DNA from: a virus
Length of the DNA stretch: 64,000 bases
Reading direction: 5' to 3' (one strand)
IMG/VR virus record: IMGVR_UViG_3300010883_000007
Location: 32,001 to 96,000 of that record
Position numbers and translations under genes: made by a program. Below the pieces are notes generated by a model, which saw nothing but the letters and a program-made list of their open reading frames with translations, was not told where the DNA came from and did no database searches. How positions within the stretch are numbered: position 1 is the first letter of the stretch; every line of letters starts with the position of its first letter. Shown here piece after piece: positions 1-64,000 of this stretch.

Positions 1-46
1 GTCGGAGTGCTTCGGCGATTGCATCATCATAAAGATTTTGACTCAT
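1..46 (-). CDS. 5' end of probable prohead scaffold/core protein (partial, runs off window)
   Basis: ATG at 46 with GAGGGAGG SD. Translates MSQNLYDDAIAEALR, similar to the 'L..EAIA.A..LR' N-terminus of scaffold proteins preceding the capsid gene in large T4-like phages. Candidate late promoter lies upstream. Confidence 0.55.
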   Translation of the reverse strand, partial: MSQNLYDDAIAEALR

Positions 47-74
47 AATCCTCCCTCTCACACGTATGTTGTGT

Positions 75-82
75 CTAAATAT
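75..82 (-). promoter_or_regulatory. Candidate late promoter ATATTTAG
   Basis: Same motif recurs upstream of structural genes at 6764, 8813, 19625 and 50618. Confidence 0.55.
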
Positions 83-85
83 GAT

Positions 86-328
86 TCAGCGCCTCAATTT
101 ATCTTTCGTAGGAGCACTCTTATTACTGTCTTCTTCTCTCTTACGTCGGGCTTTACTCTGCGCCCGCTTTCTTCGACGCTTCTGTCCCTTTGTCTCATGA
201 ACCAAGGTTTCCCTGTATTCCTGAACTATTCTTTCTTTCTTGCACTTTCGTACGAATAGCCTTATCAGCTGTTCAGAGGTTCGTATCTTTCCCCCAAGAT
301 GTACTGAAACATTTACTGGCTTGGCCAT
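86..328 (-). CDS. rpsU: Phage-encoded ribosomal protein bS21
   Basis: 80 aa, very basic. V.V....SEQLIRLFVRKCKKERIVQEYRETLVHETKGQKRRRKR matches the bS21 pattern (E.ALRRFKR...GIL.E.R.R..YEKPS..RKRK). Location in the head cluster is as known for phage bS21. Confidence 0.8.
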   Translation of the reverse strand: MAKPVNVSVHLGGKIRTSEQLIRLFVRKCKKERIVQEYRETLVHETKGQKRRRKRAQSKARRKREEDSNKSAPTKDKLRR

Positions 329-332
329 TTTC

Positions 333-869
333 TTACTTCGCGGTCCAAATCCCTGACTGGTAGGGATTATCCCAGACCCAGTCTAAAGGATCATGATCAT
401 TGTTGACCTCAAGCTCTTCAAGCTCATCGTCAATTTTAACAGGTGGAGGAGGTGATGCCCAGCCTCGAGTCGTTCCAGTTCGACGAGATGGACCTACAGT
501 TAAAGCTGTGTTCTCCACCTCACGAAGGACGTCGTCCGGTCTATCGAAACAATCAGAAAGTTTAGTGTTTCCGGCCGCGTAATAAAATGGAGTTGTGCCC
601 TTGAATGCCAGGGGGTCGCTGGCCGCGTAGGGACGATACTTCCTGCTGATTACTTTCCCTGAATCACCCAAGTCTAAATCGTCGAGATCTTCAAATTCAT
701 CAGGTGATTTATAGGGGAAGTGACTTCCTGTCTGCCTCGGCTTGAATAAACGATCGCTGGACCTGCCGTATCCCGAATCTGTATTCGCATCATGCTGATT
801 AAGGGCTCTGATCGATTCTCTCATAGACCAGCTATTGGTATTTAGCTGTCGTTGGTCTTGGTACGCCAA
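333..869 (-). CDS. Hypothetical protein (head cluster)
   Basis: 178-aa ORF in the co-directional operon; TTG start uncertain. Confidence 0.55.
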   Translation of the reverse strand: MAYQDQRQLNTNSWSMRESIRALNQHDANTDSGYGRSSDRLFKPRQTGSHFPYKSPDEFEDLDDLDLGDSGKVISRKYRPYAASDPLAFKGTTPFYYAAGNTKLSDCFDRPDDVLREVENTALTVGPSRRTGTTRGWASPPPPVKIDDELEELEVNNDHDPLDWVWDNPYQSGIWTAK

Positions 870-1423
870 GGTCTCGTCTGTATCTCTGTTGAGGTGTCAC
901 TCGGGTTCGTGAGGTCTGGGCCTGCGAATGGAGGCCTGGACGTCTTTGATGCTGTGAAGCTCTTAGTCGCTTCCCCATCCGGATTATCATCAGCATCACC
1001 GAAAGCAGGCGGTTGGAGATTGGGAATGTACGGACTTGCCAAGGGAGTAGCATCCTCTCCGGTAGTAGTCACAGCACTAACATTTGGCGCAGGAAACACC
1101 ATATCAGCACTGGAGGGGGTAAACTCATCAGACTTAGGCGCTGAGAATCCCCAGTAGCCTGCAGCGTCTGACCTGTCATTCCGCCCTGATACACTATTTG
1201 AAATTAGCTTAAGCTGCATCGAGCTTACATCATCTGGAGTATAACTTGGCTCACCCTCTGCACTTCCCAAAAGAGGAGAGTTGGGAAATCCCTTGCTTAG
1301 ACGAGACTTACTCGACTTAGCAAGACCAGCGCCCTCAACGTTTGTGGACTTAGCTGTTGGCGCTGGTCCCTGGAAGACCACTGTGCCATGGTTCATCTGT
1401 CCTCCGGCTGGTTGCTGAGCCAT
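842..1423 (-). CDS. Pro/Ser-rich hypothetical virion protein, paralog of 1429-1905
   Basis: Shares ordered motifs (L...FPNSP / APNV..V.T....LASPYIPN..PP) with the neighbouring gene. Confidence 0.7.
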   Translation of the reverse strand: MAQQPAGGQMNHGTVVFQGPAPTAKSTNVEGAGLAKSSKSRLSKGFPNSPLLGSAEGEPSYTPDDVSSMQLKLISNSVSGRNDRSDAAGYWGFSAPKSDEFTPSSADMVFPAPNVSAVTTTGEDATPLASPYIPNLQPPAFGDADDNPDGEATKSFTASKTSRPPFAGPDLTNPSDTSTEIQTRPWRTKTNDS

Positions 1424-1428
1424 TAGTA

Positions 1429-1905
1429 TTACTCAGCCGAGGACTTACCCAGAATATACGCCCCCAGGGTCTGACCGGAAATCTTCTCAGAAGACGCCTT
1501 GGGCTGCAATTGTGAACCAACGCCTGAACCCCAAGTATCTGAGGGCTTTTGGCCCCAACCGTCCGGAGGGTCAGCTACATCAGCGGGGTTGTGGCTGCCA
1601 GGTCCAGGTGATACTGGGTTGGGAACGTGTGCGCTCCCTGGTAGTCCACCACCGCCAGTCTCAACATCGGCTAGATCAGGAGCATTAGTATAGGATGTAT
1701 CATACTCTCCAAACGTGTGGCCGCCGTCGTTGATTACAGCATCCAAGACATTCTCTTGGTACCACTGACGTCTCTCGTCATCGGTCATATCACCTAGCGC
1801 CATGGGAGAGGCAGGATAGGCTGTGCCCAGGTCATTGCTGGCCGAGCGTCCCATAAACCTCTCAGTGGGTGTGGACTCAACTGTTATTTGCTTGTGAGTA
1901 GGCAT
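1429..1905 (-). CDS. Gly/Pro-rich hypothetical virion protein
   Basis: 158 aa, AGGAG SD; motifs YPASP and APDLADVETGGGGLPGSAHVPNPVSPG. Confidence 0.7.
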   Translation of the reverse strand: MPTHKQITVESTPTERFMGRSASNDLGTAYPASPMALGDMTDDERRQWYQENVLDAVINDGGHTFGEYDTSYTNAPDLADVETGGGGLPGSAHVPNPVSPGPGSHNPADVADPPDGWGQKPSDTWGSGVGSQLQPKASSEKISGQTLGAYILGKSSAE

Positions 1906-1925
1906 CTCTTGATCTCCTTGTTATC

Positions 1926-2246
1926 CTACGAGAGGCGTCGAACAACTCGTGCCCGAAGCTGTCTCTTTGTCTCTTGAATTCTACGCAACTTTGAAGTGAG
2001 CTTTCTCTCCTGAATCTTGAGAGCTCGCATCCAATCAATATCCTTGGCAATAGTCTCGGCCTCGTCGCCGGCCTCTACCTCGTCGGGGTTAACCTTCTCA
2101 GGATCTTCAATACCTGCTTCTACAGGATCAGATGTCTCACGAATTCGACTTCGTCTTCGTCGTCGAGATCTTTCGAATTTAGACTTTTCCTCGAGGACCA
2201 TTCTCCTGAGGAGCGTGGGTGTCAGTCTTCTAACTCTTCGTGCCAT
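1926..2246 (-). CDS. Arg-rich small head-associated protein
   Basis: 106 aa, AGGAG SD; basic-acidic-basic layout; N-terminal RLT..LLRRMVLEE motif. Confidence 0.65.
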   Translation of the reverse strand: MARRVRRLTPTLLRRMVLEEKSKFERSRRRRRSRIRETSDPVEAGIEDPEKVNPDEVEAGDEAETIAKDIDWMRALKIQERKLTSKLRRIQETKRQLRARVVRRLS

Positions 2247-2330
2247 TTGTTGTATCTCCTACAATGATAAGCGTGTTCGCATATCATACATATCAAGTTC
2301 GCAAAAAATCTTCTGGTTCTAGATTAACCC

Positions 2331-2801
2331 TTAGGGCTTTTTTGAAGCGCCACCGAATGCCAGTGTCTCCCAATTCGATGCAGCACCCGAGAACGCTTCC
2401 ACATTGGAAACATCTCCCCCAGGTGCATCAAAAGCTTCTGTCATATCAGCGGTGGAGCCGGCGCTTCGAGGCGACCCAGCAGCGTTCTGCTCCTGAAGTG
2501 TTGTTCTCGCAGTATCCGCAAAAATATCTGCCATCATTGGATTAGTTGTTAGCTCACGGACAGCAGTGTTTACAGCATTGTCAAATTTCACACCGTCGAG
2601 ATCAGGATTCTCTGGGGTGTGGAGTGATCGATTCTCTTGGAGCCTACCACTTCTGCCGGAGACAGGGCTGACTGCCGGGGGTTCATGTCTCACTAGTGAC
2701 TCTCGAAGGACACTAGAGTTATCTGAAAGACCTTCAGCGAGAAGTTCTACCAGACACTCTTTTACCAACATTTTCAGATTAGCGCGCGTAAGCTTTGCCA
2801 T
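2331..2801 (-). CDS. Hypothetical head-associated protein
   Basis: 156 aa; N-terminal KLT..NLKMLVKECLVE; later segment MADIFADTARTTLQEQ. Confidence 0.7.
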   Translation of the reverse strand: MAKLTRANLKMLVKECLVELLAEGLSDNSSVLRESLVRHEPPAVSPVSGRSGRLQENRSLHTPENPDLDGVKFDNAVNTAVRELTTNPMMADIFADTARTTLQEQNAAGSPRSAGSTADMTEAFDAPGGDVSNVEAFSGAASNWETLAFGGASKKP

Positions 2802-2806
2802 TGATC

Positions 2807-3241
2807 TTAACCAACTCCATCAAAACCCTCTGAACCTGTGAGGTTCAGAAATGATCCCTTAGCAATATTTGTGATTCCTGCAATCAGTGAGAAATTAGTT
2901 GCTGCTCCGCTAGCCTTGATCCAGAGCTTGTCGCACTTGATCTCCAAGCGACCTGTCTCAGTTTTACCGGTGAGCGTGAAGAAGTTCTCTGTCTCTGCAC
3001 CGTTAAGACCATTCTGTGTAAAGCCAAAGCTTAGGGTCTGCGTTGCGTGATTATTTCTAAGCACAATAAACCGAGTAACTCTAGGGAACTCAATTAGCTG
3101 GACCGCTGTACTACACAGCGATGATGTGACAAACGGAAGGCAGGAACCCTGATACTCCGAAACAGAACCGTGGTGAGTAGGCGCCCATCCGGAGCCGCCG
3201 GCGCCAACATCGGATCGATCACCTGAATAATAATTTGCCAT
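2807..3241 (-). CDS. Small beta-rich putative virion protein
   Basis: 144 aa, GGAGG SD; beta-strand pattern (IEFPRVTRFIVLRN...LSFGF...LEIKCDKLWI). Confidence 0.65.
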   Translation of the reverse strand: MANYYSGDRSDVGAGGSGWAPTHHGSVSEYQGSCLPFVTSSLCSTAVQLIEFPRVTRFIVLRNNHATQTLSFGFTQNGLNGAETENFFTLTGKTETGRLEIKCDKLWIKASGAATNFSLIAGITNIAKGSFLNLTGSEGFDGVG

Positions 3242-3247
3242 TTCCTC

Positions 3248-3862
3248 CTACTCCTCCCACTGCAGTATGTCGTTGAATATTCTATCAATTCTATCAGACT
3301 TGGTAAAGTGGAACTTCAGATCGTGCTCGTTAACGATACGACCCTCCTTCATCATGAATGCCCCGGGAGTGGAAGGCTCGGACACAAAATCCCAGCATAT
3401 CAGCTGAAAGTCGTCCTGAACTACATCGTGGTCGCCCTCAGGCTTCGTCGAGCCAACGCCGCGACTTGAGATACCCAGTGTTATGCCTGACTCAACCAGG
3501 CTCTGCAGAATCTTTCCGCTTGGGGTGTCTAGAAGCTCGACGGATCCGAACACCACATCGCCTTCCATGTGGGCCTCGCGCACAATATGTGACGCGTTCT
3601 TAAGCTCCACAACGCTCGACTCTGGATGGTCACACTCTCCCAAAGCACGATTTTCTTGAATGAACTTCTGATAGTTCCTGACCTCACGTTCCAATATAGG
3701 AAGGGGATATAGCCTACCATTCTGGTTGAGAGTTCCTGCCTTCTGCAGAACACCCTTGAGAATGATCTTGCCGGCATTGGCACCCCTCGACTCTGTTATC
3801 ATCTCCTGGGTGTACTTGAACGGTACCCACTCAGTGAGTAGTTTTAGTTTTGTATTACTCAT
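3248..3862 (-). CDS. Prohead maturation protease (T4 gp21-like)
   Basis: Motifs N.NGRLYP, ALGECDHP, ASH, GISSRGVGS, DFVSEPSTPGA. Confidence 0.95.
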   Translation of the reverse strand: MSNTKLKLLTEWVPFKYTQEMITESRGANAGKIILKGVLQKAGTLNQNGRLYPLPILEREVRNYQKFIQENRALGECDHPESSVVELKNASHIVREAHMEGDVVFGSVELLDTPSGKILQSLVESGITLGISSRGVGSTKPEGDHDVVQDDFQLICWDFVSEPSTPGAFMMKEGRIVNEHDLKFHFTKSDRIDRIFNDILQWEE

Positions 3863-4703
3863 CTTCGCCCTCCATTATCTCATGCCCCAGTTGAGCCAGG
3901 ACCAGGAATCGAGAGATGCCTGTGTCAGACATCTCGTTTAGATCTAGGGTAGTTATTTTTTCCCTAACCTCAGGAATTTTCGCTAGAAGTATCTTATTAC
4001 TACACTCGCGCGCGTAGCTACTGAGTCCTCTTAGAAGCTCATCCTTTTGACGCGTTAGCATGCCTCTCACGATATCGTCCCGGCCGGGTGACTTCGAAAA
4101 TGCATACTCCTGGATAATCTCCTTCTGGGCACTGGTTAACGACCTTCCGTACTTTTGATTGAACTTGTCTGTCATTATCTTCACAGTAAGGGGATTAACA
4201 CCTGGTGTCTTGAGCTCGTCAATTGATCTTGTGGGGTTATCTGTTAACAGCCACTCATGAATCTTTCTCTCATAGTCAATCACTCGGCCCAGACGGAGGT
4301 CGGCTCGCCAGTCATTAAGTAGTGTCTGGATTGTTGCGTACGTTCGGTATCCCTCAACTCGTGTCTTGTAAAAGTTCTTATCGTTCAGTGTGTGATTGAT
4401 ATCCCTTACAAGCGCTGCCTTTTCCTGCCGAAGTTTAAGCGCGTCGTGGTCCTTCGCAGCTTCCTTTGCTTCAGTGAGGATTCGTGTTGCTAGGGACTCA
4501 GAGGGAACAGTGGTTTTCACTAGTGCATTAAACAGCCTAAATTCTCGATAGAGTTGACTGTCTCGATCGAAATGGCGGCGAAGAATGCCCATTATCTTAT
4601 CAGCTTTCTGAGTGTCTCCTGCAACTAGTGCTTCAGAGACACGTCGCACCAACTGCTCGTATATGATACCAACATTTCTCTTTTTGTTGTGCGTCTTACT
4701 CAT
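3855..4703 (-). CDS. Conserved helical hypothetical protein between portal and protease
   Basis: 282 aa, N-terminal HNKKRNVGIIYEQL; overlaps both neighbours, suggesting translational coupling. Confidence 0.75.
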   Translation of the reverse strand: MSKTHNKKRNVGIIYEQLVRRVSEALVAGDTQKADKIMGILRRHFDRDSQLYREFRLFNALVKTTVPSESLATRILTEAKEAAKDHDALKLRQEKAALVRDINHTLNDKNFYKTRVEGYRTYATIQTLLNDWRADLRLGRVIDYERKIHEWLLTDNPTRSIDELKTPGVNPLTVKIMTDKFNQKYGRSLTSAQKEIIQEYAFSKSPGRDDIVRGMLTRQKDELLRGLSSYARECSNKILLAKIPEVREKITTLDLNEMSDTGISRFLVLAQLGHEIMEGEDE

Positions 4704-6744
4704 CGTCTCCTTGACTCCTTAGCTCTTCTATATCAACTTCGACGGTCTCTTCAGGATCCTCGTGTGGTATTACACCCTCTGCTTCTGTAAGTATTCCCGC
4801 GCGGTCAATACCTATTGCGCTTTGAAACTTACCTAGTATCGCCGACATCTCCCGGGTCATTTTAGTACGCTGCTCAATTTTTTTATCTAGGAAATCGTCG
4901 ATAAACTCATTCTTTGGAAGCAACCCCTCGCCGAACGGGTTTTTGAGAAAGTCATCATCGAAAGGCTTATTGGACGTGTCCTGTCTGCGTCCTGAGCGTC
5001 CAGAAGATGTCATCTTCCCAAAGTCAGGCATGTGGGTACTTTCCGGGCCTGAGGTTACCTTTCGACTCTTGGTGATGGGCTCATTGAAAATATTGCGTAT
5101 CTGATTCTGGGCCTTTGCGGGTGCCTCGAGATCCTTAATGGAGAAACTCAGATTTATCTCATCATCCTCATCCTGTTCATCATCCTCATCCTCATCCTCA
5201 TCCTGTTCTCCAGTGCCAGGAAGCGCTGTCAGTAGCTGGCCCTCGGGCTGGTCTGCTGCGAAGAGGCCTCCGGCATCCTCGCCTCCGGCATCCTCGCCTC
5301 CGGTGTCCTCGCCTCCGGGTGGAGCTCCCGCTGATGCTGCCTCTGCTCCGCCGGCTTCGACCTCCGCGTCTTCTTTAGCGTCAGCAATCTTCTCCTCGAC
5401 GAGGTTCTCAATCTCTGTTGGAGTTAGCTCTAGAATATTCTTGCGAATCCATGATCGGCTAACCAAGCCCTCCGGCGCTGTGCCGGCGATCTCAAACCTT
5501 GATCGAATAAGCTCTAACTTCTGCTGCTGTGCGATTGACGATGGATTAGAGAGCTTTATCTGGAAGTCGACAAGGTCTTCCCCCTCGTATCCGTGAGCAT
5601 ACAGGTGGATCACAGCTAGCTTATTGAGCTCCGAGATGATTGTCTTCTGTATCCGGTGAATCGTACGAGAGAATCTTATATCTTCTTGAGCAAGCGTCGC
5701 CTTAGCACCTACATCCTCATCATATCCAAGATATGCTCTAGGGATCTTGAGGGCAGCGAAAAGCTTCTTCTGAATGTACTCTACATCCTCAATTGCGGCG
5801 GTGTTTGAACCTCCAGCCAGAGTGTCGATTTTTGTTCCTGACTCTCCCCCTCGTACGGGAAGAAAATAGTCCTCATCCACACTAAGGGGATTGTACCTCA
5901 GGTCGACTTTGCCCGTATCCTTGTCAATTATCTGATTCCTCTTGAGGGCAGTCTTTGCCTGCTCGAGGTAGTTCGCAACATCCTCAGGTGGAACATTTCC
6001 CACGTCGATATAGAAGACACGCCGTTCCGGGGCGCGAATCACCCTGTACACCAGCATCGCGTCCTCTATGAGGATTAGCTGGCGCCAAATCCGCCGCGCG
6101 GCTTCAAGGACCGACGAACCGTATGGTAGGAAGGTGTCATTACCCAGAAGACGGAAGTGAGTAAGCTGCCAGTTCTCTAGGATCTGATTTCCCTGTGTTA
6201 TCCATCGAAAGCGCACAGCAGCGGGGTCGTTGGGATCAAAGCCTTCCTCTCGTTCAATCTCATTAATTGATATGGGAAAGGCATTGATGACTCCGAATTC
6301 AGGTGAGATATCGTTAAAGAGAAAGAAGTCCCCATATTTGCAGAGGTTTCTAACCCACATCGACAGGTTAAACTCGATGTTCAGAGTCTCATAGAAAAGG
6401 GCATCGAGAATTTCCTGTATCTTTCTGTTCTCAGAGTAAACGTGTAGAACTTGTCCCTTTGCGTCTGGGGAACACGACTCCTCAGAGTAGATATCGAGGG
6501 CTGCAGCAATCTCGGGAGTCGACTCCATCTCACTGAAATCGGCGTACCTCGACATTCGATCGAATGCACCGTACGATGATATCGTGCTGTTATAGACATC
6601 ACTGTGAGCACGCTTGAAGACCTCCAGCGCGGTGGAGGTGTGGGGCGTTGTCTGCTTGAATCCCTTGACCCTTCGCTTAATGATCGGTCCGGATCGAAAA
6701 AGCTTTGTGAGCCTAACGAAGAGATTTGTATTCTTTCCAGCCAT
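4696..6744 (-). CDS. Portal protein (T4 gp20-like) with long acidic C-terminal extension
   Basis: Motifs EDAMLVYRVIRAPERRVFYIDVGN, EDYFLPVRGG, IDTLAGG, DVEYIQKKLFAALKIP. Confidence 0.95.
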   Translation of the reverse strand: MAGKNTNLFVRLTKLFRSGPIIKRRVKGFKQTTPHTSTALEVFKRAHSDVYNSTISSYGAFDRMSRYADFSEMESTPEIAAALDIYSEESCSPDAKGQVLHVYSENRKIQEILDALFYETLNIEFNLSMWVRNLCKYGDFFLFNDISPEFGVINAFPISINEIEREEGFDPNDPAAVRFRWITQGNQILENWQLTHFRLLGNDTFLPYGSSVLEAARRIWRQLILIEDAMLVYRVIRAPERRVFYIDVGNVPPEDVANYLEQAKTALKRNQIIDKDTGKVDLRYNPLSVDEDYFLPVRGGESGTKIDTLAGGSNTAAIEDVEYIQKKLFAALKIPRAYLGYDEDVGAKATLAQEDIRFSRTIHRIQKTIISELNKLAVIHLYAHGYEGEDLVDFQIKLSNPSSIAQQQKLELIRSRFEIAGTAPEGLVSRSWIRKNILELTPTEIENLVEEKIADAKEDAEVEAGGAEAASAGAPPGGEDTGGEDAGGEDAGGLFAADQPEGQLLTALPGTGEQDEDEDEDDEQDEDDEINLSFSIKDLEAPAKAQNQIRNIFNEPITKSRKVTSGPESTHMPDFGKMTSSGRSGRRQDTSNKPFDDDFLKNPFGEGLLPKNEFIDDFLDKKIEQRTKMTREMSAILGKFQSAIGIDRAGILTEAEGVIPHEDPEETVEVDIEELRSQGDDE
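5159..5318 (+). repeat. In-frame tandem repeats in the portal tail: TCA/TCC triplet run (Asp/Glu) and 15-bp GCCTCCGGCATCCTC x3
   Basis: 5159-5207 encodes EQDEDEDEDDEQDEDDE. 5266-5318 is three copies plus a partial copy of a 15-mer encoding GGED(A/T). Confidence 0.85.
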
Positions 6745-6763
6745 CTTCTATTACCTTTATTCC

Positions 6764-6771
6764 CTAAGTAG
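6764..6771 (-). promoter_or_regulatory. Candidate late promoter CTACTTAG upstream of portal
   Basis: Intergenic; a TATAAT lies immediately upstream. Confidence 0.5.
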
Positions 6772-6800
6772 GATTATATTCATAGAGAAAAATCCTTAAA

Positions 6801-8396
6801 CTAGAGAAGCCAGCCCAGGTCGCCCATGGGATGGTTACTTCCTGAGACAGGCATCTCGCCAATATGAAATGGTTTGAACGGATTAAATGAATTATTTTCC
6901 CAGGGTGTGGGACTGTCCCGCTCCATCTCGCGCGCGTTCACGTCGAACCCATCCAGCATAGCTTTATTCAGATCATACGCGTGTTTACTGTGAACAGGGG
7001 ACGTGTCATATAGCCAGACCCCGATGGCCAGCGACATTATGAGGTCGTCATTTCTTCCCTTCTGGGCTTGGGCCTTGTTCCCCCTCCAGATAAATGTCTT
7101 AGCCTCTTCATAGAGTCTGGATGAGTATGATCGAATCTCTCTATTCCTCACCACCTGCTCGAGCTTAGTCAGGATCTGATTTCTAGTGTGTCCGGAAGTT
7201 GTGAACCCTATCTTGTAAAGATCAGGCTCCCCCAACCCGTACATCGCAGAGAACTTGTCCTTCTCGTTCTTGTAATATAGATTACTGTACTCTAGCTCTC
7301 GAAGCTTCATGACAACAGCATAACCGTATGTGTTATTCTCCGGACAAAGAAGCGCATTATTATACCGCTTGCCGGCCTCCGCGAGGAGAGTCGCGAACTG
7401 ATCAGGTGGAATCTTTCCCTTAAACTCTGCAACAATCTCCGACTCGCCTGTATCAATTACATGAAACGCGCTATAATCACCGGAGTCGCCGCGAGAGACA
7501 TCTGCAGAGATAATGTACTGGTGGTCACTGAGACTATATTTCCAAACCCAGACACCCATGCTGGGACCCCAACGCTCTATAGGTGTTCGAATCGATGACC
7601 CCAACCACTCAATATCCTCATTGTTGAGGACAGTATCACCGGATGCTGCAAAATCGCACAGAAGTTCCTGAGCTATCTGTTTCTTGCTTAGATTTCGACA
7701 CTCATTCGAGAACCACTCATGATCTCGTTCTGGGTGCACATCCCATGGCAGTCTGGTGGGATAAAACTTATTCTCACCTGCTGTAGCATTTATCCAGAGG
7801 TCATGGTACTGTCCACCCACCCCATTAGGTGTTGATAGAATTATGGCCCGGCCGCCAGTAGACAACGTGGGATACAAACCCGTAAATAGCTCATCAAAAT
7901 TACGAATGAATGCTGCCTCATCCACAATTAGCAGAGAGAGCGCCTCGGAGCGGCCGGCATCGTCGGAGGTTGGAACTGCCTTGATTATGGATCCGTTGCT
8001 AAACTCCACTGCCTGTTTATTATTACCAATAATTTCTGGGAGGAGCAACCACTTCGGCATGCTTCGAAGGGCCACTTTGACCTTACGAATGAAGTTCTGG
8101 GCCACTGAGAGTTTTGTGGCAATAATCAGAACGTTCTTGTCCTTGTAGTAGACAGCCAACCAGACAGCATACGCGGCGGTCAGGGTCGAGATACCCAACT
8201 GCCTGGACTTTAGAATCACATTAAATCTGTGATTCACAAAGTCATGAAGGCACTCATCCTGAAAAGGGTAGGTGTCGAAATTTATGAGACCGCGGGTCGG
8301 GTGCTGGATCTTGAGATAGCGATTGCTAAAATAAACGGGATCCTTACCACACTTGATAATTTCCTTGATCTGACGCTGCTTTGATATCGGTGCCAT
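6801..8396 (-). CDS. terL: Terminase large subunit (T4 gp17-like)
   Basis: Walker A LKSRQLGIST, Walker B LLIVDEAAF, STPNG coupling motif, nuclease motifs ADVSRGDSGDYS and DDLIMSL. Confidence 0.95.
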   Translation of the reverse strand: MAPISKQRQIKEIIKCGKDPVYFSNRYLKIQHPTRGLINFDTYPFQDECLHDFVNHRFNVILKSRQLGISTLTAAYAVWLAVYYKDKNVLIIATKLSVAQNFIRKVKVALRSMPKWLLLPEIIGNNKQAVEFSNGSIIKAVPTSDDAGRSEALSLLIVDEAAFIRNFDELFTGLYPTLSTGGRAIILSTPNGVGGQYHDLWINATAGENKFYPTRLPWDVHPERDHEWFSNECRNLSKKQIAQELLCDFAASGDTVLNNEDIEWLGSSIRTPIERWGPSMGVWVWKYSLSDHQYIISADVSRGDSGDYSAFHVIDTGESEIVAEFKGKIPPDQFATLLAEAGKRYNNALLCPENNTYGYAVVMKLRELEYSNLYYKNEKDKFSAMYGLGEPDLYKIGFTTSGHTRNQILTKLEQVVRNREIRSYSSRLYEEAKTFIWRGNKAQAQKGRNDDLIMSLAIGVWLYDTSPVHSKHAYDLNKAMLDGFDVNAREMERDSPTPWENNSFNPFKPFHIGEMPVSGSNHPMGDLGWLL

Positions 8397-8405
8397 TGTC
8401 CTGAT

Positions 8406-8786
8406 CTAGTTAAGAATCTGTAACCAGTGATCACGTCTGTAGTAAGCCACTCGACGAGGAGAGTGTACAGTTCCCGATACCATCTCGACGTTGTCTCTAC
8501 TATTGATCTCTTTTACCTTAAGGGCCTCGCCGGTGATATCCTTAAAAGCCGCTTTAACCTCTTTTAACTTGTCACCTAAAAGTTGCACAGACTCCTGTGT
8601 AACCCTATCTACCTGTAGTCTCAAACTTTGCTCCTCTGCGAAGTGGACAACAGCTACAAACTTAAGGACGAGCATATCGCCGTTCATGCTGTGGGTTATC
8701 GAAGTTGCACCTGATGGGCTTCCTTCGCGACCGAATGTGTTTGTCAGAACACTTCCAATTGCTTCAACGTGTTTCGCGCTTAACAT
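8406..8786 (-). CDS. Hypothetical protein
   Basis: 126 aa, GGAGG SD, candidate late promoter directly upstream. Confidence 0.7.
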   Translation of the reverse strand: MLSAKHVEAIGSVLTNTFGREGSPSGATSITHSMNGDMLVLKFVAVVHFAEEQSLRLQVDRVTQESVQLLGDKLKEVKAAFKDITGEALKVKEINSRDNVEMVSGTVHSPRRVAYYRRDHWLQILN

Positions 8787-8804
8787 AGTTGCCTCCGTTG
8801 CTAG

Positions 8805-9086
8805 TCACTTTACTAAATATGACGGATGATCACTGAGATCTCGTCGTCGGTTGATAATTTCTTTCTCAGAGGGTCGCCAGCCAGTATTCCATCGACCCAT
8901 ATTGGGCTGGACGAAGTGCAACTCACAGTCCCGGCAGCACTCAACCCTATAATATGCCCTTACGTCATCTGTATCTCTCAATGCTAACTCACACACAGGA
9001 CAATCAAGGGGTACCCAATCGGTGTCTGCGTCGGCCTCGGCGATAAGAAACCCCTGATCGTGAACTCTGGTCCTTGACTCACTCAC
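8805..9086 (-). CDS. Small Cys-rich (CPVC...CCRDC) putative Zn-binding protein
   Basis: Two CxxC pairs. The likely start is the GTG overlapping the upstream stop rather than 9125. Confidence 0.55.
   Translation of the reverse strand: MSESRTRVHDQGFLIAEADADTDWVPLDCPVCELALRDTDDVRAYYRVECCRDCELHFVQPNMGRWNTGWRPSEKEIINRRRDLSDHPSYLVK
8813..8820 (-). promoter_or_regulatory. Candidate late promoter ATATTTAG upstream of the terminase operon
   Basis: Identical to the copy at 75-82; 26 nt before the ATG at 8786. Confidence 0.55.
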
Positions 9087-12000
9087 AGATAACCACAGCA
9101 TTCTTCTCCCGCTGGGAGATCTCAATTATATTGTCTACAGCATCCTTCACAGCATCAACATGTGATATTACCAGAATGTGCTTAAACCAGCGTCGGAGAG
9201 AATCGAGCAGTCGAGTACACGCCTCAATATTCATCTCATCTAGAGCACCAAATCCCTCGTCGATGATGAGGAGATCTGTCTTGGGGAGGGAGCTAACATT
9301 AATAAGGGCTACACGGATTGCGAGGGATGCCATCATCTTCTCCATACCACTGGCACACTCAATAACTCTGCGTGAGTCGCCGTAATCAATGTAGATATCC
9401 ATGTCGTTCGTTCCGGCTTCAGCCTCAAGTTCCACAGTGAAGCCCACAACGCCTTGGAGAATCTTTGAGATCTCCTTATTAATCGAGGGGAGCTGAGATG
9501 CCATTATCTGAAGGGGAATGCCCTTCTTGGAAACAGCCCCCAGGAGGAGCTCGTACATCTTCCACTGTTCAACCAACTCACTGTATTTCTCCTTGTCCTT
9601 CTTATGGAGGGCCATCTCCGCGTCGAGATGGCCGATGGATTCAGTGAGCTTAATGCGTTGCGCGTCGAAGCCGTTAATCTTGTCGTTGATCGTATCCATT
9701 TCCTGCCGGGCTGCGCTGACCTTTTGGGCCTCAGTGGATGTAGAAACCCGGAGTCGCATGCCTTGGAGTTCTCTATCTGCAGCATCGATCAGATCCTGGA
9801 GAACTTTCTTTCGATTGTTCACCCTCGTCAAGTCAAGTCGCTGGTTGGAGAGTTTCAACACAAGATTGTTCTCACGGGTCAGAATCTTATCGTACCTCTC
9901 GATCTTCTCTGTAAGATTCTCCCTCGTTAAGACCTTCAGCGACTTTCTCGATGCTTTGACCTTGTCCAGCGACTCTGTAACTAAACGATCCTGATTATCT
10001 AGCCGCTTCTTGTTCTCGTGGGATGACTTGATGAACTTACAGGTGGGAAATGTGTCACCACACGGAACTTCTTTAAGCAACTTAATAGATTTCTTCTGGG
10101 TCTTGAGAAGCGTCTTTTCTCTCTCGTGAGTGTGACTCAGTTCTACCAAAACACGCTCGAGATCCTGCTGTGCGTCGCGTCGCTGTCGAAGATCGTCAAT
10201 TGGAAACTGATCCTTCACTGTACCAATCGATTTCAGAGTTGACTCAATTTCCCTAATCTTTCCTAGTGAGGTCTGGGATTTGTCTTCCATCCCGTCCAAC
10301 TGTGTTCTAGAGACTACAAGTCCTGATTCCTTCTGACTCACGTCGTCCTCAGTCACTAAATCTTTGTTAGAATGTGTGGCAAGAGCAACTGTGATCTCCT
10401 GAAGCTGCTTTCGATGACGACTGATATTTTCCTCAATCTCACGACGTTCCTTCGCATTCTTTCGCTTGAGTGTGTGCTTCTCAGCTATAAGTGTATCCCA
10501 GTCTCTATCTGGGACGTTTCCCAGGATACTCTTTAGCTCAGAGGAGTCCTCCTTGGCAAGATTTAGAACATCATCAAATATATTGAGATCGAGAAATTTG
10601 GTGAGAATGGCCTTTCGCTGGGTTGCCTTGTGCCTGATGAAGTTATTCATCTCTCCCTGACTTGCTAGCGATGTCATTAGAAAGTCGTCGGCAGTTCCCA
10701 CAATTTGTCTAAGGGTCTTTTCTGTCTCCCGCCTCTGAGCACCGTTCATGTCGACTATCTGGTTGTCTGCCTCATCGATCTCACTCAAGTTGAGGTGAGT
10801 CACTGCATTCTCGTCTCCTCGGCGGGAGGTCTTTCGAACAGACTGCCTCTCAACGAGGTATCGCTTTCCGTTCGCGGTGAGAAAGACTCTTCCAAGACAG
10901 TATCCCTTTCGCATATTAATAATGTGAAGGTTCTTGACGGGCCCGCGGTCTGTAGTATTGAAGAGGGAATACATCATAGTGCCAGGTATAGATGACTTCC
11001 CAGCACGATTCTTGCCAAAGAGACCGAGAATCCCGCCCAGGGCATCAAAGTTAATGATATTTCCCTTGCCGTACGAGAAAGTATTATCAAACTCCATCCT
11101 CTGTACTGACCACTTGATGTTTCGAACAACATCTGTCTTGGATGCGGGCATCACGTATTTAGCTATCAGCCCTTCCAGTCTTTCCCACTGCTCGTCTGAG
11201 ATATCTATTTCTGAGTAATATTCCCTCATCAGGCGAACATGGGTGTTAACATCTCGGAGATCCTCTGTGAAAAAGTCGCCGGCAGCGGTCTTGATTGTGG
11301 ACACGTCAATAGTATGATCATGCTTAAAGACTATCTCTGTGGCATGCTTCTGATTCTTGAGTGCACTGTGGAGGTGCTTTATCTCTGCCTGGGAGATCTG
11401 ACTGTCTGTGCGAACCCTAAACCTTGATAGATTGGGATGTGCCATGGCGCGCGAGACTGTGTCTTTTACATTTCCCGCCCAATCGATCGTGACAAATGGG
11501 CACGAGTGAGGAATCTCGTAGAAGGTGCTGGTGAATGTATCCTTATCCTCAATCTCCCAGAAGAGAAATCCCTTGCCTGGGTCCTCACCATAATTCTGCT
11601 GAATTGTCGATCCGGGATAGGCCACTCGCTTCTCATCGTCCAGATACTGCAGCTTGTGAATGTCGCCCAGGAAGGCAAAATCAAAGTCATCAAAGAATTC
11701 CAGGTCGACGTCACCCTCAATATCCCAATTAATATCGGTTGTTGATCCCTGAACACCTCCGTGGAAGGTGGCTATATTAATCTCACCTGGGACTGGCTTC
11801 ACGTCTGGCCATGTTTCCTCATCAAAACACGAGAAAACACACCAGTTATAGCCTGGAACACCAGTGGGATAAGCCCCGGAGGTCTTATAGAGGTGGAGAT
11901 TGGGATTATCCAGAGCATTAATAATGGGTGATATCGCATCCTGTCGGTGCTTATTCATTATCAGACCATCGTGGTTTCCCAAGATTATGTGGGTCGGAGC

Positions 12001-12222
12001 AATGTCCGCCATCTCTGAGAACCACCACGAGAGACAGTCTATTACCTCCGGCGAGATACCCTGTGTCTTGGAGTGAACAATGTCCCCTCCCACAAAGATG
12101 GCGTCCAGCTTCAGTTCCCTGAAGGTCTCGAACATCTGGCTGAAAGCCTCACGATACTCATCATGTCTCGTGAGGCCTCTCCAGTGTATATCACTTAAAT
12201 GGGCACACCTAAATGTCACCAT
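9079..12222 (-). CDS. Fused Mre11/SbcD nuclease - Rad50/SbcC ATPase (gp47-gp46 fusion)
   Basis: N-terminal phosphoesterase motifs DIH, GGD, GNHD, HGG, GDIH. Then Walker A GKNRAGKSS, Q-loop, coiled coil with CGDTFPTC, signature ASGMEK, Walker B LLIIDEGFGALD, H-loop ISH. Confidence 0.93.
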   Translation of the reverse strand: MVTFRCAHLSDIHWRGLTRHDEYREAFSQMFETFRELKLDAIFVGGDIVHSKTQGISPEVIDCLSWWFSEMADIAPTHIILGNHDGLIMNKHRQDAISPIINALDNPNLHLYKTSGAYPTGVPGYNWCVFSCFDEETWPDVKPVPGEINIATFHGGVQGSTTDINWDIEGDVDLEFFDDFDFAFLGDIHKLQYLDDEKRVAYPGSTIQQNYGEDPGKGFLFWEIEDKDTFTSTFYEIPHSCPFVTIDWAGNVKDTVSRAMAHPNLSRFRVRTDSQISQAEIKHLHSALKNQKHATEIVFKHDHTIDVSTIKTAAGDFFTEDLRDVNTHVRLMREYYSEIDISDEQWERLEGLIAKYVMPASKTDVVRNIKWSVQRMEFDNTFSYGKGNIINFDALGGILGLFGKNRAGKSSIPGTMMYSLFNTTDRGPVKNLHIINMRKGYCLGRVFLTANGKRYLVERQSVRKTSRRGDENAVTHLNLSEIDEADNQIVDMNGAQRRETEKTLRQIVGTADDFLMTSLASQGEMNNFIRHKATQRKAILTKFLDLNIFDDVLNLAKEDSSELKSILGNVPDRDWDTLIAEKHTLKRKNAKERREIEENISRHRKQLQEITVALATHSNKDLVTEDDVSQKESGLVVSRTQLDGMEDKSQTSLGKIREIESTLKSIGTVKDQFPIDDLRQRRDAQQDLERVLVELSHTHEREKTLLKTQKKSIKLLKEVPCGDTFPTCKFIKSSHENKKRLDNQDRLVTESLDKVKASRKSLKVLTRENLTEKIERYDKILTRENNLVLKLSNQRLDLTRVNNRKKVLQDLIDAADRELQGMRLRVSTSTEAQKVSAARQEMDTINDKINGFDAQRIKLTESIGHLDAEMALHKKDKEKYSELVEQWKMYELLLGAVSKKGIPLQIMASQLPSINKEISKILQGVVGFTVELEAEAGTNDMDIYIDYGDSRRVIECASGMEKMMASLAIRVALINVSSLPKTDLLIIDEGFGALDEMNIEACTRLLDSLRRWFKHILVISHVDAVKDAVDNIIEISQREKNAVVICE

Positions 12223-12227
12223 AACTC

Positions 12228-13196
12228 CTAAATAATTGAACCAGTTTTGATCCCATCAATAATCTCACACAGTCGGTGTGACGACTGCCACAACACTGCT
12301 TCCTGTCTTATCTTACTAAACTGAGCGCGGGAGAGATCCCCCACATCCAGCGCAGGGGGAAGGGCAGCTAGACGAACCCTAATCCCATATGACGATAGGA
12401 CCCGGGCTAAATTGTGGGCCTTAAGTCTCGCATCAGTGTCGAGGGCTAACACAATAGGTGTCTGATTTCTAATAATCTTTCGAAAGAGATTAGAGTCCTC
12501 CGCGAGATACGATCCCAGGAGACACGTCGCGTTGTCGTCACACTTCACCAGGTCGAGTGGTCCCTCGACAACTGTGAGCTCTTTATCCCACCTAATATTG
12601 AGCTCATTGAAGATCACCTGCTTCTTTGGGACCTTCGCATTGAGATACTTCATGTGGGTGGTATCGTCAATTGATCGCGCTGCGTAGTAATTTAGATTCC
12701 CTTCAGCATCGAAAGATGGTATAATAGCTCTGCGCCTGAATCTTCCTTTCGTTGTTGTGCCCACCTTGTAGTACCACAAATCCCGAATGCTCATGCCGCG
12801 GCCGCGGATGTATCGGACTGTTTCCTTCACATCCGGATCTCGGCTGCTCAAGGAGTTGGCTAGAAGCACAAACCCCTGTGGGATCTCAATATCAGGCTCC
12901 TCATCCTCGATGGGGCCCACGGTTGATCGACCTCTGTCGCTCCAACCAAAATCCTTGAGCTCCTCAACATGACTGGGTGCATACTTTCGAAAGAGGCTCG
13001 CAACCTTTCGTCCTTTAAGACCACAGACCCAACAGTGGTAACGACCATCGTCCAGCCTCACCACGAGTTTTCGCTTACTGGAACGTGCATCAGCACAATT
13101 GGGACACTTGACGGCCACATTGACCTGATCCCTGCTGATCTCCACACTACCAAAGGCACGCCGTAAGAGCGCAGCCTTACTCGAAAACAAATTCAT
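12228..13196 (-). CDS. DnaG-like DNA primase
   Basis: Zn finger CPNC...HCWVC; IIPSFD...YYAARSI...KYLN; TOPRIM motifs VEGPLD and LALDTDA. Confidence 0.9.
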   Translation of the reverse strand: MNLFSSKAALLRRAFGSVEISRDQVNVAVKCPNCADARSSKRKLVVRLDDGRYHCWVCGLKGRKVASLFRKYAPSHVEELKDFGWSDRGRSTVGPIEDEEPDIEIPQGFVLLANSLSSRDPDVKETVRYIRGRGMSIRDLWYYKVGTTTKGRFRRRAIIPSFDAEGNLNYYAARSIDDTTHMKYLNAKVPKKQVIFNELNIRWDKELTVVEGPLDLVKCDDNATCLLGSYLAEDSNLFRKIIRNQTPIVLALDTDARLKAHNLARVLSSYGIRVRLAALPPALDVGDLSRAQFSKIRQEAVLWQSSHRLCEIIDGIKTGSII

Positions 13197-13203
13197 CAGT
13201 AGA

Positions 13204-13233
13204 AGTATACTATGTCTATGTATTGTTGTTCAA
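13204..13233 (-). promoter_or_regulatory. Sigma70-type promoter for primase (possibly leaderless transcript)
   Basis: TTGAAC-18 nt-TATACT; ATG follows 7 nt after the -10 box with no SD. Confidence 0.5.
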
Positions 13234-13791
13234 CACGCCTGCAAAAGCCACAACATACGCGTCTGCCATATCATAACACCCGGGCTCCAGAATCTCCTGG
13301 CCTCGTCTAGGGCCGCTCTTAAGCACTTTGAGCGGCCACTGATAATCATCATCGAGACGATTGGAGACCCAGTCCAGGACCTGCTGCTTGGTTGTTTTCC
13401 CACAGACTGCTTCCTTCTGCAGACGGAGACCCACACTCTTTCTTGCAGAGTTCACATTAAGAAACTCAGGTCTTATCTTAAACGTCGATTCGCTCAAGTA
13501 TGAGACCACACCGTTAAATCTGGCCAAGGAAGCTAAGGTCTTGGCAGATGAAAAACCCCTTCGAAAACGCTGTAGATTCTCCTCAACGAACACCCGTTCT
13601 ACAGGATGTTGGCATTGCAACTCCTGGAGTACGTCTAGAACCCGCTGGGCCTTGCTGAAGGTATCTTTCCAACCACTTAGGTGTATACACCCCATTTCAA
13701 CCTTAGATACGCTCTGGTGTTCATCTGTGTATAGAACACACCAGCCAGTCTTAGAGGTAGAAATATCCAGTCCCAAACAGCATAACATCAA
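13216..13791 (-). CDS. RuvC-like Holliday junction resolvase
   Basis: LGLDISTSKTG, VFVEE and DMADA acidic catalytic motifs. Confidence 0.85.
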   Translation of the reverse strand: MMLCCLGLDISTSKTGWCVLYTDEHQSVSKVEMGCIHLSGWKDTFSKAQRVLDVLQELQCQHPVERVFVEENLQRFRRGFSSAKTLASLARFNGVVSYLSESTFKIRPEFLNVNSARKSVGLRLQKEAVCGKTTKQQVLDWVSNRLDDDYQWPLKVLKSGPRRGQEILEPGCYDMADAYVVAFAGVLNNNT

Positions 13792-16700
13792 TAATCGATC
13801 CTCAACCTAAAGAGATAACCATCTGAGTCCCTCTTCACAATGGGTTGGGCCAAGTTGGCCCTCCCTATTATATTAAAACTCTCATCGTGAAGATTTACAC
13901 TTGTAATGTAATTAAATTGGGACGCTGTCTCATTGGCATAGTCTGTGGGCTTAAGCGCTTTAAACGTCGGATTGGAGGAGGAATTGACAGATCCCTTGGG
14001 ACAGGGCACGTTTATCTCCAGAACGTGCACGTTGTGCTCGCCTTCGAAACTGGTCGTCCACTCATCAGCTCCGAAGATGGGGATGTTCGGTGTCTTCACA
14101 ACAACAATACCCTCCTCGTAGATGATATTGCCCACAGCGTTCCACGTGGCGTGCTTCGATAGGGAATCTGCCCGATAGAGGCCTCCGTGTCCGTCATCCC
14201 TGAGGGTCACTGCTAAAACACCCCCAGATCCGGTTACACTAGTGTCAGTTACCTGAAACGATCCGCGCCTAATCTGATTCCCATAAAAGAGGTTCGACAC
14301 ATCAAAGAATGCCACCTGATTTGAGGAGGGATCCTTCGTCCTATTCAGGATCGTCAGGATACCAGAGTTGGCTACCCCCGGATCCTCGGGTGGAGCACCC
14401 TCCAGCGAATTGGAAATGGAAACGTCGGTGTTATCCTTTCCTCCCGTGAATGCGGTCACTGTCCTATACAGGTTTGTGAGGTTGTGAGCTATAGCAGTAT
14501 TCCCTATAGTCCCCACTGCCCGCTGATTGAGGGTTACCACTCCGGCGTAATCATCGGTGTCGGTGGCATCTCTGCTGGCCAGGATTAGTCCTGCGTGTCC
14601 GGTGGATCCGTTGACAGCAGATACAAAATTGTCGTAAACAGTATCAGCATCAGAGCTGTTGGCATTGACTAACACCTTACCCCCCTGGACATCACCGGTG
14701 ACAGACTCGACCTCGTACACGAACCGATAGACCTTCGTCACTCTGTCATATGTGTTTGTCACCGCGTTCTTTCGTAATCCCGTTAGACGTATAGTTGCCT
14801 GATCAGCTGTCTTGGTTGGTGTGTAGATAATCTCTGCAGAGGCAGCCTGAGTTCCTATTCCCTGCCTTCCGCGGTTCTCGCTGGTGATATCGATTAACCC
14901 CTCCGGCAGGGATGCAGTGCTTACCATGTTCGAGAGGTTGATGAGACCGTAGTCAACATTTCCAGCGTCATTGACAAATCGATCGATCAGTGAACCGGAT
15001 ACCGGAACTTCGGCCCGGGTGCCGGACTTGAGAAGACCGAATGATGGACTGAACCTTCCGTTGTCACACGGAAGGACTGTGAGATTTCTCTTTCTCAGGG
15101 AAGCATTTCGGTAGAGCCACAGGTTACACAGCTCAGCCGTGTTGGTGGTCACATCAATTGTCGATCCTGTTAGATTGAAGAGACGGGGATAAAGACCGTT
15201 AACAAACTCTCGGGTGAAGTTTGGAAGGTTCAACATGTGACCGCCGACGCCGAATGACAGGGCAACGTTGAAGGGGTCATCTGTGGTTGATCGAACTGTC
15301 TGGAACGGCGTCTGCATCACCTCCCGCTCCTTGGTCTCCTTCACAAAGAAAGGGGGCACGTAGAAGATCAGGTCAGTCGGAAGGGGATCAGGGCCCGACT
15401 GGGCAGACAGGGCAATCTGTTGCAGAGAGTGGTAGGTATTGAATATCTTGAGATCGTGGATCTCAGCCCTCAACGGGTGCGAGAACCTCACCTTGTGTTC
15501 TGCTATATCATTGTGTGTGGCATCCACATTGGACATGTCGTACGAGTCATTCGTGAACATGCTGGTAACGCCCTCACGGTGGGCAGCATTAGCGTTGAAG
15601 AACTGTGCCACAACTCCCGAGCCATCCAGGGTACCATTGTTGGGACCGTCGTAGAAATTACCCACAAAGACAGCGTCCGGATCACCAATCGGAGGTTCGA
15701 AAGCCTGGGGCATCACTGAAGCTGATGGTATTAAAAATGTCGCATCCTCCTTGCCGTCAATCACGAACGATCCCGTGCCGCTATTGACTGAGGCTCCCCA
15801 CCGAATGGCGACATGATGCCAGTGATTCCTCATGAGCGCGTTGTCCTTCGAGAAGAACACAAGGTCGCTGGGAACTTCCTGGGTGCTACTGCCGAGAGTT
15901 GGAAAGGGCTGGCTCACATTATTAGACGTGACCGCAGTGTTCCTGGGGGATGTCTCAGCGCTGTTGCTTAGCTGCAACATTATCCTGAATCCATCAGTCT
16001 TGCCGTTAATATCCTTCGACGAGCCCGAAATCAGGCTCACTGCGTACGAGGAAGACATGTGAATGATCGTGCCCGGATGATACACTGTTCTTCCAGGCTC
16101 AGTGCCACCGGTAAATGTAGACGGAACGTTAACACTAGTACTTGCGTTCCATGCCGCGGCGTTGTCTAGGGTAATTGCAGTATTACCCGCACTTGTTTTG
16201 ACAGCACCTTGTGTGAGTAAGACTACTCCCGCAGAGGGATTTGTAGCTACTATATCCAGGGATGATTGTGCATTAATCTTTGCAGCAAGATCTGCAGCAG
16301 TTCCCGTACCGCCGCCGCCGGCGGCAGCAATTCCACTTACAGCAATATCTCCGAGTCCCCCAGTGAAAGTTGAGGGGACATTTACACTGCACACGCTGTT
16401 CCAGTGAGCAGCGTCATTTACAGTGATTGTAGTATTACCACTTCTACCAGTAGTTGAACCTTGGGTAATGGTTATTGCAGCAGTAGATGCTGATGCTGTC
16501 ATATCTAGCGCAGACTGAGCATTAATCTTTGCAGCAAGATCTGCAGCGGTTCCTGTGGCGCCGCCACCTGCAGCATAGATTCCGTTGAGTGCAATATTGC
16601 CTGCAGAGACACCGTTGTTCTCGTTATCAACTTCAAACGTAACTGAGGTTCCATCACCATCAATCAAATTGATTGTACTGCCTTCGTTAGGTTTGTCAGT

Positions 16701-17471
16701 TAGCGTAAAGGTGGCTGCTGGTGGTTTAAGACCATTATTCTCGTTGTCTATTTCAAAAGCAACCGAAGTTCCATCGCTGTCTAGCAAGGTGACAGTGGAC
16801 TCTTCAGTAGGCTTATCTGAGAACGTGAATGTTGCGGTAGAAGAGAATTTCGAGTCGTTCGGTTCAGACGAATACTTCGGATTGATATAGAAATCGAACG
16901 TGAACTCCTTGTGGGGTGAGTACATGAAGTTGTCGACCTCATTGGTCTCCCCGGAAGAAGTGGCTGCCGGGTATATCATCACAGATCCCGTGGGAGTTGT
17001 GTCGGACGTGAAGAAGTGCAGGGTGTGGTAGTTGGGATACGCCCACTGCAAGCTTGGGTACGTGCTCCGGTACGTGGGAAAGAGGACCTTCCTCACAACA
17101 TTCTTACGAAGAGTGTTGCTGGTCAACTTGAAGGAGGGCTCGAATCGAATGACTTCCACCTTCTTCTGGCGTGCGGGTGAGGCGGAGGAGGAGTTGACTG
17201 TCTCTAGATACTGACTTAGATTACCAGAAATATCAGATGAGCCTCGGGAATCCCTTACTGTCTGGACCCTCAGTTCCTCAATATCAGCTGTTCCCCAGCT
17301 ATCACCACCGTAGTCCTCGAGGGGTTGTGCCTCCTTCTCAATAGTCGAGGCACGAGAGAAGACTTTAACTGACCCTGTCAGTCCTGAGGAAGATGATGTG
17401 AATGTCCGGCGGGGGTTGGTTGTGAGAGTAAATCGTTCAAGATTCTCTATTGGTATTGGTATAATTGCCAT
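13788..17471 (-). CDS. Large tail/baseplate protein with LamG-like domain, three inserted FTGG modules and C-terminal tail-collar-like segment
   Basis: LamG-like WHHVAIRW...FVIDG...IHDLKIFN; C-terminal ITSVNLHDESFNIIGRANLAQPIVK...FRLRIDY shared with 17510-18790. Confidence 0.7.
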   Translation of the reverse strand: MAIIPIPIENLERFTLTTNPRRTFTSSSSGLTGSVKVFSRASTIEKEAQPLEDYGGDSWGTADIEELRVQTVRDSRGSSDISGNLSQYLETVNSSSASPARQKKVEVIRFEPSFKLTSNTLRKNVVRKVLFPTYRSTYPSLQWAYPNYHTLHFFTSDTTPTGSVMIYPAATSSGETNEVDNFMYSPHKEFTFDFYINPKYSSEPNDSKFSSTATFTFSDKPTEESTVTLLDSDGTSVAFEIDNENNGLKPPAATFTLTDKPNEGSTINLIDGDGTSVTFEVDNENNGVSAGNIALNGIYAAGGGATGTAADLAAKINAQSALDMTASASTAAITITQGSTTGRSGNTTITVNDAAHWNSVCSVNVPSTFTGGLGDIAVSGIAAAGGGGTGTAADLAAKINAQSSLDIVATNPSAGVVLLTQGAVKTSAGNTAITLDNAAAWNASTSVNVPSTFTGGTEPGRTVYHPGTIIHMSSSYAVSLISGSSKDINGKTDGFRIMLQLSNSAETSPRNTAVTSNNVSQPFPTLGSSTQEVPSDLVFFSKDNALMRNHWHHVAIRWGASVNSGTGSFVIDGKEDATFLIPSASVMPQAFEPPIGDPDAVFVGNFYDGPNNGTLDGSGVVAQFFNANAAHREGVTSMFTNDSYDMSNVDATHNDIAEHKVRFSHPLRAEIHDLKIFNTYHSLQQIALSAQSGPDPLPTDLIFYVPPFFVKETKEREVMQTPFQTVRSTTDDPFNVALSFGVGGHMLNLPNFTREFVNGLYPRLFNLTGSTIDVTTNTAELCNLWLYRNASLRKRNLTVLPCDNGRFSPSFGLLKSGTRAEVPVSGSLIDRFVNDAGNVDYGLINLSNMVSTASLPEGLIDITSENRGRQGIGTQAASAEIIYTPTKTADQATIRLTGLRKNAVTNTYDRVTKVYRFVYEVESVTGDVQGGKVLVNANSSDADTVYDNFVSAVNGSTGHAGLILASRDATDTDDYAGVVTLNQRAVGTIGNTAIAHNLTNLYRTVTAFTGGKDNTDVSISNSLEGAPPEDPGVANSGILTILNRTKDPSSNQVAFFDVSNLFYGNQIRRGSFQVTDTSVTGSGGVLAVTLRDDGHGGLYRADSLSKHATWNAVGNIIYEEGIVVVKTPNIPIFGADEWTTSFEGEHNVHVLEINVPCPKGSVNSSSNPTFKALKPTDYANETASQFNYITSVNLHDESFNIIGRANLAQPIVKRDSDGYLFRLRIDY
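16104..16842 (-). repeat. Nested duplicated module (one copy inserted inside another)
   Basis: Protein order is A1-A2-B2-B1; 29-bp exact DNA repeat at 16270-16298 and 16519-16547. Confidence 0.85.
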
Positions 17472-17509
17472 TTAACGCCGTCATCTTGAAACTTCGGTTA
17501 ACCGATTCA

Positions 17510-18790
17510 CTAAAAGTCCAAACGAACCCGGAAGGTGAGATCCCGCTCATCGTTCTTCTCAATAGGTCTAGAGAGTTTTGCAACTGCCAGTAAATTGCCG
17601 AACTCATCATGGAGGCCAATCGTTGTTGGGAAGGAGAACGATCTCTGTGTGTCCTGTCCCTGGTCGATCACTCGAACGCGACCGGATGAATTTGTGTACG
17701 TTGGGTTCGTAGAGAAGTTGAACTCATCTGCGGTCGCCCTGCAGAAGACCAGCGTTGAATTAATCATTGTGATATTCTGGAAGGTCATCGCTGTCAGGGT
17801 TCCCGAGGAGAATCGGGTGGTTGAGAGGTGGTTGATAATATCATCGATTGACGCTGACACAACAAAATCTGGGATGTACTTCGCATTAGGATTACCCGAG
17901 AAGATTGACTTTGTAGCGTCAGCAACATTCTCAAAGCCGTGGCCTATTACCATCGTTCCGGTGGCTAGAAGTCCGTCAGGTGAATACTGATTCATTGCCT
18001 TAATGACTCCGGAGACGTGCTGGGTACCCGATATCACCTTTGCGAGGTCGAGAAGCACTGTTCCATGATCGTAAAAGATCAGGCCGACTCGTCGGGCTGT
18101 GTTGGATGCGGCGACAATGTTCGCGACGTCGCCGCCGAATACTCGTCGAGTGTTGGTTGCAGCTCCAATGTCTGTAAAGATCACTGACCCCGACTCGCTG
18201 GTGATGTTCAGTGTAGGCCGAGGTGGGTGGTTGCCCGTCTCAGTGGCAGTCATCGTTCCTGTCTGATAGAAACGCATCGCAAAGGTCTCTTTCTTGATCT
18301 TGTCCCTTGCAAATAGGCGTTTGAAGGAGACAAACATGGCCTCGTCGATCCGATCACCCACGTCTGTGGACCCAACTGGCGAATAGAAGGCTGAATCTCC
18401 ATTACCCAAGAGTGCCTGAGCGTACTGCTTGTATATATCCACCTTCTCTCTCATCATTACTGAGCTCGATGCGAACAGAAGTTTTCCTGCGGAGTCTTGC
18501 CCTGTGGAAGCATTAGTTACTGTTGTTCCGGATGCATGGAGCCCCACAGTCAGGTCGAAGATTGGGTTGGCAGTTTGTAGCGAGAAGTCCTGATCATTTA
18601 CTGTCTGGAACAGCGAAGAGGTTACTCCTGGGCCCACGCCTCCTGTAACAAAGACTTGGTACGCGCGGCGCGTCTGTGATCCAGATATGTCCTCTTGAAT
18701 AATATCGACAAGCTGATTCAGCGTTGAGCGTCGGACCTTGATGTCCTCAGGTTGTATTCTCTTAAAGCTTCCACCTGTTAATTGTGGCAT
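17510..18790 (-). CDS. Tail/baseplate structural protein
   Basis: C-terminal CRATADEFNFSTNPTY...TTIGLHDEFGNLLAVAKLSRPIEK...FRVRLDF resembles the C-half of the P2 gpH N-terminal (DUF3751-like) domain. Confidence 0.7.
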   Translation of the reverse strand: MPQLTGGSFKRIQPEDIKVRRSTLNQLVDIIQEDISGSQTRRAYQVFVTGGVGPGVTSSLFQTVNDQDFSLQTANPIFDLTVGLHASGTTVTNASTGQDSAGKLLFASSSVMMREKVDIYKQYAQALLGNGDSAFYSPVGSTDVGDRIDEAMFVSFKRLFARDKIKKETFAMRFYQTGTMTATETGNHPPRPTLNITSESGSVIFTDIGAATNTRRVFGGDVANIVAASNTARRVGLIFYDHGTVLLDLAKVISGTQHVSGVIKAMNQYSPDGLLATGTMVIGHGFENVADATKSIFSGNPNAKYIPDFVVSASIDDIINHLSTTRFSSGTLTAMTFQNITMINSTLVFCRATADEFNFSTNPTYTNSSGRVRVIDQGQDTQRSFSFPTTIGLHDEFGNLLAVAKLSRPIEKNDERDLTFRVRLDF

Positions 18791-18808
18791 TGTTTATCTT
18801 ACCTCTAC

Positions 18809-19525
18809 TTACGCTGTGGGTCTTGTAATGGTCACAGTGAAGTCCTTTCGGTACCCCGACTGATTACCCACCACTGCAACAACGCTTGTGATTGTATTCT
18901 TGTCCCCGAGATTTCCGTAAATTGTAAAAATTGTGTCATCGAGGCCTGGTTGAAGAACTAGGTTAAATCTCACCTGGGCTCCGTTCTTATTGTTGACCCC
19001 GGTCTGCTCAACAAGATAGGATGATATCCTCGTTGTGGACTCAATATTAAAGGGTGACCGCCCCTCCACAGCCAGAAATCTATCAGGTGTCATAACAATA
19101 AAGGAGGTGTCTGAAACACCCTCAGGAATTCTGGTCTCGCCTTCAATTGTCTGCTCAAACACCACTTCACGGGAGGAATTATTGCTTGTATTAAATGCTA
19201 CTGTGTTTCCGGTGAGGCCCGCTGTCCCCTGCAGTGACACAGTTGGAAGGTTACGAACCGTTGGGTCAGGAAGGCTCAACATGCGAAACTTCTGCGCAAT
19301 ACCCGACTGTGTCTGGGCTTCGAAGATCGGCGTGTTCTTAATGATCTTCTCCTTACCCACAGTCCTTCCAAACTTTTCGATAATGGTGTAGTCGATCTCA
19401 TCGTCTGACAGAGAGAAGAAAGATATCATAAAGTCGCCCTTGTTAGCCGCCAAAAATTCTCTTCCGATATCTGTCAGGACAGCATCAACAATAATGTTAT
19501 TGGTTGAATGATCAAGGAATCCCAT
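18809..19525 (-). CDS. Tail/baseplate structural protein
   Basis: Start MGFLDH at 19525 with GGGGAG SD. DAVLTDIGREFLA...FSLSDDEIDY resembles the N-half of the DUF3751-like domain; paralog of 28171-29112. Confidence 0.7.
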   Translation of the reverse strand: MGFLDHSTNNIIVDAVLTDIGREFLAANKGDFMISFFSLSDDEIDYTIIEKFGRTVGKEKIIKNTPIFEAQTQSGIAQKFRMLSLPDPTVRNLPTVSLQGTAGLTGNTVAFNTSNNSSREVVFEQTIEGETRIPEGVSDTSFIVMTPDRFLAVEGRSPFNIESTTRISSYLVEQTGVNNKNGAQVRFNLVLQPGLDDTIFTIYGNLGDKNTITSVVAVVGNQSGYRKDFTVTITRPTA

Positions 19526-19526
19526 C

Positions 19527-19601
19527 TTATTTCTCCCCTTGAGACTTTCCTGCACTCCACAGGAGTGAATGTTTAAGTACTCTATAACCTCTTGATATCA
19601 C
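19527..19601 (-). CDS. Candidate 24-aa upstream peptide MISRGYRVLKHSLLWSAGKSQGEK
   Basis: AGGAG SD before a GTG start; its TAA ends 1 nt before the next ATG. Confidence 0.3.
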   Translation of the reverse strand: MISRGYRVLKHSLLWSAGKSQGEK

Positions 19602-19624
19602 GCTATTCTCCTAAACGCTTGCAG

Positions 19625-19632
19625 ATAAGTAT
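19625..19632 (-). promoter_or_regulatory. Candidate late promoter ATACTTAT
   Basis: Lies in a large intergenic gap of the tail block; overlaps a TTTACG-17-TATACT sigma70-like site. Confidence 0.55.
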
Positions 19633-19683
19633 AATGAATATTAGCTAGACCGTAAACAGTATCTGCTGATATGAATCTTATCC

Positions 19684-21498
19684 TCATCGTCGCACACGAC
19701 GCTGTGTCTGTCGATCTCTGAGGTTTATTGTCACTGTTCGAGCCTTCTGCCGGTCCACATTGATTATCTGGAATTTGTAAAGACCCTTGTCTCTGTCCGT
19801 TGCCAGAAGCTTTAAGTCCTCACCATGTTCGCCTCGAACTGTTAAGTATTCAGGATCTAGATAAATTCGCATGCTTTGATGACCGCTGTCCTTCATAACG
19901 TCCTCGGTTATCCTATTTGTCGTGATATTTTTCGAAAGAGTTGGACTCACAAACATGTTGGGATACTGCTTAGGAGCGCCCGGTCTGGATATATTTTCTA
20001 ACTTGAGAGAGTTGGTCATCCTGTCAAAGTACACTCTTGTTTGTGCACCGTAATTGGATGTAAGGCTGTGAGCATCAATTGAGCACACTGTGTAGATAAA
20101 GTCGCTGTCCCTATCAAAATCAGCGTCAATAAAGTAGGTTCTGCTTCCAGGGAGCATATGATTTATACTCTCATCGACTGATTCGTTGGTATGTGACTTA
20201 ATCTCAGAGTCATCAAAGTCAAGCTGCGCAATTATTGTAAAAGGCTCTTCTATGTTTTTTCTACGAAAAACCTGGAACTTCTTAACATCTCGCTGGGATG
20301 ATACTGGGAACTGCCAATTGATGTTTAAACCTGAGGACTCGGGCATGTAGTAGTAGAAAATGCCATCAGGCTCTGGGGGCGGCACATGTTCAACACACTG
20401 GACCACCACTTGTGGGCTTGGGCGGGACTTGACTAAAGCCCGTGCGAGATAAGTTCCTGCAGCCCTTCGACGAGTGGCATTCTGCCAATATGTTGCTTCA
20501 ACAATAAACACAGCGCTGACAGTGTATGCGTACGACATACCGTATTTTAACTTGGAATCAATTGCGCTGGACACATGGGAGCCATTCATGTACATCCTCG
20601 TCTGTCTTCCTCGTGTGCCGTCAGAAAGTATCTCGTACTTGTCAATTACATAGCCTACAGCGCCTACTTCTGGTAGGCGAGAGTGTGTCACAAGAAGCTC
20701 TTGAAAGGTCCTTAAGTTTGGATCATAATCTACATCAATGTTTATCTCAGAATTTGTATTCTGTCTGGCACTGCCCTGTCTTCTTACTAAGTAATCTGAT
20801 CTCAATCCCTGTGATATCCCTGAGGCAGCTAAGGGATTGGCATACATCTGTCGGCTTATGTCGCCCAAAAATCTCTCGTCTGATTTCACTGTGAAACGAA
20901 AGTTAGACTGACTGGCTAGTGTGTCAGTCACTATCTTCTCTCCCACCTCGTTAACAAACGCAATTCCCTGCTCCTCCCGATCCAAAAGCAGCTCAAGAAT
21001 TTGCTCCCCGGGGACCTCGTCAGGTGTTAGCGCGTTGATTGCCTCAGCGATCTCTGTCTGAGATGCACTTCCCTCTAGAGACGCATCTTTAACCCGATCC
21101 CTCATAAACTCATCCAATAGATCCTGCAGGCGGCGCTTAATGCCTGTGTCCTGAATTGTCATTCGCTTTTGAAAGGGAATCGAGATCTGATCCTCTGCTT
21201 GAATTCTGTATCTGTACTTCTGAACAAGGCCACTTCGTGCCTCAGCGTCATACCGCCCATGATTAACTCGAATGGTTGGCCAATCAAGTCGAATGTATCT
21301 GGGCACTGTCTTTTCCGTTGTTTTATTGTCTATCAGCGCTTGTCGGCTCTCTGTTACCTCTCCGTAGGCAGCAGTAGCGCCAGAATCACTTACCTTCTCG
21401 TCTTTTACGAAAAAGTTATAGACAAAATTTGCTGTTATGCGAACTGGATCCGGAAAATTTGCGACACAGATCTCTTTAGATGGATAGCTCTCAGACAT
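19684..21498 (-). CDS. Virion structural protein with FN3-like domains
   Basis: PPPEP...LNINWQFP...VKKFQVFRRK...FID...FIYTVCSID and YGMSYAYTVSA patterns. Confidence 0.6.
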   Translation of the reverse strand: MSESYPSKEICVANFPDPVRITANFVYNFFVKDEKVSDSGATAAYGEVTESRQALIDNKTTEKTVPRYIRLDWPTIRVNHGRYDAEARSGLVQKYRYRIQAEDQISIPFQKRMTIQDTGIKRRLQDLLDEFMRDRVKDASLEGSASQTEIAEAINALTPDEVPGEQILELLLDREEQGIAFVNEVGEKIVTDTLASQSNFRFTVKSDERFLGDISRQMYANPLAASGISQGLRSDYLVRRQGSARQNTNSEINIDVDYDPNLRTFQELLVTHSRLPEVGAVGYVIDKYEILSDGTRGRQTRMYMNGSHVSSAIDSKLKYGMSYAYTVSAVFIVEATYWQNATRRRAAGTYLARALVKSRPSPQVVVQCVEHVPPPEPDGIFYYYMPESSGLNINWQFPVSSQRDVKKFQVFRRKNIEEPFTIIAQLDFDDSEIKSHTNESVDESINHMLPGSRTYFIDADFDRDSDFIYTVCSIDAHSLTSNYGAQTRVYFDRMTNSLKLENISRPGAPKQYPNMFVSPTLSKNITTNRITEDVMKDSGHQSMRIYLDPEYLTVRGEHGEDLKLLATDRDKGLYKFQIINVDRQKARTVTINLRDRQTQRRVRR

Positions 21499-21509
21499 AT
21501 GTCACTTTC

Positions 21510-24500
21510 CTAACCCACCAGGTCAACTTCACAGTAGTATCCATTGATGTCTCCTTTCATCCAGTTTTTATAATAGTGTTGACGAACTTGCCACTGGGTG
21601 TGGCGCTGTGCGAATCCAGCGTAATCCCGAGACTCGATCATGATATTAAAGATTCTATCAAACTGAGAGGGGCTTAGGACACGTTCACGGCGGAGACGAG
21701 GTGTTAAGAGGCTTGATTTAGAAAGCATTAACCCTGCTCGAAGAGAATCTTTCTTTATCTCTGGAGGCTTTCGGGTTGTTATCGTCGTTCCAAACTCATT
21801 GCGGGTGCGCTCCCATCGTGATCTCAACATATGAGACAAAGTCGAACCGGTCTGGCACTTCAAATAGTCTACACCATTAACACGCTCTTGCACAAATATT
21901 CTATTGAATGTTGTTCCTGTAATATCCAACAATTCAGCTATCTCATCCTTGCCAAGTAACTTACTCAATCTATCTCGTGTCTCTTTGTCTAACATGGGAT
22001 TCAAGAGATTGCCCTGGAAGAGGAAATTCTTCTCATTTAACGGAAGACCTGAGACTTCGTAGATCATCAGCTCATACAGATGACTCTTCATGTGATTGTT
22101 GAGAATAGGCGCCACTGAGGGATCTTCTTTTCTTAGATCAGCCCCCAGATTAGCTGAGATTATTCTTCCTGATCGAATCCTATACCAGACAGATGTGTCG
22201 ACAATGATCTGAAGAGATAGGGCTCCCTGATTTACCCCTTGTATCTCCTCAGACACACGAATAGAATCTGGAAGAAGAAAGAGCTCAGTGTCAAACTGGA
22301 ACTCTAGAGGAGTCCACGAAGAAAGGCCGGTGTGAAGCTCACTCACCCGGTGGACACGTATGCTAACACCTGATGCATCCGGATCAGCAAAGTCAACCGA
22401 GGCACCCCCGTCGCCGTCTAATACAGGACGTCGGAGTGCTCTCATCATTCCCACAGGAAGGCCTACTGAAAGGACTATACCATCACCCGGGTATGTAATA
22501 TCAGCAACGTGTGGCCCAGCAGCAAAGTTGTTCACAGCCAATCTCTGGGCTGGTGTTAATATCAAGTCGGACTCTAGTTGAGCTGCAGTTAAACTATTGG
22601 GGTCAGACCTCATCTTATCAACTAACTTGAGGCTCGTCTGATCTGGCGTTAAATATTTGAGTGACTGACGTCCGGAAGGGCTCTTGGCTAGGCGGACCAG
22701 TGCTTCATGGACATCTGAGGTTAACTCAGAGTCCTCCTTCTGGGTAACTTCTGGATCAGATAGAGCACTGTAAACCTGACTTGATAAATCAGAGGCTCGG
22801 AGAATCTCATTGCCAGTAGCTTTCAAGAGAGACACAATCATCTTTATGAACTTTCGGTGATTTATTGCTGATGTCATCATGCTCGTCAGCTCATCGGCTA
22901 CAACCTTTTGTGCACCCTTACCCAAGAATGATGTTGTTCTAGTTACAGACGGGACTGATGCTGATTCTCCACTATCTAGCCACATTGTATCTAGAGCTAC
23001 ACCTGACTGAGTTGTTAGAATCAGGGACTCCAGAAAGTCTCTTAATTTTCGAAAACTGGGTGGGTGCCATGCAATTGTACATCGGGGTGAGTGAGCCGCG
23101 GTCAGGGTCCGTCTGTACCCATATGGGTGATTAGTCTGATAATATATCTTGAAAAAGTGGCTTGAGAGAGACATTAGAATCTCTTGAACCACAGCTACGA
23201 TCATATTATCATCCCACTTATTAAATCTCGTATAACCGCTCGCATCTAGATAAGAGGCAGAGGACTTCTCCCGCTGAGCCAGATTCATTGCCTCCCGCTG
23301 GAGCTCTCTAGCTATCTGGACCGGTGATTCCATAAGGCTCATATCATCCGGGTTGTCAGCAGATCTCATGTTTCCGACAGGAGCAAACTTTCCTGTTTTT
23401 GTCCAGCCCTTAGCTGCAGTAACGTTTGTGGTGATGGTTTGTGCAGAAACAGAGCTACCTATATTTGCTAACTGCCACTCTAAGGCATTGCCCCTGGCCA
23501 TGTCAAATATAGCTTCAATATCATTTTGTGAAGCACCTAAATCTCCTGCCTGTGTTCTATTAGGCACATAACTCTTATCAGTTAACTGTTGATCAAACTC
23601 TTCCCTAAATCTCAGTGTTACACCCAACAGGCTCTCTCGGGCGGACACCTGGCCAACAGCTGTCCTTGCTCGATATGTGGCTGAGGTGTTGGAGGAACAA
23701 TTAGCATAGAGGGCTGCTGAAGTATACGTTACGCGAGGAATATTGCCTGACTCAAATGTCTCAGACATGAATGAAGCCACTTTATGGAGCTCTGATAAAC
23801 ACCTTACTAGCACTCCCTGGGGAGTTAGCGGCATTTCTTTCTCACCCAATGCAAGAAGCTCTTCCAAGTAGTTGCTAACATCCTGTGTGGTATCAGATAA
23901 TTTCGATGCGTAACTCATGTACGAATCAACGTGATTCCCACCGGGAAATCTTAGGGGGCCCTCGACAAAGAAGTCTGCACCCGATGTTAGGGTTTTCCCT
24001 GAGGCTCTCACGGGAGCTGCTTCAAAAGGTAGTACAGTCCTCTGGGCATTATTCTGTGTCTCGTTCAGAACAATAAAGTCTGCCAAGCTTCCGGGTTTTG
24101 TTGTCATTGATGTGATGTCAATATTACTCACAGACGTCGAGATCCCAAGTGCACCCAGCACTGGGTTTTCCTGAGTTACACCAAACCTATTTCCAATGGG
24201 CATTCCAGACAGACGACCTATGCCAGCTGAGACTGTTAGCTCATTAGAGAGCAGCGTTGCTAACACAAGGGCTCTATCTAAACCAGTAAGTGGGCCAGAA
24301 GAAATATTCCCCCCTGCGGTATTACCTGTTCCAGCACCCATGGGGGACTTTATACCAGATCGATTCCCGATGTGTGCGCAATCTAACTGATGCCTTTGAC
24401 CTGGAGGAGCAATGTGCCTGCTGGATAATCTTGTAGCACCGGGATCTGTACGGTGTTGCCCATGATCTATCATTGTTGGATAGACACCGGTTATTGCAGA

Positions 24501-25172
24501 CGAAAGCTCCCGAAGAAGTGTTGCGTAGGTCTTCGAATTAGAAAAAGCCCTGACAGTCTGCCCCTGGAATCCACACCAAGACTCTAGAAGCTCGTCTACA
24601 GTGCTTGGGAAGGTCGTTGATGCTGCCTCATCCGGGTCCAATCCCTCACTGAGAATATCTTTTGCTGACGCCATCAGTGTCTCTGAGTTTCCGCGGAGGT
24701 TCAAAACCTTGACTACTTCATCAATTGCGTATCTCACTGTTCTCAGCGACTCAATCTCACTAGTGAGTTTATCAGCCTCCTGGATCTGCTCTTCTGTTAG
24801 CTCAGTGTAGATTCCGTCGGGATCTTGATCCTGAATTGCCTTGAACCCAGATTCAATCTGAGCGTATCTCAAACCGGCCTCGAATCTTCTACTGTCTAGG
24901 AGACTCAGCACAAGAGGCGCATCTGAAAATTCCGACATCTCTACAGAGGCTATTATCTCAGGTCTTACAGCAGACATTGACATGTCTAGCAGATCTTTCA
25001 CTGATGCGTTGGTCTCCAGATTTATTCTCTTGGGTGCAGTTACTGCCTGAATCTGGGCTTCCGCGGGGAACGGCTCTATTTCAGAGTTGAGTCCTTCCAC
25101 TTCGACATGTGGTTCTGGGGCATTATCCCTCTCATTCGAAACTGCACTTGAGTTTGGAAAACCTCGAGGCAT
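21510..25172 (-). CDS. Large hypothetical (probably virion) protein
   Basis: 1220-aa ORF coupled (TAATG overlap) to the upstream gene inside the tail block; no recognised motif. Confidence 0.65.
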   Translation of the reverse strand: MPRGFPNSSAVSNERDNAPEPHVEVEGLNSEIEPFPAEAQIQAVTAPKRINLETNASVKDLLDMSMSAVRPEIIASVEMSEFSDAPLVLSLLDSRRFEAGLRYAQIESGFKAIQDQDPDGIYTELTEEQIQEADKLTSEIESLRTVRYAIDEVVKVLNLRGNSETLMASAKDILSEGLDPDEAASTTFPSTVDELLESWCGFQGQTVRAFSNSKTYATLLRELSSAITGVYPTMIDHGQHRTDPGATRLSSRHIAPPGQRHQLDCAHIGNRSGIKSPMGAGTGNTAGGNISSGPLTGLDRALVLATLLSNELTVSAGIGRLSGMPIGNRFGVTQENPVLGALGISTSVSNIDITSMTTKPGSLADFIVLNETQNNAQRTVLPFEAAPVRASGKTLTSGADFFVEGPLRFPGGNHVDSYMSYASKLSDTTQDVSNYLEELLALGEKEMPLTPQGVLVRCLSELHKVASFMSETFESGNIPRVTYTSAALYANCSSNTSATYRARTAVGQVSARESLLGVTLRFREEFDQQLTDKSYVPNRTQAGDLGASQNDIEAIFDMARGNALEWQLANIGSSVSAQTITTNVTAAKGWTKTGKFAPVGNMRSADNPDDMSLMESPVQIARELQREAMNLAQREKSSASYLDASGYTRFNKWDDNMIVAVVQEILMSLSSHFFKIYYQTNHPYGYRRTLTAAHSPRCTIAWHPPSFRKLRDFLESLILTTQSGVALDTMWLDSGESASVPSVTRTTSFLGKGAQKVVADELTSMMTSAINHRKFIKMIVSLLKATGNEILRASDLSSQVYSALSDPEVTQKEDSELTSDVHEALVRLAKSPSGRQSLKYLTPDQTSLKLVDKMRSDPNSLTAAQLESDLILTPAQRLAVNNFAAGPHVADITYPGDGIVLSVGLPVGMMRALRRPVLDGDGGASVDFADPDASGVSIRVHRVSELHTGLSSWTPLEFQFDTELFLLPDSIRVSEEIQGVNQGALSLQIIVDTSVWYRIRSGRIISANLGADLRKEDPSVAPILNNHMKSHLYELMIYEVSGLPLNEKNFLFQGNLLNPMLDKETRDRLSKLLGKDEIAELLDITGTTFNRIFVQERVNGVDYLKCQTGSTLSHMLRSRWERTRNEFGTTITTRKPPEIKKDSLRAGLMLSKSSLLTPRLRRERVLSPSQFDRIFNIMIESRDYAGFAQRHTQWQVRQHYYKNWMKGDINGYYCEVDLVG

Positions 25173-28162
25173 TATTCAGAATCCTTCACTAGCTTGGGAA
25201 TTTTCTCAAATCTTCTAGGCTTCTTGATCTTTGGCATCGAGCGGGGACGACGTTTAAGATTCTCTAGAAGTTCTGGGGGCATTGATCTCGTGCGTGTGAT
25301 AGTCACAGGTTTAGACTGCTTTATTCTAGAGCAGTCTTCAAGCATTGCACCCACCACGTACTCTACCTTGCCTACACGCCCAGAGAGCCGTCTATCAGTA
25401 TACTTGAACTTATGACTACCCCCGTCATCACTATTCATAATCCTGGCTAACACACCAAACGATCCTTTATATCTAGCAAAAATAAAGAAGCACTCGATTC
25501 GTTCGACAGCACCCTGGACCTCCCATGTAATAAGATTCTGGCCCCGGGAGGTTCTGGATCCCTTGATGTTCCCAATAGTTGGAGGTGGATTGGGCACTGT
25601 AACGTCTGTGTAAATCTCAATTCCTGTCATTCCCTGCTGCATGAGGGCTGAAATACTCTGAGATGATCCTTTCTTCAGTTCTGTATCACTGGGTAACACA
25701 CCGGGTGTTGTACCAAAAGCGTATAGGAATTTTTGCGCTAACACCTTTGTTTTGTCTGGCTGCGATCCTCCTGTTCCCTGGGCATGTTGTACCGGTATTG
25801 TAGTCATAGCTTCTCTAAAGAGTGCCTCAGGAGGTCGTAGACAGAGTTTTGCAATGTATCTATACGAGTGACCTGGCCTCAGAGGAGAGTTTTTATTATC
25901 GATCTGTGTCGATGTATTGTCAACAAACTTACCTGATGAGCTTAATCCTAACATCTCTCGGCGGCCGGTCTTAAGATCAAGTCGCTCTATAACATAGGCA
26001 GCAATTTCACTAACTCTATCACGATCTTTCTTCACCTCATCAATAAATGCCTGTGATACTCCCGAAGACTCGAGAATCTTGGCAAGTGCTTCTAACCCTT
26101 CGTGTGTGGGTTTTGTAGTAATAACAAAGGAAACCTCGTGGCCACCTAACTTAGAATTTTGATTTTTGTGATCGAGTAGGCTAGTCTCTCGTATGCCAGT
26201 TTTAACCGGCACGACTATCTGTGGTCTCCTGTGAACTATTACTTCGTCTCCGGTAGCCTCGACTGAAGGTCCAAATCTCATTCGAAGCTCAGCGCAGTAT
26301 CGATACTTCTTGAGTGGTATCACATCAAGATCATCAAATCTCACACTCTTTTCGCCCTTGGGTATCATGATAACTGTTTTGTCTGTTCCATACTCCTTGA
26401 TAGGGCGGAGTGGCCTGCTACTATTGGACACGAAAGAATCAGCAGACAGGTCTTCTCTCAATAGCGTTACAGCTATAGCCGCTGATGGGAGACGAGTGAT
26501 ATCTACTACAATTCTATCATAGTCATTTCTCGCGTGGATTGATACATGGGTCTCCTCGCTAACTGACGCAGAACCGGTGCCGGCTATGGGCTGAAGGCTC
26601 TTGACTACGACTGAATTGTACTCCTCTGATATTCGTCCTGTAGGGCCTATACTACATGCTCTATAAACATTTACTGTCGTTCCCACATTGTCTACACCGG
26701 TGTCTGTTATAAGCTCTGGGCCCATGCCTACTGTGAGGTCTGCTAAAACAACTGTCTTATATTTGCCTTCATTATCAGAACCTAAATTACTCGTTTGAGG
26801 ATTGGATACTTTTCTCTGGACCAGTACTTTTGTCCCAACGGGATCCTGCTGTGTTACTGTTAGGATATTTCTGCCGCGCATGCGCGCGCTAGACACTATA
26901 TCTGGGGGTGTCACAGGTGTCAGAAGCTCCTCTGTCTGTGCCCTGTGGCGTACGCGATACACTCTGCTCATAAACGGCTCGAGTCTCTTCCGGCCGGCTA
27001 TCTGTTTAATCCTCATAAGAGTGATCTCCCAGTAGAGAACGGGAGTTATGCCAGTTGTCTTAATAGGGACTGAAACAGTTCGTTCAACCTCAATCAGCCT
27101 CGACTCAAATTTGACAATGGCGGGCGGTGGAGGAGGGGTCCATGCTGTTGACTTCGCAGTCTCGACATCCGGATTTTTTCCCCTGATTGGCTCAGGCGCA
27201 GATTCTAGCTTAGTTGCCTGCTGAACGATGGCTGCAATTGCTGGCGACCATATGGAGTTTCTTCCAGTAGAGAACTTTGGAGGTGATAAGACTGGAGATT
27301 GACGCATTAGTGAGATTCTTGGGCCAGGGCGGCCGTGCCCCTGCCTCTTTTTCCTCCTTTGCTTCGTATTCTTTCGATTCTTTCTCTCGTTTCGACGCGT
27401 GGGAGTGCTGACAGTTATGCCTCCCAGCTTACTGCCTGAAATTCCTGCGGCAGGGTGTTGTGTCAGAGCAAAACTAGAAGGATCCTTCTTCTCCTGATGA
27501 AGGGCACTAAGAGCGAGTCGGTGAAATGATCCACCATCAGTTGTGCCGGCTTTGGAGCCTCGAATCATATTCTCATCAACTTTAAGATTAGAAGCAGCTC
27601 GTCCAACTCCTGAGACTTCTTTCTCTTTTAAGTCCTCCTCAGGCTCGTCTGTAACATATGTGTACACCTCAGGCTCAGGCTCTTTTCCCTCCTCCTGAAA
27701 CCTTTTGAACTTCTCGAGGTCTTCCAGGCTTAGCTCGGCTCGAAGATTCACAACTGTCCCACCCAGGGACCGCTTTTTCCGGCGCTTCTGGGAAACTACA
27801 TGTGCCACAGGATTTTCAGCCTGATTTGTAGGGCCTGGTTCCTGCTCCTTCATCGAGCCTATCATCTTGTGAACAGCTGCTCTTGATGTGTCAGTACTCC
27901 CAGACGATGTCTCACGGTTGGGATCCTCACTGTATACTTGAATTGATATATACTTGACATTATTAGAGAGCGCCAAAAGGGAGTTTATGTAGAATTCTGT
28001 CTCATATATGAATTCCCCCTTTGCAGAGAGGATTCCCTCCCCGGGCTCTCGAGTATTGGGCTCTTCCTCGAGATCTTCAAGCATTGCCAAGCCACGTTCA
28101 TGATCAACAACAAAAATATCATCAAAACTAGCAGACTGTGCTTCATCATGTGTAAGCCTCAT
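25172..28162 (-). CDS. Large structural protein with FN3-like repeats and basic patches
   Basis: Repeated F.D..V.P...YRY...L motifs; K/R-rich stretches; GGAG SD. Confidence 0.6.
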   Translation of the reverse strand: MRLTHDEAQSASFDDIFVVDHERGLAMLEDLEEEPNTREPGEGILSAKGEFIYETEFYINSLLALSNNVKYISIQVYSEDPNRETSSGSTDTSRAAVHKMIGSMKEQEPGPTNQAENPVAHVVSQKRRKKRSLGGTVVNLRAELSLEDLEKFKRFQEEGKEPEPEVYTYVTDEPEEDLKEKEVSGVGRAASNLKVDENMIRGSKAGTTDGGSFHRLALSALHQEKKDPSSFALTQHPAAGISGSKLGGITVSTPTRRNERKNRKNTKQRRKKRQGHGRPGPRISLMRQSPVLSPPKFSTGRNSIWSPAIAAIVQQATKLESAPEPIRGKNPDVETAKSTAWTPPPPPAIVKFESRLIEVERTVSVPIKTTGITPVLYWEITLMRIKQIAGRKRLEPFMSRVYRVRHRAQTEELLTPVTPPDIVSSARMRGRNILTVTQQDPVGTKVLVQRKVSNPQTSNLGSDNEGKYKTVVLADLTVGMGPELITDTGVDNVGTTVNVYRACSIGPTGRISEEYNSVVVKSLQPIAGTGSASVSEETHVSIHARNDYDRIVVDITRLPSAAIAVTLLREDLSADSFVSNSSRPLRPIKEYGTDKTVIMIPKGEKSVRFDDLDVIPLKKYRYCAELRMRFGPSVEATGDEVIVHRRPQIVVPVKTGIRETSLLDHKNQNSKLGGHEVSFVITTKPTHEGLEALAKILESSGVSQAFIDEVKKDRDRVSEIAAYVIERLDLKTGRREMLGLSSSGKFVDNTSTQIDNKNSPLRPGHSYRYIAKLCLRPPEALFREAMTTIPVQHAQGTGGSQPDKTKVLAQKFLYAFGTTPGVLPSDTELKKGSSQSISALMQQGMTGIEIYTDVTVPNPPPTIGNIKGSRTSRGQNLITWEVQGAVERIECFFIFARYKGSFGVLARIMNSDDGGSHKFKYTDRRLSGRVGKVEYVVGAMLEDCSRIKQSKPVTITRTRSMPPELLENLKRRPRSMPKIKKPRRFEKIPKLVKDSE

Positions 28163-28170
28163 ATAAACTC

Positions 28171-29112
28171 CTAGTCCAGAATAACTGTGAACATGTTAAC
28201 AAATGTTGACGAGCCAAAGTGATCTTCCATAACCTTGCCCAGAAAGAAAACTCTTTTTCCCGGGGAAGCAGGATCCTCATCAGGAAACTCTCCAAAATCA
28301 ATAATTGAAAGCTTCTGAATCCCCTCGTGACGAAACTCGAAAGGTTGTATTACGATATTATTGTCCCGAGATGTATCAGTGAAATTAATGTCCACCCAGG
28401 GCTTCCCCTTGAGATCTTCCTGTAAAGCCTGCAGCGTCATGTGATTGGCCTGACTTAGGTTGACATACCTTCCCAACAATCTTCCGGTGCCTTCGCCCAA
28501 CATGGGAGGATTTCTGGGCGGTAGGTATTTATAGTTCGGAAGGTGGGAGAGACGTTTGTCCTGAAAGAGGCTCTCGATGGACGAGATTGATGCCTCCTTT
28601 ATCTTTCCCTGCTCAATGGGTGATGAATCAGTTATCTCGAATGTAACGTTCTCCTGATTAATCAGGAAATCAGTTGAGTCCGCAAAGGGATCTGTCTGCC
28701 CAATAATCATCTGATCAGTGAAATTCTTGGTCACATTGTCCACTATCTTTTCAGACAGGGACGAGTATTGGCTTCCCGTTAGGAGGGTCGATGATGCAGA
28801 GTCAGCGTAACTGAACGAGCCTGTCACTACATTTGTTCCGTCCAAATCAAAATCTGCTGTCCGAAAGGGCTTCATAGTACCCTGGGGCGTTGTCTCTACA
28901 ACTATTAGATCCTGGGCCCGGCCGGAGGCCTCGAAGAAAATACGACCATCAGCAGCTGCTGCAACACCGTCGAGATCCTTACTGTAAAAAGTGTCTCTGT
29001 CTGAGAAGGTCGCGTACTTTATCTGCAGTTCACCGTTAGCCGCTTGCTCACGGCCCTGCTCAGTGATTATGAAATCGATCACACGGGTCTTGCTGTTAAG
29101 AATTCCGGCCAT
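28171..29112 (-). CDS. Tail/baseplate structural protein, paralog of 18809-19525
   Basis: MAGILNSKTRVIDFIITEQGREQAANG...YATFSDRDTFY. Confidence 0.7.
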   Translation of the reverse strand: MAGILNSKTRVIDFIITEQGREQAANGELQIKYATFSDRDTFYSKDLDGVAAAADGRIFFEASGRAQDLIVVETTPQGTMKPFRTADFDLDGTNVVTGSFSYADSASSTLLTGSQYSSLSEKIVDNVTKNFTDQMIIGQTDPFADSTDFLINQENVTFEITDSSPIEQGKIKEASISSIESLFQDKRLSHLPNYKYLPPRNPPMLGEGTGRLLGRYVNLSQANHMTLQALQEDLKGKPWVDINFTDTSRDNNIVIQPFEFRHEGIQKLSIIDFGEFPDEDPASPGKRVFFLGKVMEDHFGSSTFVNMFTVILD

Positions 29113-29176
29113 GTCTAGTAACTATCCCAACTATAAAATGTCAGACCCATCGATTGTGAGATTCCAAAAGTCATCC

Positions 29177-29989
29177 CTAGAAGCCCGCGTAGAATAATAT
29201 ACCGTTCAAGCTAATATAGTCCTCGTTATCAGGCCAGCTAGCTCCTGTTCCAATAGCTTGGGCCAAAACTCGACCGTCTGCCATTACCCAGAGTTTTGCA
29301 ATGACATATGTTGTTCCAGTAGTGAAGGTGTCGCTGCCGGAATCGGTTATTGTACTCCCCGAGGAATCTTTCGCAAGGCCCGCAAAAAGAGCATTGTCTC
29401 CATCAACAGGCCTATAGCCGGTGGGTAGTGTAAAGATTGTAGTGCCTGCGGAATTATGAGACGTCTTCGCTTGGCCACGGACATGGACAAATCCCTGGCT
29501 GTCCTTCATGAAAGAAACCTGTGTCTCATCAGCACTGTAATTGGTCCAGTACTGAGCGAAGTCGTAGGTATTGCCTCCGCTGTACGCTGAGACAGCTGTC
29601 CACGAGGGTTGGGTCAGCTGCAGAACACCCGCAGTCGATACTTTGATTGCTGTGTTGTTGCTTATTGATGTTGTCCCCAGTTTGAGAGTGTCACTATCAC
29701 TGTTATCGATGCCTAAACAGAAGGTCTTAGTCTCACCCAGGGCCCAGACGATTTGTGGGTCACCAGTAGACGTATTATCGACCATTATTATGGTTGTGTC
29801 TGTTGCTGACGAGACAACCTCAAAATCATTCTCGGGACTAATCCTTCCTCCCACAGCCACCTTACCCCCTACAGTGAGGACTATCTTAACTTCAGGATCT
29901 GTTCCCACGCCTGAAGTATTTCCGCCGGTTAGAATCTTGAGAGTTGTGTCCGGGAGCGGAAGGACATTATTTACCTTTATCTTACTCAT
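29177..29989 (-). CDS. Tail fibre / receptor-binding-like protein
   Basis: C-terminal FMKDSQGFVHVRG...GTTIFTLPTGYRP...ISLNGI, typical of phage fibre tip domains. Confidence 0.65.
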   Translation of the reverse strand: MSKIKVNNVLPLPDTTLKILTGGNTSGVGTDPEVKIVLTVGGKVAVGGRISPENDFEVVSSATDTTIIMVDNTSTGDPQIVWALGETKTFCLGIDNSDSDTLKLGTTSISNNTAIKVSTAGVLQLTQPSWTAVSAYSGGNTYDFAQYWTNYSADETQVSFMKDSQGFVHVRGQAKTSHNSAGTTIFTLPTGYRPVDGDNALFAGLAKDSSGSTITDSGSDTFTTGTTYVIAKLWVMADGRVLAQAIGTGASWPDNEDYISLNGILFYAGF

Positions 29990-30007
29990 TCTTATGTCTC
30001 CTAGACA

Positions 30008-30490
30008 TTAAAACTCCCCAAAGGGAGGTATACAGAGGACTGATCCAGAGGAAATGGTCACAACTTTGCCCTCCTGTATTACAATTGGACTATAGTGGAG
30101 ACCCTGGAAACCCTTTTCTATTGTGAACTCTTCACTCCCCAGAGACTTAAAAGTTCCGACCCCCACCATTCCGCTAGCTGCTGCCGGGGAGCCCTCATAC
30201 ATCAGTGTGGTACCGCTCACATACAGCAGGCTTCCAGTTGTTGGCCAGTTTGTGGGTTTATACTTTGCAGTCTCGCCGTCAACGACTCCGGGTGGGTACT
30301 CTTTGTCAGGAAAGGGTTGAAATTTCACACCCCATATAGCTCCAATTGGACTCGAAAACTCTGGTGACGGTAGGCCGACCTGCAGACCATTCGGAAAAAT
30401 CACATTTGTTACCCTTCCCGCAATATCTTTAACCACATATTTCACCCTGCGTCGAACGAAATCTGGATGATCCTTAATAATCTTAGGCAT
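30008..30490 (-). CDS. Small tail-fibre-associated hypothetical protein
   Basis: 160 aa; C-terminal SPIVIQEGKVVTISSGSVLCI. Confidence 0.55.
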   Translation of the reverse strand: MPKIIKDHPDFVRRRVKYVVKDIAGRVTNVIFPNGLQVGLPSPEFSSPIGAIWGVKFQPFPDKEYPPGVVDGETAKYKPTNWPTTGSLLYVSGTTLMYEGSPAAASGMVGVGTFKSLGSEEFTIEKGFQGLHYSPIVIQEGKVVTISSGSVLCIPPFGEF

Positions 30491-30500
30491 AAATCACATC

Positions 30501-33500
30501 CTACTCAAATGTCAGCATAACACTGGTTCCTGAGGCGTCGTCAGGGTTAGTCGATCGATCCCGGGTTAGTCCATCAAAATACGGAAGTGAGGAGGTGCAG
30601 AAAACATCTAAGTTCTGACTGTGTGTGGATTCCGGATCTACGTTAACAGCTCGAGCGCCCTCATCGTCGGGTCGAGAAGTGAATGTTACACTAACAGGAC
30701 CTGACTCTACACCGTCTTCAGTAAAGAAGCGAGTAAATCTACGGGCCTCGAGGAGATCTCTCACTTGACCGAACTTATTGTGGCGATACACAGCAGAAGA
30801 GTACATGGGTCGAATATTGGCCACTCCATACTTGAAACCTCTCAATATAACTTCAGATCCAACACCTATGTGCATACCCCCAGTCACATGGGTCGAAATA
30901 TCGCGGTTAACCGCTGTCTGGACTGTTGTATAGCCCACGGGTTCTTTAGTTTTCTCCCTCTCGCTATACCAATAACGATAGTTGTTGTTAGCGGTGTTCC
31001 ACGTGTAAGAACCCACTGGAGGAGCAATATAAGACTTACCATTGTGGGTGCCACCGTCGCGCTGCGCTAGGTACTGGTCGATGTAGTAGACAAATTTGGA
31101 GTCCGACGAGTGCGGATACCCCCACGTGATCTGGACAGTAGTTACTGTTGATACACCGGATCTCACAAAGGATCCTGAGACAGGAATGGTCGCATTGCGA
31201 TCCACAAGAATCCTCTGCCACTCAGTTCCGTCTCCCAGTAACCCTCCGCCAGTGAAGGATGTTGCTGTAATATTAGTCACAGTCGATGTGATTGTCGTGT
31301 TACTCTGACTACCCCCAACCTTCTGAGTTAGGGACATAGAGCCTTCTCCGTTGGCTGAGGGAGCTGTCCCCACAGCAATTACAGAGTCTGCGGTGTTGGC
31401 ATTGTGCCCGTTGGTGTGATTGATTGCAGTCTTTAGCAGGGTTAAATAATCTCCCTGGTCCATGGCGCCAAGATCTGTTCTTATTGCAATACCTCCCACA
31501 GCAGCATCACCCTCAGATAGGGTGAATCCGTCGCCGAAGTCACCCACTGCAAGAACATCTCCTGTTACTATTGAGTTACCCTTTCCACTTGGTCCGATGC
31601 CAATAAGCACATACTTCTTTGTTACTCCAGCAGACGAGGTGATAGTGACTGTCTGTAGCTCGTTTGCAGACGTAAATGAGTTGAGATCGCCGTCTGCACA
31701 ACCCAGGGATCCGGCTGCCCTGGAGCTATTGGGATGATCAGATGAGATCGTCATTTGAGTGTCTGAGGAGATTGCAGTGACTATTGCAAATGTGCTTGAT
31801 CCCAGCTCGCCGTACTGACTATGCGTAAAGTTAGATGCAGTAATATTCTGTGCATTAGCATCGACGGTAATAGCTGTGTTCATGGATCCTGAGGCGCCGG
31901 CGACCTGCTGATACAGCGCAAGTGTGTCTGTACCGGCGATGGCGTAAATATTAGAGACTCCATGCCCGTTGGCAGAATCTATACACGTCTTGAGCGAGGC
32001 AACTGCTGTCGCAAGACCAGATGCATTATTGAACACAAGAGGAGCGCTATTATCAGACCAGATTGTCGCAGTTAAGTTAGTCACATCGTCGGGGGGTATA
32101 AAACCAGAACCTCCAGTGCCGACGGTCGCTTGGGCTAGTGTCATCGTGTTGCCTGATATCGAACAGGTAATCTTGGGGTTGTGGCCATTCTCGTGGTCAA
32201 TGGCAGTCTTTAGCTGGGTTAAATAATCCCCCTGTGTAGACAGACCACCGCCCGTCAGGTTAATTGCAACAGCAACTCCACCTATGGCCAGATCATCATT
32301 TCCATAGCCTGATACTAACTTGTTACTTCCATAATCAGACCCTGCTGCCAACACATCACCGGTGGCCACCGAGGTTGCCGCGTCATCCACTAATACATAC
32401 CGCTTGGACGTGCCATCAGTTGAGACAAGTGTAATTGCCTGAAGTTCAGACATACCTGATGCTGCAGCTGCATTCGTAACTGTCACATCACATGAAGCCA
32501 CTGTTGTTGAGCCAGTGCCGGCGGGAGAGAGGTTCTCGGCAGTACCTGCCCTATAGTACTTTACTGTTGCCGCTGTATCGATGATGGCTATCGTGTCACC
32601 GGTAATAGGGCCAACTCCTCCAAACTGAATTGCGGCAGAAGATCTGGGTCCGTGTGTGCCAGTGCCCCCTTCTGGAGGGTTCGATCCACTCAACGCGATA
32701 CGATCTCCTACCTTTATCTCTTTGGTAAACTTTGTGTTGATCCCAATAATCGTATCTGATTGATTGGTACTTGTGTGACCCTTAACGTGTATGGGTTCTG
32801 CATTCTTGTGTTGAAAGGTCTTAAATGCGGGCATACCAAAAAAGCCATCGCCAAAACCATAGTATAAGGAGTTGAGCATGGTTATCCCATCTATCTCATT
32901 AAATGTGAGATCACCGCCTCGTGGCCCTATTAGAGCGAGACCTGCGTGAGAGACTGACTCTGTCACAGAGGATGAGAGTTCAGAGTATATGGGTCGACTT
33001 CGGCCGTCGCCTAAGCTGGCCACTGGAGCACCGCGCTGCCCGTCCACATCAGTCATGTCAATATCTTTAGTTCTCAAGAGATAGGACTGTAACCCTAACG
33101 AGCTCAGGAAAGTCTTAGAGCCTGAGATTGCTATGTGACTTATGGCGCCGGCGCGTATCACTTTACCCGTAGAGCCTGTGACCACATTAAAGGTTTTGTT
33201 ACCCTTCCGCTCTGCCGCTAGACGTTTCACCTTCGAGTACTTTGGCTCAAAGGGAAATGAGAATGGAAGATCCCTGTCAAATATTTTATTCGGGCCGTCA
33301 ATTGACGATCGAGGCTCAGATATTACTAAAACGTTAGCTTTGGGATCTAGCATTCCCGCGTTGGGTGTTAAGCTAAGGCCAAAAGATATCTCTGTGCCTG
33401 CGTCATCAAAGAACTTTGAGTCGACAATGGCCTCGACTTTGAGACTCCTACCATCAAATAGGGAGTCATTGTTGATGTCTAATATACCAGCAATTGATGG

Positions 33501-36500
33501 AAGCAGGGTATCATAGTATCGCTCCCGGTGGTCGACCAACTTGAGGCCACGAAGGAAAGAACCGGTAACGCCTGCTGTTCCCTCAGACACCCTTCCAATC
33601 ACCTTTCGGTGCACACCCTTATTCTCAAGGAGATAAGACTCACTTCCGGATGTGGGAAGGGAACCTGTCATCATGTGACCAGCAATCACATTTTCCAGAT
33701 AAGAACCCGAGTAGGCAAAGGATGGCTCTGTGTCATACTGATCATACACGTCTGTGCCCAGAAGAAGCGTCTCGTGTATTGCCTCAGAAGTCAGGGGCTG
33801 ATTACTTGACGGTGTAATCTCCTGATCGCCTCGAAGCACAGATCCATACAACACTAACTTTCCAGCCCCAGGGTGCAACTCGAATGCTGGAGCGGCCAAA
33901 TCTCCGGCGTAATTCAGCGGAGACTGGAATCCAAAGACTAACTTATCTCCCGGCATTAACATGTAGGGGGAGGTCACTCTGTCTGTTTTTGGCGCCTCTA
34001 GTCTGAACGTGTCTTGGTAGGCATCTACACTATACGCACGCTCGAATCCGCTAAACTCTCCGCCTCGAATGGCGCGTCCCGTGGGTATACCCAGACCGTT
34101 ACGAGAGCCATTGATGAACCTGATAAGCAACGAGTCGTTGTCAGTGTCAGGTGTGGTGTCATTGAGTCCGGGGATTTCTATGTAATTCCCGCCCAGATCC
34201 CATGCTGAAGATCCTGGAGCTAATGCGGGAGCCCGAACTGGGGCAGCAAGTGTTAGTCGCTGGTGGGCCCAGGGAGAGGCAGTGTCAACAACAAGATCAC
34301 AAAATGATCGAAGGTCTTCAACATACTTCTCAAACACTGTGGGATCATTCACATTTTTATCGGTGGTGAAGGTTCCTATCGTGGAAAATGTGACCAGGTC
34401 CCTTACAGTTCCCACCTCATCGTACTTGACAGGAATAATCTTTCGAATGGTCTGGGCTGTGTTGTCACCTATTCCTCCTGCGTCGCGGCCATCGGCAAAA
34501 GTGTTGAAGAGTCTGTTACTATAGAAGTCTGTTCCGTGTACAGAGGCAGCTGTTAGCCCGTTAGTCACTTGTCTGTTTCCCGAGGATCCATCTGCCAGCT
34601 GTGTCAACCTGAGAATGCCGCCGGCTCGACTTACAAGAAGCTTCCCATAGTGACCGCTGTCGTTCTCAATACACTTCTGAAGTTGTAGAGCGATCTGGGC
34701 CGAGGTTCCTGTGCATGCAAACTCCATCTTAGAATGTGCAAAATTCGTATTATTAGCTGCATAATACACTTTGGTTGTGTTGTCTGTCGACGTCAGTGTG
34801 ACTGTCTCGCCGACAACAGGAACTTGGGCGTTGGTGTGTGACAGCTGTGAAATATAACTCGAGGTAATAGACACTGCTGTTGTGTGTGCTTCCCCCGGTG
34901 TTAGGATTATTAGCTGGGCCCCGTTCGCCTGGGCCGGCACATCGCTCACCAGAAGCTTTCCGTTGTGACCGTTGGCATGCTCGATGGCAGCCTTGAGCTG
35001 GACCAGGAAGGCATTCTGTGTTGCTGGGGTTCCCGTTAAATCAATAGTCACAGCGGTACCGGATTGACTGGCGGTGGAGCCTCCCCCCACATCTGTTACA
35101 CCACTGGTCACCACATCGCCGGTTGCGACTGCCGATGTGGCATCGTCCACGATAATATAACTTTTGTTAATGCCGGCGGCTGAGATGTAGACACGCTCGT
35201 TTTTGGTCATTCCGCTAACTGCATCACCATCTACTACTGTTAGTGTGCTAGTCCCAAAAGTTATTACAGTTTTAGCCTGAGTCGCTTTGTCAGCGACGAT
35301 AATCTCTGCATCGTTATTGATTCTTGTTACCCGAGCAGGCCTAGAGAGAAGGTTCCCCATTAGCTGTATGCTGTCACCCACCCTAAGCTCACTGGTGAAC
35401 TTTGTTCCCGTTCCGGCAACCACCATTGATCCGGACACAGTCTTCGCAGCAGTTCCGGTTATGGTGTCATAGTCATACCCCTCACCAGAGCCATAGGCAG
35501 AGGAGTGTGGTGAAAGCTGCCACACAGTGGGTATTGTTCCGGAATATGGCATCTCAATAGTTTCTTTTCCGGCGCCGGCTTCAGGGTGTTGGTCCCCCAA
35601 TTTTGTTAAAACTGCTCGATTCTCAATTCCTGGATCTATATTTGCCGGTCTTTGGTTTAGAATGAAAAATGATATCCCCTCGCCGTACTTGGCCGAGGGT
35701 GTAGAGGTTTGTTTGTCCTTGAGTGATGCTGAGAACTCGTACACTATCTTCTCGACCAAAAACGGCCGGTCGATCAAACTAGATACATCAAAGACCTGTG
35801 ATCCAGTGGCCGCGAACTTCGGGTGAAAGGGAAAGCCGAATGTATTAGTTGGCTGAGCGAACCCTGTCTCAATGGGTACCTTCTTGCCCTCAGACTTGAA
35901 CCCCGGGGCGGAGGCATTGGCGGTGGACGAGGCCTCGGCAAGCTGCCAATGACTTTGACCAAACCCAACCATCACAGTGTCTAACAGATTTCTTAATCGT
36001 GCACGATCCTCAGAGAGACCACCTCGTTGAGATTCGGGTATATGAGTATCCGGCTCCGGCCATGGCTTGTGTGAACCTACCCTCTCCCACTTCTTCTCAT
36101 CAAAGTTGAAGTACACCATTGGGCCGGAGTCGGTCTGCCCCCCAGACTGTGCGTTCTTTGCAGTGTATTTTAATGATGTGGATAGAATTTTTGTCGAGGG
36201 CGTCAGGTCGATCTCTAGCCTGTGCTTGTCCCACAGTGGGGCAGATAGACCCGGGCCCACTATCGTTGGGTCAGATCCCGTCGAGTAGAAGGATCCACGA
36301 AGGGAGGGGTCTACAGTAAAGTTCGAATCCCATGTTAGGTCCGGATCATCACCCTTCTTCGACCCAGAAACACGGTCAGAAGACATCACCGGTGTGTGAC
36401 CAAACTGTGCAAAGAGATTAACCTCCCGATACGGCTCTAAATTCTGGGGATTTTCGCTTTTTCTGCGAGGATCATACGAGCTCCTGTGGGATCGTCCCGG

Positions 36501-39500
36501 TCCAAAGAGAGTAGTTGTGGTGTTGGGTGTTGAGAACGGTATACCGGTGTGACCCCGGGGAAGGTTAAATGGAAAGTGGAGACCGTCTGTTGATCCCGTT
36601 AGAATTCCGAAGCTTCCACCACTGAAACCCAACGACTCCTTCCCAGGATCCCTTATAAGGTCCCCTCGGCCTCCCTCGATTCCCACCACACCTGGATCCA
36701 ACTGTCTCCACTTGTGAGACCTTTGACCCACCTCGATCGTTCCGGTGACATTAGTCATAACGATTCGAGTGTTGCCCGAGGTTCCAGGTCGCATCTGAGT
36801 CAGATTGACTGTCTTATTCTGTGTCTCTGCATATATTCCCAGCGTGCCTGTCAGTTCGTTCACCTTCCTGGCAAACTCGGCCGCGGTCTGCTGGGGGGAG
36901 GAATACAGCAGGACGGGCACCTGGCTTGGCTTTCCACCTCTAAATTTGTGCGAGTAGATGGTACCGTAGACGTCTCTGTTTGATCCCAGCGAACCATCTG
37001 GGTGAGTAAAGTTAATCACGGTGTTACCGTAGTCACCAAACACATCCAGTGTTACCTGAGTTAGGCTGACGTTAGCGCGGGCTGCTGAGGCTGCTATCTT
37101 GCCAGCATGACCGGCGGCGGCGTTGATACATGCTATCAAGCTAGTGGCCAGGGCAGTTCTGGTTGCGCCGGCGAAAGTGGACCCTGTAGTTAACAATTGG
37201 GAGGAGGACTTTGTGTACGTCCGGCCAGTCCCATCAGTTGAGAAAATTGTAATCGTCGTGTTATTATCGGGCACACTGCGAAAGAAGATTCGACCAAACG
37301 CGAGGCTCGCACTACGTACTGAGAGCTCGTACTTTGAATTCGCGACGAGGACGAACTCTTTCACCCCTGCCGGAGAGGCATCAAGGCCCTGTGAGCCTGT
37401 TAGGGCCAATCTTCCCCATGCCATTCCTCGTTTGCTCTGGAGGAATTTTATATTGGCTGTCGCGTAGCCAGAGAGAAACTCTGGAGTGTCACTGTCATCA
37501 AATGATGTGGTATACCTTCCTGTGAATCCTCGGGAGGTTACCAAGCGTGATGTTGTGGGATAAGCTCCGAGCTGATTGTCCCTATCTCTAATCTCCACAC
37601 GCGGGGGGAGGCCGATAAAGCCTGACTGCTTCTTATACTGGCGGACACCCTTGAGTCCGGCGTAGTAGAGGGCACGTACGTCCTCAGTACTGAGCTGCTT
37701 GGACCACACAGCAGGCTCGAACATCTCACCGTTGAGAGAATCAGAATTAGACGAGCCATCTCCTCGAAGATGGCCCAGGATGAAGTCTAACCCCTGGTTG
37801 GTGCCTCCCACAAAATTAGCTGCAGTGGCGTTCGTCGCGTTATCGGTTATTGTTTTGTTCCCGGTCGGGCCTGGTACCGCCTGGGTTAGGGTCAGTTTTC
37901 CGGCACCATCGTTGTGGACGTGTATCTTTACACTGCCTCCAGTAAAATTAGCCACAGTTACATTGGTGGCATCGCCTGTAACTACGGTGTTTCCACTGCT
38001 GCCAGCCACTGACTGGGTTAGTGTGATCGCCTGATTGCCGTCGGCCTGGGACGGAACAGATCCCACCGCAATCTTGCCGTTGTGGCCGGCTGCGTGCTCA
38101 ATTGCGGCCTTGAGCTGGACCAGATACGCATTCTGTGTGTGCGCTGGCAGATTGATTGCAACAGCAATTCCGCCGATGGCTGTGTGACCTGCTGCAAGAG
38201 TGCTAGCGCCGTAGTCAGATCCCGCCGCTAGCACAACACCTGTTGCCACCGATGTTGCGTCCGCGTCCACCAGAACGTACTTCCTGAGTGTCCCATCAGC
38301 TGAGGTTATTGTGATCGTCTGCAGCGCCGACATGCCTGATGCTGCGTCCCCGTCTGTGACTGTTACAGTGGTCGAAGCTTTGATCCCGTGACCGTTGGCT
38401 GTTTCGATGCACGCCTTGAGAGAGGTTGCGGCGGCCGCGAGGGTGGCTCCGTAAAACTTGGGTGGATCCGTCGTGAGATCTTGGGCTGTGGCAGTGGTGT
38501 TTGCGTAATATACTTTTGTTGTTCCGTCTGTCGAGATAATTGTGATTGTTCCGGCGTTGGCAGGCACACCCGTAAAAGTTATAGTGCCCTGGGCACCGTG
38601 TGCCGCAGACATTAGAGTGGGAGAGGGCGTTGTGTAGTCAGGTGTTACACCCGTGCCGCCGGCAATTAGGGAATTATACCTGCCCTCCTGGCCTGCAGTC
38701 TTGGTGTATCGATCACCGTTGATGTATATCTTGACTCCGGAGCCTGCGTATGATGTTCCGGTGGCGCTGTAGTTATTGACACCGTTCTTCCAGCAGTCAG
38801 CAAGAAGGTCAGTTCCTGAAGATCCATCGTAGGTGACTGCAACATGCACCCAATCACCTGTTGGGATCTGGGCAGAAACATCATCTGTATAAAATAGAAG
38901 TGCCTGTGTAGATAGCGGTCCACTTCGAAGCTCAAACTTAAGGCCAAGCGAGGAATAATAGAACTTATGACCTGCGGTCTCGCCGGCGGCGATCCCGGCG
39001 ACACCGGCTACCACGGGAGGCGACAGCCCGAATATACCAAAAGTTGTATCTGTTGTCTTCAGCCACACCGCAAAGGAGAAGGGTCCGTCAACCACCTTGT
39101 GAGGATCCTTACCCGTATCGACAAAGTGAAAGTCCTTGTGGGCCGCGGCACTGATGTACGAGTCTGAAGATGTGAACCGGCCGGCAAGGACGGGCGGATC
39201 AGACTCAACGTGGGATCCGGAGTGGGGTGACACCCGAACATCGTGGCCTGGACGTGTGCCCGAGGCAAAGGTTAAGCCGGGGACAGATGTGCTGGTGGGA
39301 TCGCTGTTGCCTCCCGTGAAGGACGTTGCTGTTACACCGGTGAGACCCACAGTGACAGTGGTATTACCACTGTGTCCCAGTGTTACCTGAGTCAGGGTTA
39401 GTACCCCACTTCCGTTGTCGACCACAGTAATCTTACCATTGTGGCCGCCGGAGGCATCTTCTATACATGCCTTAAGCGAGGTGGCAGCGAGTGCTGCAGT

Positions 39501-39914
39501 GGCCCCATGAAATGTACAGGGATCAGCGCCCAGGTCCTGGGCGGCCGCCTTAGGATAAATCTTGGTGGTACCGTCAGTGGAGATGATCGTGATTGTCTGC
39601 GTGTTGGTTGGCACTCCGGCGAAGGTCACAGTAGCAGTGGCCGCAGCTTGGGCCCAGGTGTCGAATCCGTGGTGGGGATCGAGTCCACTGTAGGACGCGT
39701 GGTGTCCATTTCCGGAGAGATCCCTAATACTTCCACTGCTCATGGGAAGGAAGGGATCAGAGTGCTTTGTGAATCTCCAGTGTGCAACCAACGAGTCGGC
39801 TGCTGTGTAGTGCAGCCGGCCCACGTGAGTGCCACCCGTCATCCCCGCAGAGACCTGAAAGTTGGTGTCAAAGCGGGCCCCTGTGATCTTCTTACTTAAC
39901 TTAACTTTAGCCAT
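30501..39914 (-). CDS. Giant (3137 aa) tail/baseplate protein: LamG domain, two G.GTKFT.E..VGD.I barrels, ~10 inserted FTGG modules
   Basis: LamG motifs LVAHWRF, DLSGNGHH, FSFAVWLK, WVHVAVTYDG, KIYING, AVWSKQLS, interrupted by Thr/Ala/Gly-rich repeats. Confidence 0.8.
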   Translation of the reverse strand: MAKVKLSKKITGARFDTNFQVSAGMTGGTHVGRLHYTAADSLVAHWRFTKHSDPFLPMSSGSIRDLSGNGHHASYSGLDPHHGFDTWAQAAATATVTFAGVPTNTQTITIISTDGTTKIYPKAAAQDLGADPCTFHGATAALAATSLKACIEDASGGHNGKITVVDNGSGVLTLTQVTLGHSGNTTVTVGLTGVTATSFTGGNSDPTSTSVPGLTFASGTRPGHDVRVSPHSGSHVESDPPVLAGRFTSSDSYISAAAHKDFHFVDTGKDPHKVVDGPFSFAVWLKTTDTTFGIFGLSPPVVAGVAGIAAGETAGHKFYYSSLGLKFELRSGPLSTQALLFYTDDVSAQIPTGDWVHVAVTYDGSSGTDLLADCWKNGVNNYSATGTSYAGSGVKIYINGDRYTKTAGQEGRYNSLIAGGTGVTPDYTTPSPTLMSAAHGAQGTITFTGVPANAGTITIISTDGTTKVYYANTTATAQDLTTDPPKFYGATLAAAATSLKACIETANGHGIKASTTVTVTDGDAASGMSALQTITITSADGTLRKYVLVDADATSVATGVVLAAGSDYGASTLAAGHTAIGGIAVAINLPAHTQNAYLVQLKAAIEHAAGHNGKIAVGSVPSQADGNQAITLTQSVAGSSGNTVVTGDATNVTVANFTGGSVKIHVHNDGAGKLTLTQAVPGPTGNKTITDNATNATAANFVGGTNQGLDFILGHLRGDGSSNSDSLNGEMFEPAVWSKQLSTEDVRALYYAGLKGVRQYKKQSGFIGLPPRVEIRDRDNQLGAYPTTSRLVTSRGFTGRYTTSFDDSDTPEFLSGYATANIKFLQSKRGMAWGRLALTGSQGLDASPAGVKEFVLVANSKYELSVRSASLAFGRIFFRSVPDNNTTITIFSTDGTGRTYTKSSSQLLTTGSTFAGATRTALATSLIACINAAAGHAGKIAASAARANVSLTQVTLDVFGDYGNTVINFTHPDGSLGSNRDVYGTIYSHKFRGGKPSQVPVLLYSSPQQTAAEFARKVNELTGTLGIYAETQNKTVNLTQMRPGTSGNTRIVMTNVTGTIEVGQRSHKWRQLDPGVVGIEGGRGDLIRDPGKESLGFSGGSFGILTGSTDGLHFPFNLPRGHTGIPFSTPNTTTTLFGPGRSHRSSYDPRRKSENPQNLEPYREVNLFAQFGHTPVMSSDRVSGSKKGDDPDLTWDSNFTVDPSLRGSFYSTGSDPTIVGPGLSAPLWDKHRLEIDLTPSTKILSTSLKYTAKNAQSGGQTDSGPMVYFNFDEKKWERVGSHKPWPEPDTHIPESQRGGLSEDRARLRNLLDTVMVGFGQSHWQLAEASSTANASAPGFKSEGKKVPIETGFAQPTNTFGFPFHPKFAATGSQVFDVSSLIDRPFLVEKIVYEFSASLKDKQTSTPSAKYGEGISFFILNQRPANIDPGIENRAVLTKLGDQHPEAGAGKETIEMPYSGTIPTVWQLSPHSSAYGSGEGYDYDTITGTAAKTVSGSMVVAGTGTKFTSELRVGDSIQLMGNLLSRPARVTRINNDAEIIVADKATQAKTVITFGTSTLTVVDGDAVSGMTKNERVYISAAGINKSYIIVDDATSAVATGDVVTSGVTDVGGGSTASQSGTAVTIDLTGTPATQNAFLVQLKAAIEHANGHNGKLLVSDVPAQANGAQLIILTPGEAHTTAVSITSSYISQLSHTNAQVPVVGETVTLTSTDNTTKVYYAANNTNFAHSKMEFACTGTSAQIALQLQKCIENDSGHYGKLLVSRAGGILRLTQLADGSSGNRQVTNGLTAASVHGTDFYSNRLFNTFADGRDAGGIGDNTAQTIRKIIPVKYDEVGTVRDLVTFSTIGTFTTDKNVNDPTVFEKYVEDLRSFCDLVVDTASPWAHQRLTLAAPVRAPALAPGSSAWDLGGNYIEIPGLNDTTPDTDNDSLLIRFINGSRNGLGIPTGRAIRGGEFSGFERAYSVDAYQDTFRLEAPKTDRVTSPYMLMPGDKLVFGFQSPLNYAGDLAAPAFELHPGAGKLVLYGSVLRGDQEITPSSNQPLTSEAIHETLLLGTDVYDQYDTEPSFAYSGSYLENVIAGHMMTGSLPTSGSESYLLENKGVHRKVIGRVSEGTAGVTGSFLRGLKLVDHRERYYDTLLPSIAGILDINNDSLFDGRSLKVEAIVDSKFFDDAGTEISFGLSLTPNAGMLDPKANVLVISEPRSSIDGPNKIFDRDLPFSFPFEPKYSKVKRLAAERKGNKTFNVVTGSTGKVIRAGAISHIAISGSKTFLSSLGLQSYLLRTKDIDMTDVDGQRGAPVASLGDGRSRPIYSELSSSVTESVSHAGLALIGPRGGDLTFNEIDGITMLNSLYYGFGDGFFGMPAFKTFQHKNAEPIHVKGHTSTNQSDTIIGINTKFTKEIKVGDRIALSGSNPPEGGTGTHGPRSSAAIQFGGVGPITGDTIAIIDTAATVKYYRAGTAENLSPAGTGSTTVASCDVTVTNAAAASGMSELQAITLVSTDGTSKRYVLVDDAATSVATGDVLAAGSDYGSNKLVSGYGNDDLAIGGVAVAINLTGGGLSTQGDYLTQLKTAIDHENGHNPKITCSISGNTMTLAQATVGTGGSGFIPPDDVTNLTATIWSDNSAPLVFNNASGLATAVASLKTCIDSANGHGVSNIYAIAGTDTLALYQQVAGASGSMNTAITVDANAQNITASNFTHSQYGELGSSTFAIVTAISSDTQMTISSDHPNSSRAAGSLGCADGDLNSFTSANELQTVTITSSAGVTKKYVLIGIGPSGKGNSIVTGDVLAVGDFGDGFTLSEGDAAVGGIAIRTDLGAMDQGDYLTLLKTAINHTNGHNANTADSVIAVGTAPSANGEGSMSLTQKVGGSQSNTTITSTVTNITATSFTGGGLLGDGTEWQRILVDRNATIPVSGSFVRSGVSTVTTVQITWGYPHSSDSKFVYYIDQYLAQRDGGTHNGKSYIAPPVGSYTWNTANNNYRYWYSEREKTKEPVGYTTVQTAVNRDISTHVTGGMHIGVGSEVILRGFKYGVANIRPMYSSAVYRHNKFGQVRDLLEARRFTRFFTEDGVESGPVSVTFTSRPDDEGARAVNVDPESTHSQNLDVFCTSSLPYFDGLTRDRSTNPDDASGTSVMLTFE

Positions 39915-40310
39915 ATTCTACTTCTTGAGACCCCCGAATGCTATGGAGTCTGTGCCCTTATCCATACCAATATACACAAAACCTGCTCCGGCGGAAACAT
40001 GGTTTCTCTTGAGACGGTCTTGAGCTGAGCCCGTCATGGCTGCCAGAGCAGTCGTCATTATGCCGTCTGCCAGACCTCCGGACTCACCTCCTGTGAAGGA
40101 TGTTGCGACAGCATTTGTTAGGTTATCAGTCACAGTGGTGTTTCCTTCAGGACCGCCGTCTGCCTGTGTTAGGGTTAACAGAGAGGTTCCGGATGGGTTA
40201 ACCACAGTTATCTTTCCGTTGTGCCCAAGGGCTGTTTCGATGCACGCCTTGAGGGATACAGCAGCGGCGATCGGAGTGGCTCCGTAAAACTTGGGTGGAT
40301 CCGTCGTGAG
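38397..40310 (+). repeat. Dispersed collinear DNA repeat between two different tail genes
   Basis: 24-bp (38397-38420 = 40230-40253) and 35-bp (38443-38477 = 40276-40310) exact matches at a constant 1833-nt offset. Confidence 0.9.
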
Positions 40311-43073
40311 GTCCTCTGTCGCAGCACTGGTATTTGCGTAATACGCTTTTGATGTTCCACTCCTTGAGATGATTGTGACAGTTCCACCATTGGCCGGAAT
40401 CCGCATATCAACACTAAAATTGGCCACGGTTGAGGTTATAACAGTAGTCCAGCTGTCTCCGCTGGCCTGGGTTAACGAAAGGACCTGAGCTCCATTCGCC
40501 TGGGTTGGGACTGCTCCAACTGTTAGCCTACTACCGTGTCCCTTGGGATGTTCAATGGCCGCCTTGAGCTGAACCAGGAACTCATTCTGTGTGTCCAGGG
40601 AAGATCCGGTCGCCTTAATTGCGACAGCGATATCCCCATCATCCGCTGTTGTTGCAGAGCCCGTGTCTGACCCATCCTCCAACACAGCTCCCGTAGTAAC
40701 GGTTGAGAGCTCCTCATCGACGATCCTGTAGACTCTCGTCCTGGGGGTCGTCGTACCCTTTATCGAGACAATTGTCACCTTCTGCCCCTCAGCCATGCCC
40801 GAGGCCGCATCGCCGTCGGCGACCGACACGTTCGCTAGTGCGTCATCACCCAAGACGGCAGACGGAAACTGGACTGTCGCTGTGGCCTTGATGTCTGTCC
40901 GCGTCTGCTCGTCCGTGATGCCCGCTATTCTTATGTACGCGTCCGATCCCTCTTTAAAGGGCTCGAGCTGATTAGTCCTGGGCGCAAACAGGCCCTGCAT
41001 TGTGACTGGACCTGTTGATGTTGCGCCGGGGGGGAGTCTTGCTTCGAAGGTCTCGTCATCCTCCTGGGAATTAAAGGCCTGAAAGGTCGGCTCTAGAAGA
41101 TCAAGCCCAAAGGTCTCAACTCCGTCGAAGTACATATCCATACCCGTCTCATTGGGATCGTACTGCTGATCCATAAGGGTCGACTGCCTGAATATATCCT
41201 CTGTACACATATCAGCACGGATGCCGCGCGCGGTGTAGGGCAGCTCAATTGAGGATCGATCTGCGAGGCCTCTGATTGGAAATACCTCCATCACACCATC
41301 CATTAGGCTACGAGCTGATGCATCAACCATCATCTCCGGAACGACCAAGCTGAGTGGTGGTGTTCGAACAATATCAGCAGCGTTGGTAGTCATTAGGTCG
41401 TTGTACTCACTGCCGTCTTGGTAAACGTACAGCGCCTGCCCGAGGTCACGCTGGTCCCTGGCGTGATTGATTGCCACACCCAGGCCGGAACTTCTGGTGG
41501 ATGTGTCAAGCTGTGGGAGGGATTTCACACCCCATGCAGGCTCGCGAATGGGAGAGTTGACCTCTAGAGATATATCAGTTAATGCCCATAGATCGTTCGA
41601 CCCAGAAGCATGGTTAACTTGTACCCACTTTACACTCCATGGGCCGGGGCCATACGGACTTAGTGACTCTGTAACTGATAAAACTGTTCCTGCTGCTAGC
41701 CCGTAGTCGCCTCCGCCGATAAAAGATACTACTGAACCACTCGCTAGGGTCTCAATTATTGTGGTGTTACCTGCGGGCCCGGTTGATGCCTGTGTAAGTG
41801 TTAACACACCTGAACTGTTATCAGCCATAGTCACCTTTCCATTGTGCCCAGTGGCTGCTGCAATACAGGCTGCGAGAGAAGTGGCGGATGCGGCGGCGGT
41901 ACCGATGGTGGGGACTGGGGGGATTGCTAACAAGTCCTGTGCTGCACCAAACGTATACACTCTAGAAGTTTCATCTGTTGAAACAATTGTTACCGCTTCG
42001 CCCGTTATAGTTGATCCGGTAAATGTCACAATTGCTGTCGCAGATGTATCTGCAGTCGCATGAGTCCTTACTGTATTCCAGGATCCGCCCTGACCAGAGA
42101 GGTCACCCCTTATCTGAAAGTGTAAATCCTGATCAGCACCGGGAACTCCGCCAGCAGAGGTCATTCCGGAAATAGCGCCCTCGGGCCCTGAAGACGTGTC
42201 GCCTCGAATCACACGATACTTTACAGTTACTTTATCCTGTAAGCTATTTGCCCTCACACCCCCCAAGCTTCCCGTGACACTCAAAAATCTATCGCCTGTG
42301 TCTGATCCCCCTACAAACCCTGAAGATGTCACATTAGTGAGTGAATTCACAATTGTCGTATTTCCAGAAGTTCCAACAGCAGCTTGGGTTAGCTCAATCT
42401 CAACAGACTCATAATTTACTGTAATGCTGCCATTGTGACCGTTAGCGTGAGCTATACAATCTGATAAAGATTCTGCTGCACCTTCTTCATCGGTGTTTAA
42501 GAACTTTGGTGGATCTGATGTAAGATCTTCGGAGGCGGCGGCGACATATGCTTTTACCAGGCCTGCGTGGTCAGTTATCTCTATTGTCTCTCCAACTACG
42601 GTTGCGCCATCGAAAACAATAATTGCTGTGGCTGCCTTGAGAGGCTGTCCTCTCATAACCCACCACTTGTTGCCTGTTGTAGTAGCTGTGAGTACTGCCG
42701 GTGCGGTACCGGGATGCGTGCTTCCATTCGCCTCAAAAATATCAACGTTTAGGGTACCAATTGCAGCATCAAACGATCCCGCGGATGTACCGGATGCCGA
42801 TCGGCTTGAGGACACAGCCATATTGCTCGGCGCGTCTAGATCATTATAGAATCTATACGTCTCCATTCGCTGGCCATCGACAATCTTAACAGGGTCATTG
42901 ATAGGCTGGGGCTTAAGCCCTATAAATCCGTACAGGTGATCCATTGTTCGGCAGTTGATTCCCTGCCGATACTGGTCTATTGCTGTGGTTCCGGACAGGG
43001 AGGGCGGGTATACCAGGATTGCTTGGCTTCCCTTGGAGTGGGAACCTGACAGGACTCTCTGTGTTGACGCCAT
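39918..43073 (-). CDS. Tail/baseplate protein with reelin-like beta-sandwich and four inserted FTGG modules
   Basis: WSVKWVQVNHASGSNDLWALTDISL resembles a reelin sub-repeat end; GGAGGT SD. Confidence 0.7.
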   Translation of the reverse strand: MASTQRVLSGSHSKGSQAILVYPPSLSGTTAIDQYRQGINCRTMDHLYGFIGLKPQPINDPVKIVDGQRMETYRFYNDLDAPSNMAVSSSRSASGTSAGSFDAAIGTLNVDIFEANGSTHPGTAPAVLTATTTGNKWWVMRGQPLKAATAIIVFDGATVVGETIEITDHAGLVKAYVAAASEDLTSDPPKFLNTDEEGAAESLSDCIAHANGHNGSITVNYESVEIELTQAAVGTSGNTTIVNSLTNVTSSGFVGGSDTGDRFLSVTGSLGGVRANSLQDKVTVKYRVIRGDTSSGPEGAISGMTSAGGVPGADQDLHFQIRGDLSGQGGSWNTVRTHATADTSATAIVTFTGSTITGEAVTIVSTDETSRVYTFGAAQDLLAIPPVPTIGTAAASATSLAACIAAATGHNGKVTMADNSSGVLTLTQASTGPAGNTTIIETLASGSVVSFIGGGDYGLAAGTVLSVTESLSPYGPGPWSVKWVQVNHASGSNDLWALTDISLEVNSPIREPAWGVKSLPQLDTSTRSSGLGVAINHARDQRDLGQALYVYQDGSEYNDLMTTNAADIVRTPPLSLVVPEMMVDASARSLMDGVMEVFPIRGLADRSSIELPYTARGIRADMCTEDIFRQSTLMDQQYDPNETGMDMYFDGVETFGLDLLEPTFQAFNSQEDDETFEARLPPGATSTGPVTMQGLFAPRTNQLEPFKEGSDAYIRIAGITDEQTRTDIKATATVQFPSAVLGDDALANVSVADGDAASGMAEGQKVTIVSIKGTTTPRTRVYRIVDEELSTVTTGAVLEDGSDTGSATTADDGDIAVAIKATGSSLDTQNEFLVQLKAAIEHPKGHGSRLTVGAVPTQANGAQVLSLTQASGDSWTTVITSTVANFSVDMRIPANGGTVTIISRSGTSKAYYANTSAATEDLTTDPPKFYGATPIAAAVSLKACIETALGHNGKITVVNPSGTSLLTLTQADGGPEGNTTVTDNLTNAVATSFTGGESGGLADGIMTTALAAMTGSAQDRLKRNHVSAGAGFVYIGMDKGTDSIAFGGLKK

Positions 43074-46000
43074 CTAGAACCTCCGGAGGTGGGCTATAAA
43101 CTGCTGCATCAGTATTTGCCCCTTGAGGCCGTGCCTGTCATTGGGACCGAGATACATGTCGTGGTAGGCATGGTGATACTTGGCACGCTCGAACATGTGT
43201 GACTCAACGACAAAGTTGACACCCAGGAACTTCGTCTTTCGTGGCACCAACCTCTCAATCATCATTCCCATCGAGCTATCGAACCACTTGAAAAACTCAA
43301 AGAATTTCTTGTAATTGACTTTGTCAGTCAGGCGGTTAAAATATATATCCCTGAGATCAACTAAGTCCGGGTAGTCGGGCGAAAAAACCAATTCTGGGGC
43401 TCCCAAGATATTATCCAGAAGATCCAGCGTCGAGAATAGGGAAACCATATCCTCATTCAATGCCTGAATACCTGACACTTCAATTGAAAATCTCGTGTCA
43501 TCCACCGGGTTCTCGTTGGGTGGGATAGCATAAATTGGTGCGAACGAGGTCCCGAACTTCTTCACGTTACTCTTATGCTTATGACTCCTGACTCGAACTT
43601 TGTTTCCGGTGCGGGCCTGATCAAAGTTAGGAGACAGCATCGAGTATCTAAACTTCTCCGGGTGTATCATCTGCTTCAATGGCTCAAAGCCGGATCCCGT
43701 CAGGTGAAAATTTCCCTGTGAGAAATCAAATATTGAGAGCTCCCCGTCGGCATTGGACTTTGTGACAGACTGGTCAGTGGAAGCATCAATTCTGAGCCTT
43801 CCGAAGGATCCTGATCTGCTCGTCTTAAAATTGAAGTTGATGTGTGGATCGTCGCTTCCCAGGGACTTGAAATTGTAGATGTGCTCCTGTGTCTCGCGAT
43901 CAGTCATCTCCTTTGACCAGAACCTAATATGTCCAACTCTCCCTGCGAAGAAGGTATGTCTGAACATGCTGTCGTAGGTCGTCCTGTTGAGGAGATTAGA
44001 ATTAACAGACATGGATATACTCTGGGAGCCTATTACGAAAAATGATCCGGAGATATTGTGAGTTGTCGACACGTTCTCCAGGAGATTATAGGTCGTGCTT
44101 TCACCATGATCGTTGAAATACTTGGCATTGCTCTCATACGCAGTAAGTCGTCCCTCATTGATCTTTCCGGCGTGGAGATAGTACGATGAAGACGTGATAG
44201 ACCCAGTGAGATCATTTCGAGCTCGACCCATGGTGATGTGCCATTTATCTCCATCAAAGATATCAACACCGGTTAGGGGAAGCACCATGGGAATTACTCC
44301 CGATATTGTCGGCTTGGCAATGAGAGATAGGGATCCTGTCTGCTGGTCTTCCAAAGACCCAGAGAAAGCCAAGAGATTCATTATGAGTCCACCGGTACCG
44401 GAGGCGTCGCCGGCAGTTGTGGTGCCGGTCACGCAGAATCTGGCCAGACTCTGGGTTAACGGATAACCTGATCGACCCATACTGCCCCTTCGGCCTGGAA
44501 ACTGGTAGATTGCCTCGTAGGTCCACGATCCTGATGTCAGCAGTCCATCGTTGGGGCTGTTAGAGATGCCGTGAGGGCTGTAATCATAATTCCGCTCGAC
44601 GGACTTGTCAAGTGTCTGGTAGTTAGTCAGGTGCTGCACCATGGTTCCCACGACATTCGGAATACCAGGCTCAATTCTGGACGCTGAGAGGTGTGGTGAT
44701 GTTATGAAGGGCTTGTTGAGATCATTTCCTTGTGCTGTTAGGTTCTGACTCACATTTGCAAAGGTTCCGGAGAAGTCCAGCATTGTACTCACCTCCGACG
44801 TAATATCCCTCACGTCCGAGATCCTTCTCGTCTTTGCACCACCAAACTCTCTAAACCTGAAAGACTTGTCCGGATTGATACCCATATCCCTCATCAGGGT
44901 CTTGATGCTGTGTATTGTCCCCTTGGATCGGACAATCTCTCCCATGTCGGCCAGAATTCTCCTCCAGATCTGATTCTGGACGTACTGCAGTGGACGATTG
45001 CTTATGATACTGTCAACTGTCATATCTACACCGTCGGAGAATTGGGACAGAGAGGCATCAGACGCCATGTCAGGCAGAACGAATCCATGAGCACTTCCCA
45101 AAGATAACAAGAATTGATCAGCAATCGAGCCCTCAGGAACCTGATCAACAAAAGTAAGCTTGCCAAACTGGTCCAAGTGCATTTTTATCTCATCAAAGAA
45201 CTTGGCCCAGACAAAGAGGAAAGCACTAATAATCTGGGGGGATCCTAGCTTTCCCCCACCGGGCATATCCTTGCTCGATCCATAATCTTCACCCCATTCG
45301 CCTGTCTCCTTCTCGAAACCCTCAAAGTGAGAGGCCTCCAGCAGATAGTGCTTGGGAATAAGCTTCGTGATCATATTGGGATTGTTGGAATCGTACACAG
45401 AGGCAGACGAGAGGAGGCGCTGATTGAGCGTTATGAGATCTGGATACGTTGGAAACAGAACAGGGCAGTCCTCATCTGACTCCCTGGCAACCGGTATGCT
45501 TAAGCCCCGAAGTATCCTTAGATCTGTGATATAGTTCACAACTGTTGAGTGAAGTGCGTTTCCTGAGCTATCTAACACCAAATCATTAGAGGAGTATGAA
45601 CCGGTTGGCTCATTGAATTTGAAGTACAGACGAAGATCCTTGCGTGGATAGATCGTCTTGTTGCCTTCCTTCTTCTGCATTCCCACGCTTCTGGGTTCGT
45701 GGAATACTCGAAACTCATCAAGAGAACCAGATAGAGTCTGCTGGAACTCTAGAGCCACATCGCCCTCGGATTCCCATAACCCGGCATCGTGCTTGGTTCC
45801 GCTCCCAATCAGGAGGGGAGAGGTAGTTATACCAAAGTCTCCCATCTCGACCCTCGAGGATGTGGTAATAAGAGCAAAATCCCGATAGAGCTGCATCCTG
45901 TGTATATTGGGTGTTCGATTCAGTGTGGCACACACGTGATGAAACTTACCCTTCTCTAGCTGCATGGAAGCACTCATATATCTGGATCCAGACGAGGCCA

Positions 46001-46691
46001 GGAACACAACAGACGATGATGGAACTGTTGATGTCGATGAGGAGAGGAATAGTGTGAATCCGTCACTACCCGTGAGCTTCTGGGCAATTACTTGATTTCC
46101 CGTGTCTACCCCCAAGTCCGGAACTCGAAAGTGAAAGTCAAACGAGACTGTTTTAGTGCCCGGGTCAACAACAGGCTCACCAGATCGATTCCTGGCCAGG
46201 GAGGGATAATATGATCCAGCAGAGTCGCTGACCCTTATATGAGTCCCTAGCTCTGCAGCGAATCCCCCTTCTGGATTTTCATCTGTCTGTGTCCCAGAGA
46301 AGTGTAGAAAACCCCTGTGTTTTGGAAAAGAATCGTAGACATACTTCTCAAATCCTGTGAGGTTGTCATAGAATACGAGTACATCCGGGCGCTGGCCATC
46401 GAATGGGAAGGAGTTGATTATCTGATCGAACGCCGTGTTGACCTTGGCTTCGGCCGAGTTGAAGAAGGTGTGGTTCTCAAACTTGGACCAGTCGACCGGG
46501 AGTTGCTGTGTTGACTTGACACCCGCATCGGGAGGGTCGTATCTAAAGGATCCTGTTTTGCTCTGGATCGATCCACTGTGGAGGGCTGCTGTCTGATTGG
46601 CAACAGTGGATCTATTCGATGTTAGCTCCCTCAAGACAGACGGTGAAAAGAGGGCTTTCCCTCCTCCAAAGTACGAACTATCTCGAGCCAT
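43074..46691 (-). CDS. Baseplate wedge protein (P2 gpI / T4 gp7-like) with two LamG-like domains
   Basis: FFDEIK...L..LG...G.....IWRRIL......RSKGT..SI..L....G; LamG motifs FHHVCAT, LDEFRVF, LYFKFNE, VLDSSGN. Confidence 0.75.
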   Translation of the reverse strand: MARDSSYFGGGKALFSPSVLRELTSNRSTVANQTAALHSGSIQSKTGSFRYDPPDAGVKSTQQLPVDWSKFENHTFFNSAEAKVNTAFDQIINSFPFDGQRPDVLVFYDNLTGFEKYVYDSFPKHRGFLHFSGTQTDENPEGGFAAELGTHIRVSDSAGSYYPSLARNRSGEPVVDPGTKTVSFDFHFRVPDLGVDTGNQVIAQKLTGSDGFTLFLSSSTSTVPSSSVVFLASSGSRYMSASMQLEKGKFHHVCATLNRTPNIHRMQLYRDFALITTSSRVEMGDFGITTSPLLIGSGTKHDAGLWESEGDVALEFQQTLSGSLDEFRVFHEPRSVGMQKKEGNKTIYPRKDLRLYFKFNEPTGSYSSNDLVLDSSGNALHSTVVNYITDLRILRGLSIPVARESDEDCPVLFPTYPDLITLNQRLLSSASVYDSNNPNMITKLIPKHYLLEASHFEGFEKETGEWGEDYGSSKDMPGGGKLGSPQIISAFLFVWAKFFDEIKMHLDQFGKLTFVDQVPEGSIADQFLLSLGSAHGFVLPDMASDASLSQFSDGVDMTVDSIISNRPLQYVQNQIWRRILADMGEIVRSKGTIHSIKTLMRDMGINPDKSFRFREFGGAKTRRISDVRDITSEVSTMLDFSGTFANVSQNLTAQGNDLNKPFITSPHLSASRIEPGIPNVVGTMVQHLTNYQTLDKSVERNYDYSPHGISNSPNDGLLTSGSWTYEAIYQFPGRRGSMGRSGYPLTQSLARFCVTGTTTAGDASGTGGLIMNLLAFSGSLEDQQTGSLSLIAKPTISGVIPMVLPLTGVDIFDGDKWHITMGRARNDLTGSITSSSYYLHAGKINEGRLTAYESNAKYFNDHGESTTYNLLENVSTTHNISGSFFVIGSQSISMSVNSNLLNRTTYDSMFRHTFFAGRVGHIRFWSKEMTDRETQEHIYNFKSLGSDDPHINFNFKTSRSGSFGRLRIDASTDQSVTKSNADGELSIFDFSQGNFHLTGSGFEPLKQMIHPEKFRYSMLSPNFDQARTGNKVRVRSHKHKSNVKKFGTSFAPIYAIPPNENPVDDTRFSIEVSGIQALNEDMVSLFSTLDLLDNILGAPELVFSPDYPDLVDLRDIYFNRLTDKVNYKKFFEFFKWFDSSMGMMIERLVPRKTKFLGVNFVVESHMFERAKYHHAYHDMYLGPNDRHGLKGQILMQQFIAHLRRF

Positions 46692-48241
46692 TATGGATCC
46701 ACTCTAAACCGCAGTGCCAGGTCATCGATGACATACTCTTGACCCCTGTCAACAATAAGAAACTCAAAACTATAAACCCTTCCAATAAACAAATTGGACA
46801 TATGAAACTCAAAATACATTCCGGCACTGTCGGATGATAACCTCGTTCCACTGCCTGTTTTCTGGAAAGGAATAGCTATATCGCCTGATAGTGTATCTCG
46901 AACCCGGTAGTACACCTCTTCCAGAATCACACTCTTAAGCTCGTAGCTTCGCTTCTTTGGCGCAGCGCGCTCGGCCTCGTGGTCCTGAGCAAAGACTCTG
47001 AACTTTACTTTATCCCCACGAGTGTAATCTCCCTTAGCATTTGTTATAATGATAGAGGGTTTTCGAGAGGTAAAGTTGGAAGCTGTTCGAGTTGGAGCTT
47101 CCAGCGTCAGGCTTCCCGTGTGGAAGGCAACAGTCCCATCGAGAGAATGCCAGATCTCGTCAAAGGTGAGTGATCCACTCTTAATAGCGAAGTCTGTCAC
47201 CCGATCAGTCGATATTACAGTGGATGTCTCACTCATAGGAATCGCAAAAGATGCAGAGTACACACCTGGAAGACCTACAGCGGGTGTTGTGGAAGCAACA
47301 TGTTGGGATGCTGTCACCACCTTCGAGAAGGAACCTGACATTATCGTGACAGCCAAACAGTTGTTGCCTGACAAGTCTGTTAATGCAGAGCCTGATACTA
47401 TATTCGCGGGCCGGCCGCGATGGAAGTTATTCAGAAAGACAGATCCCGAAACATCAAAGAAAAATCCGCGGTGGTGATCGTGAATCGTGTCATCAAATGA
47501 CACATGAATCATGGGTTGCTTGTAGATCTGGCGACTATGTCGGGAGAAGAATCGCTTGACAAAGCGTGTCTTTGTATCTGTCTCCTCAGTTCCAGAGTAT
47601 GACAGGCGGAACCCGTGATTGGGTATCATTCCAGCGAGGATACCTGATACTACAGTTGTCACATCAACACTCAGGTCTTCGTTACCGTCTTTAAAGACCT
47701 GAACTGCGAAGAGATCCTGCAGACCGTCTCCATCATTAAGGTTACCCGAGGCTATTATATCAATACTACTCTCACCCAACTGCCCCAGCGCATCGGCGCC
47801 GGCGGTGTTCCATGCTACAACTGCTCCATCTGCATATGAGGCAGTTATGAAATTGCATGCATCCAGATCGCCGTAGCTTCCCACGTCGCGACCGATACCC
47901 TCGTCAAAACTCTGCGAGAGGGGAAAGACTGCCAGACGAAAGTTCTGGGGTGTTGCTTGGCCTGCCCTTAAGGCCTTCATCTTGAGAGAGCATTTGAACG
48001 AGCTGTGATTGACATCCAGAATGGATCCGGTAAGCTCTATCAGCTTGTCAAAATCAAATTTGATAAGTGATCTCGAGAGCTCAATAGGGTTTGTCTCGCC
48101 GGCGAGGGTTGATTCACTGTACAGCTTGAAGAGGTCCAGGGTACCCGCACGCCCGGTATTGGCGTCGGTTGCCCTGAACTTATTGCTCAAGATCTTGTTT
48201 GTGATGTATGCATCCCTGCTAGACGTGATTATCAGGTACAT
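46691..48241 (-). CDS. Baseplate-associated protein with DNRLRE/CBM96-like domain
   Basis: DAYI...NTG...SRSLIKFD...LSQSFDEG.G...W...DVT..V...NHGFRL...F.SR....P.I.V. Confidence 0.6.
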   Translation of the reverse strand: MYLIITSSRDAYITNKILSNKFRATDANTGRAGTLDLFKLYSESTLAGETNPIELSRSLIKFDFDKLIELTGSILDVNHSSFKCSLKMKALRAGQATPQNFRLAVFPLSQSFDEGIGRDVGSYGDLDACNFITASYADGAVVAWNTAGADALGQLGESSIDIIASGNLNDGDGLQDLFAVQVFKDGNEDLSVDVTTVVSGILAGMIPNHGFRLSYSGTEETDTKTRFVKRFFSRHSRQIYKQPMIHVSFDDTIHDHHRGFFFDVSGSVFLNNFHRGRPANIVSGSALTDLSGNNCLAVTIMSGSFSKVVTASQHVASTTPAVGLPGVYSASFAIPMSETSTVISTDRVTDFAIKSGSLTFDEIWHSLDGTVAFHTGSLTLEAPTRTASNFTSRKPSIIITNAKGDYTRGDKVKFRVFAQDHEAERAAPKKRSYELKSVILEEVYYRVRDTLSGDIAIPFQKTGSGTRLSSDSAGMYFEFHMSNLFIGRVYSFEFLIVDRGQEYVIDDLALRFRVDP

Positions 48242-48250
48242 CTATATCTC

Positions 48251-50098
48251 CTACGATGATGTTCCAACGATGTCATGATCTGCAAACTTCAGTTCAAATA
48301 TTGATCCTGGTGGGCCCACAATCATTCGATTCTTGGTCGCGTTCTTAAAGTTGAAGGTTGCAGAGCTGTACTTCCTGCCTGAAATAGTCCCATTGATGGG
48401 TGAAACCTCTAGATTTATGAGTGATACAACACCCGGTGTGTTGATAATAACATTGACGAGATCATCCAGGAGGACAGGTTGGTCTATTTGAAAGTTCTTA
48501 ATATGCAGTACATCGCTTAAACGGGTAATAACCGTTTGTATCAGAGACGACTTGTTACTCCCCGGTGTTGACAGGATTCCAAACTTTACCCCAAAGTTAA
48601 TAATCTGGGCGTCAAGGATGTCCATTGCATCAGAGATAAGACGGAACTCATTTAAGTACAGACTTAAGTTCTGCTTGAGGGAATCCGGACATATGTCTAG
48701 ATCACCATCCTCATTTCTGCTGGCAACAAATAACTGAGTGGAGAGGGGATTTGTGGGATTCTGCCTTATTCCTGCCCGATAGACACGACCGAATCGATTG
48801 GGAAGCGTGTAGATCCTCGATATGAGATCCTGCTTACTCACAATCCTAGATTGCATCTGCTTGGCAGACGGGACTTGTGCTCTTAACTCATCTAGCGTTG
48901 GGGCTCGATCTCCTCCTCGAGCAGGTCCGGCGTTTTTTACGTCGATCGACTCTCTAACGAATGCTGCGTCAGTAATAGAAGGCGCGCGCCGAAATTCCAG
49001 CTTGAGATCACTTACGAATCGAATTGACTCTGCAGCTGCGTTGTGAGAGAGACCGCCACCATACCGGTAGACCACTGTTACTGTTGTATTCTTTGGAGCC
49101 AATCCCAGGGTGTGTGTCTCCAGTAGCGCATTGGGATCTATAGAGAATCTCGAGAACGTCGTCTTACCATATAACTCAAGGGACAACTCGCTGGGATCAG
49201 GTATAATGTCATCATCCAACGAGTCAGTATTTCCCGATCCGAATCTGATCTTTGTCAGTCTGGTGATGGGACTCAACTTTGCGGTAAATCGATAGGGCGC
49301 TGCAGATATCTCTAGATTCATGGGTACCAAAACACCATCCGGGCTCATATTGAGGACACCCTTGAAGATTGTATCCTGTGAGAGCGATTCCACCTGATAG
49401 TACTCATTGCCTTCTGTATCTCTAACAGATATAATGTCTGAGACACTGTCATTCATCAGCACCAGTTCCCGAAATGGCTTGTGTGTGTTGGGAATTGAGA
49501 AAGCCTCAGATGTCTCCACACCTGATACACACAGGCCTGAGCGAATCATAATATAGGTCGCGGGGGACCCGTCGGTATCTGTCGTCTTTGTCAACACTTT
49601 AGCACGAAGATTTCCATCGGAGTCCAGCGCACCGAAGTCGAGATCTTCTGTCAAATTAAACTGGAGGTCGGCATCTGACCTTAGTACTGTTCCCTGGCGT
49701 ATTATGGGTAGTGCTGAAGTCTTTGGTACATACTTTCCGCTGGAGATTCTCGTTGAGGGCACTACAATGTAAAAGTTGACCCTCACTGAGGCAGGGCTTG
49801 CGCCCACGATCTTAACACCGGCGTTTCTCAGGTGATTGACAATATTAGATGACTCGACCGCGGTCAGAGGATTCAGCTCCCCAAACTGGTGATCCAAATA
49901 GAATGACATCGTGTCGCCGACCATCGATGCCATGTCCAGAAACAGGCCACCTAAGCTGGCTTCAGAGAAATCCTGAATCTTATCGGGAAAATACGTACGA
50001 GCATAATTCAGGAGCTCAGCGCGAAAGGCATTAAAGTCCTTTGCGAGAAAGCTCCTGTTCCTCTCTTTTTTTAGCTTCTTCTTAATGTCAATTGCCAT
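48251..50098 (-). CDS. Baseplate wedge subunit (T4 gp6 / baseplate J-like)
   Basis: KDFNAFRAELLNYARTYFP...DFSEASLGGLFLDMASMVGD.MSFYLD; IRFGSG; YRYGGG; GGDRAPT..ELR...Q.RIVS..D. Confidence 0.9.
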   Translation of the reverse strand: MAIDIKKKLKKERNRSFLAKDFNAFRAELLNYARTYFPDKIQDFSEASLGGLFLDMASMVGDTMSFYLDHQFGELNPLTAVESSNIVNHLRNAGVKIVGASPASVRVNFYIVVPSTRISSGKYVPKTSALPIIRQGTVLRSDADLQFNLTEDLDFGALDSDGNLRAKVLTKTTDTDGSPATYIMIRSGLCVSGVETSEAFSIPNTHKPFRELVLMNDSVSDIISVRDTEGNEYYQVESLSQDTIFKGVLNMSPDGVLVPMNLEISAAPYRFTAKLSPITRLTKIRFGSGNTDSLDDDIIPDPSELSLELYGKTTFSRFSIDPNALLETHTLGLAPKNTTVTVVYRYGGGLSHNAAAESIRFVSDLKLEFRRAPSITDAAFVRESIDVKNAGPARGGDRAPTLDELRAQVPSAKQMQSRIVSKQDLISRIYTLPNRFGRVYRAGIRQNPTNPLSTQLFVASRNEDGDLDICPDSLKQNLSLYLNEFRLISDAMDILDAQIINFGVKFGILSTPGSNKSSLIQTVITRLSDVLHIKNFQIDQPVLLDDLVNVIINTPGVVSLINLEVSPINGTISGRKYSSATFNFKNATKNRMIVGPPGSIFELKFADHDIVGTSS

Positions 50099-50110
50099 GT
50101 TAACACCTTA

Positions 50111-50599
50111 TCAGACTGAGTACAGCACAACCTCTATGGCGCGCTTCTTTGATTCAAGTTTTGGAATCTTGTAGGTCACCCTGATTCCTATCTTAGCTAT
50201 ATCCTTATCATTCTTCAAGACGAGAGGTTCAAAATTCTCCAGAGAAATGAATGACATGTACTTCTTTGTTGTTCTAGTAATCCTTCTCATCGCCTCAGTG
50301 TCACCGTCTTCAGTCCCCATCTCAAATGTGAGCTCTGTGAGATTTGCCCCGAAGTCGTACATCCCAAACCTATCCCCATGATTTGTCATAATCAGATTTC
50401 GAAAATTATCGGCGAGCTGATCCTGTAGATTCTTGTGCATCTTAAAGAGGCCCTCGTGATCGGATCCCATCTGTAGAGGTGTCGCGATTCCCACAGGCTG
50501 AGCTCGGTCTGCGAGCTCAGCTGTACGACGTCTCTGAAAGTCAGTATCCAGTTCTCCAACGCTACTAAAATCGTATTTTTTTAGGTATGACATAGACAA
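50111..50599 (-). CDS. Baseplate gp25/GPW-like protein (sheath initiator)
   Basis: QLADNFRNLIMTNHGDRFGMYDFGANLTELTFE. Confidence 0.85.
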   Translation of the reverse strand: MSMSYLKKYDFSSVGELDTDFQRRRTAELADRAQPVGIATPLQMGSDHEGLFKMHKNLQDQLADNFRNLIMTNHGDRFGMYDFGANLTELTFEMGTEDGDTEAMRRITRTTKKYMSFISLENFEPLVLKNDKDIAKIGIRVTYKIPKLESKKRAIEVVLYSV

Positions 50600-50617
50600 T
50601 ACACCTCTCGCTTAAGG

Positions 50618-50625
50618 CTAAGTAT
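50618..50625 (-). promoter_or_regulatory. Candidate late promoter ATACTTAG upstream of gp25-like gene
   Basis: Intergenic, at the head of the baseplate operon. Confidence 0.55.
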
Positions 50626-50659
50626 AGCCAGACTGAACTTGTCAGTGCACCTGTTTGTC

Positions 50660-51766
50660 CTAGAAAGGCAGCACTAAGGGTATCATTCCTCCAATTCTCA
50701 GATCAACAGGAGGCACGTGAGCAGCGCCCCAAGCGAAAATAGCCTTTGCCATGGGATCCTTAAGCATTGATACCGACGTCAGGCTGCTAGGTGACACGAT
50801 AACCAGGGGAGATCCTGGAACGGGTGGTACAGACATTAGAGTAGCTGATCCCTGCATCTGCTTCGTCTGGATCTCTGTTAAAACATCCAAACTTAAACCG
50901 AGGAGAATTAGGGTGTAGGCCAAGATAATATTAGCAATTGACATGGCAGCTGCAGCAATTGCAGCCGGAACAGCATGGGGTGGTAATTCCTCCACAGACG
51001 CAATGAGCTCATCGATCTTCGAGTGATTGATGGGACCCCAGCCCAAGCAATCCAGGATAAGTGGCAAGCCCAGGCCCAAGACAATTGCAGGTGCTGGAAT
51101 GGGAGGGATGGGCATCACCAGGTATGACAGACGAAGGAGTGGTCCTATTATCTTCTCAAGACACTCAAGAGGCGCCACATCGTCAACAGAACCCTCCGGG
51201 TCAACAAGCATCATTACCTTGACAAAGGGCATGAGAGGAATCACAGGCAAGTTCATGGGATCATCCGGAATAGGAACCCCTCCTGACAGGACTACAGCCT
51301 CATTTACCTTGGCCTGGATCGCATTGAAAAAATCCTCTCCACCGTCCTCAAGAACCTCTCCGGCGCACTCCAGAACAGCAGGTAATAGTATCTTAGGATC
51401 TCTAGGGTCGTCCTCAGGACCTATGGCATTCAACTTCTGAAAGACACACTTGAGAATATCCGTCGCGTCGTCTTGAGACATACCCGGCATGGTTGCTAGC
51501 CTGTTAGAAACATACACCAGAGCCCCGTTACCCATGACTGCCACAGACGAGGGTGTTCCACTGCCGTCTGATGCATTACTAACTGCTCCTGCAGATAGGG
51601 CTGCTGCAGCATCTTGCTCCTGCTGGCTTAGATCCCTATTATCTGGTGGACCGGTGTTCTGGAAAGCAGCAGTGTCAGCCTGGATTATCTCCTGGGCTGT
51701 TTTAGCACCACTTGTGTCTGAAGACTTTAAGTGTTTTAGATGCTCAGGTATCTGATTAACTGGCAT
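50660..51766 (-). CDS. Hydrophobic, Pro-rich hypothetical protein directly downstream of the spike gene
   Basis: 368 aa with several long apolar segments (e.g. AIAAAAMSIANIILAYTLILLGLSL). Confidence 0.65.
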   Translation of the reverse strand: MPVNQIPEHLKHLKSSDTSGAKTAQEIIQADTAAFQNTGPPDNRDLSQQEQDAAAALSAGAVSNASDGSGTPSSVAVMGNGALVYVSNRLATMPGMSQDDATDILKCVFQKLNAIGPEDDPRDPKILLPAVLECAGEVLEDGGEDFFNAIQAKVNEAVVLSGGVPIPDDPMNLPVIPLMPFVKVMMLVDPEGSVDDVAPLECLEKIIGPLLRLSYLVMPIPPIPAPAIVLGLGLPLILDCLGWGPINHSKIDELIASVEELPPHAVPAAIAAAAMSIANIILAYTLILLGLSLDVLTEIQTKQMQGSATLMSVPPVPGSPLVIVSPSSLTSVSMLKDPMAKAIFAWGAAHVPPVDLRIGGMIPLVLPF

Positions 51767-53389
51767 CTACTTCACCTTTGCGACGGAGCTCTTGAAGTTA
51801 TCCAACGATGCAGCCAGGGTCTCACACGCTACCTTGAGGTTAACCAGAGGGAATCCCTGGTTTCCCATCTCGTTCTTAGCTGTGTCACAGAATGTCTTGA
51901 GCATATCTGCCAACGTGTCACCCAGTACAACCGGCTCCTCGGCTGCTTCACCGAGAAATATCTGTCCGTCTCTGCCATCTCCAATTACAATTGTCTTCGC
52001 ATCAATGAGAAGCTTGCCACCCGGAAGAAGAACTATCGCGCAGATGTCCTCTGCCTTCTCATCCTGTCGAATGATGCGTATTGATCCTTCTTCCTTTGGA
52101 ATCTCACCCCAGTCTCCCGACTCCTCCTTAGAGTTTCTGGCAACGATTCTCACCTGATTCGACTTGGCAATAATGTAGGGTTGTCCATCGACTGCCTTTA
52201 CATTATGTTCGTCCTTCATAAAACCCGGGGTCATCCCGTCCAGGTCGAAGTTCTTGTCCCCGTCTGTGTTCATAGAGATATACACCCGGGCAGCGTCGTG
52301 CATAAAGTCCGGGTCGCCCTCAGCTGGATGAGAGAGGCGATTTTCCTCGTGGTCTCCCCTCTTACTTCCTCCGCCGAGGGCGCTGTCATCACCGTTTGCA
52401 GTCGGATTCTTGTCTGTCTCGAATGTGTCTCTTGCGTTCTTGATCGCCCTAGGGCGTGTCTCCCGAAGAGGTTTCTTCTCATCCGGGTCACCAAAATATC
52501 TTCCGCGGCCGGCTACGAGGTCGATTGTTCCGGAGAAAGCCCGTGGTGGTGTGTCCTCGGGATCTGTAGCATTCGACTTTGTGCCGTCCGGGCGATCGGT
52601 AACCCCCCAACCGCGGTCTTGGCCGAGGCAGATCAGGGCGTTGTTCGACCCCTGAAGAACTAGATCCCCGGGGCGGCTGGTGAATCGAGGCACAGGCTCC
52701 GGCAGAAAGGACTTGCCTGCCAGTGAGCCCGTAAAGATCATCTCGTATGCTTCAACTTCAGACAGGGTAGTCGTATCTTTCGTCTCGGCCGGACCATTGG
52801 GAAAGCCGGGGATAAAGGGTGACTCTAGTCCCTCATCAGCCCCCTCGTCTGCATCATCCTCGGTCTCGCCGGCGTCTTCCAACGCCTTAGCTGCATCACT
52901 AGTGTCTTGGTCCTGCTTACCCACGTTAAGCTCGAACTTCCGGTCGCCGTGAGTGTAGTTAACGTCATCGACAAAGTTGGCCTCTGTAATTCGACACATC
53001 CAGTAACCTACACTCTGGGGTACATCCAGGGATTCCAGGAGTACCCAGATTTGTTCCCCCTGCTTAACAGGTAGTGTTAAGTGGGGTGGAAAGAAGGGGT
53101 AGCACAGAAGATCACCAGCTGAACTCTTGTCTGCAGCATTCGTGTAGATTCTGGCAATTATTGAATTCCTGGGTGCTGACTGTAGCTTGGTGGGGTTAGT
53201 GAGGGACTTGGCCAGCTCATCCAACTCCTCCGGTGTTCGAAGGGAAGTATCACTCAAGATCTCGACAACGACAGCGCGCTGGAGAATATTGATGGGAGCA
53301 GCAGTCTGCAGAGCTGTCAGCTCTTCGGATATATCCCGGACGCCGGCAGCCATCTGGCGGACAGCATCTACGCCCTGGCCGCTTCCCAT
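51767..53389 (-). CDS. Baseplate hub/central spike (gp5/VgrG-like), no lysozyme domain recognised
   Basis: OB-fold-like CYPFFP.H..LPVK.GEQIWV...GYW; PGDLVLQGSNN..I.LG; C-terminal IFLG...EPVVLGDTL. Confidence 0.7.
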   Translation of the reverse strand: MGSGQGVDAVRQMAAGVRDISEELTALQTAAPINILQRAVVVEILSDTSLRTPEELDELAKSLTNPTKLQSAPRNSIIARIYTNAADKSSAGDLLCYPFFPPHLTLPVKQGEQIWVLLESLDVPQSVGYWMCRITEANFVDDVNYTHGDRKFELNVGKQDQDTSDAAKALEDAGETEDDADEGADEGLESPFIPGFPNGPAETKDTTTLSEVEAYEMIFTGSLAGKSFLPEPVPRFTSRPGDLVLQGSNNALICLGQDRGWGVTDRPDGTKSNATDPEDTPPRAFSGTIDLVAGRGRYFGDPDEKKPLRETRPRAIKNARDTFETDKNPTANGDDSALGGGSKRGDHEENRLSHPAEGDPDFMHDAARVYISMNTDGDKNFDLDGMTPGFMKDEHNVKAVDGQPYIIAKSNQVRIVARNSKEESGDWGEIPKEEGSIRIIRQDEKAEDICAIVLLPGGKLLIDAKTIVIGDGRDGQIFLGEAAEEPVVLGDTLADMLKTFCDTAKNEMGNQGFPLVNLKVACETLAASLDNFKSSVAKVK

Positions 53390-53395
53390 AGTCTG

Positions 53396-53767
53396 TTACT
53401 CCCCTGAGCCTATCTTTTCGAATAATTCATTAGGATCGATCTTTGCATCATAATCCTGAGCCTTCGCGATGAGCTCGGCTAGCCTGAGAATCTGCTCGTT
53501 CGACTTACACATTCGCTCCAGGTACTTCGACATCACAGACCCTAGAGTTACATGCTCTGAAGCGCCTCCCGTCATCTGCTTCCACGCGTCGGTAAAGAGC
53601 AACGACGCGTTCTCCCGATCTAGCAGGGCGTTCTCGTATATCTCCTTCCACAGGAGCTTCTTCTTCTCCTCTGTTGAGGAGAGATGTTCCAGGATGTCAG
53701 CGAAGCGCTCGATCTTCTTGTCAGCCTTACTCATCTTATCCATCATATCGCTTAGTGCTTTGGACAT
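53396..53767 (-). CDS. Small helical protein, possibly terminase small subunit-like
   Basis: Likely start MSKALSD at 53767; all-helical pattern LWKEIYENA...KYLE...SNEQILRLA. The TerS idea is weak. Confidence 0.5.
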   Translation of the reverse strand: MSKALSDMMDKMSKADKKIERFADILEHLSSTEEKKKLLWKEIYENALLDRENASLLFTDAWKQMTGGASEHVTLGSVMSKYLERMCKSNEQILRLAELIAKAQDYDAKIDPNELFEKIGSGE

Positions 53768-53777
53768 ATTTGCTATC

Positions 53778-54512
53778 CTAAAAGAGGGTGTACTTGGCGT
53801 CGGGACCGACGAGTCTTCGATAGTGCTTTCGTATTGAAGACATCGCGACTGAAAGCTGCTTGGGTGACAGGCCTGATATATCACGAACATAGATTAGGAC
53901 TGCCCGCTTGTTTAAAAAGTCCAGGTCGTCAATATTCTTGAAGACAGTAATTACTGCGCTAATACAGGTCTTCTCTGTCTCACTAGTCACTAAACCGGAG
54001 ATTTCCTTCAGTACTGCCTGAATCTCGTCCTTCAGGCCGGCGCGAATGAGTATTTCATCAGGAGCGGGAATTACATCGTGTGACTCAAAGATAGCCTTTT
54101 GACGCATTGTCATTCCGTGGGGATTGTCGATACTCACATGGCGCTTAACCCGCTTTCTCTGCTGCCTGGACCTGATTATCAGCCAGTTCTTGGCCACTAC
54201 GTTGAAGTATGAGAAAGCCTTTGTGCCTCGTTCGGGTTTCCACTTGTGTATGGACTCGTAGAGAAAGGAGACACAATCTGTCTTAAGGTCACTAAACGTA
54301 TCATACGGTGTTTTAAATCCGTATACGAAAATGAGGTTCTCTACCAGTTTCTCAAAGGCAGGCTGAATCTCAGCAAGATACCTCTTTGTCTTATCATCCA
54401 TCACCTCTAGTGTCTGATAATCAATTATTGCTGCCTGGGTATCCATGGTGAAGTACATATTACGTGTCTTCCCAGGATTTCGCCGTATCTTTCTTTTAAC
54501 TCGCCTAGCCAC
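53778..54512 (-). CDS. Late-transcription sigma factor (T4 gp55-like)
   Basis: Region-2-like AFEKLVENLI...DLKTDCVSFL...WKPERGTKAFSYFNVVAKNWL. Confidence 0.8.
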   Translation of the reverse strand: MARRVKRKIRRNPGKTRNMYFTMDTQAAIIDYQTLEVMDDKTKRYLAEIQPAFEKLVENLIFVYGFKTPYDTFSDLKTDCVSFLYESIHKWKPERGTKAFSYFNVVAKNWLIIRSRQQRKRVKRHVSIDNPHGMTMRQKAIFESHDVIPAPDEILIRAGLKDEIQAVLKEISGLVTSETEKTCISAVITVFKNIDDLDFLNKRAVLIYVRDISGLSPKQLSVAMSSIRKHYRRLVGPDAKYTLF

Positions 54513-54834
54513 TTATGATCTCCTCGAAATCTGATCCGGTTTCTTCGACGGCCTCTTCGTCCACGGCTGCTAGAGTTCTTGCTATCAAGAGAATCTCATC
54601 TCGGCACACCCGGACATCCTGTAGGACTGTCCTAATCTCATTACTATCGTAATACAAGGGAATCTGGAGTATCTTACCAATTGATTTATAACGATCATCA
54701 AGCACATCCAGTGACCCCTCTATGGCATCTTGCACTGCTAGAATGATAAGACCAAACCTAATTGCATAGAAACACGTCACCCCTAGAAGCACTAGTAGTC
54801 CAATAATTATGTATGTACTAATATCAAGCATCAT
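54505..54834 (-). CDS. Small membrane protein (N-terminal TM helix, acidic tail)
   Basis: YIIIGLLVLLGVTCFYAIRFGLIILAV hydrophobic stretch. Confidence 0.65.
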   Translation of the reverse strand: MMLDISTYIIIGLLVLLGVTCFYAIRFGLIILAVQDAIEGSLDVLDDRYKSIGKILQIPLYYDSNEIRTVLQDVRVCRDEILLIARTLAAVDEEAVEETGSDFEEIISG

Positions 54835-56012
54835 TCTTCTTCTATCAATTTAGCCAGATTTTTTTCGTACACTAAGCGGATGCTCTCGTAGCTGTGACTC
54901 TCACGAAGTGAGTCCCTTAGCTTCAGGGCCCATTGCCTGGGAATCTCGGACTTTTTATAGAATGTCCTCAGCTTCTTCTTGGCATCTGCCTCCACTGGAT
55001 TAGCCCACTTAGAATTCTCAACAAAAATATGATTGTCAACACGTGATGGGTGTATCTTGTTTAGGGAGTAGTTCACACCAATGAATTTGCCCTGGCGCAT
55101 AAAATCCATGTGTCCAGACCAGGCTGTGGCTATAACCGGTAGGCCGGATGCTGCAGCCTCTAGAATCGGTAGACCGAAGCCCTCACCACGGGTAAGTGTC
55201 ACCATAGCTTTTATCTTCTGATGACGATAGAGCGCAGCTACCTGATCATCGTCCATATGACCGTGAAGTAGGTATACCTTGGGATACTCCCCACGGCGGA
55301 CTTCCCTAACCACTTGGGAGAATATCTTCTCTGTGATAATTCTATCTATCTTGGTCATCCTTCCGGAGTTAGACTTCACAACAATGCCCACATCGGAATC
55401 AGTGCTAAATTCTTCGCAGATCCACTTAAGCGTGTAGAAGAGGTTCTTTCGATCATTATCTGGGTTATTGCCGGTAAGCTGACCAAAGAGTAGAAAATTG
55501 AATTCAGACTTCAAGTTTAAGTCTAGCTTTGGAAGCTCATTATCATCGAAACTACAGGCGTCGTGAAAGGCTTCTGGTATCACAATAATTGGAACACTAA
55601 GATTCCCTGGCGACTTGAGAACCTTCTTAGTATGCTCTGACGGAACTACTACAGCTGTCATCCTATTACATGCTTCTACCCACTCGGGATGACACCTGTC
55701 TGTCTCCACAGCTGCTGTGATCCCTATATTAACTCTGGCCAGTTCGGGATCCCACTCGTTAGGAAGCTGGATCTGGAGAGACACGTCATAGGGCGCGCCC
55801 TCTTTTGGCTCATGAAGCGATAATTTCATAATCTCACCCACTAGGCCCCCGAGATTCGAAGGATTTGTGTGCCACGGTGTGATCCCCCATGGAAGTAGCT
55901 GTGTTCGGACTTGGAAGTCTTTTCTAGAAAGTGCCCACCGCACTACCTGTCTGGAGTGTACACCATACCCAGACATTGTTAGAAGCGGACCTCGGACAAC
56001 AACACTTTTCAT
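54831..56012 (-). CDS. Glycosyltransferase, GT4 family
   Basis: SGYG..SR at the N-terminus; RKN; EGFGLPILEAAASGLPVIAT; start MKSVVV at 56012. Confidence 0.9.
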   Translation of the reverse strand: MKSVVVRGPLLTMSGYGVHSRQVVRWALSRKDFQVRTQLLPWGITPWHTNPSNLGGLVGEIMKLSLHEPKEGAPYDVSLQIQLPNEWDPELARVNIGITAAVETDRCHPEWVEACNRMTAVVVPSEHTKKVLKSPGNLSVPIIVIPEAFHDACSFDDNELPKLDLNLKSEFNFLLFGQLTGNNPDNDRKNLFYTLKWICEEFSTDSDVGIVVKSNSGRMTKIDRIITEKIFSQVVREVRRGEYPKVYLLHGHMDDDQVAALYRHQKIKAMVTLTRGEGFGLPILEAAASGLPVIATAWSGHMDFMRQGKFIGVNYSLNKIHPSRVDNHIFVENSKWANPVEADAKKKLRTFYKKSEIPRQWALKLRDSLRESHSYESIRLVYEKNLAKLIEEE

Positions 56013-56013
56013 C

Positions 56014-57267
56014 CTATATCTCCCTGATTGACCACGCTTCTCGGCGTTGTCGCTCTGGCCACTCCTCAATTAGCTTCACTAATGAATTGTGCCACATATC
56101 AATTGTGTCATTAATTGCGAACTCGGACAGGGCATAGTCACGTGCCTTTTGTCCGAGCTCTGACCTGCCATCTGGGCCCATATTGTATAGCTTGAGGAAG
56201 CCGGCGGCTACTGTCTCAACAGATGTGTACTCCTCATAAATGTACGGGACCTGTTGTGAACCTACCATTGTCTTAAACTCAATTGGAAGGGCCACACCGT
56301 TCTCGGATCCGTCGCGGTGGTCTACAACTTGGCGAGTCAGTCCGCCTGTACAAGTGGCAATAATGGGCTTTCCGCACTGCATGGACTCTAGGGTTGATAG
56401 CCCGAATCCCTCAGCATAGCTCATCTGAATACAGCAGTCAGTGATATTGTGGAGAACATTCATCCTCTCAAACTCGACCCTGTCCGGGGAGAAGACCACG
56501 CTGTCAACAATTCCCAACATCTCCGCTGTCACCAGTAAATTGGGACCCTCGTTATCCTGGGGCTGTGTGTGAAGGAGGAGTGTTGCCTTTCGGTGACCAT
56601 GCTCTTTCTCAAGCTTGTCCAAAAATATCTTCCATGCCCAGAGAAGATCGTTGGGTCGTTTGCGCTTAGCGTTTCTATTAACCCAAAAGGCGACAAAGTG
56701 ATCCTGCCTCTCTGGACCCAGAATCTCAGTCTTGTACCTTGCAATATCCTGTGGGTTCAGAGGAAAGAATAGATCCTGGGGAAGAGCATGGGGAATGAAG
56801 TTGGTCTTCTCAGGAAACCACTTGCTTACAAAATCATATGTCAGATGTGAGTGGCAATTAATTAGATCTGTGGACTCATACAACACCTTATTATACTCTG
56901 GCGCCGGATAATTGTCCCAGACATGCCAATATGCTATAGGGCATACCTGATGTACCTCATCCTCCATCTCCCATAGCCAGACAAAGAATCTTGGATCTGT
57001 GAATATCAGGAGAACATCGGGCTGCTCCTGAGCCAATGTTGTCATAAGCATCTCTCGGCTGCCAAAGCCATCGATGGGCTTTATGATAAAGTCATCATTG
57101 ATCACCACAACACGGTAATCATCATGCTTTATTGCAGCGCCGAACTGCCTGACTGACCAAGTCCCTTTCTCTATCAGACCGTTGATCAAAAATCTGCTCT
57201 GGCAACCCACTCCGGAGCTGCTAAGGGCATGGTCCGAAAGCATCAATATTTTCTTCTTCTGCGTCAT
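56014..57267 (-). CDS. Glycosyltransferase, GT4 family
   Basis: NRNAKRK; EGFGLSTLESMQCGKPIIAT. Confidence 0.9.
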   Translation of the reverse strand: MTQKKKILMLSDHALSSSGVGCQSRFLINGLIEKGTWSVRQFGAAIKHDDYRVVVINDDFIIKPIDGFGSREMLMTTLAQEQPDVLLIFTDPRFFVWLWEMEDEVHQVCPIAYWHVWDNYPAPEYNKVLYESTDLINCHSHLTYDFVSKWFPEKTNFIPHALPQDLFFPLNPQDIARYKTEILGPERQDHFVAFWVNRNAKRKRPNDLLWAWKIFLDKLEKEHGHRKATLLLHTQPQDNEGPNLLVTAEMLGIVDSVVFSPDRVEFERMNVLHNITDCCIQMSYAEGFGLSTLESMQCGKPIIATCTGGLTRQVVDHRDGSENGVALPIEFKTMVGSQQVPYIYEEYTSVETVAAGFLKLYNMGPDGRSELGQKARDYALSEFAINDTIDMWHNSLVKLIEEWPERQRREAWSIREI

Positions 57268-57300
57268 ACTTGGTACTTCACTCCATCAATGGACCTACCA

Positions 57301-57329
57301 ATCATAACAAACGGAAGATATCAGTAAAA
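57301..57329 (-). promoter_or_regulatory. Extended -10 sigma70-type promoter for the GT4 pair
   Basis: TTTTAC-17 nt (ending TGT)-TATGAT in the intergenic gap. Confidence 0.45.
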
Positions 57330-57339
57330 GCTAGTCTGC

Positions 57340-58191
57340 TCAGGGACAGGCAGGTGTGTTCTTAAACTCACAAAATCTGCACGACTGGCGATTCTTGAGA
57401 GTGATACCTTTTTGTAGACCCCAGATCATATTATTTACCATCTTATTGGCCTTGTCCAAAGTCTTAGGTCCTGTGGACACTTCAAATAAACTGCAGACAT
57501 TCGGCCCACTGGATCCTCTCTTGAGGAGAATGAATCCTGTCTTGACATCTTTGAGGGGAATGTTATTCTTCTCAGCCCAGTAACTCTTGTAGAGCGCAAT
57601 CTGAGCAAGTGTCAGAAAGTCCTGTTTCTTCTGCCGATGCCAGCCTCGAGGGCTCGCGGTCTTCCAGTCGAGGATCCAGTACTTCATCTGGCCTCGCTTA
57701 TTCTTAGCTTTGAGGACTACATCAATATAACCCTTAAAGGTCACAGCCTCATTGTCTTTGATAGACTCGTAGAGTGGCTCCTCCGCGCTGACACACTCCC
57801 ATCCAGGGAACTCTGTGTCTAGAAAGCCGGACACTTCACTGAGTGTATCTTTAGCCCACTGGATCCAATTCTCAACAGGATCATGCTTATATGTCCAACC
57901 CTGGTTTCGCGCTTCACGCTGGCGCCTCTTAACGAACTCTTCCTCATCAAACCCATGTGTTTCCCACGCAGCCTCGATAGCGTCAATCGCCGGCTGGGGA
58001 TCCATAACTCCAGTCTTGAGAAACGACTCACAGCACTCATGAATAGCAGTACCATAATCTAGATAGGGAGAGGCAATATCCTGTCCGAGCTTGTCGATGT
58101 ATAGCAGCTTGTGCTTCCATGGACACTCCTTCCAGTTCTTCACCTCAGAGTAGGATACATGAGCTTTACCGGTAGGTAGTAATGAGTTCAT
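57340..58191 (-). CDS. Solo Cas4/AddB-like PD-(D/E)XK exonuclease with 4-Cys cluster
   Basis: SYS......CP, YGTAIH, E..L...GYID...ILDWKT, Q..LY, CRFC.....CP; start MNSLLP at 58191. Confidence 0.88.
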   Translation of the reverse strand: MNSLLPTGKAHVSYSEVKNWKECPWKHKLLYIDKLGQDIASPYLDYGTAIHECCESFLKTGVMDPQPAIDAIEAAWETHGFDEEEFVKRRQREARNQGWTYKHDPVENWIQWAKDTLSEVSGFLDTEFPGWECVSAEEPLYESIKDNEAVTFKGYIDVVLKAKNKRGQMKYWILDWKTASPRGWHRQKKQDFLTLAQIALYKSYWAEKNNIPLKDVKTGFILLKRGSSGPNVCSLFEVSTGPKTLDKANKMVNNMIWGLQKGITLKNRQSCRFCEFKNTPACP

Positions 58192-58197
58192 AAACCT

Positions 58198-58227
58198 ATT
58201 ATACCTCGAGGTACAGCGCTTTATCAC
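58198..58227 (-). promoter_or_regulatory. TATAAT -10 box 6 nt before the nuclease ATG, with adjacent 12-bp palindrome
   Basis: TATAAT at 58198-58203; TACCTCGAGGTA at 58202-58213; no SD. Confidence 0.45.
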
Positions 58228-58239
58228 GTAGCATAAAAA

Positions 58240-59106
58240 TTAAGCTTCGACAAATTTACGTACGTACATTTCAAGATTGATCTGAGGGTCCCAGCCGGTA
58301 GCTTCTCTCATTTCGGTGTAGTCAGCCAATGTAATCCATGCCTCGCCCGGGCGCTTCTGAACGTACTCCACCTCGCCGCCAAACATTGTGGCTAACTCAT
58401 TGATTGAGTAGTTCTCACCTGTTCCCAGCTGAAATATCTCTGAGTTCCACTTGCCATCACCCAGGGTCTTGAATCCCGACACAATATCACTCACGTGTGT
58501 GAAATCGCGGCGCTGTTCGCCTGTTCCTGTGATGGTTAATGGGTTACCATCTGAGTGCTGCTGCTGGAAGACACCCACCACAGTGGCATACGGTCCTGAT
58601 GTTGGCTGTCGATCGCCGTAGACATTGAAAAATCTGGCAATAACTGTGCTAAGTCCGTAGACCTGACTGTATAATTCACATGTACGTTCCCCAGTGTGTT
58701 TGGCGAAAGCGTAGGGATTAAGCATCTCTCCACCGTATGCTGATGAGGATCCCGCATACACAACTTTGGCGTCGGCAGTTCGGGCGAACTCCAAAACATT
58801 CGCGGTGCCCCACGCGTCTATTGAGATATATTTGAGAGGATCCTTGAAGCTCGGCTGGATTCTGGCTAGCGCTGCCAAGTGGTAAATTACATCAAAACCC
58901 TGTGCGGCATCCTGCTGGTATCGGTATGTATTGATGTTCCTTACATCGTCGATCCAGTACGTCACTCCCTCACACTGATAGCTTCGGTTGCTGGACTCAG
59001 AACAAAGGTTGTCCATGACAGTTAGATCGTGGCCCTCCTGTATCAAAGCTTCCACAAGGTGTGAGCCAATAAATCCCAACCCTCCGGTCACTAAAACTCT
59101 AGACAT
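58240..59106 (-). CDS. NAD-dependent nucleotide-sugar epimerase/dehydratase (extended SDR)
   Basis: TGGLGFIGSHL, HLAA, SSS, YAFAK (YxxxK), RFFNVYG, RDFTHVSD. Confidence 0.93.
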   Translation of the reverse strand: MSRVLVTGGLGFIGSHLVEALIQEGHDLTVMDNLCSESSNRSYQCEGVTYWIDDVRNINTYRYQQDAAQGFDVIYHLAALARIQPSFKDPLKYISIDAWGTANVLEFARTADAKVVYAGSSSAYGGEMLNPYAFAKHTGERTCELYSQVYGLSTVIARFFNVYGDRQPTSGPYATVVGVFQQQHSDGNPLTITGTGEQRRDFTHVSDIVSGFKTLGDGKWNSEIFQLGTGENYSINELATMFGGEVEYVQKRPGEAWITLADYTEMREATGWDPQINLEMYVRKFVEA

Positions 59107-59114
59107 GTCTTCTC

Positions 59115-59972
59115 CTAATCATCACTCACTGCTCGGCCGGGCATCTTTTCCCAATCACGATCATCTCGAACTTCATCATTTTTCTCCTTAACTGCCTGGA
59201 GAACTGTCGATTTTAGGCCGCGCTCCGCGAATACTGTTATCATTGCATTCAAGTCCTTGGGAAAGCAGTGTCCGCCGAACCCAAACGATCCGTCTGGACC
59301 TGGGACAGAAAAGTGTGTAGGCCCAAGGCGTTTATCATAAAGCGCATACTCAACCACCTTATCGTAGTCTAAACCGAGGCGGGTGCACAGCTGGTACATC
59401 TCGTTCGAGAACGAGACTTTGGCAGATAGGAAGCAGTTTATAAAGTACTTCACCATCTCCGCATGATCAGAGCTTGTCTTAATGATAGGCACAGCTGGGA
59501 ATGCTTTGCGAAACAGGGTTTTTACTATCGACGATGCGGGTCGAGGCCCACCAACAATTATTCTAGTCTGATTCTTGAAGTCATTGACTGCATTAGCCTC
59601 TGTCAGAAACTCCGGACAGAACACCACTGTTATATCATCGAACTCCTCGTTTAGAGAGCTTGTGGTGCCAGGAGGCACAGTTGATTTGAGGATCACAATT
59701 CGATCCTTGAATTTAAGCTCTCGACACAAGTCGTTTACTTCTTCAACAACGTCTTCAACAATTCTAATGTCACACGATCCATCAGGACGCATAGGTGTTG
59801 GAAGACACACAAAAATAATTCTGCATGTCTCGACTACTTCTCTAAGGGACATGCAATTGCACAGGGCCCGATTAATATCAAATGTTCGTAAATTGTAGAA
59901 GCCTGAAAGGCCTTCGCGAATTGCTCCGCCCACAAATCCCTGACCAACAATTCCTACTGAATTAAGGCTCAT
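59115..59972 (-). CDS. UDP-glucose/GDP-mannose dehydrogenase family protein (short form)
   Basis: GQGFVG, CLPTP, KSTVPPGT, PEFL.E, AEMVKY..N, GFGGHCFPKD; C-terminal UDP-binding domain appears absent. Confidence 0.9.
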   Translation of the reverse strand: MSLNSVGIVGQGFVGGAIREGLSGFYNLRTFDINRALCNCMSLREVVETCRIIFVCLPTPMRPDGSCDIRIVEDVVEEVNDLCRELKFKDRIVILKSTVPPGTTSSLNEEFDDITVVFCPEFLTEANAVNDFKNQTRIIVGGPRPASSIVKTLFRKAFPAVPIIKTSSDHAEMVKYFINCFLSAKVSFSNEMYQLCTRLGLDYDKVVEYALYDKRLGPTHFSVPGPDGSFGFGGHCFPKDLNAMITVFAERGLKSTVLQAVKEKNDEVRDDRDWEKMPGRAVSDD

Positions 59973-60052
59973 CTATTCTACCTCCTAGCATTGCGGCCTG
60001 CAGTGCTGGGTGTAACTGTACCGCGTATTTCTCGAACTTTTAGGTCGTTTCA

Positions 60053-60736
60053 CTAACCAATACACGACCACGTAGCTCCATTAGGTGTCCAGAAGTGGTG
60101 ACACCTCAAATTTGGGTCAAAGACAAAGTGCATACCCAACTCCACTAGAGCAGCTGCCCAGTATCTGTCTTCCTTTCCCGAAAGGTTCTCATCGAAGGGA
60201 AGCTCCTGCCACACGTCTGTCCTGATAAAAGAGAATGCATTGTGGAAGAAAAACCTCCCCTCTGGGTTGTTTATTTCAAGGGGATTTTTGACCCTCTCTT
60301 CAGACAAAAAATTAGTCCACACATACCTGGGTGTCACTTTCTTGCCCCTGTATATGGGAATCTGGCAGCCGAGAACGGCGAAACACCCATTCTCGTCTAG
60401 CGTCTTCGATATCGACTTGGGATCAGTCTGAGTTATCTTACAGTGTGATGATAAGATACCGGTAAACTTCACATCGCGTTGTGTCATGTACATCACTCCC
60501 GCATTGAGGGCTCGTCCCGGTGTGTACACAGTGTCAGGAATGTTTATCACATTAATATCGTAGAACTTTCTCGGAAATAACTGGACTACCTTGAGTGTCT
60601 CATCTGTGGAGTCGTTGTCGACTATTACAATGGGTGTCTTCTTTCCGAAGGTGTCCAAGATAGACTGGATCGCGTAACCTATGTGCCGCTCCTCATTTCT
60701 TGATCGGACAACAAAACCAAACTCAGGTTGTGTCAT
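60053..60736 (-). CDS. Glycosyltransferase, GT2 family
   Basis: VVRSRNEE, IVIVDNDSTDET, ALNAG, PFDENL..KED..W. Confidence 0.85.
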   Translation of the reverse strand: MTQPEFGFVVRSRNEERHIGYAIQSILDTFGKKTPIVIVDNDSTDETLKVVQLFPRKFYDINVINIPDTVYTPGRALNAGVMYMTQRDVKFTGILSSHCKITQTDPKSISKTLDENGCFAVLGCQIPIYRGKKVTPRYVWTNFLSEERVKNPLEINNPEGRFFFHNAFSFIRTDVWQELPFDENLSGKEDRYWAAALVELGMHFVFDPNLRCHHFWTPNGATWSCIG

Positions 60737-61553
60737 TTACCCACCTTCCTCGATAGTTTTCCCGGGAGTCTGACTCACACTTCAAGTAGTTCCTTCCGCT
60801 GTAGTACAGCATCTGCTCTCGGGCCTTGATATACTTGCTTATTTGAGATAGCTCTCCTGGGAGGATTGCAAACTTGTTGTCCCGGCCCGGGAGGTTGTGG
60901 TTGACAGTAAAGTGCTTCTCAATAACCTCAACACCCATCTCCAAACTGGCCAGGGCGTCGAATATTCCCGGGAAGTGACCACTATAGCCCACCCTCTCGT
61001 GGAGATCGCTCAGATCCTTTATCCTCATGAGATTACACCTCTCTGGCAAGCAGGGGTAAGAGGAGACACAGTGAAGGAGTGTAAAGTTCATGTCTGCTTC
61101 AGCTAATGTGTCGCGCGCTTGAATTACCTCGTCCCAGACACAGGAACCTGTAGAGAGGTACACGTGATGTCTGGGATTAGTTCCGAAGACTCTCACAATC
61201 TCATCAATTAATGCTGTATTCGACAACTCAGTACTTGGTACTTTCACTTCATCACAGAGACTTTCCACCATCTCCACACTATCAGTGGAAAAACAGGATG
61301 TCAAGAACTTAACACCATTCTGATTACAGTGATCTCTCAGGAGAATGTGATTTTCCATCGTGAGCTCAGCCTGCTGATAGATTTGTCGGCGGCCGTCTTC
61401 GTCCCAGGGCCCAGGCTTGAGACTCTTTTCTGACCATGTTTGGAATTTCACAGTATCAGCGCCGGCTGCAGCTGCCTCCTGAATCATCGTTTTAGCCAGA
61501 CCCATGTCTCCCATGTGGTTCCAGCCAACCTCAGCAATTAGTTTTACAGTCAT
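60723..61553 (-). CDS. neuB: NeuB-family nonulosonic acid synthase
   Basis: IAEVGWNHMGD, GAD.VKFQT, KVPS, LSTG, LLHCVSSYP, GYSGH, IEKHFT; no C-terminal SAF domain. Confidence 0.9.
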   Translation of the reverse strand: MTVKLIAEVGWNHMGDMGLAKTMIQEAAAAGADTVKFQTWSEKSLKPGPWDEDGRRQIYQQAELTMENHILLRDHCNQNGVKFLTSCFSTDSVEMVESLCDEVKVPSTELSNTALIDEIVRVFGTNPRHHVYLSTGSCVWDEVIQARDTLAEADMNFTLLHCVSSYPCLPERCNLMRIKDLSDLHERVGYSGHFPGIFDALASLEMGVEVIEKHFTVNHNLPGRDNKFAILPGELSQISKYIKAREQMLYYSGRNYLKCESDSRENYRGRWVNDTT

Positions 61554-61586
61554 CCTCTACCTCTCGTTCATCTATATCTTGTTATT

Positions 61587-61615
61587 AGTATACGAAGGAT
61601 GCTTCTCAATGTGAA
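61587..61615 (-). promoter_or_regulatory. Sigma70-type promoter for neuB-like gene
   Basis: TTCACA-17 nt-TATACT in the intergenic gap. Confidence 0.55.
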
Positions 61616-61662
61616 TCAACTTACACCTCCTGAGTATCCCATGGTGTGATTATCGCCTGAAT

Positions 61663-62613
61663 TCATGAAGTTTTATCCGGTGGCCACGATGCGAGCCTTC
61701 GAACGGCGTGATTGTATGCGATGGCCTGGGCGTCTGATGTCGAGCCACCCACATGTGGTGTGATAGTTACCCTATCGTTTCCCAAACTGAGCAGAGGAGA
61801 TTCAAGGGGTCTGGCAAACTCATTCTCCAGGACATCAGTCGCATAGTGGCCGAGATTGCCTGTTTTCAGCCACGCAGTGACAGCATGCTCGTCGACGATT
61901 GCGCCTCTTGATGTATTGATCAGTATGAGATTCTTCCTGCAATTGGAGAGTGTCTCCTTATTAATCATATGGTGTGTCTCGCTGGTCACATGGACATGCA
62001 GGGAGACAATATCACTGGACGCGACTAGATCCTCTAAACTCAGAGACATCTCATAGGGACAATCTGACACGTAGGGATCAGCGATAAGAACCTGGGCCCC
62101 GAATGCACTGCAGTACTTTGCCATCATCTTTCCGAGGCGGCCGTATCCCACAATTCCCACTGTGAGGCAGTTCAGTTGCCTCGCTAGAAAGGGTTCCCAG
62201 GTCCAGGAGCCATCCCTCACAGACTGATTGCCGCAGTTTATCTTTCTCAGAGATGACATCATAAGCGCAAAAGCATGCTCAGCAGTTGACGTAATTCGTT
62301 CCAACACATGCATGTCTCTTGTTATAGAGATAATGTGGATCTTATTTTTCTCACAGAACTCACTGTCTATATGATTAGTTCCCGTAGAAGCTGTACAGAT
62401 AACCCTCACACCTGTCCCACTAAGGATCTCACTCCCAAGAATAAACCCCTGCATGTTAGGGTTGGTAAAGATTACATCACAACCATCACTGAGTAGCGCT
62501 TCTCGGGTTGTTATAGCTGTCGGGTGTGGCAGATAAAATACATCACCTAGCTTATCGAGCCCTGAACGCACGCCCACTATATGATCGATTGGTGTAATAC
62601 AGGCAATTCTCAC
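61663..62613 (-). CDS. D-isomer-specific 2-hydroxyacid dehydrogenase
   Basis: TGTNHID, STAEHA, GIVGYGRLG, SLH, INTSRG, DVLENE, TPHVGG. Confidence 0.92.
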   Translation of the reverse strand: MRIACITPIDHIVGVRSGLDKLGDVFYLPHPTAITTREALLSDGCDVIFTNPNMQGFILGSEILSGTGVRVICTASTGTNHIDSEFCEKNKIHIISITRDMHVLERITSTAEHAFALMMSSLRKINCGNQSVRDGSWTWEPFLARQLNCLTVGIVGYGRLGKMMAKYCSAFGAQVLIADPYVSDCPYEMSLSLEDLVASSDIVSLHVHVTSETHHMINKETLSNCRKNLILINTSRGAIVDEHAVTAWLKTGNLGHYATDVLENEFARPLESPLLSLGNDRVTITPHVGGSTSDAQAIAYNHAVRRLASWPPDKTS

Positions 62614-63302
62614 AGGGATCCCTTTCCCTCGATAACTGCTTGTGCTATGTACAGATCAATTGGCTCGTCTATGTTGATCGATCGTTCTGCGGGCATAACG
62701 TAAGGGCGTGTCACAGGGCCCAGGCGGCGCCCAGTCGATAATAGGGACTCCCGAGTAGATGCGTAGATTGAACCATTCCTGATGTATGCTGGCGGGGACA
62801 AATCCTGGCGGCGGCTCTCCGGTATCTCTGGATAGAAATCCATCAGCCTATCATTCTCAATATACTTCACACGACTGGGGTGCGCGTCCCATACCCTGGA
62901 CACAGACACAACTGAGTCTGATCCTGTGGTCACTAACTTCTTGATCACACTATCGATATCATGGGCTGTCTTGAGGGGATTTGTTGCCATGAGCTCCACA
63001 ATAATTTCGTATTCCTCGAAACATTCTACAACATCGATGAGTGCGGCCGCTGACGTTGTCGTGTCCAGCGCTAACTCATTGGGGCGCTTGTGATAATCGA
63101 TATTGTGATTCCTACAGACGCTAGCAATATTGGTGTCTTCTGTAGACACAATGTACTTGTCAATATACATGCTCTTTTGGACCTCGAGGAAGGTGTAGCA
63201 GATAAGGGGCAGGCCGGCGATAGGAGCGATATTCTTGCTCGGTATTCGCTTAGAGCCACCTCGGGCTAGGGTAACTGCTAGAACTCTCTTTCCGGAAAAC
63301 AC
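62610..63302 (-). CDS. neuA: NeuA/KdsB-family acylneuraminate cytidylyltransferase
   Basis: LARGGSKRIPSKN, VSTED, RP.ELA.D, TNPL, RRQDL, NGSIY, IDEPIDL. Confidence 0.9.
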   Translation of the reverse strand: MFSGKRVLAVTLARGGSKRIPSKNIAPIAGLPLICYTFLEVQKSMYIDKYIVSTEDTNIASVCRNHNIDYHKRPNELALDTTTSAAALIDVVECFEEYEIIVELMATNPLKTAHDIDSVIKKLVTTGSDSVVSVSRVWDAHPSRVKYIENDRLMDFYPEIPESRRQDLSPPAYIRNGSIYASTRESLLSTGRRLGPVTRPYVMPAERSINIDEPIDLYIAQAVIEGKGSL

Positions 63303-63331
63303 TGGTCCATCCTCGACCTTCCTACAAACAA

Positions 63332-63360
63332 ATCATATGAAACTATCGTCAGTTTTACAA
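63332..63360 (-). promoter_or_regulatory. Sigma70-type promoter for neuA-like gene
   Basis: TTGTAA-17 nt-TATGAT in the intergenic gap. Confidence 0.55.
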
Positions 63361-63367
63361 TTAGTTC

Positions 63368-64000
63368 TCAGATCTGATCGAACTGGTCCTTCAGAATAAC
63401 TCTAATCTCTTCTAAGCTGTCAGTACCGAACTTTTGACGATTAGCGCTGAATTTGTGGGTCTCTATAAAAGGCTCTGGGTGGAGGGATTGGATCGTAGCT
63501 GTCTGGTCTGCAAATTTATTCTCTGTATCAAATCGAGACTGTAAGAATATTGCATTATTGGATCTTCCGACGGTGATATTCTCTTGCATCACGTGAACCA
63601 AACGATACCCAAATCTTCCTGTAAGATCTGTTAGGGCTTTGAGGCTCACACCGTAGTTGGATGATCCTGCTGTAAAGATGCCATCCTTGCTGTCATCGGC
63701 TGTGTAACACTTGGTGTACGACTCGTCAAAACTAAATGCTGGATTGAACTCTGCAATTAGTAAGTTCGACAAGTAGTCGGCTTCCAACATTTCTTTCAGG
63801 ACCCAGTAGTCCATATTGTCGATGTCCAGGGAGATGAAGTCCATCCTCTTTGGGCAGCCCAGTGTGGATAAGCAATCGCACACATTTTCCCTAGTAATCC
63901 ATTCTTTAACTACGTGGGCATCGTTGTGCTTATTTTCTCCATCAATTAGAAGCGCTTTTATTTTAATGTTACTCTGCCCTTGTTGGAAAAGGCTGTCAGC
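63368..64000 (-). CDS. FkbM-like SAM-dependent methyltransferase (5' end outside window)
   Basis: Frame is open to the window end; LLIDG...WITRENV...DFISLDIDNMDYWV...IAEFN...YGVSL.AL..L...GY.LV...NAIF. Confidence 0.7.
   Translation of the reverse strand, partial: ADSLFQQGQSNIKIKALLIDGENKHNDAHVVKEWITRENVCDCLSTLGCPKRMDFISLDIDNMDYWVLKEMLEADYLSNLLIAEFNPAFSFDESYTKCYTADDSKDGIFTAGSSNYGVSLKALTDLTGRFGYRLVHVMQENITVGRSNNAIFLQSRFDTENKFADQTATIQSLHPEPFIETHKFSANRQKFGTDSLEEIRVILKDQFDQI

What the first reader, a model, noticed from the sequence alone, without database searches (positions are those of the whole stretch)
14439..42635. A self-nesting, in-frame mobile protein module ('matryoshka' domain) expanded about 17 times across three tail proteins
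Seen: a ~105-160 aa unit with consensus A.ATITF...P....TITI.S.DGT...Y....A..L...I....GH.G.I......LTLTQ...G..GNT.I....T.FTGG. I count 3 copies in 13788-17471, 10 in 30501-39914 and 4 in 39918-43073. The copies are not tandem. Each interrupts a host domain (LamG, reelin-like, GTKFT barrel) or another copy of itself, at different internal positions, always in frame. Established: contractile tail sheath proteins are built from domains inserted into loops of other domains, and their accessory beta-domains have a similar 'ATGTIT...A.AIN...VTLTA...G..GN.I...GG' pattern. Inference: a domain with adjacent N- and C-termini has become a plug-in cassette that spreads by recombination and builds branched surface appendages on the baseplate. 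This would be a structural diversification system, with no RT, invertase or transposase visible in this window.
Basis: partly seen in the sequence, partly recalled or inferred. Interest (0 to 1): 0.9.

Follow-up and report, generated by a model that had tools for sequence, protein, structure and literature searches.

The report
Self-nesting plug-in domain in phage tails
A 110-155 residue surface domain, with the same fold as the outer domains of tail sheaths and flagellar proteins, sits 18 times in loops of four virion proteins of an uncultured marine jumbo phage (six times inside another copy of itself), and close relatives show copies gained, absent or moved, so it acts as a plug-in building block for phage surfaces.

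Summary
I mapped 17 copies in the window (3, 10 and 4) and an 18th in a tail-sheath paralog upstream. Six outer copies are interrupted by a complete inner copy, at four different loops. Rejoined outer halves align end to end with intact copies.

The family has no Pfam, PHROG or PDB sequence match. A profile finds 850 clusters in metagenomes. 32 of the 155 proteins parsed show nesting, up to three levels around the inner copy.

A syntenic relative lacks 6 of the 18 copies and holds one at another site. Three of the missing copies have foreign codon composition (GC3 0.23-0.39 against 0.52) confined to the module. Sheath orthologs need at least three gain/loss events at two sites.

I found no transposon signature and no dedicated enzyme. 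The best reading is a structurally autonomous insertion domain exchanged by ordinary recombination and kept by selection.

Self-nesting of this fold class was published once, for a flagellin. The phage family and its turnover appear undescribed. The scan's earlier notes all come from this same genome. Function is unknown.

The parts
13788..17471 (-). Carrier gene P0001 (1227 aa), LamG-containing virion protein with 3 module copies
   Evidence: ortholog in G001 is 93% identical and the same length
16731..16841 (-). A_III1 outer copy, N-part (residues 211-247)
   Evidence: AF2 model strands E5-34
16356..16730 (-). A_III2, complete inner copy nested in A_III1 (residues 248-372); GC3 0.33
16104..16355 (-). 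A_III1 outer copy, C-part (residues 373-456)
14439..14846 (-). A_IV, diverged single copy (residues 876-1011)
30501..39914 (-). Carrier gene P0002 (3137 aa) with 10 copies; N-terminal LamG interrupted in two loops
39306..39644 (-). B_I1, short-type copy in a LamG loop
38382..38594 (-). B_I2 outer copy, N-part (ends after the GH motif)
37935..38381 (-). B_II1, long-type inner copy nested in B_I2; absent in relative G001
37800..37934 (-). B_I2 outer copy, C-part
37299..37370 (-). B_x diverged outer module, N-part (approximate borders, residues about 849-872)
   Evidence: inferred from the ortholog alignment
36933..37298 (-). B_I3, copy nested in the hairpin of B_x; absent in G001
36723..36932 (-). 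B_x diverged outer module, C-part
35247..35276 (-). B_I4 outer copy, first strand only
34830..35246 (-). B_II2, long-type inner copy nested after strand 1 of B_I4; its counterpart in G001 sits at another site, inside the host barrel
34527..34829 (-). B_I4 outer copy, remainder
32502..32639 (-). B_I5 outer copy, N-part
32049..32501 (-). B_II3, long-type inner copy nested in B_I5; absent in G001
31818..32048 (-). B_I5 outer copy, C-part
31242..31706 (-). B_II4, long-type single copy in the second barrel
39918..43073 (-). Carrier gene P0003 (1051 aa) with 4 copies
42303..42635 (-). C_I1, short-type copy; absent in P0004 and G001; GC3 0.31
41712..42044 (-). C_I2, short-type copy; absent in P0004 and G001; GC3 0.39
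40833..40886 (-). C_I3 outer copy, first strand and linker
40404..40832 (-). C_II1, long-type inner copy nested in C_I3
40083..40403 (-). C_I3 outer copy, remainder

Best explanation
This is a family of autonomously folding alpha/beta surface domains with this order of elements: three strands, a short strand, a helix, three strands, a short helix. The conserved motifs are GH.G, LTQ and G..GN. The N- and C-termini lie close together, so a whole copy can sit in a surface loop of another folded domain without disturbing it, including a loop of another copy. Copies enter, leave and change place in virion genes as domain-sized, in-frame DNA segments. The likely route is ordinary recombination between co-infecting phages (illegitimate, microhomology-guided, or homologous between copies), not machinery of their own. 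Selection then keeps only the events that land in frame in tolerant loops. The result is stacked and branched decorations on the exposed parts of sheath, baseplate, fibre and nozzle proteins, most likely serving adhesion or virion stability. Shown: the copies, the nesting, the fold, the presence/absence differences, the foreign codon composition and the lack of a transposon signature. Inferred: the recombination route and the function.
Confidence: 0.7

Rival explanations
1. Ancient fixed architecture with differential loss only. All copies were present in a common ancestor and relatives have merely deleted some, so nothing is being gained.
For: For B_II1, B_I3 and B_II3 the direction of change is not resolved. 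P0001 keeps all three copies at 93% identity in G001. Contigs from four marine studies show only the filled state.
Against: The three copies missing from the closest relatives have codon composition foreign to the genome, confined to the module. The sheath paralog family uses two different sites with different subtypes, and the window phage's copy stands alone beside two module-free sisters. The B_II2 counterpart occupies a different site in G001.
Confidence: 0.1
2. A self-mobilising in-frame genetic element: selfish DNA that inserts into coding sequence and is translated, like Rickettsia palindromic elements, or is spread by a homing nuclease.
For: Insertions are precise, in frame and domain-sized. 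They occur in unrelated genes and inside copies of themselves. Copies have foreign composition.
Against: There are no terminal inverted repeats or flanking direct repeats at the three recent insertions, and no target-site duplication at the filled versus empty junctions. No transposase or homing-endonuclease family turned up among the neighbouring genes I scanned. The modules are conserved as folded protein domains with invariant structural residues, unlike selfish DNA that is merely tolerated.
Confidence: 0.07
3. A programmed diversification system, such as cassette switching or diversity-generating retroelement-type targeting, that varies the modules within a phage population.
For: Shared modules diverge faster than their carriers: 52-64% against 83% in P0003, and 34-56% against 62% in P0002. 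Short exact DNA tracts are shared between copies.
Against: There is no near-identical template/variable repeat pair. The best DNA identity between copies is about 78% over 174 nt. Contigs from four independent studies are at least 99% identical to the window with the same module layout. I did not see a reverse transcriptase or invertase in the genes scanned, but I did not scan every ORF.
Confidence: 0.03

Closest known systems
External ('additional') domains of contractile tail sheath proteins, e.g. PhiTE D3 (9cb9) and cyanophage A-1(L) sheath (8kee); reviewed in PMC9230969
   Different: There is no sequence-level link: no Pfam sheath family covers the module, and the module profile finds no PDB chain. 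The module is not sheath-specific. It also sits in LamG, baseplate, fibre-tip and nozzle proteins, and it nests in itself.
FliD D2/D3 and flagellin outer domains, in particular Geovibrio thiophilus flagellin D4/D5 (PMC11532411)
   Different: That is one protein with one nesting event in a bacterium. Here it is a sequence family of at least 850 clusters in phages. Nesting reaches three levels around the inner copy, uses several loops, goes in both directions between subtypes, and differs between close relatives.
Ig-like decoration domains of tailed phages (Fraser et al. 2006, as cited in PMC9230969)
   Same: They are accessory surface domains on virion proteins, exchanged horizontally between phages, and are thought to bind carbohydrates weakly.
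   Different: They have a different fold: all-beta Ig, against alpha/beta here. As far as I know, Ig-like domains are usually added at termini or in tandem, not nested recursively in loops.
Rickettsia palindromic elements (in-frame selfish DNA in protein genes; from my own knowledge, not checked here)
   Same: DNA segments that insert in frame into unrelated protein-coding genes and are translated.
   Different: Those elements are short, palindromic and not folded domains. Here there are no palindromic ends, and the segment encodes a conserved folded domain.

Membership tests
Sheath-external / FliD D2-D3-like outer-domain fold | Three-dimensional similarity to solved members over most of a domain | tested here: met
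Sheath-external / FliD D2-D3-like outer-domain fold | Sequence-level homology to a described family | tested here: not met
   No Pfam or PHROG hit for the three carriers. Profile A1 finds no PDB chain except a de novo design at E 0.04.
Nested (domain-in-domain) insertion | The two flanking pieces are complementary parts of one domain and the insert is a complete domain | tested here: met
   HMM ranges are complementary, e.g. 2-82 / full copy / 81-124. Rejoined copies align full-length. The AF2 model and the alignments that skip the inner copy agree.
Nested (domain-in-domain) insertion | The insertion is polymorphic among orthologs, with filled and empty sites | tested here: met
DNA transposon or MITE-like element | Terminal inverted repeats and target-site duplication | tested here: not met
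DNA transposon or homing element | A linked transposase or homing endonuclease | tested here: inconclusive
   None among the roughly 40 ORFs scanned. A PD-(D/E)XK nuclease lies 15 kb away in the glycan cluster. Not every ORF was scanned, and the genome is only 28% complete.
Diversity-generating retroelement | A near-identical template/variable repeat pair | tested here: not met
   Best DNA identity between copies is about 78% over 174 nt.
Diversity-generating retroelement | A reverse transcriptase nearby | not tested
   No systematic scan of all ORFs was made.
LamG / concanavalin-like host domain (PF13385) | Pfam match above the gathering score | tested here: met
   P0002 residues 204-440: 29.5 bits against a cutoff of 27.6, profile positions 14-108 only. 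P0001 residues 457-875: 21.7 bits, below the cutoff.

The most novel reading that the evidence does not exclude
The module is more than a passive passenger. It could be a recombination-competent 'domain cassette' whose conserved ends guide its copying into new loops, letting marine jumbo phages build and reshuffle branched surface arrays quickly. It could also be the display scaffold for the glycans made by the phage's own adjacent nonulosonate and glycosyltransferase gene cluster, in the way flagellin outer domains of the same fold are glycosylated.
Probability: 0.15. Interest if true: 0.85.

Novelty: new variant of a known kind. Interest (0 to 1): 0.62.

Why it matters
Domain insertion is usually inferred from single structures. 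Here one large family shows the process still under way: empty and filled sites in close relatives, foreign codon composition limited to the inserted domain, several tolerant loops, and recursion up to three levels around the inner copy. That makes the evolution of complex phage surface proteins testable. It also defines an unannotated domain present in hundreds of marine phage protein clusters. Finally, it points to a compact domain with adjacent termini, and mapped permissive loops, that could serve as a display scaffold in phage engineering.

Tried and rejected
- Single-sequence AF2 of P0002 441-705 failed (pLDDT 35).
- Foldseek against PDB gave nothing at E <= 1e-3.
- A single module found no relative in cellular genomes. 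That method reaches close relatives only.
- GenBank phages gave no match by megablast or tblastn, even at E 0.01.
- One alignment of 65 long carriers failed internally.
- Laying contigs of four marine runs showed only the filled layout. The one 'joint' had a 21-nt side and loose ends on both sides, which I read as spurious. Contigs drop rare variants, so this says nothing about turnover within populations.
- Junctions showed no target-site duplication, and the module borders showed no terminal repeats.
- I rejected the idea that GNTT and TN.T are conserved N-glycosylation sequons. N-x-S/T at HMM position 106 holds in only 47% of 196 copies and at position 115 in 27%.
- Literature searches for a prior description of the phage family found none.

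Full report
**Context**

All genes in the window lie on the minus strand. The window is bases 32001-96000 of a 104,452-bp IMG/VR virus record that CheckV rates at 28% complete, so this is a fragment of a jumbo phage. The genome encodes:
- a T4-type major capsid protein, a large terminase and two adjacent tail-sheath paralogs;
- a gp6-like baseplate wedge protein, an SbcCD fusion and a primase;
- at the right end of the window, a glycan-synthesis cluster with NeuB, a CMP-sugar cytidylyltransferase, GT4 and GT2 transferases, an epimerase and a sugar dehydrogenase.

Near-identical DNA occurs in seawater and marine metagenomes from many studies. GenBank phages hold no relative of the carriers or of the module by BLAST.

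**The observation**

The three proteins (P0001, 1227 aa; P0002, 3137 aa; P0003, 1051 aa) have no Pfam or PHROG match. They share a repeat with pairwise E-values down to 1e-38. A seed HMM returns both full copies and fragments whose HMM ranges are complementary. In P0002, for example, residues 441-513 cover HMM 4-73, a full copy occupies 514-661, and residues 663-706 cover HMM 72-115.

There are three subtypes:
- a short type of about 111-125 aa;
- a long type of about 140-155 aa, with an extra segment in the strand-3-to-helix loop;
- a third type, in P0001, that lacks the GHNG motif.

When the inner copies are cut out in silico, the rejoined outer copies align across their full length with uninterrupted ones. 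An 18th copy lies upstream of the window in one of the two sheath paralogs. The ortholog alignment shows that the short 'tenth' copy of P0002 is a diverged full module with B_I3 inside its hairpin. That gives six nested pairs using four different loops.

The LamG host domain is confirmed. The stretch between two modules matches PF13385 above its cutoff, but only over profile positions 14-108 of 151, so the rest of the domain lies beyond the modules.

**The family**

A profile of 11 uninterrupted copies, searched against 1.84 billion representative proteins, finds 850 clusters at E <= 1e-3, 378 at E <= 1e-10 and 37 at E <= 1e-30. The carriers range from 127 to 4159 aa.
- The nearest ESM Atlas clusters are unannotated and 94-100% viral.
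- No PDB chain belongs to the family by sequence.
- A Pfam scan of 37 carriers finds LamG, C1q, TNF, BclA_C, a podovirus nozzle, a myovirus sheath, MAM and CopC domains.
- Fold search in BFVD adds baseplate J-like, major tail, sheath and nozzle proteins, plus two uncharacterised proteins of Rhodobacter phage RcTitan.

I parsed the HMM hits of 155 proteins as brackets: the 149 best library hits, this window's three proteins, and P0004-P0006.
- 32 proteins hold a full copy inside at least one interrupted copy: 22 at depth one, 8 at depth two and 2 at depth three.
- Of 27 complementary N/C pairs, 21 break at HMM positions 40-59, with a minor cluster at 80-94.
- Tandem arrays also exist in the family.
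- P0005 holds a short-type copy inside a long-type one, the reverse of the window's pairs.
- P0079 carries the same nested pair as P0001 at 64% identity in a different protein.
- Across 196 foreign full-length copies the most conserved positions are Y33, G78-H79, Q98, G102 and G105-N106.

**Structure**

A single-sequence fold failed. With alignment A3 (natural nested relatives plus single-copy proteins), the nested pair P0001 208-458 folds with mean pLDDT 84.7 and pTM 0.71. The outer N-part has three strands. The outer C-part has a short strand, a helix, three strands and a short helix. The inner copy has all of these in the same order.

- The two outer halves therefore form one domain of the same fold.
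- The inner copy's termini must meet within one loop.
- All six insertion points fall between secondary-structure elements.

**Turnover**

P0004, a 79%-identical ortholog of P0003, lacks C_I1 and C_I2 exactly, with the host sequence continuing on both sides. A syntenic relative genome, G001 (IMG/VR, 95.7 kb), gives the full table:

| Copies | Status in G001 |
|---|---|
| All three of P0001 | Retained, 93% identity |
| C_I1, C_I2, B_II1, B_I3, B_II3, D_III | Absent; the carrier domain or outer copy is left uninterrupted |
| B_II2 counterpart | Present at a different site, inside the host barrel instead of inside B_I4 |
| Remaining copies | Present |

Shared modules are less conserved than their carriers: 52-64% against 83% in P0003, and 34-56% against 62% in P0002. 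For many copies the best match in an unrelated foreign protein equals or beats any paralog in the same genome.

**Direction of change**

Third-position GC of genes in this genome averages 0.523, and the 1st percentile of 110-codon windows is 0.338. The values for the five deviant copies are:

| Copy | GC3 |
|---|---|
| D_III | 0.229 (lower than all 1322 background windows) |
| C_I1 | 0.306 |
| A_III2 | 0.328 |
| A_III1 | 0.355 |
| C_I2 | 0.387 |

The drop stops at the module borders, and GC at codon positions 1 and 2 is unchanged. The three most recent candidates (D_III, C_I1, C_I2) are exactly copies that the closest relatives lack.

As a control, all module copies in G001 have GC3 of 0.53-0.64, like their genes. 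Related AT-rich phages have modules at GC3 0.20-0.36, which makes such phages plausible donors. The module-minus-host difference in other phages goes both ways, though it is lower in 4 of 7.

Among the sheath homologs found in 50 IMG/VR loci, most carry no module.
- On a quick maximum-likelihood tree of the host-only sequence (midpoint-rooted; the careful search did not finish), module presence needs at least three changes, and 0 of 500 label shuffles are as low.
- The insertions use two different loops about 45 residues apart.
- Short, long and third-type modules all occur at the first loop. Only the window phage uses the second.

**Mechanism**

I found no terminal inverted repeats, flanking direct repeats or target-site duplications. 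The inserts carry short linkers. No transposase, homing endonuclease or reverse transcriptase turned up among the genes scanned.

DNA identity between copies is at most about 78% over 174 nt. Exact in-frame tracts of 35 nt (B_I2/C_I3) and 29 nt (A_III1/A_III2) exist, and 32 of the 47 identical residues between B_I2 and C_I3 use identical codons. This fits patchy gene conversion.

Contigs from four independent marine studies are at least 99% identical to the window and show the filled layout. No real contig skips a module. Contigs cannot exclude rare variants.

The most economical reading is that ordinary recombination supplies domain-sized segments and selection keeps those that land in frame in tolerant loops.

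**Comparison with the literature**

- Sheath proteins are known to add outward-facing domains, more of them in larger genomes (PMC9230969).
- PhiTE's D3 is such a domain (PMC11972413).
- Domain insertion is called 'not unusual' in FliD, flagellin and hook proteins (PMC7316729).

Self-nesting of this fold class is therefore published once. I did not find any description of this phage sequence family, of its recursion as a family-wide trait, or of its gain, absence and relocation between close relatives.

**Verdict**

I class it as a new variant of a known kind.

Noticed in passing
L010:14685-14687 (relative genome G001): The ortholog of the 3137-aa protein is split into 844-aa and 1882-aa ORFs by a single in-frame TAA. 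Translation on both sides stays in register with P0002 (ILTG * ADGIHFPF against ILTG S TDGLHFPF). This could be a nonsense mutation, a sequencing error or readthrough.
   Followed up: partly
window 54831-63302: A glycan-synthesis cluster sits next to the virion genes: two GT4 transferases, a GT2, NeuB, a CMP-sugar cytidylyltransferase, an NAD epimerase/dehydratase, a UDP-sugar dehydrogenase and a 2-hydroxyacid dehydrogenase. A PD-(D/E)XK nuclease gene (57340-58227) lies in the middle. Flagellin outer domains of the fold found here are classic targets of nonulosonate glycosylation, from my own knowledge.
   Followed up: partly
L009:5026-8466 and L009:8515-11682 (upstream of the window): Two adjacent tail-sheath paralogs of 1146 and 1055 aa. 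Only the first carries a module.
   Followed up: partly
window 9079-12222: One 1047-aa ORF joins an SbcD-like phosphoesterase (residues 3-360) to an SbcC-like ATPase (residues 270-1044). These are usually two separate proteins.
   Followed up: no
P0079 (502 aa, metagenome protein): It carries the same third-type nested pair as P0001 at 64% identity but in a different carrier. This suggests that a nested pair can move as one unit.
   Followed up: no
P0095, P0065 (metagenome proteins): These are tandem arrays of only the C-terminal half of the module (helix plus three strands), up to four in a row. A half-module may therefore be a unit of its own.
   Followed up: no
window 38382-38594 versus 40083-40403: An exact 35-nt in-frame match between copies in two different genes (B_I2 and C_I3). 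32 of the 47 identical residues use the same codon, clustered in one tract, which suggests gene conversion between copies.
   Followed up: partly
window 43074-46691: The neighbouring 1205-aa protein has a LamG domain (PF13385, residues 179-335) but no module copy, so not every LamG protein of this phage is colonised.
   Followed up: no

What the first reader, a model, noticed from the sequence alone, without database searches (positions are those of the whole stretch)
16104..16842. A module inserted inside a recent copy of itself within a LamG domain
Seen: the order is N-part1 (STATFTFSDKP...EIDNENNG), then a complete inner copy at ~16718-16356 (AATFTLTDKP...EVDNENNG...VNVPSTFTGG), then C-part1 (DIAVSGI...VNVPSTFTGG). 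This A-A-B-B order cannot come from a simple tandem duplication, which gives A-B-A-B. The two copies share a 29-bp exact match (16270-16298 / 16519-16547). This pair is a distinct subtype with no GH motif, and by eye its codons look more A/T-ending than the flanks. Inference: a recent import followed by copy-into-self insertion.
Basis: seen in the sequence. Interest (0 to 1): 0.8.

Follow-up and report, generated by a model that had tools for sequence, protein, structure and literature searches.

The report
Display module nested inside its sibling
A marine phage virion protein carries two copies of a ~120-residue surface module, one sitting inside a loop of the other like Russian dolls; the layout is real and recurs in other phages, but the two copies are old relatives and this kind of nesting is already known in tail sheaths and flagellins.

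Summary
In the 1227-aa ORF 13788-17471 (-) the order is A1 (aa 212-247), A2 (252-287), B1 (288-372), B2 (375-456). The 29-bp exact match and the A/T-ending codons are real.

The nesting reading is supported:
- A2+B1 is the canonical contiguous unit in over 40 other proteins.
- AlphaFold models it as one compact domain (pLDDT 92), and again inside the AABB model.
- A-A-B-B recurs in at least six other phage proteins. One holds A-A-B-B between the halves of a different subtype.
- Contigs from three independent marine runs bridge every junction.

"Recent copy of itself" is not supported. Outside the 29-bp island, codon choice between the copies is random (26 of 65 same codons, 24 expected). Each copy is as close to modules of other phages (up to 77%) as to its partner (64%).

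Import is supported:
- 102 of 121 homologues have only a 9-aa loop at this site.
- GC3 is 0.34 against 0.59 for the rest of the gene.
- dS to the nearest relative is lower in the insert than in the flanks.

The nesting therefore probably predates the import, or arose from two separate imports.

The fold resembles the protruding domains of tail sheaths and FliD/flagellin outer domains, where nesting is known. The scan had noted this same stretch before, in other windows of this genome. Verdict: real, moderately interesting, a new variant of a known kind.

The parts
13788..17471 (-). Host gene: a 1227-aa virion-associated protein with a LamG (ConA-like) domain. It belongs to a large family of ~815-aa proteins of uncultured marine phages.
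   Evidence: ORF and translation. 314 homologues, most 790-860 aa. Laminin_G_3 lies above the Pfam cut-off in orthologues and spans the insertion loop. Phage context: T4-like portal, TerL, SbcCD, primase, RuvC.
16839..16904 (-). LamG strand FTFDFYINPKY (aa 190-200) and the upstream half of the loop, SSEPNDSKFSS (aa 201-211).
   Evidence: Alignment with 120 homologues.
16731..16838 (-). A1: N-terminal three-strand part of the outer module (aa 212-247).
   Evidence: HMM A 82 bits; 74 bits against an HMM built from single modules only.
16719..16730 (-). Linker LKPP (aa 248-251): entry junction of the inner module.
   Evidence: Bridged by an independent contig, X3 record 10.
16356..16718 (-). Inner module A2+B1 (aa 252-372): a complete, contiguous ~121-aa domain.
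   Evidence: Full-length matches (2-121) at 55-68% identity in many proteins. AlphaFold pLDDT 92, pTM 0.87. The same compact domain appears inside the AABB model (model residues 37-162, Z 9.1).
16350..16355 (-). Linker LG (aa 373-374): exit junction of the inner module.
   Evidence: Bridged by X2 record 6.
16104..16349 (-). B2: C-terminal strand-helix-strands part of the outer module (aa 375-456).
   Evidence: HMM B 149 bits; 118.9 bits against the single-module HMM.
16080..16103 (-). Downstream half of the LamG loop, TEPGRTVY (aa 457-464). It is followed by the LamG strand HPGTIIHMSSSY.
16270..16298 (.). 29-bp island in B2, identical to 16519-16547 in B1 (codons of AADLAAKINA).
   Evidence: Exact match, P about 4e-4. 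Also present, with one mismatch, in relative L001. Not conserved at DNA level in the modules of other loci.
16519..16547 (.). Partner of the 29-bp island, in B1.
14439..14834 (-). Third, distant A-B module in the same protein (aa ~880-1011, 'ins2'). It is contiguous, has the NGH motif and has normal GC3 (0.53).
   Evidence: Shared with a sister group of homologues (P0010, P0012, P0014 and others).

Best explanation
The stretch encodes two members of one ~120-residue module family, arranged as a Russian doll. Each module has three beta-strands (part A), then a strand, a long helix and further strands (part B). The outer module is split: A1 and B2 are its two halves. A complete inner module (A2+B1, with linkers LKPP and LG) sits in its surface loop between strand 3 and strand 4. 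The pair in turn sits in a short loop between two strands of the LamG domain of a phage virion protein. How it arose (inferred): an in-frame insertion of a whole module-coding segment into the permissive A|B loop of a resident family member. The pair, or the two modules one after the other, came into this gene lineage from phages with lower GC3. Because codon choice between the copies is fully randomised while both keep the foreign composition, the nesting is old and probably predates the import. Only a 29-bp patch was later homogenised, most simply by a short gene conversion. What it does (inferred from the fold and from where relatives sit): it forms a two-tier projection on the virion surface. 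The inner module is held at the tip of the outer one and serves as an adhesion or decoration domain. This is comparable to the protruding domains of contractile sheaths and the outer domains of flagellin and FliD.
For: Unit and order:
- HMM mapping gives A-A-B-B in the window and in two independent relatives.
- The inner A2+B1 matches end to end (positions 2-121) in 40 or more proteins of unrelated lengths.

Nesting is a real process in this family:
- A-A-B-B recurs in P0122, P0126, P0127, P0128, P0129, P0130 and in loci L002-L005.
- In P0130 a contiguous module of another subtype (aa 116-242) reappears split as 362-406 + 672-737, with an A-A-B-B stack between the halves.
- In all six other A-A-B-B proteins, the first A and the last B are jointly the more divergent units. 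This pairs A1 with B2.

Fold:
- The inner module alone gives pLDDT 92 and pTM 0.87. The AABB model gives pLDDT 89 and pTM 0.76.
- In the AABB model, all the top structural matches (29 of the first 29 rows) map to residues 37-162, which is A2+B1 as one domain.

Not an artefact:
- Independent contigs bridge all junctions.

Foreign to the gene:
- 102 of 121 homologues have a 9-aa loop at this site.
- GC3 is 0.343 against 0.591.
- In other phages the module's GC3 follows that of its host gene, so low GC3 is not intrinsic to the module.
- dS between the window and L001 is 0.21 in the insert against 0.54-0.62 in the flanks.

Old:
- pS is 0.91 (A) and 0.70 (B). The same-codon count is 26/65 against 24 expected.

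Fold relatives:
- Sheath protruding domains 9cb9_A 87-179 and 8kee_A 95-187 (Z 8.7-9.1, rmsd 2.1-2.8, 84-91 residues); FliD D2/D3 and FliC (Z 6-7).
- Nested domains are documented for T4 gp18 (PMC3004832) and for flagellin and FliD (PMC8306008).
Against: - I could not read the model's coordinates. That A1 packs against B2 is therefore inferred: from high pLDDT on both, from the inner domain using A2+B1, and from two weak matches spanning residues 1-245.
- The structural Z scores of 8-9 are only at the level where the tool says common arrangements begin. No sequence-level link to any solved structure or Pfam family was found.
- The module tree is star-like. Whether the two modules are sisters (a self-copy) or came from different donors is undecided (AU p 0.51).
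- The composition argument for 'nesting before import' assumes that amelioration and synonymous divergence run on similar clocks.
- The function is inferred from fold and context only.
Confidence: 0.75

Rival explanations
1. One reading: one module was imported into the LamG loop, and a copy of that same module was then inserted into it in situ (a self-copy after import).
For: A tree that constrains the window's outer and inner modules to one clade is not rejected and is even 1.0 log-likelihood unit better (AU p 0.51). One clade of all outer modules across proteins is disfavoured (p 0.028). There is no positional orthology with other A-A-B-B cassettes, so an independent nesting in this lineage is possible. 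Both window modules are about equally close to the family consensus.
Against: Synonymous sites between the copies are saturated, yet both copies still have the foreign GC3 of 0.32-0.44. By identity, each copy has many closer relatives in other phages than its partner: 77% and 70% against 64%. No single-copy intermediate was found among 120 homologues or in IMG/VR.
Confidence: 0.25
2. Two independent partial tandem duplications, A to A-A and B to B-B, with no insertion of a whole module.
For: This also yields the order A-A-B-B, with two novel junctions. Tandem duplication does occur in this family: A-B-A-B in P0124, P0125 and L006.
Against: It needs two events with matching boundaries, repeated in six or more other proteins. 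It does not explain the heterotypic case in P0130, where the halves of a different subtype flank the stack. It does not explain the joint divergence of the first A and the last B. The model folds A2+B1 as one canonical domain.
Confidence: 0.06
3. Assembly artefact: a repeat-induced misjoin in a metagenome assembly created the A-A-B-B order.
For: The copies share a 29-bp exact word. In one run a unitig ends at 16720/16722, at the A1|A2 junction.
Against: The same order is found in three independent assemblies at 88-94% identity. Contigs of other studies bridge host|A1, A1|A2, A2|B1, B1|B2 and B2|host with 0-1 differences. The copies are only ~65% identical in DNA, too different to confuse an assembler. 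The reading frame stays open through 1227 codons.
Confidence: 0.01
4. An intertwined double domain. The four segments form one larger fold or a strand-swapped pair (A1 with B1, A2 with B2), not a host-guest pair.
For: I could not inspect coordinates. Both domains share one fold, so a swap is sterically conceivable.
Against: Structural matches to single-domain relatives cover model residues 37-162 contiguously, with 85-98 aligned residues. This is as in the isolated inner module. The contiguous A-B unit is the rule elsewhere.
Confidence: 0.05

Closest known systems
T4 gp18 tail sheath and other contractile sheath proteins with protruding domains (PhiTE 9cb9, cyanophage A-1(L) 8kee)
   Same: The module's predicted fold (a small beta-barrel plus a helix, ~90-120 residues) gives the best structural matches to the sheath's outermost inserted domain (Z 8.7-9.1). 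gp18 is built by nesting: domain I is inserted in II, and II in III (PMC3004832). This phage's own sheath-like gene carries one copy of the same module subtype.
   Different: In gp18 the nested domains have different folds. Here the guest and host are members of one sequence family (64% identical). The carrier is a LamG domain, not a sheath core. No sequence-level similarity to solved sheaths was found.
Flagellin outer domains (D2/D3) and the FliD cap D2-D3 head
   Same: They share the hairpin topology: a continuous middle segment folds into the distal domain while the proximal domain is made of N- and C-terminal parts (PMC8306008). They are surface-exposed, hypervariable and tolerant of insertions. 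FliD and FliC give structural matches of Z 6-7.3 over 93-101 residues. In Campylobacter FlaA, D2 and D3 are structural homologues of each other (PMC8306008).
   Different: There is no Pfam hit to flagellin families, including the flagellin IN motif that the B part recalls. The phage modules are clearly related in sequence, and the nesting recurs many times, up to three levels.
Phage Ig-like and other decoration domains added to structural proteins
   Same: These are accessory, horizontally exchanged surface domains on virion proteins, dispensable for assembly and proposed to aid adhesion (discussion in PMC9230969).
   Different: The fold is different (not an Ig sandwich). These modules are inserted into loops, including loops of their own kind, rather than appended in tandem.
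Ordinary tandem domain repeats (A-B-A-B)
   Same: The same module family also forms tandem pairs (P0124, P0125, L006).
   Different: The order here is A-A-B-B, which no simple tandem array contains.

Membership tests
Nested (host-guest) domain insertion | The guest domain is encoded by one contiguous segment flanked by the two halves of the host domain. | tested here: met
   A1 | A2+B1 | B2 by HMM mapping. A2+B1 matches contiguous modules end to end in 40 or more proteins.
Nested (host-guest) domain insertion | The guest folds as an independent compact domain. | tested here: met
   AlphaFold pLDDT 92 and pTM 0.87 alone. The same domain is recovered at residues 37-162 of the AABB model. This is a prediction, not an experiment.
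Nested (host-guest) domain insertion | The two halves of the host come together to form one domain. | tested here: inconclusive
   A1 and B2 have pLDDT 83-97 in the AABB model. Two weak matches span residues 1-245. In six other proteins the first A and the last B diverge jointly. Coordinates could not be inspected.
Nested (host-guest) domain insertion | Uninterrupted versions of the host domain exist. | tested here: met
   There are many contiguous A-B modules. In P0130 the same subtype occurs once contiguous and once split around a stack.
Sheath protruding domain / FliD D2-D3-like fold | Structural superposition over most of the domain with a score clearly above background. | tested here: inconclusive
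   Z 8.7-9.1, rmsd 2.1-2.8, 84-91 of 121 residues to 9cb9_A and 8kee_A; Z 6-7.3 to FliD and FliC. Foldseek E is only 0.01-0.02. The tool notes that a best Z of 7-8 is common without homology.
Sheath protruding domain / FliD D2-D3-like fold | Detectable sequence homology to solved members. | tested here: not met
   A profile of 39 modules against all PDB sequences gave no match at E <= 10.
Pfam Laminin_G_3 (PF13385), for the carrier domain | The Pfam model matches above the gathering score, and the match spans the insertion loop. | tested here: met
   The window protein itself gives no Pfam hit, presumably because the domain is interrupted. The orthologues do: P0023 residues 193-319 score 29.4 bits against a cut-off of 27.6, with its loop at 208-216. 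P0029 and P0003 also pass.
Pfam flagellin hook IN motif (a lead from memory for part B) | A Pfam model match. | tested here: not met
   There is no Pfam family at E <= 1 on the whole protein, and none on eight other module-bearing proteins.
Simple tandem duplication | The units alternate A-B-A-B. | tested here: not met
   The order is A-A-B-B.

The most novel reading that the evidence does not exclude
This module family may be a self-nesting, horizontally mobile display cassette. The loop between its strand 3 and strand 4 would be a preferred docking site for further copies. Phages could then lengthen virion surface projections recursively (A-B, A-A-B-B, A-A-A-B-B-B) by repeated, independent insertions. 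The low-GC3 copies in two genes of this genome would mark recent traffic between phages of different composition. If so, nesting is an evolutionary mode on a par with tandem duplication for this family, in which it is about as frequent as tandem pairs among the 73 representatives examined.
Probability: 0.25. Interest if true: 0.65.

Novelty: new variant of a known kind. Interest (0 to 1): 0.45.

Why it matters
Nested domain insertion is a known building principle of tail sheaths, flagellins and FliD. There it is seen as a finished structure between unlike or only structurally similar domains. Here the guest and host are clearly related in sequence. The same architecture recurs in several unrelated phage proteins, up to three levels deep, and single, tandem and nested states coexist in one family. 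That makes the evolutionary process observable: which loop accepts a guest, how often, and from what source. It also defines a widespread marine-phage surface module with no Pfam or PHROG entry. The module sits in sheath, LamG-carrying and giant virion proteins, and is a candidate adhesion or decoration domain and a natural loop-insertion scaffold.

Tried and rejected
- Pfam and PHROGs on the whole protein gave no family. PHROGs on four minimal homologues and four module-bearing proteins gave nothing useful.
- tblastn of the protein against 50,697 phage records gave no match.
- A profile of 39 modules against all PDB sequences gave no match.
- A BLASTP self-comparison printed no off-diagonal hits, which was a technical failure. 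It was replaced by Smith-Waterman alignments and HMMs.
I therefore obtained relatives' DNA with the search for related loci.
- One ancestral A-A-B-B cassette moving as a unit was considered. A clade of all outer modules is disfavoured (AU p 0.028), and there is no positional orthology. A 'KPxEE' signature that I first took as specific to outer modules also occurs in the single sheath module, so I dropped it.
- Selection for codon dissimilarity between the copies was considered, because pS was 0.9. Same-codon counts equal expectation (z 0.53), so this was rejected.
- Nucleotide-level conservation of the 29-bp island across the family, as a recombination signal, was considered. Other loci use different codons there, so this was rejected.
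- Low GC3 as an intrinsic property of the module was considered. In six other phage loci the module's GC3 tracks that of its host gene, so this was rejected.
- A target-site duplication of the 9-aa LamG loop (flanks SSEPNDSKF and TEPGRTVY) was considered. The sister group has an 18-aa loop, so insertion into the middle of a longer loop is simpler. This remains undecided.
- A search of IMG/VR with the N-terminal 203 aa for close relatives carrying zero or one module found only the contig of L001.
- The laid runs are Logan contigs. They cannot exclude rare variants with zero or one copy.
Full report
**What is there**

The finding lies in one long ORF, window 13788-17471 on the minus strand, 1227 aa. 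All large ORFs of the window are on this strand. Neighbours include a T4-like portal, a large terminase, a fused SbcD-SbcC, a primase and a RuvC-like resolvase. The window is bases 32001-96000 of a 104,452-bp virus record. The stretch occurs in seawater and marine metagenomes.

Alignment and unit HMMs give the following layout:

| Unit | Residues | Window coordinates |
|---|---|---|
| A1 | aa 212-247 | 16731-16838 |
| linker LKPP | aa 248-251 | 16719-16730 |
| A2 | aa 252-287 | 16611-16718 |
| B1 | aa 288-372 | 16356-16610 |
| linker LG | aa 373-374 | 16350-16355 |
| B2 | aa 375-456 | 16104-16349 |

A1/A2 are 69% identical and B1/B2 63%. The 29-bp exact match is at the stated coordinates.

**The unit is A-B, contiguous**

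I searched 1.84 billion representative proteins with the inner stretch A2+B1 (121 aa). This gave 73 hits, most matching positions 2-121 end to end at 45-68% identity, in proteins from 96 to over 4000 aa. Mapping the A and B HMMs on these hits shows A-B as the standard unit in more than 40 proteins.

AlphaFold with a 39-row alignment folds A2+B1 as one compact domain, with pLDDT 92.2 and pTM 0.87. The order of elements is three strands, a strand, a 15-residue helix, four more strands and a short helix.

**Nesting is real and recurrent**

The order A-A-B-B is also found in these proteins and loci:
- P0122, P0126, P0127, P0128, P0129 and P0130
- four IMG/VR loci (L002-L005), which encode ~359-aa proteins

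P0126 ends in a C1q-like head, as fibre-type proteins do.

In P0130, a contiguous module of a different subtype (aa 116-242) reappears in the same protein split into 362-406 and 672-737. The two parts are 53% and 62% identical to the contiguous copy. An A-A-B-B stack lies between them. This three-level arrangement cannot come from partial tandem duplications.

In all six other A-A-B-B proteins, the first A and the last B both score lower against an HMM of single modules than the second A and first B do. That is expected if A1 and B2 are the two halves of one split, more freely evolving module.

The AABB stretch of the window folds with pLDDT 89.2 and pTM 0.76. In a Foldseek-independent search, the first 29 rows, including every row with Z of 4.1 or more, align to model residues 37-162. 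That is A2+B1 as one domain, with the same relatives and scores as the isolated module. I could not read coordinates, so the A1-B2 packing is inferred.

Tandem A-B-A-B also exists in the family (P0124, P0125, L006), and there the two copies are sisters.

**Not an artefact**

The same layout is present in an ENA protein at 92% identity (P0002). It is also present in IMG/VR contig UViG_3300008954_000022 (L001, 93% identity).

Logan contigs of runs from other studies were laid on 15700-17300:
- X2 record 6 covers 16142-16720, bridging B1|B2 and A2|B1.
- X3 record 10 covers 16497-17045, bridging A2|B1, A1|A2 and host|A1.
- X3 record 9 covers 15700-16363, bridging B2|host.

These show 0-1 differences and no joints. 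Contigs cannot exclude rare variants.

**The carrier and the site**

The protein belongs to a large family: 314 hits, of which the best 120 were examined, most 790-860 aa.

In a 121-sequence alignment, 102 members have a 9-aa loop at this site, with consensus [TSK]x[DE]xxGxx[FY]. The loop lies between ..INP[RK]Y and ..GT[IL].H.SSSY. Only the window's protein and P0002 have ~264 aa there.

Pfam Laminin_G_3 passes its cut-off in orthologues and spans the loop. For example, P0023 matches at 193-319 and its loop is at 208-216.

P0058 carries a single, distant module in the same loop, so the loop has been used at least twice.

A sister group (P0010, P0012, P0014 and others) has an 18-aa loop here. 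It shares the third, distant module at aa ~880-1011.

**Age**

Nei-Gojobori pS is 0.91 for A1/A2 and 0.70 for B1/B2. Among 65 aligned identical residues outside the island, 26 use the same codon, against 24.0 expected from random draws (z 0.53). The copies are therefore old at the DNA level.

The 29-bp island is the exception: 9 of 11 codons are the same against 4.1 expected, and the run has P about 4e-4. It is present with one mismatch in L001, but it is not conserved in the modules of other loci. A short gene-conversion tract before the two phages split is the simplest reading.

**Origin**

Composition and divergence:
- GC3 is 0.343 in the insert and 0.591 in the rest of the gene. The insert is lower than all 496 windows of 245 codons in 26 other ORFs. 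Amino-acid composition explains only part of this (expected 0.464, z -3.9).
- The third module has GC3 0.53.
- The same genome has one more copy of this subtype (57% identity), inside a sheath-like 1147-aa ORF outside the window. Its GC3 is 0.233 against 0.564 for the rest of that ORF.
- In other phages the module's GC3 follows its host gene, so the anomaly is specific to this lineage and fits acquisition from lower-GC phages.
- Between the window and L001, dS is 0.21 in the insert (0.04 in A2) but 0.54-0.62 in the flanking parts of the gene. The cassette region was therefore shared or exchanged later than the rest of the gene.

Relationship of the two copies:
- The outer module is 77% identical to a module of P0126, and the inner is 70% identical to modules of P0123 and P0124. 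They are 64% identical to each other.
- The tree of 43 modules is star-like.
- Holding the window's two modules together is not rejected (AU p 0.51). Holding all outer modules together is disfavoured (p 0.028).
- There is no positional orthology with other A-A-B-B cassettes.

A self-copy is therefore possible but not shown. Both copies keep the foreign composition while being randomised against each other. For that reason I favour a nesting that predates the import, or two successive imports, over import followed by self-copy.

**What it resembles**

The best structural matches are as follows:
- The outermost inserted domains of contractile sheath proteins, PhiTE 9cb9_A 87-179 and cyanophage A-1(L) 8kee_A 95-187, with Z 8.7-9.1, rmsd 2.1-2.8 and 84-91 aligned residues.
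- FliD D2/D3 and Pseudomonas FliC, with Z 6-7.3.
- A domain of T7-like tail proteins.

Foldseek gives the same families at weak E-values. There is no sequence-level link to solved structures or to Pfam.

T4 gp18 domain I (98-188) is a six-stranded barrel plus a helix. It is inserted into domain II, which is itself inserted into domain III (PMC3004832). In flagellin and FliD, a continuous middle segment forms the distal domain between the halves of the proximal ones, and Campylobacter FlaA D2 and D3 are structural homologues (PMC8306008). Extra sheath domains are thought to aid adhesion or stability (PMC9230969).

The principle is therefore known. What is new is a sequence-related guest and host, recurring in several carriers and reaching three levels, in a module family without a database entry.

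**Function (inferred)**

This is a surface projection of a virion protein, with the inner module displayed at the tip of the outer one. Its likely role is adhesion or decoration. None of this was tested.

**Earlier notes of this scan**

Other first-stage notes on this genome describe the same stretch, the older third module, and module stacks in the 3137-aa gene. My HMM scan finds weak copies of the family in ORFs 30501-39914 and 39918-43073. This agrees in part with those notes. I did not check their nesting claims.

Noticed in passing
own genome outside the window: G000:C1:19479-19823 (-), locus L010: A sheath-like 1147-aa ORF (N-terminus MAELTFKSAGV...) carries one contiguous module of the same subtype, 57% identical to the inner module. 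Its GC3 is very low, 0.233 against 0.564 for the rest of the ORF.
   Followed up: partly
window 30501-39914 (-) and 39918-43073 (-): The 3137-aa and 1051-aa ORFs contain several distant copies of the module family (HMM bits 9-23). The 3137-aa ORF has them at aa ~94-190, 445-537, 878-970 and 1009-1057. The 1051-aa ORF has them at aa ~200-243, 347-440 and 893-985. Earlier notes claim nested stacks there; I did not check that.
   Followed up: partly
window 16611-16730 compared with L001: The divergence from the nearest relative is mosaic. A2 and its linker are 99% identical in DNA (dS 0.04), while the gene flanks have dS 0.54-0.62. A stretch at aa ~511-555 drops to 59-72% nucleotide identity.
   Followed up: partly
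homologues P0012, P0019, P0020 (site equivalent to window 14439-14834): In these homologues the third module itself holds a further ~55-aa insert with a G..Y.I...G.TDFT..GA....G..F.A.G motif. This is another case of an insert within an inserted module.
   Followed up: no
window 9079-12222 (-): A single 1047-aa ORF combines an SbcD-like nuclease (Metallophos, aa 5-190) with an SbcC/Rad50-like ATPase (aa 270-1044). This looks like a fused SbcCD.
   Followed up: no
window 16720-16722: In run X2 two Logan unitigs end and begin exactly at the A1|A2 junction (16720 / 16722). X3 bridges this point. The break may reflect a strain-level branch point at the junction.
   Followed up: no
homologues P0003-P0007, P0051, P0061, P0064 and P0006, P0007, P0037: The ~815-aa carrier family has at least two further insertion hot spots. 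One is N-terminal, where 430-570 aa are seen instead of ~200. The other is in the middle part, where 510-640 aa are seen instead of ~390. The cargo of these inserts was not examined.
   Followed up: no
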